A DNA stretch of 63,925 nucleotides, counting the filler, from Reclinomonas americana ATCC 50394 (taxonomy: Eukaryota): assembly GCA_048213135.1 (NCBI GenBank). It is 6 parts of 4 records of this genome, joined end to end, with 100 filler letters (N's around TTAATTAATTAA, not from the genome) between each part and the next. Parts side by side here need not be neighbours in the genome. Positions count along the whole stretch, not along the records: positions 26,963 to 36,643 come from PS015019.1; positions 36,744 to 47,152 come from PS015019.1; positions 47,253 to 58,494 come from PS015019.1; 3 more parts are not named here. One strand, 5' to 3'. The notes under the pieces were generated by a model. That model had not been told where the DNA came from, did not search any database, and worked only from the letters and a program-made list of their open reading frames with translations. A program made the translations under genes and the position numbers. This document shows, in pieces, positions 1-63,925 of this stretch (the stretch's first letter is position 1; every line of letters begins with the position of its first letter).

Positions 1-9
1 CACACTCAC

Positions 10-668
10 CAGCAAATGCCCTTTTGCAGGCAGCGACGGCATGGTCGGCCAAAGTCGCACGCCAGACTGCGGGGAGAGAGAGAGAGGAGGGAGACAGAGC
101 GAGGGTAAGCAACGCGGACGGAGTATACCAAAAGCAGCGAGTGGTTGCCACACGTCGGAGTCCAGAGAAAAATAGCCGCTGACGACAGCGAGGAGTGATC
201 ACACACAAACACACCACAGCAGTGCGTGTGTGGGAGTGTGTAGGTGTGTGTAGGCGAGGAGAAAGACAAGACACAAGGGAGTGCAAATTAGTTTTCGCGC
301 CTCACGGAACAACCGTTGCGACAAGGCCCGAGAAGCACAGCAGAGGGACTTCCGATCGGAAAAGAAACAAATCACAACTGCCTCCCGCACACACAGCACC
401 GCCACGCAACTGTGACTTCCGGCAGGCCAAGCACGCACGAGTGACATTCTGTGCAGGAGGAGAGGGGAGGAGGCAGAGAGAGGTGAGCGATGACGCGATT
501 GCAAACTCCTTTTCCGCGCGCGCTCACACACACCTGGCGCCCACGCTTCTGCTTGCGGGCGGCAGCCGCAGCCGCAGCCGCAGCAGCAGCTGCAGCGACT
601 CCGACAGTGACAGGCGGAGCGGAGGACATGGATGGCGATGAGGGTGTTGTTGAGACGGGCGACGACAT
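10..668 (-). CDS. Zn(II)2Cys6 binuclear-cluster transcription factor, N-terminal part (continues beyond window start)
   Basis: Exons 668-534, 448-411 and 66-10 joined at GT-AG introns give MSSPVS...RKQKRGRQ|NVTRACLACRKSH|LACDFGRPCRRCLQKGIC, i.e. Cx2Cx6Cx5Cx2C of a Zn2Cys6 domain. Confidence 0.85.
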
Positions 669-1391
669 GTTATGCGCTCTCAGATAGGGATGACGAAAAA
701 ATTTGTGCTGTTTGATTGACAAATTCGAATGCGCGCGAAATCAAGCAAACGGTCACTTTTCCGAGGTCCGCTTTCTCTGTCTCTCTCCTATGCTCCCCGC
801 CCTCTCGTTGTTGATGCTGGTGATCCAACGGCAGTACACACTGGGTGAGGCAGGCAGTGGGATTTGCCATCTGCAGCAATTGCAATAACACTGTTCCGGA
901 GAAGATGCAGAATGCGCCGTCGCGCTGCGGAAAGGCCTGCGTGTGTGTGTGTGGCGGATGCTCGTCGGGAGTGCGGAGGGAATTCTCCACACACAGAGGC
1001 ACGCGGGTGGTGCGGAGCGCGTGCGTGTGCACGCGTGTGGAGGGGGCATGCGCGCGCGCGCAGAATGGGAAGTAGCCGTTACGGACGCCGCATCTTCCGC
1101 ACGCTGCTATTGCAGTCCGCTGTGAACCGTCCTCTCTCGCACCCCCACATACTCCGCGACTCGTCTTGTTCTGTGCCCCTCACGCTCTCGGGCGAGGCGT
1201 GGCGCAACGATACGAAACACGAAAGAGCCGAACAGCCACTCGGAAGAATCGCCATCGTCCAACACCGAATCGCCACCGCCAGCGCCCGCACGCACACTTG
1301 CGTTGGCATGCTTATACACGTGCCAGCTTGTACCGTGATGGCATTGAAGTACAGTGAATACACGCGCATGCTCACAACAACAACCTCAGAT

Positions 1392-4198
1392 TCATCGTTG
1401 CAGTAGCTGTGGCTCAACTGCCAGCACCGTCTCCGGAACCAGCTGTGACACAAGAGGATGAGAATCACACTTAGTTCACCCACCCCACGACACCTCTCTC
1501 CCGCACCAGCTTCACATCGTTGGCCGTCACCTCCGAGCCGACAATATTCCGGGGTGCAGTCCGATTTCTTCTCCCCTTCTTGTCCTCGTCATCATCGTCG
1601 TCGCTGTCATTGTCGTCATCGCCGCCGGCGTCCTCTTGACCACCGCACTGTCGTGTGATTGTGTAGATGGCCCGCGTCTCATCCAGGGCCTCGGGGGCGC
1701 GGCACTTGAGAGCGATTTCCGACCGCAGCTCGTCCAAGCTGGCGCGCACGAACGCAGTTGGCAAATATCGGAACTCCTCAACTTCCCTTTTCCTCCACTC
1801 ACCCAAAGTCACGCAGCTGCAACGAGCACGGCCGCACGAGGCCGTTCGGCAGCCGTAGGCGGACACGAACGGGGGCCGGATCGCGCCTCAGCCGCTCCTC
1901 GACAACCGCCCGTGCACCACGTGGCATCACGAAGCGCAGGGGTACTGTGTGGCCACTCGGAAGTTGGTGCACCTGACTGCCGTCCAGATTGTCGCCGACG
2001 GCAAGCTGGCTGAAGCAGTCGCCCACCACACGCACCAGCAGACCTGAAATCAAGATCGACATTACTTGATCATGAGCCCAGGGCGGGTGTACACGCGGCA
2101 TAATACAACAACACAGGTGCACACCATGACGTGCTAGCGAGTCCAACTCGCACCACGCCGTCGCCACGTCTGGCAAATGCAGTTTCTCGGCCAACACGGC
2201 CGGATCAATTGATGCCGACTCGGGCGACTCCAAAATCAACGACAGCACCTGACGCCGCAAACCCGGCGCCATTCCACGCTCGCGAGCGGCGGCCGACATG
2301 GCCGCTCGATGCACTCTCTCGTCGCCGTCGTACACGGGTGGGGCATTGATCCTGCCGGTGCCCCAGAGTTCGTGAGGGGGAGAGAGAATGGAGCGAGTGA
2401 GAGCATGCAAGCGATGGCAAACCACACGAATCCGGCACGCTGCACCACACTGGCCATGGAGCCGGCGGCCAACTTGCTCTCGCCAACAGTCCACGTCGCC
2501 GACGAGGAGTTGGTGTTGTTCAGCTCCAAGGCCGCCGTGTCGACAATGAATACCACGCGAGCGACCGGCTCGTCTCGTGTCACCGCCACCGACAGCGAGC
2601 AGATGGCGTCGAGCAGCGAGCGCAGTTCGCGAGCTCGACGACCNNNNNNNNNNNNNNNNNNNNNNNNNNNNNNNNNNNNNNNNNNNNNNNNNNNNNNNNN
2701 NNNNNNNNNNNNNNNNNNNNNNNNNNNNNNNNNNNNNNNNNNNNNNNNNNNNNNNNNNNNNNNNNNNNNNNNNNNNNNNNNNNNNNNNNNNNNNNNNNNN
2801 NNNNNNNNNNNNNNNNNNNNNNNNNNNNNNNNNNNNNNNNNNNNNNNNNNNNNNNNNNNNNNNNNNNNNNNNNNNNNNNNNNNNNNNNNNNNNNNNCCGA
2901 GTCAGGTGCTCCGACCCGGCCGGCTGACCCTCGGGAGTGATCACTCCCGACGATAGCAGCAGCACCTGCAACCCGCCACGTGAGTGGGCGGTGATCGATC
3001 ATGATAGCCTGCCGTCATGCACACCTCGATGTTGTCCCACACCACCAGCGGCAGTTCACCGGTCTTGGCACGAATGGAGCGCAGCGCTTGGTGCATGTGC
3101 CACAGAAACTGGCAGAAGAGCACCTCCGTGGTGTGCTCGTAGTGCCTGCAGTGAAGTGAGAATGCGGCGCGACGTGGGGGAACGAAAATGCAGCAGCGCA
3201 ACGCACTGATTCAAAGTCCACAGATCGACGAATGCGTGTGCCAGCTTGATGTACGCCACCTATCGCATGCAGCAAAAGCAGCAGCAGTCAGTCAGTCAGT
3301 CAGCAATCTACGACCATCTCCCCCACAGGGTCTCTGTGGAGCGCACCAGGAAGCGTCCAAACAGTCCGAGTGGTGCATACAACTGATCGCAGAACGAGTA
3401 GAACAGATCGTGCGTGTTTGTGAAACGCCGTGCGCTGAACACAATGGCACACGGTGCTTTCGCCTGGTCCCCTTTGCTTTCTCCGCCCTGCTTGGCGGGC
3501 ACGCATGCTTCTCGAATGAGGCCTGTTTTCCCACCTGCGTTACGAAGCAACTCTGTTTCGGTACAGGAGGAGGAGGAGGAGAAGGTGAACGACACCAGCA
3601 CGCAACATCCGGGCGCGCCCGTGAGCACCAGCAGTCGCGGGGTCTTGGAGTCCACCGAGAACAGCAACTGCCGCAGCGGTTTCACCAAATGCGACTGCAG
3701 CGATGTGCTGTCCTCGAGCTCCACAGCCGTCTGCTGCGCCGAGGCTGATGTCGATGCTGCAGGCGACAGTGAGCTTCGATGGTAGTGTGCGTGCACACAA
3801 CGGTGCGAGTGCACACCTCTCAGCAGTGCCTGCTCGCACAGCCAAGGAAGGAGAAGACCGTCGACCTGTGACATGCCGACAATCTCACATCATCATCATC
3901 ATGACCGGAAAAACAGAACACACCAGCACACACACCAGTGGAAACGAGGCCGCACTGATCGTCAGCCCACCAAGCAGCACCTGTCAAGACGAGACCACAC
4001 AGCGCACATACGCGAAGGTGAGAGTGTTGTGACAGTGCATCTGGACACAAGGAGGAATGATTGCGCAACAACTGCACCCACACCGACTGTGGTGAGCACT
4101 GGTCTTCGCCACGATCCGCGCACGGCAGCGCCCAGAACAGCACCACTTGCACCACCGATCGCCGAGGCGACGGTGTTGCGTAATCGCGACACGAACAT
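1392..4198 (-). CDS. Multi-exon P-loop NTPase (AAA/ATPase-like) with a possible mitochondrial presequence; interrupted by a gap at 2644-2896
   Basis: Removing the intron whose donor is at 3606 gives Walker A LLVLTGAPGC|GKT; Walker B-like LPLVVWDNIE near 3030-3060; N-terminus MFVSRLRNTVASAIGG is Arg/Ser-rich and lacks acidic residues. Continuity across the gap is assumed. Confidence 0.6.
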
Positions 4199-4326
4199 GA
4201 CGACGAGCGGACGACATTTAACAGGACTGACAACTCAACGTCTACTCCCGTTTGTGGCAGCAGCAACAACTCGCTGTAAAACGCGATCCGACGTTTCACT
4301 TCACCATCCACCCTCCTCCGTTGTTA

Positions 4327-6340
4327 TTATCTCCGCGGTGGGCTCTGCAACTCGTGGAACTCGCGAATGAGTGGCGAAATCCACTGATCGGCGCCTGGTG
4401 CAGCCGCTGCGGCAGCCGCTGCTGCTGCTGCTGCCGGCGACGCCGACACGGTGAGCACCGGTTGTGCGGCCATTGGTGAATCGGTGGCCAGGGCGATGGC
4501 ATACTGCAGGCACTCGTTCCACTCCTCACGCGACAGGCGCCGCGTGGGATCAGCGTGCTCCTTCTCCTCCAGGAGCCGCTTCCACATGCCGATGCCCGGG
4601 AAGAGAGTCGGCGGGAAGAAGCACTGCTCGTGTGCAGCGGCGGCGACGCTCGGCAACATGCCGTCTGCATTTTCACACAGAATATCGAAAGCCAGCCGAT
4701 ACACGTCGGCATAATCCGGGCTCAGCAGCAGTTCTGCCATGAGCTGCAATCAACATCGCGAGTGAGATACCTTCTCTCTCGATCAGTTGTCATGAGAGCA
4801 CGCACCAAGTCTGGAGGCACATCCATGCCAACAGCAGCCTGCTGCGCCAGCAGCACGTCCGACAACAGGCGCTCCACAGTCTGCAACCGCTCACGGAGCT
4901 CGGCAGAAACGGGGGAAGGCGGAGGCGGCGGCAGTGCACCGGGTGGTGTCGACTCGAGGCGCGGAACAGACGTCAAGTCGAGCGAGGCCAGCAGGCGAGC
5001 CAGCTCGATGACATGGTCGCGACCGCGTTCTCCATTCTCTGCACGCATGCCGAGAAGAAAAAAGAGTGAGAACTCATGGTGGCGCGTTCACATGCTGTGC
5101 GTTCTGTTTTTGCTGCGCACCGAGGTTGTCGAGCCAGCGTGCCGGGATCCAGTGATACCCGTGCAGTGCACCGAGGAGCGCACCGCACATGCACGCAATC
5201 GTGTCTGCGTCACCGCCGAGACTCACGCACCGAATGAGGCACTCCTCGGGCGTCGCCCAGTGGCGCAAAAACATCCACAGTGCACACGACACGGCCTCGG
5301 CCGTGCGAATCTGAAACTCCGAGCCAAGAATGCCATACACCTCCTCGTCCGCCATGCTCGCCTCATCGCCCTGCTCCAGCAACACCTCTATGGTATCCAG
5401 TCGGCCACAGAGCGCCTCCGTCTCCGCGCCCTGCCGCAGACGCGAGAAGAACGAGATCGGGGAGAACTCGAAAGCGTGCTCGCCAAACAGCATGACCAGA
5501 GCACGGCAGAGAATGTAGGCACCGTCCACGGCTGAATGAGACGAGGGTGAGAAAAGGAACCAGGCGATGCACAAAGACAAGAGGTACACACAAGAGACCT
5601 TCGGGATGCACGTGTGAGAATAGCAGCGCCTGGCGGACAGCCTCACGGAGAACGCGAAACGACGTGTTGCGGAAGGCAATGGCCACAGGAGCGATCCGCA
5701 TGGCGCCGCCATTGGCCCACGACCCGTCAGCGAAGATCTTGGTGCCCTGCAGTGATGATGGTTATGTAAGGCCGCCGGTGCTGCTGCTCACACTCGGCAA
5801 GAGACTCACCGTCTCCGTGGCCGGCACACCGTCACGAATCAGCTGCATCAGTGCCATCATGCTGCTCGGGCAGCCACGCACAGGCTCCAGCGCCCCAAAG
5901 CGCGCGTGCTCCTCCGCCACGTCTTGCACATCCAGCTCACGCCGCTTCACCAAGCTGGTGGCGAGAGCAAGAGTCGCATTTGTGTCGTCTGTGTACATGC
6001 CTGCGTGCCACGAAGAGAGAGGAGACGTGAGCAGAGAGGGGACAGTGGGGAGAGGGCCCTCCCACCCACCAAATCTCTCGGGCAAATCCGGCAATCCCAT
6101 GTGCTTGCAAGGCACAAAGTCGCGCACTCCGTCGGGGAACCGACGAGCGATGGCCTGTGCAGATTCACCCTCCACGGCGGCACCCAGCACATCGCCGACC
6201 TTGTTTGAGAGGAGGCAAGGAAAAAACAGCGTCAGACAACACGCTGAGTGTGAGTGTGTGCTTGCTGTGCAGTGAGTCACCATGACGCCGAGGAGAACGC
6301 CGACGGCGCGATTCTCAAAGCCGAGTCCGCTGGACGCCAT
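4327..6340 (-). CDS. ADP-ribosylglycohydrolase (ARH/DraG family) with a C-terminal DCN1-like cullin-binding domain
   Basis: 7 exons; motifs GVMVGDVLGAAVEG, GMYTDDT, GSWANGGAMRIAP, SHVHPEAVDGA and GGDADTIACMCGALLGA are diagnostic of the ARH family; splice phases are consistent. Confidence 0.92.
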
Positions 6341-6470
6341 CGCGGGAGAGTCGACAACAACGAAGTGCGTGCAATTGCGGCTTTGTGGGACCGACTGTCG
6401 TGCATGACACGTGACTTCACAAACTATACAATGTCTCGCCGTTGGAGCATTGCCTCCACAATGAGCAGCC

Positions 6471-8706
6471 TTATCTCTCGTCAATGTCGCTGCTGACGGC
6501 CTCCGCCAGCGGAAATCTCGCCAGAAGGCTCTCAGCCGTTGCTCGGGAGACCACACGATGCACGCAGATACTCTCGTCGGTGACCGGCTCGGCAAAGTAG
6601 CCACGCATGTGGGTGCTGTCGTCGTGAAAGCGAATGTCGGGCACAAAGTGCACCGGCACGTCGGCGGCAGCCAGCCACCACGCAAATGCACAGTCGTCGA
6701 TCCCAAAGTACTCGGCCGTCGGCAGCGGTGCGTCGCGAACCCATTGCACCAAGTCGAACGACATGATCATCGTGAAACCGATGGTGAAGTCGTAGATCAT
6801 CTGGTTGCGGTAGGCGGTGTGGCCGGGACCCCACAGCAGACGCTCCCGCGGTAGGTGCGAGAGCTCCCGCTCGAGTTCCACTGTGCGCAGGAAAATGTCA
6901 CCGTCACTCTTGCTGACGTAGCGCACGGTGGTGTTGGCGTAGTAGTCGGCGGCGGCCACCAGCCAGTCGCGCATCTTGCCGTCGGCCACATTCTCGCGAA
7001 TGTCCAAGAAGAACAGATCGCCATGAGCAGCACCCTCCTCACGCAGCAGCGGCTCGGCGGCACATCGATTGGGTCGACCCAACAGGAAGACCACCTGTAC
7101 GGTGCCGTCGGGATTGTTTTGCGAGTGGTACACGTTGGGGTACCGCATCCAGGTCGAGCGAGCGACATCGCGACTCTCGCGCGCTGTGTCCATGGAGAAC
7201 ACTCCGATCACAATGTGCACGCGGCGACCGAGTGGTGGTCGCGGTTGCTGGCGCACAAACTGCGACCCACACAGCTCACACTCGGGAGGTTGCGTTGGCT
7301 CGTCACGAGTCTTGTCCTCGATGATCTTGCACGGTGTTGGTGTGACACGGCGGACGCGCTGCTCCTCGTCAGAGGAGCGATACGAAGCACGCGGCGGGTC
7401 CTCCGCTTTGAATGGAAACCACTCGGTGCGTGGAGAGAGTGGCAACGGAGGGTGAATTCGGTTGGCCAGCGAGGCGGAGGGATTCGGAAGTGGCGGCTGT
7501 GGAGAAAACAGAAGATGAGTACCTGCTATGTGAACAAGAGAACGGCTTCTCTGTGCACGAACCACGAAGTGTGAAGCAAATTCCTGCGTGGGGTGCACAA
7601 ATGAGTGTGGTGTCACAATGGCCAACCCCTCGTTCCCACTCACCGCCGGATGCTCAGCAATGTACTTGGCCACACTGTTCACATCGGCGATGATCTCCTC
7701 CCTTGCATCGTGCAGCAGGACGTACTCGAAGCGAATACTCGGCTTTGCAATGTTGGGTGCTGCTCACAACATTCAGTGCCAGCGCTGGTGCAGACGCGAC
7801 ACTCCCAAGAGCAACTCACCAAAGCGGTACACCCACGAGCACCCGGGCATCACCGTAAAGTACAAGATCTTAATGCTCGAGTGGACGTGGCCGACAATCG
7901 CCAGCGACGAAGTGAGAAAGCCGACCATGAATCCCTTGCGCAGGTGCTCCATGCCAGCAGGAGCGACTGTCGGCTGCAGCACGTGGCATGAGTGCACACA
8001 CTGCACGAAAAAAAAGAGCAACTCCACCAAACCTCTGGCATATTGTGTTTCAGCTGCAGCCGCAGGGCCAGCTCCATGGCCGGCACGTATTCCTCCTCCA
8101 GATGCTGCTCGTGAGCGAACCGCTTGGCTGGCAATGTGTCAGCAACACGAAACGACTTTGATGACCAGCAACGTGCTGGCGACTCACCGACTGCGGCACA
8201 ATCGCTTCCATCGCGAGCCACTCGCAGCACGTGTACACGGCCAGCCACCAACAGCCCGACTTTCCTCCTCTGGCAGTGTGCAGACAAATGGTTGAGTGAA
8301 ACCAAAATGAAAGCAAGATCGCGATGCAACTTACCGGAGGTGCGTAGAGACCCATTGTGCGCAGTGTGTCGCGCGCAGCCGTCACCAGCTCCTCTGTCAC
8401 ATCATCACCAATGCCGCGACTGCGAATGTGTTCGCGGACTGCACACACAGAGAGTGAGAAGAGAGAAAAACAGATCGATTTCTCTCTCACGTGAGACACA
8501 CCAGCAGCTCGCACAGACGTGTGCGTGCCAAACATGAGCGACTGTGAGGTGCTTTCGTGCTTCAGTGTGTACTGCATGCCATCGATTTTTGCCTCGCGCG
8601 CCAATGCCAGCTCGTCATCGTCCTCTTTCTCCTCCGTCACCACGCTTTCGGAGAGCAGAAGCACCGCCGCCACAACAACGAGCAGCAACGCGACGCGGCG
8701 GTGCAT
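6471..8706 (-). CDS. GT31-family (beta-1,3-galactosyltransferase-like) glycosyltransferase with signal/anchor and long N-terminal stem
   Basis: RDVARSTW, VVFLLGRP, LREEGAAHGDLFFLDIREN, YVSKSDGDIF (DxD), GFTMIMSFDLVQW and FHD...ICVH; hydrophobic N-terminus MHRRVALLLVVVAAVLLL. Joining of the upstream exons is less certain. Confidence 0.8.
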
Positions 8707-9327
8707 CGCCGGGCCCACTTGAAGGAAGTGGAGTAGATTATCGATGAACCGACGACGACGCACTTCGCAGCGATCACTGCATGCATGCTGCCACTTGTGC
8801 AGTCACTTTGGAGGTGGCTGCTGGAGCGACTATCACGACTGTGGCGATGGCTCCTGTGGAAGTCGGGAAGCAGGACAGAGAGAGCAGCGGAGAGCGCGTC
8901 GACGCAGAGTGTGCGCACGGTGTCGGCGTTGGAGATGCAGGTGTGTGTGCACCAAGTGAGACAGAGTGGCATTGCGTGCTCATTGTGTGAGTCTGTGCAG
9001 GCGCTGGAGTGGTCCACCTCGGCAGTGGCGACTGTCGTCGACTCGGACATTATCACGCTCGAGGAACCAGAGGAGGAGGAGGAGGAGGAGCCTGAGTCGT
9101 CGACCGCAGTGGCGCTGGCACCGCAGCCGACAATGGGTTTGTGATGCGGGCAAGTTGTTGCAGCAGTCTGGTGTTGTGACCGCGCGTTGCAGGTGCGTCG
9201 AGGTACAGTGCGATCCGCATCAAGAAGAACTTTACGCTGCAGACGGCGNNNNNNNNNNNNNNNNNNNNTGTAGGTTCTTTTGTGGGTGGTTGCTCTTTTT
9301 TGTTTTCCTGTTTGTTGTGTGATTGTG

Positions 9328-9778
9328 GTTAGAACTTGAGGTTTTTTGTTGCTTTTCTTTTTTGCTTAATGGGTGGTTGGTTGGTTTGTTGGTGTGGTTG
9401 CTTGCACTGTGTCTCAGAGACAGCATGAGGCACAGTGAAGCCAATTGGTGTGCGCGCGTATGTGGGGAGTGCAGATATGTTCGACTACCGCAGCGTACAT
9501 TAGGATTGTGTCACCTGCGGCCTGCCAGCCGCCTCTGTGCGCACCGTGATAAACACCAGAATCGCGCTCTTGACCAGCATGAACTCGTGCCGCGAGAAGA
9601 AGCGCTCGAGAAACGGAATGACTGCACAAACACTCATGAGCACCCTCCCGACAACTGTGGCACAGACCCTTCCTTGCACCGAGACGCAACATGACAACGG
9701 CGACCTCCGCACCCGCCGCAACTCGGTGGCCAGCGCAAACGATCCCGCATACGACGGCACATTCTCCTTCAACAGCAT
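9328..9778 (-). CDS. 3' fragment of an unidentified spliced gene (not SAM synthetase)
   Basis: Exons read ..LLKENVPSYAGSFALATELRRVRRSPLS|FIPFLERFFSRHEFMLVKSAILVFIT|..; GT-AG introns keep the frame; no family recognised. Confidence 0.4.
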
Positions 9779-10532
9779 NNNNNNNNNNNNNNNNNNNNNN
9801 NNNNNNNNNNNNNNNNNNNNNNNNNNNNNNNNNNNNNNNNNNNNNNNNNNNNNNNNNNNNNNNNNNNNNNNNNNNNNNNNNNNNNNNNNNNNNNNNNNNN
9901 NNNNNNNNNNNNNNNNNNNNNNNNNNNNNNNNNNNNNNNNNNNNNNNNNNNNNNNNNNNNNNNNNNNNNNNNNNNNNNNNNNNNNNNNNNNNNNNNNNNN
10001 NNNNNNNNNNNNNNNNNNNNNNNNNNNNNNNNNNNNNNNNNNNNNNNNNNNNNNNNNNNNNNNNNNNNNNNNNNNNNNNNNNNNNNNNNNNNNNNNNNNN
10101 NNNNNNNNNNNNNNNNNNNNNNNNNNNNNNNNNNNNNNNNNNNNNNNNNNNNNNNNNNNNNNNNNNNNNNNNNNNNNNNNNNNNNNNNNNNNNNNNNNNN
10201 NNNNNNNNNNNNNNNNNNNNNNNNNNNNNNNNNNNNNNNNNNNNNNNNNNNNNNNNNNNNNNNNNNNNNNNNNNNNNNNNNNNNNNNNNNNNNNNNNNNN
10301 NNNNNNNNNNNNNNNNNNNNNNNNNNNNNNNNNNNNNNNNNNNNNNNNNNNNNNNNNNNNNNNNNNNNNNNNNNNNNNNNNNNNNNNNNNNNNNNNNNNN
10401 NNNNNNNNNNNNNNNNNNNNNNNNNNNNNNNNNNNNNNNNNNNNNNNNNNNNNNNNNNNNNNNNNNNNNNGCTCACTTGCCTGAGAAAAACAGACGAATC
10501 CTTTGCTCTTATGGCGTTCTCCGTCCACCAAC

Positions 10533-11637
10533 CTGATCGCCGGCGCCGGTCTCCTCCAGCGACTTGTTGACGTGCACGGCCTCGGCAATCTCGCGCGACT
10601 GCTGCTCCACCGCCACCAGCACGTTGCACGACTTGTAGTCGAAGCCCTTGGCGCCGTCATCGTAGCCAATGTCGCGGATGGCACCACGCACCACCTCCTG
10701 CCAGTCCAAGTGGCCGGCGAAGCTGATCTGCGCGCGCGCGTGTAAGAACAGTCGCTCCGACTGCTGCAGTGGGGTGGAAACGCACCTCGCCGAACACCAG
10801 GATCATGCTGGACAGAGGGGAACAAAAGGGTTACGTGAGCAACACAGCTGCGCAAGTGCATGTCTACGTACGTGGCACGCACCCAGTCTTGGAGGCCGAC
10901 TCTGTGTGCGGAAGATCATGCAAAAGCTCCACCAATTGAGCAATCACGATTGTGTAAAGGCGGGGCAATTGCGCGAGAAACATACGAACCGCAAGCCACG
11001 CGGCCAAAGGGATCTTGCGTCAGCACAGCGTCGAGCACGGCGTCGGAAACCTGTCACAAAGGGCGCGTGTGAGAGGGAGTGCGACATGGCCCGAAATGTG
11101 CAAACACTCAGCGAGGAAGAGGAGGAAGAGCACGCGCCGGAGTGCGGGCGACCAGTGCACAAGGCATGCATGTAGGCGATAGGGTGGTGGGAGGGAGTGG
11201 GCGGAGAGGGGCGGAGCGTGGGAGAGGCAAAAGGTGCGGAAAGCGATGTGCATGCACATCGCCCCCTCACGACACGCAGACGGGGCCGGCACGACACGAC
11301 ACGTGCATTTGAGGCGACAGCAAGAGGGAAGGAGACAGAGAGGAGGAAGGAGAGAGAGAGGCGACAGCATATGTGTCAACAAACCTGATCGCAAAGCTTG
11401 TCTGCAGCAGTTGGTAGCACGCGCGCGGAATATCAGTTGACACTGTGACACACAACCACAAACACACGACAAACACGGAGCTTACCAGGGTGGCCCTCAG
11501 AGACCGCTGCGTGTGTGCGCGGAGAGAGACGGTAAGCTCAATGAGGCGAAAAACCAAACTGCAAGACAAGGAAAGAATGAAGAGAAGACGCAACACTCTG
11601 AGGTGAAGAGGAACTTGCGGTTGGTCGAAGTAGCCAT
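10533..11637 (-). CDS. MAT: S-adenosylmethionine synthetase (methionine adenosyltransferase), 5' part; remainder lost in gap
   Basis: Spliced: MATSTNRKFLFTSES|VSEGHPD|KLCDQ|VSDAVLDAVLTQDPFGRVACE|SASKTG|MILVFGE|ISFAGHLDWQEVVRGAIRDIGYDDGAKGFDYKSCNVLVAVEQQSREIA...GAGDQ; contains GHPDK and GAGDQ signatures. Confidence 0.97.
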
Positions 11638-12104
11638 GGGATAACAAAGCGGGTGTGTGTGCGCGCGCGCGGGGAGACACAGAGGGTAGTGAGAAGTTTT
11701 CGCGGACAATCGGGCGCGCGAGTCACTCTCTTCTGTCCCAACGACGAACCACACAACGAAGCATCTGTGAGAGAGTGAGAGAGCGTGTTCTTGCGACAGA
11801 AAGACCGAGTGTTCATCTGTGCAAGTGTGGATCTGTGTTCTGTGAGGAGCAGTGTGTGACCACAGCGGAAAGAGATATCGATAATGGCTGAGGTGAGGAC
11901 ACACACACTGTGCACATGTAGCTTGGTGCATGTGTCACTGTACGCGCACTTGTGTGTGCGTGTGTGTGCGTGTGTGTGTGTGCGTGTGCGTGTGTGCGTT
12001 TCTTGTTGATTTCGATCATCTTCTGTTTCAACATCGGACATTTTTTCTCATGCCCTCTCTGCTCATCTCAGCGACCGTCGGCTCGTCGAGTTCCTCGTGC
12101 GCGG

Positions 12105-14401
12105 ATGCCTTCACGTGGTCCTGATACAGAAGAGTTGCGTCCTGAGAGAGCACGCGCGCACATCGACTGCTCGTCAGTTCGCAGTTGGGTGAGCCTCGAG
12201 GCACTCACTCTCTGCTTCTCCTCCTCGCAGGGATCGCTGGGACGCCGAACGCAACAACTCTGTTCAGCGATTGCCTCCGCTGACTTCGTTGGCATATGGA
12301 GAGGCAGTTGGAGGGCGATTGTCGGCCGCCAGTGGCAACGATGATGCGCCATATGATCCCGTCGGTCGTGCCCCGTCGCCCACTCGTCGCCATTGTTGCG
12401 TTCTTATGTTTGCTCCTCTCTACTTGGTGCATGTGTCCTCTGATGTCGGTCTTTGTGTGTGTGTTGTTTTCTTGTTGCGTGTGAGCAGCGGCGACGCCGG
12501 CTTCCGGCTTGCTGAGATGCTGCGTCTCTCCTCTTCTCTCTGATCGCTGTCGTTTGACGTCCATCTCGTGAGTCTGACTCTCTGTCTACCACTGCAGTGA
12601 TTGGCGCCGGTTCTCCGTCACCCGCACCTCGTCAACGCACTCCGTCACCGGCACCACCGTCGCCGACCACAGCGGCGTCGCATGCGGCTCACGATGCGTC
12701 AAGGCAGCGATCGGCGGCCTATGTCACGTGGTTGGAGCGCTCGTTGCCGCACATGAGGCACGACGGGCGGCGAGCGATGTTTACGAAGCGATTGCAAGAA
12801 GCAGTGCAAGCGCAACAGGAGCTGAGCGTCAGCCAGCCGCTGGTGCTGGAGCAGATGCTGGAGACGTTGACGCGTGATGTGCACAATACGCTGCAGGATG
12901 AGCGTGCCGGCCGACCATTGTCGCCGCTGGTGAGTGTCTTTGTGCATGCGATAGAATCGAGCACGTGAAGCTCATATCTCTTTTGTGACGTACCACAGAT
13001 TGGACAGCCGTCCAGTCCACGAGATGGGAGGAACTCACCGGTTGCCGGTGGCGAGTACCAGCAGGAGGTGGACGATGCCACGCTGGTGGCGGAGCACGCC
13101 GAGGCCATCAAGGCGTCGACGCGGGAACTGACACGATCATGGCGTTTCTACAAGGTGGCCATGGCGCTGCAGCTGTTGGCGCTGACGGCCATTGCCGGCT
13201 GGCCCGATTACGTGTATCGCCTGAAGAACCCGGTGGTTGCATTCACGGCCGTCAATGACTTGTTTTATGGAGTTGCGTCTGCTGTCAACATGGGTGAGTG
13301 TGCGTGCGAGAGTGTGTGCGTTGACGTTACTTACGCCTGCGCAGAGCTTTTACTTGATTTATGTGGGACCGGCGTACATTTTGTCACTGCTGGTCGGCAC
13401 GGCGTGCGTCACGCTGCGCTCGTTCGGCTTCACCATTTTCGCGCTCATTACCACACTGCTGATCACCATCTACCACTTGGGTGTGCCTATTGTGGGCGTG
13501 GCCGTCTTCATGCCACCGTCACCCATGGACACGGCGACCATCATCATGTTCATGTGCGTGTGTGCTGCTGCAAGGAGGCTCTGGATTGTGCGAGAGCCTC
13601 TTGTCTCACTCCTTTTTTTTGCGCAGTGTGTACTTCTTGGCTGGCGTCACGTCGCTGTTGGCGTTCATCGCACTCTGCATCATTGTGCACTACTTCCGTT
13701 TGAGCCGCCAGCCGCTGCGCCGCCCGAAGGTCGAAGCGGACGGTGAGGGCGAGGAGGAGGAGGGAGAGCATGGCGCGTCGACTGGCGAGCACGGTCACAC
13801 CTCTGTCAACGTGGCAGTGGAGGACTCTCATCATCAGCACCAGCAACAGCAGCAGCAGCAACAGCAGCAAGGCGCTGTGGAGCGCGCACGCTCTGCCACA
13901 CCCGAAAGTCCCACGGGTGAGTTTTTGTTTGAGGAGCGCTCCGGCGTGACCGCCGTCTTACCTGGCACAATGCAGGTGCTCGGCCGTCGTCGCCCACTCG
14001 AGCAGTGTCTGTTGCTGGTCGCCCATCGTCCCCGGCGCTGGTCAGTGCCGCGCCAGCGGCATCCGATCGTCGTATCCACGTGGGTCCGCCACCACAGCAG
14101 CCGAGGGCACGTGGTGCTCCGCCGTCGGTGTGTAGGCATAGAAAAGAGTTGGAATTGAGGTGTGAGATTGTGCGTAGGCTAACGTTTTTCTGCTTGGGCC
14201 CTGCAGCGCCGCATGATGGTCGACGAAGAGGAGGAGCTTGAGCCGTCGCGCTCGCGCTCTATATCGCCCGCTGCCCGACAGGAGATGGCGCCGACCAGCG
14301 GCCACGCACCGGCCACCATGGATCGGTGAGTGCGAGATGGGTGGTAGCACTTGCGCGTCGCGAGTCGTTCTGACGACTGAGATCTTGCGCGTGGTCACAG
14401 T
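12105..14401 (+). CDS. Unknown multi-pass membrane protein with Pro/Ser-rich N-terminus and poly-Q cytoplasmic tail (3' end in gap)
   Basis: Consistent spliced frame from MPSRGPDTEE|DRWDAE...; about 4-5 hydrophobic segments at 13150-13690 (e.g. SVYFLAGVTSLLAFIALCIIVHYF). Confidence 0.6.
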
Positions 14402-15297
14402 ANNNNNNNNNNNNNNNNNNNNNNNNNNNNNNNNNNNNNNNNNNNNNNNNNNNNNNNNNNNNNNNNNNNNNNNNNNNNNNNNNNNNNNNNNNNNNNNNNN
14501 NNNNNNNNNNNNNNNNNNNNNNNNNNNNNNNNNNNNNNNNNNNNNNNNNNNNNNNNNNNNNNNNNNNNNNNNNNNNNNNNNNNNNNNNNNNNNNNNNNNN
14601 NNNNNNNNNNNNNNNNNNNNNNNNNNNNNNNNNNNNNNNNNNNNNNNNNNNNNNNNNNNNNNNNNNNNNNNNNNNNNNNNNNNNNNNNNNNNNNNNNNNN
14701 NNNNNNNNNNNNNNNNNNNNNNNNNNNNNNNNNNNNNNNNNNNNNNNNNNNNNNNNNNNNNNNNNNNNNNNNNNNNNNNNNNNNNNNNNNNNNNNNNNNN
14801 NNNNNNNNNNNNNNNNNNNNNNNNNNNNNNNNNNNNNNNNNNNNNNNNNNNNNNNNNNNNNNNNNNNNNNNNNNNNNNNNNNNNNNNNNNNNNNNNNNNN
14901 NNNNNNNNNNNNNNNNNNNNNNNNNNNNNNNNNNNNNNNNNNNNNNNNNNNNNNNNNNNNNNNNNNNNNNNNNNNNNNNNNNNNNNNNNNNNNNNNNNNN
15001 NNNNNNNNNNNNNNNNNNNNNNNNNNNNNNNNNNNNNNNNNNNNNNNNNNNNNNNNNNNNNNNNNNNNNNNNNNNNNNNNNNNNNNNNNNNNNNNNNNNN
15101 NNNNNNNNNNNNNNNNNNNNNNNNNNNNNNNNNNNNNNNNNNNNNNNNNNNNNNNNNNNNNNNNNNNNNNNNNNNNNNNNNNNNNNNNNNNNNNNNNNNN
15201 NNNNNNNNNNNNNNNNNNNNNNNNNNNNNNNNNNNNNNNNNNNNNNNNNNNNNNNNNNNNNNNNNNNNNNNNNNNNNNNNNNNNNNNNNNNNNNNNC

Positions 15298-15571
15298 CAC
15301 ACAATTCTTCATCACCGCCATGGACTCGCTCAAGCTAAACATGCACTGTGTCGACGAGGTATTCCCACTGCTGCAGGACGTGCTGGAGGGCCTCACACGA
15401 GTGGCCACGGTGCGACCGGACTCGGAATCGGTGGAGAAACTGAAGCAGTGGATCGCCACCCTGCAGCAGATGCGCGCGGCGGATGAGCTCAGCGAGGACC
15501 AAGTGCGGCAATTGTCATTTGATCTCGACAGCTCCTACCAGGCGTTCCACAGATCACTATCCAGTCAATAA
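15298..15571 (+). CDS. VPS28: VPS28 (ESCRT-I) C-terminal exon
   Basis: FITAMDSLKLNMHCVDEVFPLLQD...LKQWIATLQQMRAADELSEDQVRQLSFDLDSSYQAFHRSL is the VPS28 C-terminal domain pattern. Confidence 0.92.
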
Positions 15572-15852
15572 AACACGCACACAATTGTTGGAAGAGCATC
15601 AAATCATTGCTGGCACGCGTTAACCAGACAGCGTTTTTCACATATTCGGAGAGAAGGCACACTCTGTGTCTGTCACACACCTCATGGGCGCCGGTTGCTC
15701 TACCTCCGGACCCACGCCTCTCCGGCGGAACAGCAGTGTCGTTGCGTGTGCACACTCAACTCTCACACACTCACTGTAAACGCCTGCTGTTGTTGGTCGT
15801 TGACCTCTCTCTCTTCTCTGTCTCACACACACAGCGTCCATTCGCACGCCGC

Positions 15853-16188
15853 ATGGAAGCGACCATTGCGCGTCTGGAGCACGTCTCTGCTGCTGTGCGC
15901 CTGGTGCGACTGGAGCTGTGCGGGGAGGCGCCCTTTTCGTTTTTCGCTGGTCAGTCACTGCGCGTGTGGCGCGAGCTTCCCGGCGACAACCCGCCGCAGT
16001 CTCCCGCGCAAAAGGCCGGAGGCAAAGCAGGAGGATCTCCACGTGCCAACTTCTCCATTGCGTCGTCTCCGCGGGAGATGGCGGAGCTGAAGGAGGCGAC
16101 TGGGAGGCGATTTTTGGAGGTGCTGGTCGGACGCAGTGGGAACCCCGTGGTGACGTGGTTGCACTCGGAGGAGGCCAAAGTGGGGAAC
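15853..16188 (+). CDS. FAD-binding FR-type oxidoreductase (OXNAD1-like), first exon only
   Basis: ATIARLEHVSAAVRLVRL...FSFFAGQ...NFSIASSP...LEVLVGRSGNPVVTWLH: ferredoxin-reductase FAD-binding motifs. Confidence 0.7.
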
Positions 16189-16272
16189 GTTGAGTACTTG
16201 CCCTGGGGGGTATAGATCGTGGAGGGAAAGGGCAGAAGGAAAACACGAAACCACACACCCGGCGGCTTGGTA

Positions 16273-16713
16273 TTTCTCTCCTTCTCTGCTCACCCCTTCC
16301 ACGTGTGGAGCATGGAGTGCCGTGGGGTGGAGGGGAAACATGTCTGTCTTGTCGTGAAGAGAAAGAGGAGATAGGCAAGACTCGTAAGATCTAGAGACCG
16401 CGAACATCTCGGTCTTTTCTCTCCTTCTGTGCTCTCCCATTCCACGTATGGAGCATTGAGTGCCCTGGGATGAAGGGGAAACGTATCTGTCTTGTTGGCT
16501 TGCCTATCTCCACGACAAGGCAGACACGTTTCCCCTCCACCCCACGGCACTCAAGGCTCCGCACGTGGAAGGGGGTGAGCGAAGAGAAGATGTTAGCTGT
16601 CTCTTTCGAGTCTTGCCTGTCTCCTCTGTCTCTCCACGACCACTTGGGACCATGAGAACATATCGGTCTTCTCTTTCCCTCCCTGTGCTCACCCCCTTCC
16701 CCCGCATGCGCAG
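16273..16713. repeat. Intronic direct plus inverted (fold-back) repeat array
   Basis: Unit GCTCACCCCTTCCACGTGTGGAGCATGGAGTGCCGTGGGGTGGAGGGGAAACATGTCTGTCTTGT at about 16288-16352, diverged direct copy at about 16431-16494, inverted copy at about 16508-16580. Confidence 0.9.
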
Positions 16714-16821
16714 ANNNNNNNNNNNNNNNNNNNNCTCTTCTCTTGTCTTCTCTCCTCTCACACACACATTCCCTTCTCCCTTCCCCTTCCCCTCTTCCCC
16801 TCCCTTCCCCGCCTCCGCAAC

Positions 16822-17049
16822 TCCTCCGCCCTGACCGCATCCCTCACAAACGCCTTCTCCAGCGCCTCAATCGCAATCACCAACGAGTACAGATCCGCCA
16901 AGTACTCATAGTGCTCCGTCTCTTGCACACTCTCCGCGTACCGATACTCACCGTCAAAGATGGGCTGCGCGCAAAACAAACAACGCACTCAGCAATCGCA
17001 AACTGTAAACGCGCACACGTGTCAAGCAACGAGCGCTCACCAGGTTCAT
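16822..17049 (-). CDS. VPS28: VPS28 N-terminal exons
   Basis: MNL|PIFDGEYRYAESVQETEHYEYLADLYSLVIAIEALEKAFVRDAVRAE: VPS28 N-terminal helix pattern (LAxLYSII..LE.LEKAY.RD). Confidence 0.88.
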
Positions 17050-17661
17050 TCTGAATCGTGCGTGTCCCGCAGCCTCGAATTGCTCGAATTCGTGTCTCGC
17101 GCGCGCTTTCCCGTGTCCTCAGCTCCGTCAACTTGTTGCGTATATGGCGGTCGTTACGCTGGGGACCGTGGCAGCGCACAGCTCGCTGTCGTGCGATCGG
17201 AAGAATGCATTGACGTCGACGTCGAGCCGAAACCTCCGCTGTCACTCCGCGGAACGGATACCCTCCGCGCGCACACATGTACAGCAACATCCGAGAAACG
17301 AACTCCATGTACAGAATCCTCACTGAGCACAGCCCAGCGAGTGGCCGCCGCCGGCTCGACGTCGCTCCGATGCAAGCTCGAATTCAAACGTCGGACGCGC
17401 GTACTTTTCGCTGCGATACGATCGGCACCACAGCGATGCATTCCTTTTGCAAGTGGCAAGGGCGGAAAGCAAAATGCAAACTTCAGGAAAAAGCTCGAGT
17501 CCGGAGTCGCAGACACGCGAAATTTCATGTCAAGTCCTCACATTCACTCGCGATCAACACTTTTCTCACACGCGCACGCGCGCACACCTCTCACACACCA
17601 CGCTATCCACATAATCATATTAGCCGCTGGGTGTGTGCATGTGGAGTGAATCAATGAGCAA

Positions 17662-20103
17662 ATGAGTCGACCGCAACAGCAACAACTGCCAGAGGGATGG
17701 GAAGAGCGCGTGCAAGAGGGCACCGGATTGCCATACTATGTCGATCACAACACACAGACTACGCATTGGGACCTTCCCGTAGTACAACAACAACAACAAC
17801 AACCGCCACAGCAACCGCAGTCAACAGCGCGAGCAGTGTGTGCGTCGTCTGCGGCCGCGCGAGACTCGCTCTCGTCGCTCGTTAGCAGCAGCAGTGGAGG
17901 AGGAGGGCAAGCAACAGGAGGAGAAGAGAGGAGACGGCAGTGTTGCTTTTCTGGGGGGCGACGGAGGCAGGAGCAGAGGTGAGTGAGAGCAAATGGATGA
18001 CGTGTCGGGGGTGTAATGTGAACATTGCTCGGAGTGTCTGTCTGTGCTTGTGCGTGTCCCGTCGTCGTGCTGTGTCGCGCTTTTGTTTATGAGTGTGTCT
18101 GTGAGAGGGAGAGTTGGGAAGAAGAGTGGGAGAGAGAGGTGTGTCTGCACCTGTGTATTTCTCGCACTCGCTGTCTCGATGCACGTCTTTCTCTCTCTCT
18201 TTCTCTTTCTCGTTCTTTCTTCCACTCCACGCTCTATCTACGCGCGCATATGTGTGTGTCTGTCTGTTTGTCTGTCAGGTGTTGCTGTGTGTTTTGTTGT
18301 CCGTACTGCCGTTTTGTTTTGTGCGTGTTCCTTTCCGGTTCTCGTCGTTCCGCGAGCTGTGTATGCTGCTGCTGTTCGAGCGCAGTGTTACGTAGCCACT
18401 TGTCATTGCAGCACGTGCACAGAAGCGTTTTTGCACATTTCTCGCTGAGCTTCGCGACGCCACTCGTCGTCCACAATTGTCCAGTTTCATTCGTTCCGCG
18501 TGTCGCTCTCTCTTCTCTAGCCCCCCTCCACCCCCCCCCCCTCCCTCTCTCTCTTCCCCTCTCTCCTCTTTGCGGCTTGTGTGTCAGACGGCAGTGATTC
18601 TGGTCGTTGATTCCCTCTCGTCGTGCATTCCTGTTGCATCTCATATTTGCCGTGTTTCATGCGGGCTGCTGTATCAGTTTGCGGCAGTAGTTTGTCGTGA
18701 CCCACTGTTTCTGTCGTGCGTGCCTACGGCACCACCACCAGCACGCACGCGCACCACCACCACTCCTCCTCTTTCCACGCGCAATGTTCTCCCGCTCGCA
18801 TCTCGGAGGATCTCGCTTATTTCTCACATCTTCCTCTCTGTCTCCCCCTCCAGACCAACCGCCGCCGCGCCCCCGGCCATTGTCTCGGGTGGCATCATTC
18901 ACGGTTCAAACTCTGGTCGGTCACCTGGCGGTCCTGGCTCATTCCTAGCCGCTTCTCCACACCCGGTACCCGCCGTGGCACAACAACACCGGCACGCACA
19001 CGTCCAACAGCGCTCGCAGAGCCGCCAGGCACCACCACAGCAACAATATCACCAGCAGCCACAGCCGCAGCTGCAACAACGACCTCCGCCAGTATCACCA
19101 GCCTCTGTAGTCGAGGTGCAGCAAGTGGTTTCGGCGCCGGTGCTGCAGTTGCCACCCGGTTGGACACAAGCGTACGATCCGCACGGCAGGTTTGTCACAT
19201 TCCCCCCCCCCCCCTTCCTCCCTCTCCCTCCCTCCCTCCCTCTCATCGCTTACCTGCATCACTACGCAGAGTATACTACGTCGACCACAACACGCACACA
19301 ACGCAGTGGGAGCCACCCGCGCCCGAGGCCTATGCCGCCGTTTATGCACAGAATGCGGCGGCAGTCGCTGCTCCGTACCACCAGCAACATTTGGCGGCGC
19401 ACCAATTGCCGTACTATCATCCGGTGCCGTTGCAGCCGCAGCAGTACCAGCAACAACAACAACAACAACAACGTGTGCCACAAGCGGTGCCTGCACAGCC
19501 CTATGCGGGGATTGCAGGAGTACAGCCGGCGGTGCCTGGACAGCCATACGTGGGCATTGCTGGAGCTCCGTTTGTGCAACACTACCGCTATCACGGTGCA
19601 CCTCAGCAAGTGGACTATTCCGATGTAATGAGGAGATTCTTTTTGCACCAGATGCAAATGATGCATCAAGCGGATCCGGTGAGTGGCACAGAGCAGAAAG
19701 GTATTTTCCACATGTCGATGTGTTTCTCACCCTTCCTCGTGCAGCGCGTTGCGGCTGCCAACGCACGCTCTTTGGCCGACAATTACACGGCCACTTTTGA
19801 GCTGGAAGATGTGGAGCACCTGGACGTCGATCGTCGAGAGTTGCGTGACGAATCCGCACCAACATGTCTGTGTGCGGTCGCCACCCATTTGCTTACTTTC
19901 CCGTAACACACAGGTGCCCCATTTGCCTGGAGCCATACCTGTCAAAAGACCAAGTGCGCATGCTCCCGTGCATCCACATGTTCCACACCGCTTGCATCGA
20001 CGAGTGGTTCTTGCGCAAGCCCGAATGCCCCGTATGTAAGCAGGACGTTCGGCATCTTGGCGCACAACAGCAGCAGCAGCTGCCCGAAGGTGCTGCGCCG
20101 TAA
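17662..20103 (+). CDS. WW-WW-RING-H2 E3 ubiquitin ligase
   Basis: WW1 LPEGWEERVQEGTGLPYYVDHNTQTTHWDLP; WW2 LPPGWTQAYDPHGR|VYYVDHNTHTTQWEPP; RING-H2 CPICLEPY...LPCIHMFHTACIDEWFLRKPECPVCK. Confidence 0.9.
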
Positions 20104-20475
20104 TTTGAGTATGCATACTTGTGCCCCAACTTTCTCTCGTGGGCGTGCTTCTCTAGTTTCTTCTTCCTATTGTGTTTCGTGGTGAGGTGTGAGCTGATGG
20201 GTAGAGCGCACAGTTGGGGTCGCGTGTGAAAGTCCCGAGTGCTGCCACCCGTCTCTCTCACCCTCTACCTCTCTTTCTCTGTCTGTGTTTGAGCGAGTGT
20301 CTATGTCTATCTATCTATCAACTTGTTTAAGGATGGCGCGCGTCTTGCCGCGCGCGGTGTAGTCGAAAAAAACAACGGAAACAATGGTTTGGTTTGGTGT
20401 TTGCGTGGTCGTTTTCTTTCAGTGAAATGAATGGTGACTGCGTGCTTTGTGACTGGCTGTGTCTGCATTCATTAA

Positions 20476-22149
20476 CTACCACGCACCATTTGGGGCGCGA
20501 GAGGCCCACTGTTCTCCCTGGTCTGACTGCAAGCGGAACATTTCCGCCTTGCGTCGCAGGTCGGCATCATCCCACAGCATGCTGCGCATGACGATGCTCA
20601 CCAGGGAGTCGGGATCGACATCGGCCTCTTGCAGCACCTCAGAGCACGTTGCAATGGCCTCCAACTCGTCAAAGAGAAGCGTCGCTGCAGTGGCGAAGTG
20701 GGTGAGATGGAAGCAGGAGATATGTGATCGCGCACACATGGTGGTGACTCACCGACATCGTCGACGCGATACATGCACACGCCGCCGCGACTGTCGGCGG
20801 TCACTGCCAATGTGCCGTCGTCCGTCGAAGCCACTGCCACCACCTCACAGTCGCCACGAGATACGAATCCCTGGAAGGTGGCAGTCCGCGAATCCCACAA
20901 CCGGCAGCTCCCGTCGTGCGAAGCGCTCAGCACCGAGCTGTGTGCGAGTGACGGGACAAGGTTAGCACAGGAGCAAGGCAGCAATGGCAAAGCGCTCGCG
21001 ACGCACCGCCCTCCACTGCCGACCACAGCCAACTGCTTCACTCCCTTCGAGTGCTGGAAATCGTCTTCGCCACGACGCGGCGGCACCGTCGCGAGCGCCT
21101 CCGAGTCCAGCACCGACACGAGATTTGGTTTGAAGGAGCACACGGCCAGATGTTTGGCCGTGGCGCCGCACCAGCGCACACTCTGAATTTCGCCGCCGAG
21201 CAGCGTCTGTGCCGTCTCCGTGTCATTCTGCACGTTCCACAAGCGCACTGTGCCGTCGTCGCTTCCGGAGGCCAGCAGATCGTTGTTGGCCGGGTGGAAC
21301 GCCAGCGTGAAGATCACGTCGGTGTGACCCTTGAGCACGCTGACCACGGCACCGAGGCAGTAGTTGTGCTCGGGGTCGTCGCGAATGTGCACAATGCGAA
21401 TGAAGTTGTCGAGGCCGCCCACCGCCAGGCACGTGGAGGATGCAGACTGTGTAAACACGAGAATTGAGAGAGGGAAAGCGTGGTAAATGCTTGGTGCAGC
21501 GCAGACGCACCACTGTGAACACCGAGGACTCAAACACCATGGTCGCCGGCTGCATGATCTTGCCGGTGTTTGCGTTGACCACTGCCACCGTGCCATCGAA
21601 CGAGCCTACACGAGAACACAGTCATGGGAGAGAACCATACGCAAACCAGCGCACTTTCAACAAGAACTCACCAACATAGATCACCTCGGTGCGCTCCGGA
21701 TGCGCCGCAAAGCTCGACACGCTTCTCCGCGCCACATTCATCACCTGTCGCACCTCATAGTGCGGCTCCTGGTAGCCCGCCTGCGCCGGCTGATCGACCG
21801 GCGTCGGCACATATCGCGTCTCCAACAGCCGCACACTCCCATCCAAACACCCCGCCACCAGCACCACCAGTGGACGCGCAGCCGACACTGCTCCCTCTCC
21901 ACCTGCGCCGCCGCTGCCACTACCACTACCACTCTCCGCGGCACGCATCGGAGAAACACCCGCACTCGTGCACATGTGCAAATGCAGGGCGGTGACGGGC
22001 GATGCCGGCGGGAAGAGCGAGGTCGTTGGACCGCGTGTCAGTGGTGTCACAGTGACGCCATGTCGGTGAATGGAATGGATGCTAATGGCAGGTCGCGGGT
22101 ACGATATCGAGTCGGCGCTGTTGGCCGATGATGTGGACTGGCCCTGCAT
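20476..22149 (-). CDS. WD40-repeat protein
   Basis: LKGHTDVIFTLAFHPANNDLLASGSDDGTVRLWNV, VLSASHDGSCRLWD, LVAGCLDGSVRLLE, LAVGGLDNFIRIVH. Confidence 0.85.
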
Positions 22150-22362
22150 GACGGAAATAGAGTGTGTGACACATGCATGAGGAAAATCAGCAGTCCACTC
22201 TCTCTCTCTCACTCCACTCACACACACTCTCTCACACACACGAGTGGGCATGTGTCCACACAAACCATGCTTGGCTGCGTCTGTGGAGTGAAGTTGAGCG
22301 CGAGTGATTTGTCCTTATCGCGTAACGGTCACTCAATCTTTTCGAGTCTGTGAGAAGAGAAA

Positions 22363-23552
22363 ATGGCTGCTGCTCAATTGGCGTCGGCGATTGCGGAGTG
22401 GGAGGCACACAGCGCGGCTGTGCGGTCGACGTTTGACACGTGGATTGCGGAGGAGAAGAAGGTGAGGTGGAGGGAAGAATGAGAGAGAAAGTGAGTTGTG
22501 TTTGATAGAGAGAGAGAGAGAGAAGAGAGGATGTGCGTGAGCGAACGAGAGCCACGAGTTCGTGTCATCCATCATCTCCTTGTTGCTCTCTCTCCTCGCG
22601 CTTGCCGCTGACCCTTCCATTGTCGTTTGCCATTACAGAACATCTCCTGTGCGCAAAAGGTACGCCAACTCAACAGCTTGTCATCCTCTCTCTCTCGCTT
22701 GAGCTCATCGTGCGTGTGTGACAACAGGTCCACTACGACAAGCTGAAGGACACGAGCGAGGTCATGAAGGTTGGCCACCCTTGCTCATCTTCTCACTCAC
22801 TCGCCAATCGCTTCTCATCACCATTCCCCCGCAGCAACTGGCATCTCTGGAACGCGAGCTAACCGTCCGGTGCCAGCGACTGGACGCAGGTTCGTCATTG
22901 ACTGCGACCCTTGCGCCTGTATCCGCTCACACATCACCTGTCACACTCCAGACATTGGCAAGCGGACCAAGTCCGACGAGAAGGAGCGCAACGAGCTCGC
23001 ACAGTTGCAGGCACAAGCTCGCAAGGAAGAGGCGGAGGCTTTGGCCCTGTTCGAGAAGGTGGCGGAGGAGAAGCGCAAGCTGGAGGCCAAGCGCCAGAGT
23101 TGCGCTCAGTGTTTTCACCTCCCCACACTCACTGTCTACTCTGCTGCTCACACCACTCGACCGCAGAGGTCTCGCGAGAAATGGAGAAGCGCGAGGAGGA
23201 GAAGCAGCAACAGACACTGGACATGGAGTACTTTGAGTCGCGATTCGGTCTGCGGATGATCCGACTGGCCGACCACCGCCTCCAGGTCGTCTTTACGCTC
23301 ATCGATCGGAATGCACCAGACCGACGGTTCATGTTTATGTTGTTCCTCAATGCGGAACGCAAATATGTCGGTGAGTCCGCGCTTACCTGTGGTGTTCTTC
23401 TACGTCTCGTTCTCACCATGGCGGCAGTCGACGAGTGCCACCCGGCCGTACCCGAAGTCCCTGAGTTGCTGCGCCAGGTGAACGAGACCAACGACATTGG
23501 TCTGTTCATCCACAGGATGCGCAGGGCATTCAAGCGATTCGTCAATCAGTGA
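22363..23552 (+). CDS. SPC25: Kinetochore protein Spc25 (Ndc80 complex)
   Basis: Coiled-coil N-terminus followed by YFESRFGLRMIRLADHRLQVVFTLIDRNAPDRRFMFML...Y..DECHP...LLRQVNETNDIGLFIHRMRRAF. Confidence 0.88.
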
Positions 23553-23823
23553 GGGAGAAAGGGAGGGAGGAGGGAGGCAATGGATCGCGCTGCTGTTGAT
23601 GTGGGCAAGCGCTGATGTACGGAGTACAGAGGAAGCGAGTGAGTGGGAGAACAATCGGATGGAGAATGAGTCTGTAGAGAACAAAATGCGTGTGTTTGCA
23701 GAGCATCTCCATCCCATCTCAGTTCACTGACAAGAGGGAGCCAAGGGGAGGTTCCATAGAAAAACACAGAAACGGAATCGCAGGGGCGACATTGTCGAGG
23801 CCATTTGATTCAAGCCGCATTGT

Positions 23824-26144
23824 TTACCCGGAGGCGATGGCGTAGGACGGAGCTGTGCGAGGTGTGTGAGCAGAGTCCAACACAACGAGATCGGCACAAG
23901 AGAGGCGCAACTCCACAGAATGCCGCAGGTGTTGTACGCGCGGCCCTTGCGGTCGGCGCCACCGAGGAAGGTGATGTAGCCCTAGATGGTACAGCAAAAT
24001 GGCAACGTGAGATACCGGCACTCTGGCCAAACGAAGTAGGGAAAATCACACGCACATCATCACCCCAGTCCTCGCCCCACGAGTTCTTCACGTAGTACAC
24101 CAGATCCTGGTTGGTCTTGCCAGAGAACGTGTAGCCGACGGCCAGCACACCTGCACAGCAGAGGGTCAGTGGTGGCAAGAGTGGAGGAGGAGGTAGAATA
24201 TAGTGTCAAACGCACCGTGGTCGAGGTCGTCGGGCTTGATGTCCATGCACTCGGGCGAGTCGAAGACTCCATTCTCGTACGACTGGAAGTCATCGCCAGC
24301 AGCGTAGATGGCCACCGAGACTGCAGCGCAGGCACAGTGAGCACGTGGCAACACATGATGAGGACAGATGAGTGCAAACTCACCAGGGTTCTGTTAAAGA
24401 TACGCAAACAAGACAAGCACGCCGTCAGTTCTTCCGTGTCATTACAAATATGATGCACTGCAATTACACACCGTGTAAATGGCGTCCACCAACTCAGTGT
24501 CGGTGGCGGCAGTGTCGCCGTGGTTCACATCAATGTAGCCAGCTGAGCGAATGCAACCGAATGTGAACTTCATGCGACACCACGAACAGCAAAGAGTGTG
24601 TACTCGTACTCACAAACTTTGGCGGCAACCTTCGCGGCATCAAACTTGCACTTGCCGTCCACACTGTACATCATCAGTGAGGGCATGCCCACTGGCCGAC
24701 GACTGTTGGGGCCATCACAAAAAACGCAACGCGTAGTACTTGTAGTCCTTCTCCAACATGAGGCCACCGGTCTGGTTGACGTACATGAAGGCCGAGTCCT
24801 GCGCACAGCCATGATTGAGTGCTGCCAGTCCCAGATCATCATCACTGTTGCAACTCACCATCTCACCGCCGTTGCAGCCCTCGTCGCCAGAGCGCTTGTC
24901 GCAGTCGACAATCTGTGCACGCAGTGAGTAAGAAGGTGGCCACTCTCGCTTTTCACCATCTACACACACCTGCTGCTCGCTGAGGGAGAGCAGAGTGCCG
25001 GTCTTGTTGAAGTGCGCACCCTCAATCGAGCCGACAGCCGAGAACGCCCAGCTGCGCAAAGATCAGTATTGTTTTCCTTCCTCTCATCAGTCTCCCTCTC
25101 CATTCCTCTCCACGCACCAGCTGCCGCACTGTCCCTGATCCTTGACGCCGGTGACGGCACCGTGCTGGCGCCAGTCCCACTTGAGCGGCGCAGCGCCCGA
25201 CACGCTGTGCACATCCTGCGACGGCTCCATGTGGCGCTTGAAGCGGCCGACAAACGCCTGCACGAGCCGAAGACAGCGTCAGATAGAAGAGCAAATCACG
25301 CAGGGCATCAATCTGCAGCACACAAGTCACCTTGAACTCCTCTGCGCATGCACGGACATTGATTGTCGTCGGTGTCAATGCAATGATACGGCGGAGAAAA
25401 TCAGACAACGCACTACACTCACCGTGCGTCAGGTCGGAGAACTTGTTCAGGCTGGCCGCAGAAGTGAGCGAGTGGCACAAGACAGAGACACGCACACAGC
25501 AAAGAACAACAGAGGTCCACTCACGCCAGGCGGTAGCTGTGAGCGCAGTGAGTCAGTGAGCGCGCGCGACATGGTGCACAATCACCAACACAAGCACAAA
25601 CACAAACCTGCGGTTCTCCGAGTTGCGCTGGCGGACTGCACGCACAGAGCGCGCAAGAGTGAGTGAGTCTCTTTGTGCTCTGTGTTGTGTCTGTGTGAGT
25701 GTGTGTGCGAGAAGAACGCAACTGTGATCGACAGTGCCGCGGAACACTCCGAAGCGGAACTGTTCCTCCGCGCTGGTCTCGTACGCGCGAGTGTGCTGCG
25801 TCAATCCCGCACACACACAGAGAGAGAAAGAGAGAAGGAAGAGAGAAAGAGAGGAGAGGAGAAGAAGACACAAACAAAGTCAGCTCATACATATCGATCA
25901 TGACTCCCTTTCTCTACTCTTCTTCGCTTGCTTACTTCCTCCTGTCTCTCTCTCTCTCTCATACACACACCTGTTTCTTCCAGGCGTTCCACAGCAGAGT
26001 GTACTCGTCGTCGGTGAGCGGAGTAATCATGGGTCCGCTGTACACATTGCGACGGCGCTGGTCGGCGGAGAGCGCAGAGGTGGCCAGCGTGGCCAGGCAC
26101 AGAGTGGCGACAAGAGCCGCAAGGAGCACGAGAATGGCGCGCAT
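23824..26144 (-). CDS. Papain-family (C1A) cathepsin L-like cysteine protease preproenzyme, about 14 exons
   Basis: Signal peptide; ERFNIN-like [39 protein letters not shown] (catalytic Cys); GCNGG; LDHGVLAVGY (His); YYVKNSWG (Asn). Confidence 0.97.
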
Positions 26145-26293
26145 TGAGAGACTGAAGAAAACAATGGAGGACAGCAGACAGCATAAGGACTTGCGGAATG
26201 TTGTGTTTTACTTGCTCCAGCATTGCTGCTAGGGAAGAGGGGAGGTGGTGGTGGTGGTGGTGGGTGCCGACACGCGATTTTCCGTCGCTGGGG

Positions 26294-26816
26294 TTAGCAC
26301 GGCGGCCAACCGAGTTGCGCGCCACCTGCCATCGCTCACAGTCATGAGACTTCCATGCCTGGCGCATGTGTATTTCGCCTGCGATGCGCACTCACCAATC
26401 ACGTGGACGTGCATCTGGTAGACACTCTGGCAGCCCTCGGGTCCGTTGTTGATGACCAGGCGGTATCCAGCATCCAGCTTCTGTTCCTTGGCGACCTTGG
26501 CTGCCACCAGCAACAGGTGGCCCAGCACCTCCTTGTGTTGCTCCTCGGCCACAGCCAACATGGGGATCTTGACCCTGCAGGAGAAGCATAAGCCACAGGA
26601 AGAGACTGGAGAGCACAGTCCGTGTGTCGCAACTTGGGAATCACGAGGAAGTGTGTCGGCGCCACGGGGTTAATGTCGGCAATGGCAACGCACTGCGCGA
26701 GATACGGTGATGAGAAGGGAACACAAGAGAACGAGGGTTCGCCGTCTGTGTACAGGAGAAACGCAACGTGGTCATCCTCATGCAGGAACTTGGCCGGAAT
26801 CTCTTTCCGCGCAATC
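26294..26816 (-). CDS. HIT-family nucleotide hydrolase (HINT-like), 5' end truncated
   Basis: IARKEIPAKFLHEDDH|CVAIADINPVAPTHFLVIPK|...GYRLVINNGPEGCQSVYQMHVHVIG|GAQLGWPPC*. Confidence 0.92.
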
Positions 26817-26862
26817 TGCAGTCACAGAGAGTGAGCTGAGAAGAGATCACTGCCTTTCACCT

Positions 26863-26962
26863 NNNNNNNNNNNNNNNNNNNNNNNNNNNNNNNNNNNNNN
26901 NNNNNNTTAATTAATTAANNNNNNNNNNNNNNNNNNNNNNNNNNNNNNNNNNNNNNNNNNNN
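26863..26962. other. Artificial contig linker (N44-TTAATTAATTAA-N44); also at 36644-36743, 47153-47252, 58495-58594, 62384-62483
   Basis: Identical 12-mer giving stops in all six frames, embedded in Ns, five times. Confidence 0.97.
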
Positions 26963-27503
26963 GCCGTAGCCTCCGGTGGTCCCACCATTCTCAGCTCGAC
27001 GCTGCAGGTGAGCCGCACCGTTTCTCTCTCTCGCTCTCTCTCTCTCTCGCTCTGTATCTCTTGCCCACTTTCTCACGTGGCCATATCTCCACGCAGGTAC
27101 TCCTCGGCATCCTCTCCCTCAAGATGGACCCGATGAGCGCCATTGTGCGACCGCGCTTCCATCACCAACTGATTCCGCATCTCGTGGTGGTGGAGAAGCT
27201 GTTCCCCGAAGAGTATGTAGAGGACTTGCAGCGACGAGGCCATGTGGTGTGTGCGGTTAGGTATCGCAGCCTTGTTATTGGTTATGCTCACGCGCAAAAC
27301 GCAGGTCGAGGTGATGACCAAGCCGCTGGCCGACGGTCACTCCATTGGCAACGTGCAGGCCATTGTCAACACGAAGAATCGGCTGTCGGCGTTTAGTGAT
27401 ATTCGCAAGCTGTTGCGTCATGTCATGCTCCTCCTCGCAGGTGGTCGACACGTGTTTCACCGTTGTTCGTGTTGTGCGCAGAGGTGAAGCAGCTGGCTAC
27501 TGA
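26963..27503 (+). CDS. GGT: Gamma-glutamyltransferase, C-terminal part
   Basis: ASGGPTILSSTLQ|VLL...AIVRPRFHHQLIP...LQRRGH...VQAI...AFSDIRKL|GEAAGY*. Confidence 0.92.
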
Positions 27504-27567
27504 AAACTACACGGCAGAAATATACACACGCGGAGGAAAAGAACCCTTACGTTGGCGTGCGATCACT

Positions 27568-30128
27568 TCATGGCTTCATGCTCAGCGGTGGTCCCGTGGC
27601 CTCCACCACCCGATCAATGGTCTCGGTGGAGGCGTTTTCCAGTGGCAGCTCATACGCAGCGTACATGAGCTCAATCGGGTGATATGCTCGACCCGCCTGT
27701 TCCGCAGCTTGCTCCTCGGCCAAGCTGCGGCACGAATCACACATACACGCACAGTCAGCGACGACACCACACCTTCGCACAAATCACTCTCTTCGCACCG
27801 CATTCCTTGCAATATGTGCGAGCCAGCAAGTGGGCACTCGGAGGCGACATAATAGTGTCGGTTGGCTGCGCTCTAGCAAGTCAGCGTTTGCGGGCAAACA
27901 CAATCCATTTGCGAAGGAAACGCAACTGAGCACATTCTTCACTGCCTGCTGGATCACCGGCTTGCCGACCTTTAGCGCAGTGGGGAAATTGTCCTGCACA
28001 CAGCACGCCAACGAATGAGAAGCGTGGCAGTGGAAAAGGGGCAGCCGTCACTCTTCGACTCACCGCCTTTACACCCCACGAACCGCCGTGCCCCGAGCAT
28101 CGCTCAATCGAGCGCACCTGCGTGCGTGGAATCCGTCGCAGCATCTCCAGCGCCTTGTTGCCGATGTTTTGTGCTCGTGCGTGGCAGGCCACGTGCAGCG
28201 TCACCGGCCCTGCAAGCGGCACAAGTCCACTCGCCAGTCCCTCGCCCTTGGCAATCTCAACCATGTACTCGCAAATGTCGCGCGTGTTGGCGCTGACCTT
28301 GGCAATGTGCTGTGATGCAGCGAATTAGCATCCCCCCCAACGCTGTGGACACAAACACCGCACTGTCGACCAACCTCATTCTCAGGCAGCAGCAACTTCC
28401 ACTCCTGCTTCAACATGAGCGCGCACGACGGCACCAATGTCACAATATCGTAGCCGTCATCCACATAGCTGTACACTGAGTGTCAAGCTACCGCCGCTCA
28501 CCTGTCGGTGCATCGAATCACCCACTCACCGTGCCAATTGCGCCGCCGTTTTCTCTGCCTTGGCGGCCACCTCCGCCACCAGCCCCTGCTCGAGCAACGG
28601 CATACCGCAGCATTGAGGATAGCACACCTCGGCACGCACACCGTTCTTGGCCAGCACACCCAGTGCCGCCAGCCCGATGCCCGGCTCGTGCCAGTTGACC
28701 AAGCAGGTGGCGTAGATCACGGCCTTGCGACCGCGCACAAAGGCAGGAGCCTCGGTGTTCAGCGGCACCCGCGCAGGTGTCTCCTTGGCCAGGCTCGTCA
28801 GCGTGGCATCGGAGGGGGCGAAGGGCGGAAGCTCGGCCGACGGGTGAATGCCTGCAGTGAAATCATACGTGAGCACGTCTGGCATGCGAGCTTGCGCTCT
28901 TGTGCTTTCACGCACCTGCCACTCGGTGCAGCACGGAGCGCGCTGCCGTGTTGTCCGCGCTCGTCATCCAGTTGGCCACTCGCGACATTCGACCCGCCAG
29001 CTTTGCGTTGCGGTCCGTTTGCACCAGCTGCCGATCCACGGCGCCTGCACGACCGACCTGAGTGCACTCGAGCATGCAAGTGAAGCGCTCCTCTCCACGA
29101 ACCTGTCGACTCCAGCTTGAGTTTCCTCGACACATCCTTCTCCACAGTCACCGCCGTCTCAATGTTGGCATTGGAGACACCCTCCCATGCTCGTGGGCCA
29201 TCGCCGGTGCCGCTCTTGTCGACTTGCGACACGTTGTCCTTCGAGTTCTCCAGCGCACGGTAGCGCAGCATCAGGTGCGGGAAGTCGAGATTGAACGGAT
29301 GCGGTGGCACGTACGGGCACTTGGTGAGGAAGCACATGTCGCACAGCGTACAGGCGTCGACCACCGGCTGCACATCGAAAACAACGCATTGAGGCAAGCA
29401 TCGGCGCTCACCAAAGAAGGGAAAAGCCACTGAGCACCTTGAACTCGGAGCTGGGCACAGAGCGCAGCTCTCCACTGCTGCTCTTGTTGTCGATCAGGTC
29501 GAATAGCTTCGGGAACGAGTCGCACAGATTGAAGCATCGTCGGCAGCCGTGGCACACGTCAAACACGCGGCGCATTTCCTTGGTCGAGCCCGCCCTCACA
29601 GTCAGCAGAGGAGCACAATCATGCCGCCAAGGTCACACAGCGTCACTCACCTCCTCCAGTCGATCCTCTCGATAAAAGGCCGGATCGCGCCAGGCCAGCT
29701 CATGTCGGAAAGGCTTTTCCGATGATCCCGCTGCTGCTGCTGCTGCTGGTGATGACAACTCGGGATCCTCATAGGCCGAGCGAGCAGGTGGCTATGGAGA
29801 GTGAGAGTCAGAGTAAGGAAGTAGAGGGAGAGAGAAAGGGCGCGAACTCACTGTGGCGCCGAGTAGTCCCGCCGGAGTTGGATCGCCGGGCATGCGATGA
29901 GTGCCTGACATGCAACTACCTCTGCTCGTTGTGCATCCGCCAGTGGACCCGCACTGGCCTCCGCATGAGGTGCAGCCTGTGAGAGTGAGAGATGATTAGA
30001 GAAAAAAGAAAGAGGGAGGGCTTTTCTCTGCAATCACCTTTGCTGCATGCGGTCGCAGAGCTGCTCCACAAGCGCGGCCCACCGGAGCGCAGAGACAGCG
30101 CCACAAGGCGAGCGCACGAGCGCAACAT
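27568..30128 (-). CDS. Bacterial-type Fe-S oxidoreductase (GlpC/CCG family; rubrerythrin-associated RFO-like) with mitochondrial-type presequence
   Basis: FRHELAWRDPAFY, EMRRVFDVCHGCRRCFNLCDSFP, CTLCDMCFLTKCPYVPPH.FNLDFPHLMLR, YATCLVN, CCGMP, VPSCALMLK, HVACHARAQ, ERCSGHGGSWGVK, SECPLAG, HPIEL; about 10 spliceosomal introns. Confidence 0.92.
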
Positions 30129-30567
30129 TGACAACAACGGACGTCGCAGGACACAACCGTGTTAATCTGCCTGTGCTCTCCTTTTCCTGCAACACTTGCA
30201 GCTGCTAGCGGAGACTAACACCGGAGATCATGATGGTGGCGCCACCGCGCACTCGTACTGCGCTCTGGGCGACTTCGACGTCGATAAAACAACAACCGGC
30301 GAATTTCTCCGTGCAGTTGCATGCGCAACGTGCAGTTCGCCGTGGATCATCACAACGCACACTCACCCGCACATTTTTTTCGCACTCGCTTCCTCCGCCA
30401 ACTCTCTTGCGGGCAACCAGAATACGAAACAAGCGTCCCCTCACGGCTCCGACACACTGATTGCCTTCCTTTTACGGCAGTAACCGCATTTCTTCCGTGT
30501 GAAGAGGAGAGGCATTCACTCCGTGCGCTCTCTTCGCGCGTGAGTACTCGACTGTGTGTGTGCGTCA

Positions 30568-33500
30568 ATGCGGCGCGGGAGACCACCACACCAGTGGTGG
30601 CTCTGTATGCTGGCGCTTCTCCTGGCGCTCTCCATATCATGCGTAGTCGCTGCGTACTCACACACACACTCACTCCCTCTCTCCCACAAACACACACACA
30701 CACACACACAGTCACACTCACTCACTCGCTCTCCCCCTCTCTCCTCCCCACAGGCTGCGGATGTTGACGTACGCAGCGCGCGCTTTCGTGATGATCACGC
30801 ACACGTGATCACCAGCTGTGCGGGCGAGGAGCTCACGTGGCGGCAGCGCACCACACACGACAATCAGTGGAGAACATTGCCGTCGTCTGTGTCGACGGGA
30901 TCGTGTCATGATGATGATGATGATGATGATGATAAGCGTGTCATGGAGTGGGATGTGACACTGGAGAAACAGGCTGGTGCCGCCGTATATGTCGGCGCGA
31001 ATGTGGGACCTGTGGCGCTCCTGTTGAGCGCACAGCAGACCGACGTGAGCGAGAAAGGTGGGTTCACTGTTTGGCATCAGGGCTCCTTCGGCATCTCATG
31101 TGTGTGTGCAGCCGCGCCGCCGTCGCTGGTCACCGACGTGGCTCGCTTGAGTGATGACTTGGTGGCGGCTGTGGACTCGGCGCGCGGCTGTGTCGTCTCG
31201 GTGTCGGCAACAGGCGCAGTCGACGAGTTGCTGTGCGGATTGCGCGCGCCACAGGCTCTCCTAACCCTTGTGCGATCGCAGCCGGAAGCCGACACGACGC
31301 TGCTGATTAGCGAAGCCGGTGCACATCGTCTCCTGTCCACGCAAGTGGCCACGTTGCGCGATTCGCTGCAGCTGGTGTTGGTGCTGGCTGGCACGGGAGT
31401 TCGCGGTCACGTGGACGGTCCGGCGACTCGAGCTGAGTTTGAGTGGCCGACACGCATGGCCACCGCCTCTACCTCCTCCTCCTTGGTGTACGTGTACGAC
31501 GGCGCGTTCATTCGAGTTATCGACGTGGACATGCGTACTGTTCGGACGCTGTCTTTTGTGTCGCCACCTCGCGACTCGTACCCCGTCGCGCACGGTGTCG
31601 ACCTCTTGTCTATTGTGCAACCGGTGAGGCACGCTTCGCGAGGCTCCGTAGTTGAGGTGCTGATACTGACAATGTGAGAGTGCACAGCGTGTGGAGTCGG
31701 GCAGTGTTTCGTATCGGCGAGTGGATGTGTTGAGGGAGACAGTGGAGTTCCACTCGGAGCAGCAGCTGCCTCCGGACACTCAAGCAGTGTGCGTGCAACA
31801 TGATGGGACTGTGTGGGCCACGACGGCATCGGTATTTGCTGCTCTCATGAGAATGCCACTGCCCTGAGCAGTTGTTGTCTCACACGTGCGTGCGACAGGG
31901 TGCAATGTACCGAGTGCTGGGCGAAACGGGAATTCGTGGTGGCCCACTATGGCCGCACTCAGCCGGGGTGTCATTACACGGACCCTGTGCAGAGTCTTGG
32001 AGCGGTGACGTTGTCGGCGTCAGTGCTGTCGGCTCCCGCCTTCGTGTTCTGCGGTTGGTGCCGCCAGTTGTCGAGCAGTATGCACGAGCATGGAAGCCGG
32101 CACACATGTCGTCCCACCTGATTGAGGAGAATTCTGTGTTCCAGTTGCGGTAGCAGTTGTTGCGTGCGCTCCCTGTTTTTTTGATACGTGCGACTCACGT
32201 ACTGTCGCAGCGCGCGAGACTATGCAAACGCATGGTCGCCATCGTCCACCGACAACATGAACGACGTGCGAATCGCGGTGATTCTGGCGATTGGTTTTCT
32301 GCTAATCATCCACGTTGCGCTTTCGATCAGCGCCGCTTTGTTGCGTCGCCGACGTTTACGTTATGAGTTGCGTCACTTAATCTCTCTCCTTTCTTTTTTC
32401 TCATTCCGCTGACGCACAACGGCCCCCACAGACGACGGCACGCAATCCAAAAATGTGATCGGCTGTACCGCTACGGCACCGATGTAGACGAGCGAATCAT
32501 GATACCCACCTTGCTCTTCGACGAGAATGGACGGGGTGAGTAGTCGGCCGTGCATTGCGCCACACAGCACCCTGCACTGATGATGGTTTCCACTTCTGTC
32601 ACAGCCGTTCCCGGAACGGACAGTCGCCGCATGGATGCCGTGCCGTCAGTCATTCCCTCCATGTGGACCGTTGTACGTGTCAACTTTGTGCGCGCCGGGC
32701 GAGGTGCGTGTGAGAATACAAGTTACTTTGAAGGCGGTTTAGACCCCTCCCTCAAGTCAGGCACTTGCAGATTTCTGTCGGCGACTGTGGTTCGATCATC
32801 TGTGGCTGCGGATGTTTGCTGGACGTACCAAGGACGTGCTGGCTCGCAAGTCGCATTTTCGTTTGACTGCGGTGCAAACAGTCGCACTTGTATTTGTGTT
32901 GCGTTGAGAGTGAGCGTTGTCACCAGCCGCACGCTCTCACTCGCCATTGACGAGTGCTCTTCGCTATCGCAGCTTTGTATTTGTTAGCATTGCAGTCAAT
33001 GGCTCGCTGTACGTGTTTGAAGTCTCGAATGACGCCTCCAAGATCGTTGCGTTTCCCTCACGCAGCAGATGCATGCGATACTTTCTTAGCTGAGACACCT
33101 CCGCACATCGCAGGCCACCGGATTTCTGGCAGCCTTTGTGGCCTGGATTCCACAGGTGCGTGATTTTGTGACCGCGGCGCATGTGTGCACAGCACTTTGC
33201 TGACGTGTGTGCACCAGCTTGTTTTCCTGTTCCTCTTTCTGCGGACCCGCCGACCGCCAACCATGACGGGTTCGAACTCGTCGCCATCCTCCTCCGTTGA
33301 CGCACTGTTGTGAATTAACTTGCTTTCCCTCCTTGCCCATCCACAGCCGCCCACACCAGCACGTGGCAGCTGACGGCGCGCAATCTCTACTTGGAAGACT
33401 CCGGTGTGTGTGCGCACATTATCAACCCCCTGCGTATTCTGTTCCCCTCATGCGTTGTTGCTGGTCGACAGGCGCACGTCGTGATGCGTTGGAGTCCCCC

Positions 33501-36031
33501 ATTGAGGGCCCCAGCGGCGATGATGGGCCGGGCGCGCCACCGACGGCGAATGCATCTTCATCATCTGCTGCTGCTGTAGGGACAGTTGTGGGAGCACCCG
33601 TACCACACCCGCAACCACAGTCATTGCAACCGACTCCCCGCGAACACGCTGCCACATATTCTGCCGGCACCTTCACCTACTCGTCGGATGTTGACATTAC
33701 ACCACGCTCGTTTGATTCACGCAGTCTCGCTGCACTTCCTGGCCGAATTCGCAAGTCGCTTCCACCACGGTGCGCGTTGCATTTGCATAGAGTCGTCTTT
33801 CATTTTTTCTCACTCGTACATGTGCAATACACAGTCCGTTCCTCGTACCACTGCCCGAGTCGCCACTTCCACCGCAAATGTCGTTGCTGCTGCAGCGCAC
33901 TGCGAGTGGTGTGTCGCAGGAAATGGAGCGCTTCAGCAGCGTCTCCAGCAATGAGCCGGAGGTGGCAGCCGAGAAGCGCGACCAGTTTCGTGATTCACCT
34001 CCCGCCGGTGAGCTCGCCCTGCCCGCTCTGTTCGCTGGCGCCACCGACAGTGTTGGTGCGATGGAGGTGCCAACCCCGTGGGCGCTCGATCAGCAACCGG
34101 AGCTGTATGTTCCCGACGACGACCCAGCATCTTTCTATGACGACGAGGACAATGACTATGATGCTGTTGCTGTCGCGGCGGCAGGACGACCTGCGGCCCC
34201 GTTCCCTCCACACACACCCACATTTCCTCCTCGTCCACAACCTCCGCAACCGCCGCCGGCGCAAGCCACACCAAATGTGAGCGATGGCGCGACTGTTGCC
34301 GGTGGACGACAGGCACCACGCCCGAGATCGGCTGAGCAGCACCAGGCTGACAATGTGGACGGCAGCGACAGCGACAGTGATGTGCTAGTGGTAACGTCAA
34401 GTGTGTGTGTGTGTTTCACATGCAGAAAAATGTTGCTCATCGCGTGCGACAGGAGGGCCAGTTGCCTGAGCGCACCCTGTCTGTGGTGTCGCTCACTGAC
34501 GCGACAGCGTCGGTGGCCGCCGCCCCGTCGCGAGCCAGTGTTCCCACGCTCGAGGCGACTCCATACCCGAGAGTGGATGACTTGGCATCGGATGCCGAGG
34601 GCGACGGTTTGTTCGGCGTTCGCTATCAAACTCGAGTCGGCGACACCATCATCGAGTACGAGTATGAGTACGAGTACACGTACGTGGAGATCGACGACGA
34701 TGACGAAGCGAGTGTGGAGGAGGCGCTGGACAGCGAGTGGGGGCAGTGGCCCACAAATGGTGGCGATGGCAGTGGCGCCGCGAAAGCGCACGAGGTGAGA
34801 GCTCCGCGCGATCGGTCTATGTGCGTGCGTGTGTGTGTGTGTATATATGGACTAATACTCTACTGCGCAGGTGCCGGTTGTGCTTGGCGGTGGTGGCGGT
34901 GGTAGCAGCAGCGGCGCGGTGCAGAACGCCAAGAAGCCTCCTGTGAAATTGCCTCCCTGGCCGCCGCGCAACAGCAACACTGCGTCCGAGTCGGATGAAA
35001 CGGAGGAGGACGAGAGCAATGCAGATGTTGACCAGGTCGTTGTGCATGTGGATGCGAAGAGCAGGGCGACGGGGATGGCGGAGGTTCGACAAGAAGAAGC
35101 AGAAGAGGAGGAGGAGGAGGACGAGGAGGAGGAAGCGGAGGAAGAGGTGGAGGAAAGTGCGGAAGACAATGAGACTGGAGAACCCGATGACGGCGAGTGG
35201 GACTGGGAGTGGGAGTATGTGGAGGAGGACGCTGAGGAGGAGGTCGAGGATGACGACGATGCCGGCGGTGGCAAAACTCAACCTGCCCCGGTTGTGCCAC
35301 CGCTGCCGGCGACTAAGATCACTCCTGGTGGCTCCGTTGCATCACCTCGCTTCGTGCCTTCGGAAACGTGGCCACAGTCATCCCCTCGGACTCCGCGACT
35401 CGACATGTATGTCATTGTCACATCTTCGAGTGTCTGCACGCACGCACGCACGTGCTCACTTTGCACGCACCGCAGAAGCCTCGACAATCCCGGTCGACCG
35501 CTAGTTCGACCGACACTCGCTCAACCTTTCTCTCCAACATCTCCTCCCCCACCTCCACCTCCACCGCCGCCTCCACCGGCGCGGGTCATGGCGGCGCTGA
35601 CCATGGCGTCGATGGCGGCGAGTGACATGGGACCTTTGTCGAGTCCTGGGCGACCAATGGTGCGCACGCCCTCACCCGTGGTGCACGTAGGTGGCCGTTT
35701 CTACGCCAACGATGTATCCTGGGCGCAGGCGCCACCGAGTCCTCGACTGAGACGGCGACCGTTGAGCGATCCGCTGGACGCAGAGCCAGTGGACACGACT
35801 GTGAGTGCGGCTGGCAATGGTCGCGACGACAACTTGATTACCGCGACGCCGCGACTCTCGTCGTCGTCCACCGCCACGACCACAACCACTTCGACCACCA
35901 CAGTTGGCATCGGCGAGCGGCCGCCATTGTACACTCCGCGAGTGTCGCCTCGTCATGGCGACATGGCAGAGCAGTCGCACCAGGGCCACCATTCCCCTCA
36001 TCTTCACCACCACCACCACCACCATCAACAG

Positions 36032-36062
<31 letters not shown>

Positions 36063-38646
36063 CACAGCATCCACTCTCTGCTCACCAGCGACGAATATCA
36101 CCCAGGCGATCCCCCTTTCCGTCCATGTCGTCGCTGCCGTCTAGTACCACGCGTGTCGGCGATGGAACTCCGGTGCCCCACGCGTCGGGAGGTGTTGCCG
36201 TCAGTACGCCATTGCCGATGGACTCTCCGTCTCCTGTGACGCACACACCGCAGGCGGTTGTGCCGCCCAGTGGCGGGACTGGACCGCCGTCAATGAGTCG
36301 CATGGTGCTCGTTGTGCCGCGAACAGATACGGGAATTCGTGTTGCTGGTGCCCTCGTCGATCATGCCGTGCAGGTGCGTTGCTCACAAGTGACACTATCC
36401 GCATCTCTCTCTATTCCTCACTTTCTCATTGTGCGCACTACAGACGGTAGATGAGGATGACGAGGACCCGGCACCGTCTTTGTGGCGCCCGTTCGAGAGG
36501 CAGCAGACGCCACTGGGTTCGCGCCGCTCAATGACGGCCACCGACAGCGTGGTGTCGGATCGGGATGCCTCATCGACGCGGGCTGCGGCGAGTGCTCGCC
36601 CTCGAAACTCATCGACAGTGGCACCAGCTGCTGGATCTCACGTNNNNNNNNNNNNNNNNNNNNNNNNNNNNNNNNNNNNNNNNNNNNTTAATTAATTAAN
36701 NNNNNNNNNNNNNNNNNNNNNNNNNNNNNNNNNNNNNNNNNNNCCAGCCGTGCAGAGACCACCGGAGCGGAGGTAGCCACCAACGTGGGCAAGAGCGGGC
36801 GCGACGGCACAGTTGCCAGGTCCGCACCGACGGCAGCACCAGCCGCGTCCACTTCTGCACCTGTGGCTACCGTGGTGATACCTGCGCCGTGCGTCGGCGA
36901 CGGCACCGGCGACACCTCTGGTGTCGGTTCCTGCGTAGACGGCGGCATCACACCAGATGACGTGTCCTCCGACGGCTCAGACAACTGGTGCGACGGTAGT
37001 GGCGGCTGCTGTTCTGCCTGTTGCTGCTCGATGTTGAAGTGCCGATGCGATGGACTGCGCAGTCGACGCCACTGTGCACAAGAAGAAGATGGGTGAGTCA
37101 CATAGAGAGAGTGGGAGCCAAGGCGCGCCTCACACGCACCGCATGTCGATTGCGATGGCGTCGCTGTGAAGGGTCAGTGTTGTCGTCGTCATGATTACTG
37201 TCGTCTCGGCGCTTGCCGTCCACCTCTCCCTCCGCCGCGTCGTAGTACGCGTACGCACCGTCGTCAATGTCATCATCATCATCGTCGTCATTGCCAACAT
37301 CCACATCGTCAGCATCCGAGTCAACAACAACAACTGCCACAGGTGGCCGCCGCGCCGCAACCGACGGTNNNNNNNNNNNNNNNNNNNNGACGACACTGAT
37401 TCCACACGAGATCAAGTAGGGATACTGGCAGGCGCACCACACCTCGTCAGTCTCATGAAGTGGAAGCAATGCATCCGCACACACAGAAAGACGCACCGCA
37501 TAGTTCGGACTCCACCGCAAGGTGCAAATGATGGAGGTGGTGATCGCGGCCGCCACTGCAGCATAGACCAGTGCAAGCCAGAGGAACTCCAACCAGCTGG
37601 GGAATGGCGTTGCGAAAGATGCATCCGTCGCGTCTCCACGACAGCGCGCCACCACAAAGACAAGCCAGCTAGCCGCGCACACTGCTCCGACGACCGACAT
37701 GGAGTACGTTCGTTCGGGAAAGTGCCACAGAGCGGCACCGACACCAACTGCCACACTGCCAAACACCAGCAATGAGGTGACCGCGAAGAGCGCACGCAGA
37801 GTCCAGGTGCGCCACCACGGGGTGATCTGCAACGTACAATGGAGAGCCGTAAGCTGAGAAAAGAAACAGGGGCTCTTGCACACAGAATCAACTGACTAAC
37901 GCACCGCCAGGAGCGAGCTTACAGGTGGCCGCACTGCAGCGGGGTCAGCAGCAGGCGAAATCGGCAGGCCAAACTCTCCCGGCACACCACCAGGTAGGCG
38001 TCGGCCGGGAGAAGGGACGGNNNNNNNNNNNNNNNNNNNNNNNNNNNNNNNNNNNNNNNNNNNNNNNNNNNNNNNNNNNNNNNNNNNNNNNNNNNNNNNN
38101 NNNNNNNNNNNNNNNNNNNNNNNNNNNNNNNNNNNNNNNNNNNNNNNNNNNNNNNNNNNNNNNNNNNNNNNNNNNNNNNNNNNNNNNNNNNNNNNNNNNN
38201 NNNNNNNNNNNNNNNNNNNNNNNNNNNNNNNNNNNNNNNNNNNNNNNNNNNNNNNNNNNNNNNNNNNNNNNNNNNNNNNNNNNNNNNNNNNNNNNNNNNN
38301 NNNNNNNNNNNNNNNNNNNNNNNNNNNNNNNNNNNNNNNNNNNNNNNNNNNNNNNNNNNNNNNNNNNNNNNNNNNNNNNNNNNNNNNNNNNNNNNNNNNN
38401 NNNNNNNNNNNNNNNNNNNNNNNNNNNNNNNNNNNNNNNNNNNNNNNNNNNNNNNNNNNNNNNNNNNNNNNNNNNNNNNNNNNNNNNNNNNNNNNNNNNN
38501 NNNNNNNNNNNNNNNNNNNNNNNNNNNNNNNNNNNNNNNNNNNNNNNNNNNNNNNNNNNNNNNNNNNNNNNNNNNNNNNNNNNNNNNNNTTCGAGTGGCT
38601 GGTGCTGGAGCCGTTTGTTCTCTGGGCAGGTACGAGTCGCCCTGTG

Positions 38647-38679
<33 letters not shown>

Positions 38680-38804
38680 GTGCACGCTGCAGTGTGTGAG
38701 ACACTGATTCGCTGCGATCGCTCACAGCCGCCCTCAATGGAACCTTCTGGCGAGGCTTGCTGGGCAACACGATCGAGCACGGCACAAAAAAGTCTAGCAA
38801 TTAA
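30568..38804 (+). CDS. Polycystin-1-like membrane protein, short paralog (signal peptide, NHL beta-propeller, TM1-3, long disordered loop, 4 more TMs); segments 36744-37368 and 37389-38020 lie inverted in the assembly
   Basis: NHL-like LAGTGVRGHVDGPATRAEFEWP; TM1 at about 32270-32340; DHLWLRMF, SIAVNGSLY, TGFLAAFVAWIPQLVFLFLFLRTR; ends ISCGISVV+FEWLVLEPFVLWA..GLLG..*. Confidence 0.72.
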
Positions 38805-38908
38805 TTCCAAGCATAAACAGGGCTAATGAGGAGAATGGGATAGAGAAGGAGATACACACACACAGAGAGAGAGAGAGAGAGAAAATGAGGGACTGCAGCC
38901 GTGTTGGC

Positions 38909-41900
38909 TCACGAGGCAACACCTTGCAGAAGACCGCCGAGCAAGTGTTCTGTGTGCACACGCCATTCTCGTTAAGAGGTAGCGAGCGACCATTGGCTCG
39001 ACGGTGACAAAATCAACTCACCGTTGAGACTCTGCAAGAGGAACATGGCGGGCTCCAAGAAGAACGCCTCGTTGGCCAAACTTGCGAGCGACGTCAGGAT
39101 TAGCGTACGCTGCGGACCAGTCGGTGAGTACAATTGCGCACGCAGTGTCTGTGTGTGAGAGAGAGATCGACAGACGCACCGCTTCGCCCTCGGTGAATGT
39201 GGATGTATATAGCAATAGGAACCATGTGTACAGGAGTGTGAAGAGCCAACAGAGCGCATAGAAAATCTGTAAACGCAAACAGAAACAGTGTCAGCGTTGG
39301 CTCGTCGAGCAATCATGTCTGCACTCCAGAAAAACACATACCCGATCCATGAATGGAGGGAATCTGTGTTGCACATATCGCACATGGCCGCGGTGAGTGA
39401 GACAGCTGACAACACACACAAGTTAGAGGGAACTAACACACCGCTGCACGTCTTGATTCACGGGATCGCCGCGACTGCGCATACGCAGCCACACGAAGAG
39501 GACCCACGCGGCACCGAATACGGTGGAGAGCAAAATGTATTCGAGCCAAGTGGCCTGGAAAGTCGAGAAGAGCACCAGCACGAACGCCGTAGCCAGTGCA
39601 AACATGAGAAAACTGATAACCAAGAAGCCGGTGAAGAACTTGCGAGAGCGCGCAGGACTGCGATCTTGCACCAAATGCTGCGCACGGCCGGATGCAAACA
39701 CGGTGAGTCGTATGAACGAACATATGCGCGCGCACACACACGCTTGCATGCACGCACCAATTCGCCATCGCGCTCCTCGACATAAGTGACTGTCTCAACA
39801 ATGGCCGACGAGTCAACCTGCTGACCCGCCGATGGAGTCTCGTACGCCGCCATACCGGCTGCCACCAGAGGGTCACGGCGGACAGTGTACGCCGACGACC
39901 GGCGCCGGCGACGATGGCGACGCACGCCCGATGTCGGCGACAGAATCTGCGACTCGTCAGCCGATGTGGCATCCGAGAGTGGAGCCTGCGCAGAGTGTGT
40001 GGGTTTCGAATACGACGCCAAGCAGCAGCAACAAATTGTAACAAACCGGCGACGGAGCAAGCGCGCCGTATGGTGTGAGGTACGCATTGTCGCCTGGAGT
40101 GACGAGATTGTCGGCTGATCGTCGCGCCAGCGATGTCGTCGCAGTGGATGTGCTGCGATTGCTTGCCGACACTCGAGAGCCATCACTGTCGCTGACCGAC
40201 GAGGCCGCCGATTCAAGTGGTGTGACAGTCAAGCGAACTGGTGCGGTGCCGTTGGCACTTCGTCGTGTCGTCGATTGCGCCCCGCCACGTGTCACCGTGG
40301 GTATCTGTCACAATAGCAAAATGTGGTGAGTACTCAGTTTTTTTGTGTTGGGTGGGAGACGACAAGTTGCAAGCGCACCGGCGTGGGCGTGCCGTCGTCG
40401 ATCGACCACTGGCTGCTGTACTGCGACTCGCTACCGAGATCCTGCAGAGCCAGTCCAGGAGTCGCACCGTACGACCGTGGAGTGGCGAGACTCTGGTCGA
40501 TACCCAACGTGGACATTGATTCGACACTTGTGCAGCGCACCACGACGCCTGGTACCGCCAAGGCGTCGGCGTTAGCACTGCTGCGACTGCTGACAACAAT
40601 GGCACCGGCAGCCGGCGGTGGAGCCGAGTTCGGCACCGTCGCCAGTTTGAATGCTGGGCTGCCGGGCGGTGCACTGTCGTTGCGCACCAGCTTGCGCGTC
40701 GAGCCCGGCGACACAACTTCCGCTGGCACCACCAAAATGGAGGCCGGTGACACGGGGCTTGTGGCGGCCTTGATGCTCTGCAACGACGATTGCCGATACA
40801 GCGGTCGAGAGGCGGCCACCGTGGGCGGATACATGCGAAGCGGGTCGCTGTGCATGCTGGCGCCAATGCCCACTCCTTCGCCAGCAGGTGTGCCATTGCC
40901 GCCGCCGCCGCCACCACCACCACCAATAGTACCACCAGCACTGTTGAGCCCCATCATCGGTCGCGAGGTTGGCGTCTCGGCCGGCGTGAGCTGCGGGCGC
41001 ACTGCCTTGGGAGACAGAATCGCGTCACCATTGAGCGACGTGAGGCTGCCCGGCAAAGCAATGGCCAGTTTGCCACCCTGCCACGCAGCACGCCGGCTGG
41101 CCACCGTACTGCTGCCGTCGTTGCCGTTGTCGAGTTCACTGCCGTCGACTCCTGCAAGTTCACCGGTCTCGCCATCGGTCTTGGCACCCCGACGAGCCAC
41201 CGTGGTGGACGTGCTGTACGACAGAAATGCACAAGGTCAGTACATGCACAGCAGGCGCCGAATTGCAAATAAACATGCTGTGCCACAACGCACCGCACGC
41301 TGTGCGTGTCGCCAGCCACAGCCAAGGTCATGGTCACCGATGTGTCGGCCGGGTTCGACAGCTGTCGCTCGGACTCATCGGAGCTACCCGTCGAGTACGA
41401 CGAGTACGACTCGTCGCCGTCAGCGCTGTCCACCACGTCCAAGATGGGCGTACTGGACACCGACAGCACTGGCATGGGCGAGCCGGTCGGCGAGTGCATC
41501 AACTGCAGCGAGTGGTGGGGCACGAGAATGTCGACCGGGCGCCACAGAGTGGATGGCGACATGGGTGCACCACGTCGATGCGGTGAGCCAATGTCGACAC
41601 CCACGGGGAAAGCCTGCGCGTGCGAGAGTATGCCGGTGAGTGTTGCCTCGTTATTACAAAGTAATGGGAGAGCGGTCAGTCAGTCACGCACCTGTACACC
41701 CTGACTTTCGGTGACTGACAGCTTGCGACGACCGCGACTCTCGACCTGATATCCGTCGGGCTTCATCCGCGACAAATCCCACGTGACCGAGACGGTCGGT
41801 GACAGCGGCGATTTCGGAGGCGAGGTCACCTGACCCACGCCAAGTGACGACTTGCTGCGTCGCCTGCGTCGCTGGTGCGGTGACTTGGAGAACGGAGAGC

Positions 41901-44900
41901 GCGCTTGTGACACAGTCGACTTCGAACCAGGATCGACTCCGACAAGCGACTGTGCCCATTCCATTCGCGTACTCTGCACGCGCGTGAGCTGCGTTTCGTC
42001 TGGCCTCATCGACGCGTCAGACACTTCTTCGTCGTGCACCGAGAAGCGTCGTCCGCGCAGATAGTTGGACGGCGCCGGTGGTGGCGAGTCTACAGGGGGC
42101 GAGTGAGGCTCCAGGTTGCGACCGACAGCTGGCGACATGGGTGATCTGGGCGGCGGACTGCGCATCATGTCGAACGTGGGCGACGAGATGGCCGGCGGTG
42201 AAACCAAGTCGATCAGCGGCGCTGGTGCTTGTTCCTCGGCCAGACTGCCACGACGCAGAAGCGCACGTGGATGCGGCTGTAGGCCAGCATCCTTGGTCTG
42301 AATGCGGAGCGACCGTGGGTTGCTTCCAGCAGGTGATGGCATCGGCTCCACTGGCGAACCGCCGCCGGATCGCGGGGTCTCGGCGTCGAGACCCAGCGAC
42401 TGGCGGCGAGCAAACATCAGCAAACGACTATTGTCGTGCATACGTCGACTGGTGGGGAGGCTGCCGAGACTGGGAGACTGCATGAGAGCAGCGGGAAGCG
42501 GGGCCGGTAGTCCACTTGGGGCCATGGAACGCGCCGTCAGGAACGGCCGATCGGTGGGCTTGGCACGCAGATTCGCCAGAATCGTAAACGACGTGGGAGT
42601 GTCGGGCAGGGAGACGTGCGTGTGGTCGTTGACGGCTGGATCCTCCGATCCCATCGACGACAGGCTGTGCGGCGTGCTTGGAGACGGCGAAACAGAGTTG
42701 CTCGGTTGTGACTGCGAGTGCTGGGAGTGCTGTCGGACGTGACCGCCGTTGTTCGGCGGCGGTACTCCAGATGGCAAACTGTGACACGCGCGTAAGTAAG
42801 ACACACACGTAGAACACAGAGGGGCAAGAGCACACACCTTCTGGGAATAGTCAGTAGCGGCAAGTGCGAGGCAGCCAGGTGTCGCGGACGACGTGATTGG
42901 CCGTCGGCAGACGACGATGACTTGCGTCCGTCGCCGCTGCGACTTTCGTCGCTCTCGCGGCTGCCGTGTGCATCACTGACACGCGAACCATCGACCTGTT
43001 CTTGCTCGTAACGCTCCCACTGCGCGAGTTGCTCATGTTCATCGTCGACCGGCGCTACTTCGAAGAAGTCGATCCACGTGTGCGCTGTCAGCCCACGGTG
43101 CGTGTCGGAACCGGTTCGCGACGACAAGTCGTCATCACCAGTGTCGGTGCGCGAGCGGTTGCGACGCCGAGCCATGGTCTGTCGAGGCGTGATGCCGGCA
43201 CCATAAGTGTCGTCCACGGTCCAATCCACAAAGTCGTGGTCCTGGTTGGCAGTCTCCACCACAAACGCTCGCGGCACATCGTTCTCCACATCGTCGTGCT
43301 CCATCTGGCCGGATGTGTAAGTGAACACCGATGGTGGCCGCTCGCCCGGTTCCAGCACCGACGACATGTCCATGTACACATCATCGACAGAAGCCAGTGG
43401 TTGGTAAGGGGCGGCGGCGATCGCCGGCTGTGCACCTCGCGAATTCGCCGGTGCCCCACTCGTTAGCGTCTGAGACGGCGGTGGTGGTGCTCCGCGGTAC
43501 ATGGCGGCAGTCGAACCGTTGGCAAACGACTGCTGATCGTGGGCAGCCATGGGCGGCGCAATGGCGGTGAGCAGGTCCGAGGGGACAGCCAAATGTGCGG
43601 GTGGACCGGCGGCACTGTCGCCATACATGCTGCTACCACTGCGGTGGCTACCATCGTTGCGAGACCTGCGGCGATGGCCATGAACACCACCCACCACAAC
43701 CGCTACGCCATCGGGAACGGCGCCATCGTGTGTATCGCGACGCGCGTCACCTCCGGACTGGGAGTCAGATGCGGATGGCGCGGTTCGGCGGCGGGGACGA
43801 GAACTGTTGTGGGGAGTCGGGTCGTCGCTTACTTGCGCACCCTGGGGCACCTCGAGAAGCAGCAGGTGCGGTTCATCGACGCCCTGTGAAGAGGCAAGAC
43901 GGATGGATGTCGACGATCCGCGTTCCCCGCTGCTGCAGATGCAGGAAACGCCATTGGTGAGGCCAACGCGCACGCATCAGCGGTCGCAAGGAAAACAATG
44001 GTTGACATACCCAGTTGCCGTGCGTTGTTCGCCAGCAGTCTTCGCTTTCGTGACCTGCGCCTCTCCGCCGTCTTCGAGCTCATCGTCGTCGGACAAGGGA
44101 GTCACCGTCTCACAGTCCGCTGAATCCTCCGAGTCCAAAGACCCCTCGTCGTCGAGGCGGCCAGCAGTGCGAGGATTGTTCGAGTACCGCGGTGTAATGC
44201 CGTCCGGCACAGTGACCACTGCAAGTGTGTTCTCGCTGCCGGCATCTGCCGTATCGTCGTCTTGCACATCTTGTCCGCTACTGATGCTTTCATCACGATC
44301 GCCGGCATCCGGCTCTGGGTCGAGATCGGCCGATGCCTCCACCAGCACACTGTTGCGGATGGTGCGATAACTGTTCGAGCCATCGACTGCGAGCTGCTGC
44401 CGCTGTTGTGGCTGCGGTGGAGGGCGCGCTCGTCGGGGCGCAAACGGCGAGTCTGCAACACGCAACACACAGGGTATCAGGCAACAGACACCTGGAAATT
44501 CGGCGCGCACACTACCACAGCTTGCATCGAACGCACCGCGATCCGTCTCAGGTGTCTCCATGCGCGCCGACCACGGCGACATGAGCGCCTCTCGGTCTAG
44601 TCGACAGTCGGCGCGACTGGTCACAATCTGTGGCGACATGGCACCGTGCAAATGATTGTACGATGTGGCGTCCATGAAGTACGGTGTGTCGCCAATGGCC
44701 ATTGTCGTGGTGTCCTCCATGGCCGGCAGATCAATGTCAACAAGAGCTGCATTGAACAGAGGTCAGCACGCACAGTCGCCAGTTACTGATGCCTCTACAG
44801 TACTCAACTGCCGCGATAAGGCTCGGCCGCAAACTCGTCGAATTCGCCGTGTGGGCGCTCCTTGCTCATTTGCGCGGTGCATTGCCAAGTGCTCGTGTGG

Positions 44901-47900
44901 GTGTCTGCGCGAAAAAGCACGCAAGTCAGTGATATTGTATGGCCAGCGACGCAAGGCAGAGAGATTGAACGCACCGTATTTGAGCGGATGTTGACGAGTG
45001 CGCATAAAGAGGATCATCATGACAAGCTGCGCGGCATCACAAAGTGAGGGGACGCGCAAGTAGTAGCAGGGGAAAGGGAGCGCATGTAAGAAAGGATGTC
45101 TCACCTCGGGAATANNNNNNNNNNNNNNNNNNNNNNNNNNNNNNNNNNNNNNNNNNNNNNNNNNNNNNNNNNNNNNNNNNNNNNNNNNNNNNNNNNNNNN
45201 NNNNNNNNNNNNNNNNNNNNNNNNNNNNNNNNNNNNNNNNNNNNNNNNNNNNNNNNNNNNNNNNNNNNNNNNNNNNNNNNNNNNNNNNNNNNNNNNNNNN
45301 NNNNNNNNNNNNNNNNNNNNNNNNNNNNNNNNNNNNNNNNNNNNNNNNNNNNNNNNNNNNNNNNNNNNNNNNNNNNNNNNNNNNNNNNNNNNNNNNNNNN
45401 NNNNNNNNNNNNNNNNNNNNNNNNNNNNNNNNNNNNNNNNNNNNNNNNNNNNNNNNNNNNNNNNNNNNNNNNNNNNNNNNNNNNNNNNNNNNNNNNNNNN
45501 NNNNNNNNNNNNNNNNNNNNNNNNNNNNNNNNNNNNNNNNNNNNNNNNNNNNNNNNNNNNNNNNNNNNNNNNNNNNNNNNNNNNNNNNNNNNNNNNNNNN
45601 NNNNNNNNNNNNNNNNNNNNNNNNNNNNNNNNNNNNNNNNNNNNNNNNNNNNNNNNNNNNNNNNNNNNNNNNNNNNNNNNNNNNNNNNNNNNNNNNNNNN
45701 NNNNNNNNNNNNNNNNNNNNNNNNNNNNNNNNNNNNNNNNNNNNNNNNNNNNNNNNNNNNNNNNNNNNNNNNNNNNNNNNNNNNNNNNNNNNNNNNNNNN
45801 NNNNNNNNNNNNNNNNNNNNNNNNNNNNNNNNNNNNNNNNNNNNNNNNNNNNNNNNNNNNNNNNNNNNNNNNNNNNNNNNNNNNNNNNNNGCAGCCAGAC
45901 TGCCAGCCATGCTTGCTGCAACGAGGCTCTCAAAGATGCCCCCGAAATGTGCCCGGTGCTGAATGGCGTTGGCGAAAAAGCTTCCGAGAATGAACCTACA
46001 GAGACAAGTCAGCTCCGTGTCACACTTGACACACGTGAATGTAACCTTTCACACTCACATGTAGAGCAGCGTGAGAGCCTGCAGGGTGTTCAGTCGCAGT
46101 GTGTTTCGAGTCGAGATATGATCGTCGCGTGGGTCGTGCTTCGGCGGCCAGAACACAATCAGCCACAGATGCTCGTGCCGCATGCGAACCTTGAAGTCTG
46201 CGACAGAATGAGACATCAAGCTCAGAACCTACTGCTAGCTCCAGCATGCCGATTGCGGCAACATCAACGCACCGTTCCACATGTCTTTCGACTTGACCTT
46301 GATGGTCGTGATGAAATCGAGGTCACGCTTGGCGGAGACAATCTTGTCGGACCCGGGAATGGCTGCGCGCGTGGCAGCTCAAATCAGAAAAGGTGACAGA
46401 GGGACGGTGAACCACCATTGCTGTTTGCTGACCTCGTCCGTCCATGTCGAACAGCAGAGTCGGCTGCATCACACGTTCGTTGGCATCCTTGCCCAGTTCG
46501 TGAATCCGATCAGCACGATTCATCGCCGATGTTGCACTGCAGATGAACAGGGGAGAGGCACGGCGTCAGCACCATACAAATGCGTGCTTTACGAGTGCTG
46601 GCACTCGCAGAATAACGCAACATGGCACGCGCACGCCGTGTAGTCATCTGCATGATGAGCCAGAACGAGACCACGTACAGTACAGTGGCAAAAGAGAGCA
46701 CCGCCAACGGAATCCACGAAGCGGATTCGGGTGCCTTGAACGGATTCACAAACTCAAACGACTTCCAGATGGAGGTGATGAGCGAAAATCTGCACGAGTC
46801 ACAAGCAGTGCCGTTAAGCATGGTCGACTGATCACAAATAAGGCGATGCGCTCACAGGAGGGTGACGCAACGCGGCAAAGACACTCAAATGATCGCACTG
46901 ACACACGGTGGCGGAATCAGACACAGCCACTGGAACGCAGCCATCTGCATCCCACTGGCGAATGCGCGGGTTCCAAAACGCACACACGGCTGCAAGGAAT
47001 TTGCATACGTGGTGTAGTTGAGCGCAAGGGGCGGCTACAAGCGTTTCCAAGTGCACATGAACGCAACTGGTCTCCAAACTGAGCGATCCTGTGTTGCCGA
47101 CCGCCGCCGGAGCGTGTGGCAAAATGAGTTCGATCGGTTGACGGAGATGGTGNNNNNNNNNNNNNNNNNNNNNNNNNNNNNNNNNNNNNNNNNNNNTTAA
47201 TTAATTAANNNNNNNNNNNNNNNNNNNNNNNNNNNNNNNNNNNNNNNNNNNNAACGTGAAGCGGGCCGGACTGGCTCTCGAGTTCCACTTCCAGTACATG
47301 ACTCTGTATGCATGCACCGAGCACGGTGGTTTAGATGTCACGTGGTGTTGTTAACCAGAGAATTGACTGTTGGTGCGTGTGACGCATACGAAACTTGCAG
47401 TGCGGCACCGGAGGGAATCAGCATGTGCAGCGGAGGTCGCTGCCAAGATGTGACGCGGGCAGCAATGCTGCCCTCCGTCATACCGACATCATCGGGCAAG
47501 CTGCGCGGCAAGTGCACGGCGTGTCCAGTGGGAAGTGTGTCTGACAGACGCATGTCTTGCGTACGGAGATGGCGTGTGTCGTGTCGATGCACGGCCAGTC
47601 GTGCCACCGGAGTCAAGATGACACTCTGCGCATCATAAACTTGTTACACAAACAGGGAGAAAGAAGATGAGTGTGGCAGCTCAAACCTCGTGTGTTTGGA
47701 GGTTATTCAGCAGAGACAATGACACGGCCGACGTGGAGTTGACCAGACGCTCGGACTGCTGGCTCCAGAAATCCAACAATTTTGCCGGTGACCAGTGGGC
47801 GCTTTCACCAAGCACCACGGTACGTTGCAGCTCGGGAGCGCGATGAACTCGCTGCGCGTGGTGGAATGTGAGGAAACCAATGTACACATGCTGGCAGCAC

Positions 47901-50900
47901 CATTCACACACACATACGCACCTCCATCAGCGGGCTCAGGGCACTCATGGCGAGTTTCTGAATGTCGAGTCGACGAGGCCACGTCGAGCAGTGCGTCAGG
48001 CGCAATAGAATTTCGGAGGCCACATTCATGGTGGGCTCATCGAGCTCCTCCATCGATCCAGACACCACAGCATGCCAGGCGGCAAGCTGCCGTACGTACT
48101 CGTTATCCGAGGCACTATCGCAAGCGACCGACGTGGCCACGGTTCCGAGCAGTTCGGCCCAGTCACGCCGAATCAAACGGCGCTGCATGAGAGCAAACAG
48201 AGTGCGCAAGCATGAGTAAGAAGGGAGTGAGAAACGGAGAGAGAAAGGAGTGTGCGCATCACATGCGGCGGTACGTACCCGGCTCAGTTCATCAGCTGGC
48301 CACTTGCACGAGCGCACTTGCGCGTGCGGCCAGGCTTGATCACGAATGGGCGCACGACTATCGTTTGCCAATGAATGGGTTAGCATGGTGGTGGGGAGCT
48401 ACGCGCACAATGTTGAGGGCATTACTTCACCTGTTTTGAGACGGCCACAGATTGAGCATGCGAGCAGTGCTTGTGATGGTGGCCAAGAGTGCGGCCTGGT
48501 TGCCCTCGCGTTCCACTTTCTCCACCTGTTCCAGCAGGAGACTTTGTCGAATGTCGCACGCTCGATTGGACTTGGATCGCGATGTATCTGCCAAATAGTG
48601 CGCAGTTGAGCCACAGTGCACAACATGCACTAACCGTGTATAGTGTACTCACTGGCGATCGAGACTGCCGCAGCAGTACTCGTGTGTGGAACACGCTCGT
48701 GCACGTGCACAAAGCGCTGCACCACGTGCTGCTGACCATGGATGTCCTGAATAAGAACACGCAGCTCCAACGCGTCATCCGGTCGTCGACCTATATACCA
48801 CAAGTAAGCAAAGAAAGCGGGAAAAAATGAAGAATGTGCATATCAACAAACCTGGCGGCAAGCGCACAGCAACGTGCGAATAGTGTGCGAGTTCTGTCAA
48901 CGGGTACTGTGCACTGTTGGCGTCGAACGTACTGTCCGAAGAGCCACTGGCCGAGGCCACAAACAGCTGTACTCGATGTTGTATGCTCTGCGAATGCCAG
49001 CGTCGGAAATGAGGGAAGAGGGAAATGAAAGAGAAAGGAGGTGAGTCTGTGTGCGTACCGACGAGGACTGTGAGTCATCCGACACTGACACGTGGAATTC
49101 GGTCTCCAGCGCGACGCCCTCCAGCGGAACTGTACAAGGAAGAACAAAACAACACGCACAATAAGGTGAGTCGCCGCGCTGTGAGGGCGAATCGAGGCTT
49201 TGTAACGAGAACGCAACAAACTGATACGCGGAAGCCAGTAGCACCTGGCGATCGCGGACGCATTGGCAGAATCACTTGCAACCGTGCCTCTGCTAGCGAC
49301 ACCAACTGAACGAGATGAAGTGCGAGTGAGGAATACATGGGAGACACGCTCAATGGTGACAAAAAGAGCGAGGCGAGGCACTCACCGCAGGATCGACAAC
49401 ACTGCGGGCACGAACTTGTACGCGATAGACAACGTTTGGGAGAAACGACGACGCCGGCAACACCAGAGTGTTGGACTCCAATAGGCCGGAACTCGCTTGC
49501 CACGACGATGCATTGGTTGTGCTGTCATCGCGTACTGACCATTCATACTCGACGGCTGTGTCAAACACAAGCACACATTCCACACGAGGTGAGTGAAGGA
49601 TAATGATAATATGTGTCGAAGTGCATCGACAGCCACACCTTGTGAGCAATGTTCATCGGCAGCCGTGGTCAATGATCCTGCCACCACGGTGACAAGGCCG
49701 GCGCGCGGGAATACCAGCAAGTTCGGCGAGCCAACAATATGAACTGCAGGCACAGCCTCCGTCACGCGGACGATCTGCACAAGTACCGGCAGTGAGATTG
49801 TGTGTGCCAGAGAGAGAGAGAGAGAGATAAAGAGATAAACAGGGAGAGCCTTGAAGCGCACCTCAACCGATGTAGTCGCCTCTGCGCCGAGAATATTCCG
49901 CACAGTGAGCAGGAACTTGAAATGCGATGCGTCCAGCGGAAGCTCGAACTCGACAACAGAAGAGTCGCTCGAAGCCGTCAGTGGAACTGCACCACCGTCA
50001 CCGACGCTCCACGAGTACGCCAGGCCAAATACACCACCACCGGCCGACATGCTGCCACTGAGAACGACGCGCGAGATGCACGACGCGATTGTAGGCGATG
50101 CCCCGGCAATCACGGCCAACGTTCCACCGGTGCCGGAGGCAGAGACGACTGCGGTTTCGTCAAAGGCGCGCACAGTTCTGTCTGCACGTGCCACCACAGC
50201 ATGCTCTCGCAAGCGAATAACGGAGCCGACTCGCAGCAACGGACGCTTGTCGCCCGACATCTCCACTCGCAGAACCGAGTTCGAGCGCCAGGCACACTGC
50301 GGTTCCGATCCCAGAAGCAACAGGCTGGAGGCGTCAAACAAGGTGGAGCACGACAACAGTCGGTCCGTCGCAGCACCGCTCGAGACGGACACAATATCTG
50401 CGGCAAACTCGATTTCCAGCGCCATGAGATCCGAACTCAACGTGGCCGTGAAGCCAAGTGAGCGCGCTGATGCGAGGAACAGACAGAAAGAGGTGGCAAG
50501 TGAGTTGTCGTGCGAGGAGATGACGACACGTGTAACACAGGCACACCACGCACCAAAACTGAAGGACGCAATGCGTTGCTCTGCCGCATCACCCGGCCAA
50601 CGCGCACAGAGCGTCCACATACCAGAGTCGCTTGTGACCGACACCGACGACGAAGAAACGGCAATAGCACCGACGGGCACGACGAATGAGGTGGGCGACA
50701 GTGGCGTCGGCAGCAGTGACACTTCGGCGTTGCTGTCGCGAGCAGAGCAGGAGGCACAGCTTCGCGCCACCAGCGTCGCAAGCATCACTTGCTCGACCGA
50801 GTACGCATCATCGGCGGTGAACGTGAGCATCGAATCGCCGGTCTTTGGTGCAATCGCTTCCTTGTCTGCCTGAGTCACTCGCACTGCAACACGCACTCGA

Positions 50901-53900
50901 TTGTCAGAAAAAATGGTGCATCTACAGCAGCACCGGCACGCACGCACCGACTGACACTTGACCAAGATGAGTTGCGCCACTCAACGCATTATCGTCGTTG
51001 CCACACAACCATCGTCGGCCAGCAGCCTCGCTCGTGAGTACATCAAATGAGGCCACCAATGTCGATGAACTCAGAGTCGCTAGTGACGTTGAGAGAACGT
51101 CGCTTGCGAGCAACGTGTGGCGGCCATCACTGCCCTGCTGCTGTTGCCGCTCCGAGCACGGCACCGAAGACAGTACCACGGATGCAAAAGGCAGCAAGTT
51201 GCAGCCTCGGACAGTGAAAGTGGCTTCGTTGCCCGCGACAAGAATGTGCGGCGACACAAAGACTCCTCTCGGTGCTGTGTATACATGTGTGTTGTTGAGC
51301 GAAAAAGAATGATTTGCTGCAGGCGCAAAAAGACAATGCACCGTTGCCGGGATCACCGATTGTACGAAGCACGGACGATCCCTACAAACACGCGAGAGAA
51401 AAGAACAGCATGTGAGTGTACGTCGAGAAGCAGAAAACCACGGGCGCTTTTGCAGGTCGTCGCAACTGTTGCCGAGAGCAGAATGCCACGGAAACGATCG
51501 TACACCATTCCCACAGTGTCCGGCAGCAGAGAGATCAGTGGCGTGGAGGAACCTGATATTACAAGGATCGAGCGTGAGTGTCAAAAACATTACAAAGTCA
51601 CCACCCGAGTACGCTCACCATCGGGTGATATCTGGCGCAATGTGGCGGCAACCTGGCGACAGCAATAAGAAACACGGAAGATACGTTAACCTTCAAGTGA
51701 AGACACGCACCAAGTCAAGCACAAGCACTGATTCCGCTGGTCCCTCTGTCAGTTGATGCACCGACAATGGCAACGACGAGTGTTTGTTGGCCGTGGAAAC
51801 TTGCACGACGCGCATGGTGCTGGGCGTCGAGGCATCTGGTGGAGAGATGAAGTCAAGAACAAGAGAATCAGCAGTCAGTTGTACACACACGCGAGCGAAC
51901 CGTGTGATGATGACAAGGCTGTGTGCTTGAGTTCGTGACTCTGTCTGTCAAAAAAGATGACCCGCTTCTCACAGGTCACCGCTACGTGCTCCGGTGAGTG
52001 TTGAGACAGCCACGAGCGCACATGGTCGCCTTCAATCAGTCGCAATCGGCGATTATCCTGCATGAGCAAACAGGGCAGTGAGCGATCCACACACAGACAG
52101 TGCCGACTGCACAGAGACCCCAGCGTACCGTATCAACCACGAGGATCGTCGAGTCTATCACGGCAACTTCGCTGGGCGTGCGGAAGCTCGCCACCTCCAG
52201 TGGACCGTCGTAGTCGCCGGGACGATCGCGGTGTCCAGCAACGGTACTCGTGTCGCCACGCGCAGACACACGACGAATGGCGTGGTTGCCGCTATCGGCA
52301 ACAAGCAGGCTGCGAGAGGCGCTGTCGAACGCCATACCACGGGGACTATCAAAGAGAGCGTCTCTGGGGTTTCCATCTGCATGACCACGACGACCTCCAC
52401 CCGCCAGCACGGAGATGGATCCGTTGCCGCGAATGACTGCGATGCGATGGAGGCCGGTTTGCGCGACAAAAATGTCGGCACTGCGCTCATCCAGTGCCAT
52501 CGGTCCATCCGCGGGTTGCGCGAGAGAGACTTCGCACACTGAAGGCATTCCTGCGCAAGGGAGAGAAAGTGGGTCGACCTATCGTGAACTCATCGCACAC
52601 AGAGTCAAAACGTACCAATGGCAATAAACGTCACCAGCTCCACGTGATCCTTGTCGCCGTCCCACTCCGCACACACCGCATGAGTTCCCTCACGCACATG
52701 TTGCGTGTCTAGCGACAGCACCAGCTCTGTCGATGTTGCCAGTTGCACGGAGATGTCACCGCGCATACGCGTATCGCATCGATAACTCGTCGAGAGGAAC
52801 GCAGCAGATGGCGCAACCAGGCCTTCGCCGCGAATAGTTACTTGGCCAACCGCGTGCCGGGGCATTGCGGTCGTGCGCAACGTAGCCAGACGATCTGCGC
52901 GGAGACCGCGAATGGCGTGAGATGGGAAGAAACACAAAATAACATTGTCATTTCTTGGCGCTCTTACGCAACAGAGTGAAACGGTGGACACCAACTCCAA
53001 CGGTAGTCGTTCATGCCAGCGAGTGCACAGGGAATATCTGCCGGAACGAAGAGTGCCAGCAGCCGGCAAGTGGAAGAGCCGGGAACGTCCATCCAGACCC
53101 ACATCGCCGACATTGAGCACGAGGGTCGAGTTCGCCTCGCTGACGGTGTCCTCCGCTTCTTCGCAACTTGGTGCCATGGTGAGCACGGCCGTCAGGTGCT
53201 CGCTCGTGAGACCACAGCCGACAAGTGTCAACGTGTGGCCGGCATCAGTGGTGCTCGACAGTGCGATTGTACGGGGATACGCCACGAGCACATGGCCTGC
53301 TCAGCACTCAAGTGTGAGAAGACCGCGCGAGAAAAAAGCTTTGGCAAGAGGAGACGGAATACAAACCCGGAGACACCATGCGAACATTGCTGGAACCCTG
53401 TGCGTAGCCGAGGTGAGTGCGCTCACTACAGGGGGAAAATTGCAGCAGTGCAGCACACTTCTCTCCAACGCACCTCGTGAGCCAAAAAGTATGCAACTCC
53501 GCGTGACGAACGAGATACCGACGTGACGTTGTTGGTCACCAACGTGTGGTGCGCGAGCACGTTGAGAACGCTGGTGATGGAGGTGGTTGTGACGTGCGTC
53601 GAGAGCGAGTCTCCAGCAAATGGCAGCACGTTTCCTGCACCGAAAAGCACAAGACGTGAGCATCTTCCATCGCCTTCACGCATGCACGAGTCACATACTG
53701 ACCTTGCGGCGTAAACATGCGGAGCTGTGAGCTGCTGGCGTCGACCAGGAGCACGCCGAGAGAAGGCACCGACTGGAACACAATGCTGGCGGGCGCCTGC
53801 AGCATTCCGTGCAAGCAATGCGCCGACGCTCCGTTCGTCACATCGCACCGACGTGCGAGAGTGATGACAGCACCTGCACATCACACATTCGTGGGAGGAG

Positions 53901-56900
53901 GAACGACAGCGTGTGACAGTGCCGCACCAAACCACACGCACCAGCTCGATTGATCTGCCGCAGCGCATCGTTGCCAGTGTCTGCAACTAGAATGACGTCG
54001 GCCGTCCCGTCGACTTGGACGTCGCTCGGCAAGTTGAACAGTGCGGTGGAATAGGGCCCATCGAGAAATCCGGGGATGCCCGTGCCCGCCATCGTTGACG
54101 TTACGCCGCGATTGGATCCATGCAGACGAACACGACGGACCATGTGATTACCACGGTCGGCCACGAACAGCTCGCTCCCATCGCTCGACAGTGCCAGGCC
54201 AGCAGGGTCGGAGAAGGACGCCGCGGCACCGGTGCCGTCATTGGATCCACGATCTCCGCTGCCGCTAAGCACCTCCACTTGACCTGCGCAAAAAATGAAT
54301 ACGCATTTTTCCGCAACCACAGAAGCATGCCGGGACGAACCATCGGCAAGACGAACGGAATACACCGCATGGTGGCTGCGGTCGGAAAAGTACAACGTGT
54401 CCTGGTCGTCCATGGCCATATGTGCTGGTCTGTACAAGGGAGCTTGATCGTCCTCTGCACTTCCCACCAGCGGAATTGCGTGGCCTAGCGAAAAGATCGA
54501 TTCCTATTTAGGCACCAGGTGTGTCTGGTTCGCATGGAAAGTCAGTCTCACCAGAGGAAGCAATGCGCCATATCCGACCCGACACCGAGTCAGAGACCAA
54601 AACGTCGCCAGAGCGAGTCTGGCGCACAGCAGAGACACTGGCGAGTGGAACTCGAACTGGCTGCTCTGCTCCGATGACGGAACATGTGTGATACGTGGCT
54701 ACCAAGAAGAAAAAGGCACACCACCAAGCAGTGAGTTGCATGTTCGCCACCAGACAGTCGGACTGATGCACACGCACCAACGAGCACTGTGGAGACCCAC
54801 TTGTAATCGTCCGCAGGGCCTCCGAGTCTCGCGCACAGTTCATAGGCACCCTCGCGGACTCCCGGGGGCAAATCGAGTCGCAGGATCACCCGCTCCTCGC
54901 CCAGATACGAGGCCACCGTCAGTGACGAGCCCGGCAGAGGCAGCGCCAGAGACGGATGACACACTCCTGCTGTGATCCACAGCGCTTGAGAATCGCGCGA
55001 CAGATCCGGCAAGTGTGTGCCCGACAAGAGCAGTGGCTGCGATGATAACGGGGCCACCACTGAAGGAGCCACAGATGCAACATGCGCCAAGGTCGACACT
55101 GCGAGAATCGCGGACATGAGCAACCGACTGGCATCAGCATCGGTGAGAGAGAGACTGAGCGTACAAACCGAGGTCAATCATGCCGACAAACGTGTACGAG
55201 TCCGACCGTGCACCCCATCTCAAACAGAGCGCAAAGCGGCGACTGCGGCGGATGCTGCCGTCCCAGCCGAGCATCGACGATGAGAACCAAGCGTCGACTT
55301 GGATATCGTTCTCTGAAGATGACAGGGTGCGGAAGTTCCATGGTGGACGCGCTGATGACGACGAGACGGTGTTCGCCTGAACGACACACGTGTGGTCCGT
55401 GTGCACCGTGAGCGCTTGTCCGGCCTTTTCTCCAAACTGCAGCGAGCCGAGACCGGCACCGACAATTGTTAGGCGCTGTAGCCGCTGCACCTCCAGGAGT
55501 GTTGGTCTCACTTCGACAATGTTGGCTGCGCCCGTCACACACAGAGAGAAAGAAAGAAAAAACAACAACTGTGAGCGAATGGCACCGGCTCGGCCAAGAG
55601 CTGTGCGTGAAGCATCGGCGTACCGACAGTGAGCGTGCCAACGTCGATGGCAGACTCATGCTCCCAGTCTAGGCAGACGTGGTATGTGGAGCCGGCGGTC
55701 GCCGTCGCCGCCGCCAAGTAAACTGTCAGCTCCAGTGTGTGCTCCTGCATGGCAGTCACCTTGGCGGGTACGACGCCGACAGTGTCGGTCCACGCACTCT
55801 GACATGCACCCCGCGCGAGAGCCGCTCGAGTAGGGCTCCCGCGGAGTGCACCGCACGACGACAATCGAATCGTCTGGGGACCATCGCCAGTGCCGAGAAC
55901 AGGGGGCGAAGCGATGTCCAGTAGGCCTGCCAGCGAGATCGAATGAGTGACAATAGCCAAATGGAGGGTAATTGCTTGACTCGAGCGGGAAACACACACC
56001 ATGATGCGAGAGCATGTGCAACTGCTGTGTCGCAGTGGAGCTGACCAGCAGCCATGACAGGCTTCGAGCACCACCGGCGACGCTCCATGGCAGCAGCTGC
56101 ATCGTGTCTGCAATTGACTCCATCGAGGGGTCGCGAGCTCCGTGAATAAGTAGGCGACGACTGGCCGCCTCCTGCGTTTCGCTGTGGCGTATTTGCGGTG
56201 CCGGGCCGAGCTGCAAGACGAGCGACGATCCCTCCAGCACTAATCTAGCGTCGCTGATCTCGGCAGGGAGCATTGGTGGACTTCCGTCACACGCAACCGA
56301 CTCCGCCGCCGCCGACTGAATCGATGCCTGTGTCCTACCGTCATCATCGATTACCACCAGAACACGTGCACCCTCTGCCGTGGTCTCCAGGAAGAGCTGT
56401 TGCACGTTTCGCAGCGGACGTGGGAACAGAACGATATCCGTTCCGTGCACTGTCCACCGTGGTGCTGCCCCCGTCGACTCCAAGTGCATCGTGTGCACCA
56501 CGTGCTCCTTCGCGTCGACCACGAACAGGGTGCCGGTCGACGAAAAGGCCAGCAAGGAAGGCTGCGACAGAGCACTCTGCTCGCTGTACAAGACAAAGGC
56601 TGCGTGTATGTTGACAACAAGTGAGCAAAACAGAGTGCAGAACGCGAGGCAGAGAGCAACAGAGTTGTCTTGTGGTCGACGGCACCTGCTGCTCCATCCC
56701 GCTCAATCAGCCACACGATGCCGACAGAGGCTTCGCTCACGAATACCGTCGACGATGTGTCGTCGACTGCCACCCCTGTGGCGCGCAGGGACCGACCGTG
56801 CACACGCACTTCGGTGGTCGACGCACTGCCCGCTCGGAGGGCGTACACGGGGCCATCTAGGGCGCTCACAAAGGCATCGCCAGTGGAACGCGATACAGCC

Positions 56901-57558
56901 ATTTGTGCAACTCGTATCGGCGGCACGCCGGTGAGTGCACACAGATGCAGGCTCGACACGATTTCTGCGCACGCACGAGCCAGCGATAAGTGATCGAGAT
57001 GCGCCAGCCATCGCCAGGCACCGTAGAGACGCAACCAAAAACGCCCAAAGGCCGTCGCCTTGCATCGCACACTGCATACACAGCGTTCTCGCGTAGCGCC
57101 TGTGCATCGACAATCACTCGCCACCTGGGCTTCCTGCTGCCAGCACCGCATAGTGACGGCGCAGGCGGCATTCGCCACGCCTGCACTGACGCCGTGGACT
57201 CAGCCTCTCCACATCTCCCCACCAGAGCCACGTGGAACGGCGCATGTGCATCGTCGTCGCCAGCGACATCGTCAAGCAGCATCGACTGTCCTGTTCTGGC
57301 CATGATCCACCCAGGCGATGCTGATGATTACACGAACATGTGAGTTTGGCGTGGGAGAGAGAGAGTGTGTGTGTGTGTGGGGAAAGGAGGCGAGAGTGGT
57401 GGGAATGGGAGAGAAAAGGTGTGCGCACCTCGTGGTGGCCAAGCAGCAGGAACCTGCTGCTGCAGTTGCGACGTGGTACTCAGTGCACATTCGATGAGCA
57501 CCACCACGGTGGCAAGAGCAATGGCGAGAGCGACAAAGCGCGCTCTCGGTAACCGCAT
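38909..57558 (-). CDS. Giant polycystin-1-like receptor (signal peptide, NHL propellers, IPT/TIG-like domains, REJ-like region, GAIN/GPS, about 7 TM, long disordered loop)
   Basis: Signal MRLPRARFVALAIALATVVVL; NHL repeats at about 52130-52550 and 53950-54480; GPS CAFWNPRIRQWDADGC...CQCDHLSVFAA at 46872-46989; EHLWLIVFWPP; FFANAI; C-terminal EAFFLEPAMFLL..*. Spans a gap and one linker, so single-gene status is inferred. Confidence 0.78.
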
Positions 57559-58235
57559 TCGTCTGCGGGTGAGGCGAGCGCCCAACAACCACACTTGCTG
57601 CTGCTCTCAACGTGGGAAACAGCCCTGCGCTGCAGCACGACGTCTGTGCGTGGATGTGCGCGTGTGTGTGTTCGCGGTACGGCTCTTCACCCTCTCACAC
57701 ACAGTGTGTTGCGATTTTTTCTGGACGAAGATGACCGTTGCATGCTTTCGCGCCTATTCGCGATTTTCACCAAGTCGAGAAAAGAACAACTGCCGGTTCA
57801 AACGCATGCTGTGATGCTGCAAAGTGCAAAGGAGAGGGTCGCCTGCGAGGGTGTAATCGCAGGCTCTTCCCGAGCATGATTTACACGGTGCACTGTGTGT
57901 GCGCGCGCAGCGCGGGCGAATTCGAATTCGCGATCGCTGCGAACACGAAAGAATATCAACGGTGACAGAGGCTGTTTCCCACAGCACAAGCAAGCAAGCA
58001 AGCACCTTGCTATACTTCGGCATCACTGAATAAGGCAAGCGCAGCGCAGCGCTGGCGAACTCGATCGATAAATGTGCTGAGATATATTGAAATGCCCTCC
58101 AGTACACATGCAATGTCGCACTCACAGGCCATGCCCCTCACACACGCACAAGGGAACACTCTGCAACTCGCTGCAGCTGGCCACAAGCGGCCTCAAATTC
58201 GTTGTGCATGCAAAATTTCACGACTCTCTCCACTC

Positions 58236-58494
58236 ATGTGCGATCGGAGGAGAAGACGAGGTACTCTCACACCACTGTTCCTCTCTCTGCTTCTCGCCGT
58301 CGCACTCTCGCGTTGCGTCGCGACAGAGGAAACAACAGCAAGTCACTCGCCCTCTGTCACTCTCGCCGACACGACCGACACGACGTACATTGTCGACAGC
58401 AAGCGCGAGAACAATGATGGCTTTGAGGATGTGCTGCTAAAGCCCATAATGCAGCGAAGAATTCAGGGCTTCAAGTCGGTCATTGAGGATCCGG
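58236..58494 (+). CDS. N-terminus of a secreted or membrane protein, truncated by linker
   Basis: MCDRRRRRGTLTPLFLSLLLAVALSRCVA signal-peptide-like start; frame open to the linker. Confidence 0.45.
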
Positions 58495-58649
58495 NNNNNN
58501 NNNNNNNNNNNNNNNNNNNNNNNNNNNNNNNNNNNNNNTTAATTAATTAANNNNNNNNNNNNNNNNNNNNNNNNNNNNNNNNNNNNNNNNNNNNAAGAGC
58601 AAGGGAGGAAGGGAGCAAAGACAGAGACGAGGGTCGGAGAACGACTGGA

Positions 58650-58896
58650 GGCCTGATTGGATTCAACCCTCTCTCTGATTGCGGAAAATATTCACCCTGC
58701 AAAGACACCCCCCTCTCTCTCTCCATCCCTCCCTCCATTCCTCCTCACGCACCGACAGATTGCTCTCCTGCCACCGATTCAGCGCATCCAAAAAGAACGA
58801 CGAGTGATCACCCGAGTGCGGCGTGCGCTCCACCAGCTGTCCCGGCCGCACAATGTTCACATTCACCTTGGCCATGCTCCGCCGCAACGGCTTAAA
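58650..58896 (-). CDS. Internal exons of an unidentified gene
   Basis: Exons FKPLRRSMAKVNVNIVRPGQLVERTPHSGDHSSFFLDALNRWQESNLS|GEYFPQSERGLNPIRPP flanked by CAG acceptors and GT donors. Confidence 0.4.
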
Positions 58897-59305
58897 CTGC
58901 ACACACACACACAGAGATAGTGAGTGTCCCTTGTGTGTGCGCGCGCATGTGCACATTCACATCACCAACACACACACAAAAAAAGTGACACAGATTCCGC
59001 GTTTCTTTCCCCTGCCGCACAGTGCATGCTTCTGCCTGCTTGCCATGGAATGCATACCTTGAAACCGTGCGCGCTCGATGCCATGGTTGCGTGATCGCGC
59101 GTGGACAGTCGCGCTCGCGTCGCACGCAACTGTCCGTTTCCGGTGNNNNNNNNNNNNNNNNNNNNNNNNNNNNNNNNNNNNNNNNAGAGCGAGGTGGGGG
59201 AGAGCGCACAACCCACACTTTGTAAGCGAAAGAGGAGAGTGTGCTGACTGACTGTTCGTTTGTGCTGCGATCACACAGTGTGTGTCTGTGCAAGAGAGAG
59301 TGGAC

Positions 59306-60155
59306 ATGTCGTCGCAGGAAGACCCGGCGAGTGCCAAGAAAGGGCGTTTTCTCTTGCAACGCGTCTTCTTCATTCTTGGTGCGTGTGTGTGTAACGCACA
59401 CACACACACACTGAAAGAGCGCAACACTCACACTTACTCACTTCTCTCACGCAGGTGGACCGGGTGCAGGCAAAGGTCATATCGCAAGCAATGCAAGTGC
59501 ATTGCAGCAGTTGTGCAGCTCTCCTCACTTTTCTTATGCACAGGCACGCAATGCACGCGACTTGCGACACTGTATCCCGACCGTTTTGTGCATCTGAGCG
59601 CGGGAGATTTGCTGCGGGAGGCGTGTCGTCGCGGGGATGCGCGCTCCGATATGATCAATGAGTACATTCGCAATGGGGCGATTGTGCCGTGGCAGGTCAC
59701 CATCTCGTTGTTGGAGGAGGCCATGGCGCCGTATGTGCGCGAGCAGGGCGATGTGGGANNNNNNNNNNNNNNNNNNNNNNNNNNNNNNNNNNNNNNNNNN
59801 NNNNNNNNNNNNNNNNNNNNNNNNNNNNNNNNNNNNNNNNNNNNNNNNNNNNNNNNNNNNNNNNNNNNNNNNNNNNNNNNNNNNNNNNNNNNNNNNNNNN
59901 NNNNNNNNNNNNNNNNNNNNNNNNNNNNNNNNNNNNNNNNNNNNNNNNNNNNNNNNNNNNNNNNNNNNNNNNNNNNNNNNNNNNNNNNNNNNNNNNNNNN
60001 NNNNNNNNNNNNNNNNNNNNNNNNNNNNNNNNNNNNNNNNNNNNNNNNNNNNNNNNNNNNNNNNNNNNNNNNNNNNNNNNNNNNNNNNNNNNNNNNNNNN
60101 NNNNNNNNNNNNNNNNNNNNNNNNNNNNNNNNNNNNNNNNNNNNNNNNNNNNNNN

Positions 60156-60216
<61 letters not shown>

Positions 60217-61057
60217 GGAGAGAGAGAGTTCAAAAGAGAAAGGGAGAAGACAGCGGGCGAGGGATGCTTTGGGGCTCACACAGAAGAGGATGGATCGGGA
60301 AAGAGTGGGGAGATTTGCTGAGAGCTGGAGAGGCTGCAAGATGAGAATAAGCGAGAGAGAGACAGACAGAGGGCCTGTGTGCATGTGTGAGTCAAGGAGC
60401 GGGGTAAGGAAACGAAAGATCGCACTGAGGAGAGGAAGGCGAAGGGTGGACCGAGAACGAGCGAGATCTGCAGACGGGTGCAAAGAGAGAGAGAGAGTGT
60501 GTATGTATGTATGTGTGTGTGCGCGTGTGTGTGAGAGAGAGAGCAAATAAGAGACTACAGACTGAGGATTGCTATGTGCGTGTGTCGAGTGTGCGGAAAT
60601 GACTGAGATAGTATGCATTCTGGTTTCTCTCTGCCCACTGCTTGCTCTCTCTCGTTCTCTGTTGCACTCGACCTGGTCAGCGTTATTGCCCACACTCCCA
60701 CTTTCTCATGTTCGTGGCCATGCAGGTGACAAGGGCACAAGCATGCTTGTACTTTGTGTGCTCGGACGAGGAACTGGTGAAGCGGTTGCTGGAGCGTGGC
60801 AAGTCGAGTGGGTGAGTTTATGTTTGCGATGAGATGCATCTCCCCTTGTGCCTCGCTGACTGACTTTGTGTTGGTTGTTCTCCCACAGGCGCGTCGATGA
60901 CAACGCCGAATCGATCGCGAAACGCCTCAAGACCTTCCACGAGCTGACAATACCCGTCATCCGACACTTCGAGTCAGGCACGCGGCTGATCCTCATCAAC
61001 TCGGAGCGTTCACGAGACGAGGTGGCAGCCGACGTCGAAGCTGCTCTGCTCGGATGA
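59306..61057 (+). CDS. UMP-CMP kinase (adenylate kinase family), middle exon(s) in gap
   Basis: VFFILG|GPGAGK|GTQC...FVHLSAGDLLR...IRNGAIVP...KRLLERGKSSG|RVDDNAESIAKRLKTF. Confidence 0.95.
60158..60204. repeat. (GA)n microsatellite; similar tracts at about 61666-61722 and GA-rich 61800-62075, (GT)n at 11950-11997 and 38649-38677
   Basis: Directly visible dinucleotide runs in introns and intergenic DNA. Confidence 0.95.
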
Positions 61058-61281
61058 AGTGGATTGGAGAAAGTGAGAGAGAGTACCCCCAGTGGCTGTT
61101 TACCAGCTACGACCCCGCTGACCAACACGCAGCGAGAACCACCAACTTTTGTACAACATACAACAACACAGCATCGATAGCGAAAAAGAGAAAAAAAGAT
61201 AGATCACTTATAAAGCAACATGGTGGACGTTTTTGATTGATCCGTCCCTTGTCCGCCTCCTTAGTTTTCGTTGTGTATCGC

Positions 61282-61659
61282 ATGAGTGAGCCAGGTGAGG
61301 GTGCGTGCATGTGTATGTATCTCTCTCTCTCTCTCTCTCTGTAACTCACTCACTCGCTCTTGAACGAGACAGACCAGGTGTTGGGTGCGGCCAGGCGCAA
61401 GGACTATGAGAGCATGCGCATTCTGCTGAGACGCGGAGACCGAGTGGACGCAGTGGACAGGTGAAGCACACACATTCATTCTCTCTCTCTCTCTTCTCTC
61501 TCATTGTCAGACTGATTTCGATGATCGACAACAGTCAGCATCAAACGGCGCTCTTTTACTGTATTTTGCATGATTTTCCCGTGGATGTGGCGCAGCTGTT
61601 TGTGGAGCGCGGTGGTGATCCGCATCATGTGCAGAATGTGGGAGGAAATGTGTTGCATG
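61282..61659 (+). CDS. Ankyrin-repeat protein, 5' part
   Basis: AARRKDYESMRILLRRGDRVDAVD..., QTALFYCI...VAQLFVERGGDPH...GGNVLH. Confidence 0.65.
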
Positions 61660-61665
61660 GTGAGT

Positions 61666-61725
<60 letters not shown>

Positions 61726-62571
61726 CAGAGACTGGGAGAGAGAACAGACACCAGTGGGTAGGCAAGTAAGAGAAGCTTCCAGGATGGAGAAATGAGCAAG
61801 AGAGAAAGCGACAGAGAGAGAGAGAGAGAAAGCGACAGAGAGAGAAAGAGACTGCGACAGAGAGAGAAAGAGAGAGAGCACGAGAGAGCACGAGAGAGAG
61901 AGAGAGAGAGAGAAGAAAACACAGGCCAGTATAGGAGAGAATAGGCAGCAGTGGGTAACCGAGAAAGCGAGGCAGGCAAGAGAAACGTCCAGGCTTCAAG
62001 TCGCGACTTGAGAGACTGACAGTGAGAGAGAGAAAGAGAGAAAGAGAAAGCACGAGAGAGAGAGAGAGAGAGAGAACACAGGCGAGTGTGGGAGTGAATA
62101 GGCACCAGTGGGGAACTGAGAAAGCAGGTAGGAGAACGCAAGTCGCACCATTGACAAGTGTAGAGAATGAGGCGTGTGAGGGAAGAGAGAAAGTGAGGCA
62201 AAAGTCACAGGATGTGAGAGCGTGCCAGAGTCCAAGTCGCAACGCACGGAAGAGAGATGAGAGAGAAAGAAGTCACCGGAAAGAGAGCCAATGCCGAGAG
62301 TGAATTGATCCTAGGTCGGCATCATGAGTGGACGAGATAAGATAGTGATCAACAGGTGGCCATCTATTGTTCTCTGTGTTGCTNNNNNNNNNNNNNNNNN
62401 NNNNNNNNNNNNNNNNNNNNNNNNNNNTTAATTAATTAANNNNNNNNNNNNNNNNNNNNNNNNNNNNNNNNNNNNNNNNNNNNCTCTCTCTTTCACTCCT
62501 TCCCTTCCCCTACACTCCCTCCCTCCCTCTCACATTTCCTTCCCTTTCTCACTTTTTCTTCCCCCCTGCAG

Positions 62572-62968
62572 GCACTGACTGTTGCCGACGTCGCCGCGGT
62601 GATTTCGAACGTCCTCGGCCGCCGCATCACGTTCACGAATGTGACACCCGATGAGCGCCGCCGCTCGCTCCTGTCCCACCACGTGCCCGACTGGGCGGTG
62701 ACGGTTTGTGTTGGCGCGTCTCTCATCGCACCTGCCGAATCTCACTGCCTGTACACAGGATATCTGCGAACTGGAGGGCCTGCAACGCCAGGGCTACATG
62801 AAGAACGTCACCAACACTGTCCAAGTTGCGCCTTGTGTCGGAAGTGGATTACTTGTATTTTCGCTCTTGTTCCTCACTCCCCCTGTCTTGCAACAGGAGG
62901 TGCTGGGCCGCCCGGCTACGAGCTTCCGTGCCAACGCCGCTCATTTGGCGTCGGCGTGGCGCAACTAA
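62572..62968 (+). CDS. NmrA-like/atypical SDR NAD(P)-binding protein, C-terminal part
   Basis: ALTVADVAAVISNVLGRRITFTNVTPDE...|...VTNTVQ|EVLGRPATSFRA..*. Confidence 0.78.
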
Positions 62969-63925
62969 GTGTGCAGAGGAGGAGGAGGTCGCGTGTGTTC
63001 TTTTTTGTTTGTTTGTGTGTTGATGCCATTGTTTCTCTTTCATGTCACGATTTCGTGGACTGCTTTTTTGGTTGCTTGCCGCTGCTGCGTTTTTGGCATG
63101 ATTATCGGTATATATCCTTGCTGGGCCTGCCGTCATGTCGGAGATCAGAAGGGTTTCGTGCATGCAAAGTCACAAAGAATTGCAATTGCGCCCTTGTGAG
63201 ATGCTTGTTCTCCCTGCGTTGGGAAGGGGAGGGAGGGAGAGAGGGGGAAGTGTATGTGCGTGTGTGTGTGTGTGTGGCAGCAGAGTGACGGAGAGAAAAC
63301 AGTGCAAGCAAGCTGATGTAATGCAAGTGGAAAAACATGTGTGTAGTCATGCAAGTCAGCAGCAGCGTCGTGTGTCCTCCCGATCGCCCGTCTTTCACCG
63401 CTGCACGAACAGCAAGTGAGCGAAAGAACCCCTTCACCCAAAGCCAATCAAACGCGTGTTGGCCTCAAAGGATTTCGTGGCGCAAATGGTGTCAGCGGCC
63501 TACGTAGACGCTGAACTCGTTGAAGCTGGGTGCGCATGCAGCAGTAGCGGTATACCATAAGTAACGAATCGATATCAAAATCCCTTGCCGCGCGCTCGTT
63601 GGCATGTACGCATGAATATGCACAAGGACACAGAGGGTTCCCAAGGCCACAATAGCCCGAGGTGAAGGAGACCAACCGCACGCTGACATGTGCGACACAA
63701 ACCCGCGTGTTTCTTGGGCAAGTAGTGCTTCGAATTCGTTGTGACCGTTATTTGAGTTCGCGCGCACGCAAGGCTCAATCATTTGTCTTCGTTGCATCGG
63801 CGTTGAGCGAACACCGCACCCCACTCTCCCTCTGTTGCGCTTCTAGTGAGTTTCACCACCCACTCTTGCTCTGTGCTCACGCGTGCACAGATTCATCATA
63901 CCGATAAAACCGTACTCATCAACGA

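Follow-up and report, generated by a model that had tools for sequence, protein, structure and literature searches.

A convergent pair of paralogous multi-pass receptor genes in Reclinomonas americana, likely PLAT-less and channel-less relatives of the polycystin-1 family

Are two adjoining, tail-to-tail genes of Reclinomonas americana ATCC 50394 polycystin-1-like receptors that lack both PLAT and the channel domain? The window is the whole stretch of DNA that was analysed, 63,925 nucleotides from assembly GCA_048213135.1. It comes from an intron-rich eukaryote, and the two genes encode related multi-pass membrane receptors. We put at roughly 0.55 the probability that they are an anciently duplicated, convergent pair of type-I-oriented multi-pass receptors, likely belonging to the PKD1/REJ family, or cousins of it, while lacking PLAT and channel.

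Gene 1 (the short form) spans about 8.2 kb on the plus strand and ends with TAA at 38802-38804. Gene 2 (the long form) spans about 18.6 kb on the minus strand and ends with TGA at 38911-38909. The convergent layout of the original prediction, with 104 nt between the stops, was borne out. Its two starts (30568 and 57558) each open, on translation, with Met and a hydrophobic stretch resembling a signal peptide. Coding score favoured the plus strand in 19 of 25 windows from 30.5 to 38.9 kb (gene 1 region), and the minus strand in 54 of 59 from 38.9 to 57.9 kb (gene 2 region). The exon structures in Table 1 are predicted and reflect our choice among enumerated GT/GC-AG splice pairs.

Table 1. Features of the two genes and of the assembly, with positions along the window.
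Feature	Position	Strand	Evidence
Gene 1 predicted start Met and signal-peptide-like stretch	30568..30654	+	translation
Gene 1 stretch similar to gene 2 NHL region	31375..31503	+	tblastx, 46.5% identity over 43 aa
Gene 1 TM1 exon, no GPS upstream	32209..32366	+	splicing, hydropathy
Gene 1 conserved juxtamembrane exon	32432..32535	+	tblastx, splicing, alignment with gene 2
Gene 1 DF..R...DHLWL motif and first half of TM2	32771..32897	+	
Gene 1 remaining TM2 (..VNG..), outer loop, first half of TM3	32973..33155	+	exons 32973-33045 and 33114-33155
Gene 1 TM3 end and long low-complexity loop as far as the contig linker	33218..36643	+	
Contig-join linker N44-TTAATTAATTAA-N44, in gene 1	36644..36743		
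Gap at left edge of the 632-bp contig of gene 1	37369-37388		
Gene 1 paralogue of TM4-TM5 (R-C-R-G-D) and TM6, single exon	37497..37826	-	
Assembly gap, 569 N, where the last helix of gene 1 should begin	38021..38589		
Gene 1 visible end of last helix, with V-L-E-P	38590..38629	+	
Gene 1 tail exon and TAA stop	38728..38804	+	
Gene 2 short tail exon and TGA stop	38909..38949	-	
Gene 2 last helix with F-L-E-P, weakly hydrophobic	39022..39109	-	motif, splicing
Gene 2 TM6 exon	39180..39266	-	splicing, hydropathy
Gene 2 TM4-TM5 hairpin ending R-M-R-S-R-G-D	39438..39677	-	motif, splicing, hydropathy
Gene 2 TM3 end, then cytosolic low-complexity loop of about 5 kb	39758..45026	-	acceptor, ORF chain, splicing
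Assembly gap, 776 N, within TM3 and an intron of gene 2	45115..45890		
Gene 2 remaining TM2 (..ANA..), short outer loop, TM3 start, entering gap	45891..45995	-	
Gene 2 DF..R...EHLWL motif and first half of TM2	46059..46197	-	motif, splicing, alignment A1
Gene 2 conserved cytosolic juxtamembrane exon	46433..46536	-	tblastx, alignment with gene 1
Gene 2 post-GPS stalk and TM1 exon	46622..46789	-	splice enumeration, hydropathy 2.27
Gene 2 GPS motif	46868..46987	-	Pfam GPS E 2.3e-12
Contig-join linker N44-TTAATTAATTAA-N44, in gene 2 between REJ-like region and GPS	47153..47252		
Gene 2 PKD/Ig-like module of the kind preceding REJ domains	49850..50392	-	phmmer, own HMM
Gene 2 second NHL-repeat ORF	52039..52578	-	Pfam NHL E 5.7e-6
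Gene 2 ORF with NHL repeat (beta-propeller blades)	53841..54503	-	Pfam NHL E 4.4e-11, TEN_NHL E 5e-5
Gene 2 predicted start Met and signal-peptide-like hydrophobic stretch	57472..57558	-	translation from 57558

The ectodomain of gene 2 contains NHL repeats, a PKD/Ig-like module, and about 700 residues without a domain assignment between that module and the GPS. Against 1.84 billion representatives, phmmer matches to the module ranged from E 5.5e-10 (best) to 8e-4. The REJ-family matches adjoin the upstream side of the Pfam REJ domains in those proteins, and REJ was present in 11 of the 14 proteins scanned with Pfam, out of 30 phmmer matches. Our own HMM was built from 6 REJ-GPS proteins and searched against the 995 ORFs of the window. 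Its positions 3-186 match the module (E 1.2e-25). The Pfam K319L-like_PKD profile scores E 0.0055, which does not reach its cut-off. The REJ core was detected neither on the exon ORFs by Pfam REJ nor by our HMM, whose REJ core matched 0 window ORFs. Support for the original "REJ" label is partial, extending to the associated module and not to the core domain. This ectodomain ORF had no close relative among the 1.84 billion representatives, with a top match of 31% identity. REJ clusters in the Atlas score 0.88-0.89 for the module, which is a lead only.

The GPS of gene 2 scored 47.6 bits against a Pfam cut-off of 22.5 and was also matched by our HMM (E 4.3e-6). As read from the sequence, its pattern is complete, with four Cys, two Trp, and the His-Leu-Ser cleavage triad. 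It stands directly before TM1. Gene 1 has a small ectodomain in which neither Pfam nor our HMM matched a GPS, so a canonical GPS is present in the long form alone, as proposed. The gene 1 stretch that resembles the gene 2 NHL region had no Pfam match, even at E<=5.

The two membrane cores are paralogous, as proposed. The TM1-TM3 parts, identical at 51 of 157 aligned residues, gave a Smith-Waterman score of 198 against 32.3±5.0 for shuffled sequences (0 of 1,000 reached it). Towards the C-terminus the similarity is weaker, yet colinear (65 against 32.9±6.1, reached by 1 of 1,000 shuffles; 34 of 119 identical). The juxtamembrane exons are similar by tblastx (48.6% identity over 37 aa). When aligned (A2), they agree at 16 of 34 residues and have a common stretch, ...PTLLFD..GR. 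This conserved exon stands between TM1 and the HLWL motif and had been overlooked in the original prediction, which placed HLWL directly after TM1. The HLWL exons align with 13 invariant columns of 47 (A1). Four intron positions are common to both genes, given our choice among the enumerated splice pairs, and the gene 2 acceptor at 45026 has the same position as in gene 1. The intron sequences at shared positions cannot be aligned between the genes, so the duplication is old. The loop region of gene 2 is a chain of long minus-strand ORFs, joined in frame to the following exon.

Hydropathy gives six clear helices. The helix with the "EP" motif falls under the threshold, so that the seventh of the roughly seven predicted TM helices, and with it an inside C-terminus, is insecure. 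Flanking charges fit a predicted topology with the N-terminus outside and the C-terminus inside. The interval from TM1 to TM2 has no gaps in either gene, codes about 75 residues, and has introns of 65 to 235 nt. PLAT is judged absent because these introns are too short for a PLAT exon. No channel domain follows the EP helix, because the stops come 14-25 codons on and the other gene lies 104 nt further. Neither PLAT nor PKD_channel had a Pfam match among the ORFs scanned. Both predicted absences hold at both loci. The tail motif, given as LN....GLL, has a spacing of five residues and not four.

The gene 1 sequence is less simple. All of the listed motifs exist, but the R-C-R-G-D hairpin of gene 1 lies on the minus strand (37646-37632). 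Its exon (37826-37497) has the splice sites cag/.../gtgcgt, with a donor context matching that of gene 2, and sits in a 632-bp contig (37389-38020) with N runs on both sides. The motif order is colinear only if this contig is flipped, and gene 1 is not the intact colinear gene first described. The window contains five contig-join linkers, two of them within the genes. With TM4-TM6 inverted and a linker and two gaps crossed, gene 1 could be rearranged or chimeric. It would then be a pseudogene copy or a contig-joining artefact, leaving one functional receptor and no pair. The coding score also changes to the minus strand at 37.1-37.8 kb. Against this, none of the exons found has lost its open frame, proper splice sites, or conserved motifs despite the old duplication, and flipping the single contig returns the full order. 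Misorientation of small, gap-flanked contigs is common in scaffolds. A misoriented contig is the simplest reading of the inverted exon, and we regard a broken gene 1 as improbable. In gene 2, comparison with gap-free gene 1 suggests that the 776-N gap removes just a few residues.

The kinship of the core is the harder matter. HLWL...ANA and LEP resemble what we take to be polycystin-1 motifs, the former following PLAT and the latter where TM5 ends. The order of elements is also, we presume, that of polycystin-1: GPS, TM1, a cytosolic segment, and a His-x-Trp-Leu helix before TM2. A long cytosolic loop after TM3 and a Glu-Pro in the last helix presumably continue this order. The core is most likely related to the N-terminal membrane part found in proteins of the polycystin-1 family and stands alone here, which would make the pair PLAT-less, channel-less PKD1/REJ-family members or cousins. 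The genes might instead encode lineage-specific multi-pass receptors with a borrowed GPS and REJ-associated module, and HLWL and LEP would then be due to chance or convergence. Every sequence-based test of the core was blank. For 16 exon ORFs, Pfam at E<=10 produced chance-level matches only, the GPS excepted. PDB sequence searches (HLWL exon, two-sequence profile, hairpin exon) returned nothing relevant, and the Atlas had no usable match to the exon-level core sequence. These are weak tests, with single short exons as queries. The ciliate GPS protein P0032 (Stylonychia lemnae, 2,706 aa) resembles gene 2 in pattern, with a GPS followed by TM1, a TM pair, an extended low-complexity loop, and another TM pair before the protein ends. 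Hydropathy predicts five helices for it, arranged 1+2+2 about the loop, and Pfam matched neither PLAT nor a channel. Its similarity to gene 2 is confined to the GPS (score 54, z 5.7), and the membrane parts do not align (z -0.3 to 0.8). GPS/GAIN modules combine with differing membrane parts in the systems described in PMC3321182. The presumed match in element order and the REJ-associated module point instead to the polycystin-1 family, and we consider an unrelated core unlikely. Adhesion-GPCR-like receptors, in which a GPS and a seven-helix bundle signal through G proteins by a tethered agonist, are very unlikely. As in adhesion GPCRs, gene 2 has the GPS immediately ahead of the first helix and about seven hydrophobic segments compatible with an N-out, C-in topology, and tethered-agonist logic may be common to both. 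On the other side, no exon matched a 7tm family at E<=10, the first cytosolic loop, of about 75 residues, is long and conserved, and the giant loop separates TM3 from TM4 rather than TM5 from TM6. The seventh helix is weakly hydrophobic, and the short paralogue has no GPS.

The preferred reading has the following architecture. From its N-terminus, the long form carries a predicted signal peptide, NHL beta-propeller repeats, the PKD/Ig-like module, an unassigned ectodomain stretch of about 700 residues, the GPS, and TM1. The shared core consists of TM1, a conserved cytosolic segment of about 75 residues ending in the DF..R...HLWL helix, and a TM2-TM3 hairpin. A very large, probably disordered cytosolic loop, a TM4-TM5 hairpin ending in RxRGD, and TM6 follow. 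It ends with an amphipathic helix carrying LEP and a tail of 14-25 residues. The long form may be cleaved at His-Leu/Ser and may act as an adhesion or mechano-sensing receptor. The stalk and membrane core would relay the signal to partners on the conserved juxtamembrane segment and the giant loop, without a built-in channel. As first suggested, the two forms might be a receptor/co-receptor pair.

Among known systems, the polycystin-1 (PKD1) family, including the sea-urchin REJ proteins, is like gene 2 in its large ectodomain, which contains a REJ-associated module of PKD/Ig-like type, and in the canonical GPS immediately before TM1. The pair differs in having about 75 unrelated conserved residues in place of PLAT after TM1 and in lacking both a TRP-like channel part of six helices and a Pfam REJ match. 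It also has an extra helix hairpin (RxRGD), a cytosolic loop of >1,000 residues, and NHL repeats in the ectodomain. The Ectocarpus protein Esi0130_0068, from brown-alga male gametes, is like gene 2 a non-animal protein with a REJ-type ectodomain and GPS, and like the pair has a short multi-pass part of 6-7 predicted helices (PMC4700764). Compared by description only, its REJ is clearly detected (E 4e-30), unlike that of gene 2, and at 1,427 residues it has no giant loop. The available description mentions neither NHL repeats nor a GPS-less paralogue, and no separate membrane channel domain, the sole channel match being within the REJ domain (PMC4700764). Published examples already include this REJ-GPS protein of a brown alga, predicted to have 6-7 TM, and PKD1-family members without PLAT or channel (PMC4700764, PMC1934368). 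According to PMC1934368, PKD1-family members range from 1 to 11 TM, and among the ten of the sea urchin only five carry PLAT and only four the channel domain.

The locus is a genuine pair of old paralogues arranged tail to tail. Gene 1, the short form, has its proposed start at 30568 on the plus strand. Gene 2, the long form, has its proposed start at 57558 on the minus strand. Each of these starts is a methionine followed by a signal-peptide-like stretch. The stops are 104 nt apart on the same gap-free piece (gene 1, plus strand, TAA at 38802 to 38804; gene 2, minus strand, TGA at 38911 to 38909), and every motif reported for the two genes was found in the window sequence. Comparison of one half of the region with the other by tblastx returned colinear matches with the strands as expected. 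The spliced TM1-TM3 parts of the two genes aligned with a Smith-Waterman score of 198, with 51 of 157 aligned residues identical; 1,000 composition-preserving shuffles scored 32.3±5.0, and none reached 198. The C-terminal parts scored 65 (34/119 identical) against 32.9±6.1, and 1 of 1,000 shuffles reached 65. Four intron positions are common to both genes: after the TM1 exon, between FD..GR and DF, halfway through TM2, and ahead of LVF or LVM in TM3. The intron between FD..GR and DF is 235 nt in both genes, yet its sequences cannot be aligned. The equal length was therefore rejected as a sign of similarity, and the duplication is old. The motifs, alignments, shared introns, and stops together establish the paralogy and convergent layout that had been proposed.

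The gene models of both receptors are predicted, with exons that we picked among enumerated splice pairs. The called bases of the window are 58% G+C, with many short GT-AG introns and 20 N runs. Five chosen introns begin with GTTGCG, not the usual GTRAGT (32367, 32898, and 33046 on the plus strand; 46621 and 46871 on the minus strand). This may be a donor variant preferred by the genome or a bias of our choice. Five N runs share an identical pattern, N44-TTAATTAATTAA-N44, in which TTAATTAATTAA is a six-frame stop spacer; we take it to be a type of linker used for contig joining. The window is thus a chain of contigs of about 4 to 11 kb, and neighborhood across the linkers is not given by the sequence.

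Linkers and neighboring genes in the window
Feature	Position	Strand	Remark
Linker	26863-26962		N44-TTAATTAATTAA-N44
Linker	36644-36743		N44-TTAATTAATTAA-N44; inside gene 1
Linker	47153-47252		N44-TTAATTAATTAA-N44; inside gene 2
Linker	58495-58594		N44-TTAATTAATTAA-N44
Linker	62384-62483		N44-TTAATTAATTAA-N44
ADP-ribosylglycohydrolase	within 5077-7763	-	Three ORF pieces, Pfam E 1.8e-21 to 6.9e-7
Galactosyltransferase-like ORF	within 5077-7763	-	E 4.9e-7
WW-domain protein	within 17650-27393	+	
WD40 protein	20601-21605	-	
Spc25	22902-23549	+	
Papain-type protease fragment	24718-25062	-	
HIT protein	26232-26821	-	
Gamma-glutamyltranspeptidase fragment	26911-27393	+	Directly past a contig linker

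Both genes encode multi-pass receptors that lack PLAT and a channel, one a GPS/REJ-type long form and the other a GPS-less short form. The shared membrane core begins with TM1. A conserved cytosolic stretch of about 75 residues follows, with DF..R...HLWL at its end, and then come a TM2-TM3 hairpin and a giant low-complexity loop. It continues with a TM4-TM5 hairpin ending in RxRGD, TM6, an LEP helix, and a short tail. The HLWL motif had been placed directly after TM1, which overlooked an exon between the two. This exon is the best conserved stretch of both genes, with 16 of 34 residues identical. About seven transmembrane segments had been counted; six are clear by hydropathy, and the last, the "EP" helix, falls under the threshold. 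Basic residues flank the helices on alternating sides, which fits an N-terminus outside and a C-terminus inside. TM3 of gene 2 is cut by a 776-N gap, and comparison with the gap-free gene 1 suggests that only a few residues were lost. The loop of gene 2 takes up about 5 kb of low-complexity DNA. It joins the hairpin exon in frame after splicing. The coding score was best on the minus strand in 54/59 non-N windows of the gene 2 region and on the plus strand in 19/25 of the gene 1 region, which puts the loop on the coding strand.

The predicted lack of PLAT and of the channel part was borne out. The TM1-TM2 interval, about 75 residues, is fully sequenced and gap-free in both genes, contains introns of 65 to 235 nt, and has no PLAT match; PLAT (PLAT/LH2) is thus absent after TM1. 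Only 14 to 25 codons separate the last helix from the stop, and the genes converge. The C-terminal channel part, the six TRP-like helices that bring polycystin-1 to 11 TM, is therefore absent as well. No PLAT or PKD_channel match was found in 270 ORFs scanned over the window.

The ectodomains differ. Gene 2 encodes NHL repeats of the beta-propeller type, with Pfam E values of 4.4e-11 and 5.7e-6. It also has a canonical GPS, the GPS/GAIN autoproteolysis motif, directly before TM1 (Pfam E 2.3e-12), complete with 4 Cys, 2 Trp, and His-Leu-Ser. Neither Pfam nor our own HMM, a profile from six REJ-GPS proteins run on 995 window ORFs, found a GPS in gene 1, and the proposed contrast between a long form with GPS and a short form without it holds. 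The gene 1 ectodomain has no Pfam match, NHL included; one stretch of it resembles the NHL region of gene 2 by tblastx. Just before TM1, the gene 1 ORF at 31960 to 32118 (plus strand) contains a Cys-Gly-Trp-Cys stretch of a kind typical of PSI domains; Pfam gave no match there.

A search of 1.84 billion representative proteins with a 532-residue ORF of gene 2 (50980 to 49385) yielded 30 matches at E≤0.001 and none at E≤1e-10. The best match was at 5.5e-10 with 31% identity, so the ORF has no close relative among these representatives. REJ was present in 11 of the 14 matches scanned with Pfam (14 of 30 scanned), and in the single-stretch matches the aligned part lies just upstream of REJ. The first 186 positions of our HMM match the ORF (E 1.2e-25 over 995 window ORFs), and positions 913 to 950 match the gene 2 GPS ORF (E 4.3e-6). 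The REJ core of the HMM matched none of the 995 window ORFs, and Pfam REJ gave no match in the receptor ORFs even at E≤10. Atlas ranked REJ clusters first for the gene 2 ectodomain (0.88 to 0.89), which is a lead only. Comparison of the ORF with proteins of 932 to 2,660 aa gave no homologue. The protein P0006 had three matches among longer proteins, and all three lack PLAT and a channel. A homologue search with the protein P0033 returned only P0033 itself. The ectodomain evidence makes membership in the PKD1/REJ family likely; the membrane core is a candidate member only.

The motif order of gene 1 departs from the original description. The RCRGD hairpin of gene 1 and the next helix form a single 330-nt exon on the minus strand (37826 to 37497). 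Its splice sites are a cag acceptor and a gtgcgt donor, the latter in the same context as the gene 2 donor after TM6. The exon is placed in a 632-bp contig between 20-N and 569-N gaps, where the codon-usage score changes to the minus strand. The exon may have been turned by a true rearrangement. Flipping the contig restores the gene 1 order of hairpin, TM6, gap, and last helix, and the most economical explanation is that a small contig was misoriented. The 569-N gap takes away the start of the last helix, and gene 1 needs a better assembly. In the neighboring 625-bp contig (36744 to 37368), an Asp-rich minus-strand reading is best at 37.1 to 37.35 kb, and the plus-strand reading is slightly better at 36.9 kb. 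A reassigned stop codon was also considered for this DNA. The window contains 1,748 TGA, 372 TAG, and 301 TAA on both strands (TGA 4.7 times TAG), and in many cases just one TGA parts two long ORFs of the same frame. Short in-frame introns account for the split ORFs, so no code change is needed. In the neighboring ADP-ribosylglycohydrolase gene, about 27 codons around a TAA are passed over by the Pfam match, at a cost of only 4 profile positions. Reassignment was rejected on these two grounds.

The key claim originally made was that the core is polycystin-1-like. In polycystin-1, PLAT is soon followed by a His-x-Trp-Leu-type motif and TM3 by a long cytosolic loop, and Trp-Glu-Pro stands near the end of TM5. 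The order of the core elements presumably fits this layout. Pfam at E≤10 on the exons gave nothing relevant for the core. PDB sequence searches with the HLWL exon, its two-sequence profile, the hairpin exon, the 532-residue ORF, and the Stylonychia lemnae protein P0032 gave nothing relevant either; the sole match was due to chance (E 0.75). Atlas gave no usable match with the HLWL exon. A scan with the juxtamembrane (PTLLFD) exon pair returned one metagenome locus, which has 67% GC and contains neither PTLLFD nor HLWL; it was rejected as chance. An adhesion GPCR (class B2) would also place a GPS before its membrane core, a 7tm_2-type bundle of seven helices, but the loop lengths here are atypical for that class. 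No 7tm family matched any TM exon at Pfam E≤10, although exons this short make the test a weak one. Taken alone, homology of the core to the membrane part of polycystin-1 is moderately probable. The whole reading, of paired PLAT-less, channel-less PKD1/REJ-type receptors, we put at about 0.55.

Little is understood of what the first five helices of polycystin-1 do. A natural protein with the core and without PLAT or channel could, if the homology is real, inform on the function of the core alone and on the assembly of the animal protein. We consider it possible, if rather unlikely, that TM1-TM5 of polycystin-1 is an old self-sufficient receptor module. It would stand alone in a poorly sampled eukaryote lineage, with one helix hairpin added, without PLAT or channel, and with cleavable long and GPS-less short forms that may cooperate. 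Animal polycystin-1 would then appear to have arisen when such a receptor fused to a TRP-type channel, and the pair would be a simple system for the function of a still unexplained part of polycystin-1.

The Stylonychia lemnae protein P0032 (2,706 aa) contains Laminin_G_3 and GPS. Its GPS is followed by one TM helix and then by two TM pairs with a long low-complexity loop between them, and the protein ends after the second pair (1+2+2). It has no PLAT or channel, like the window receptors, but their cores could not be aligned with its membrane part. Its layout is that of a channel-less, PLAT-less GPS receptor. According to PMC1934368, sea-urchin PKD1-family proteins have 1 to 11 TM, with PLAT in 5/10 and cation-channel domains in 4/10. 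Some of these members lack PLAT, as do both window genes; members with 1 or 2 TM are on record there, and the window genes lack the PKD_channel part. A brown-alga protein has REJ, GPS, and 6 to 7 predicted TM in 1,427 residues (PMC4700764), and GAIN domains are reported in Tetrahymena and Dictyostelium (PMC3321182). GPS/REJ-type receptors with short multi-pass parts outside animals are already known, as are PLAT-less, channel-less sea-urchin members of the family. A limited literature search found no description of a seven-segment core lacking PLAT and channel that is combined with an NHL ectodomain and has a paralogue without GPS. Set against the known receptors, the main new points are therefore the seven-segment core, the giant loop, the NHL ectodomain, and the tail-to-tail GPS-less paralogue.
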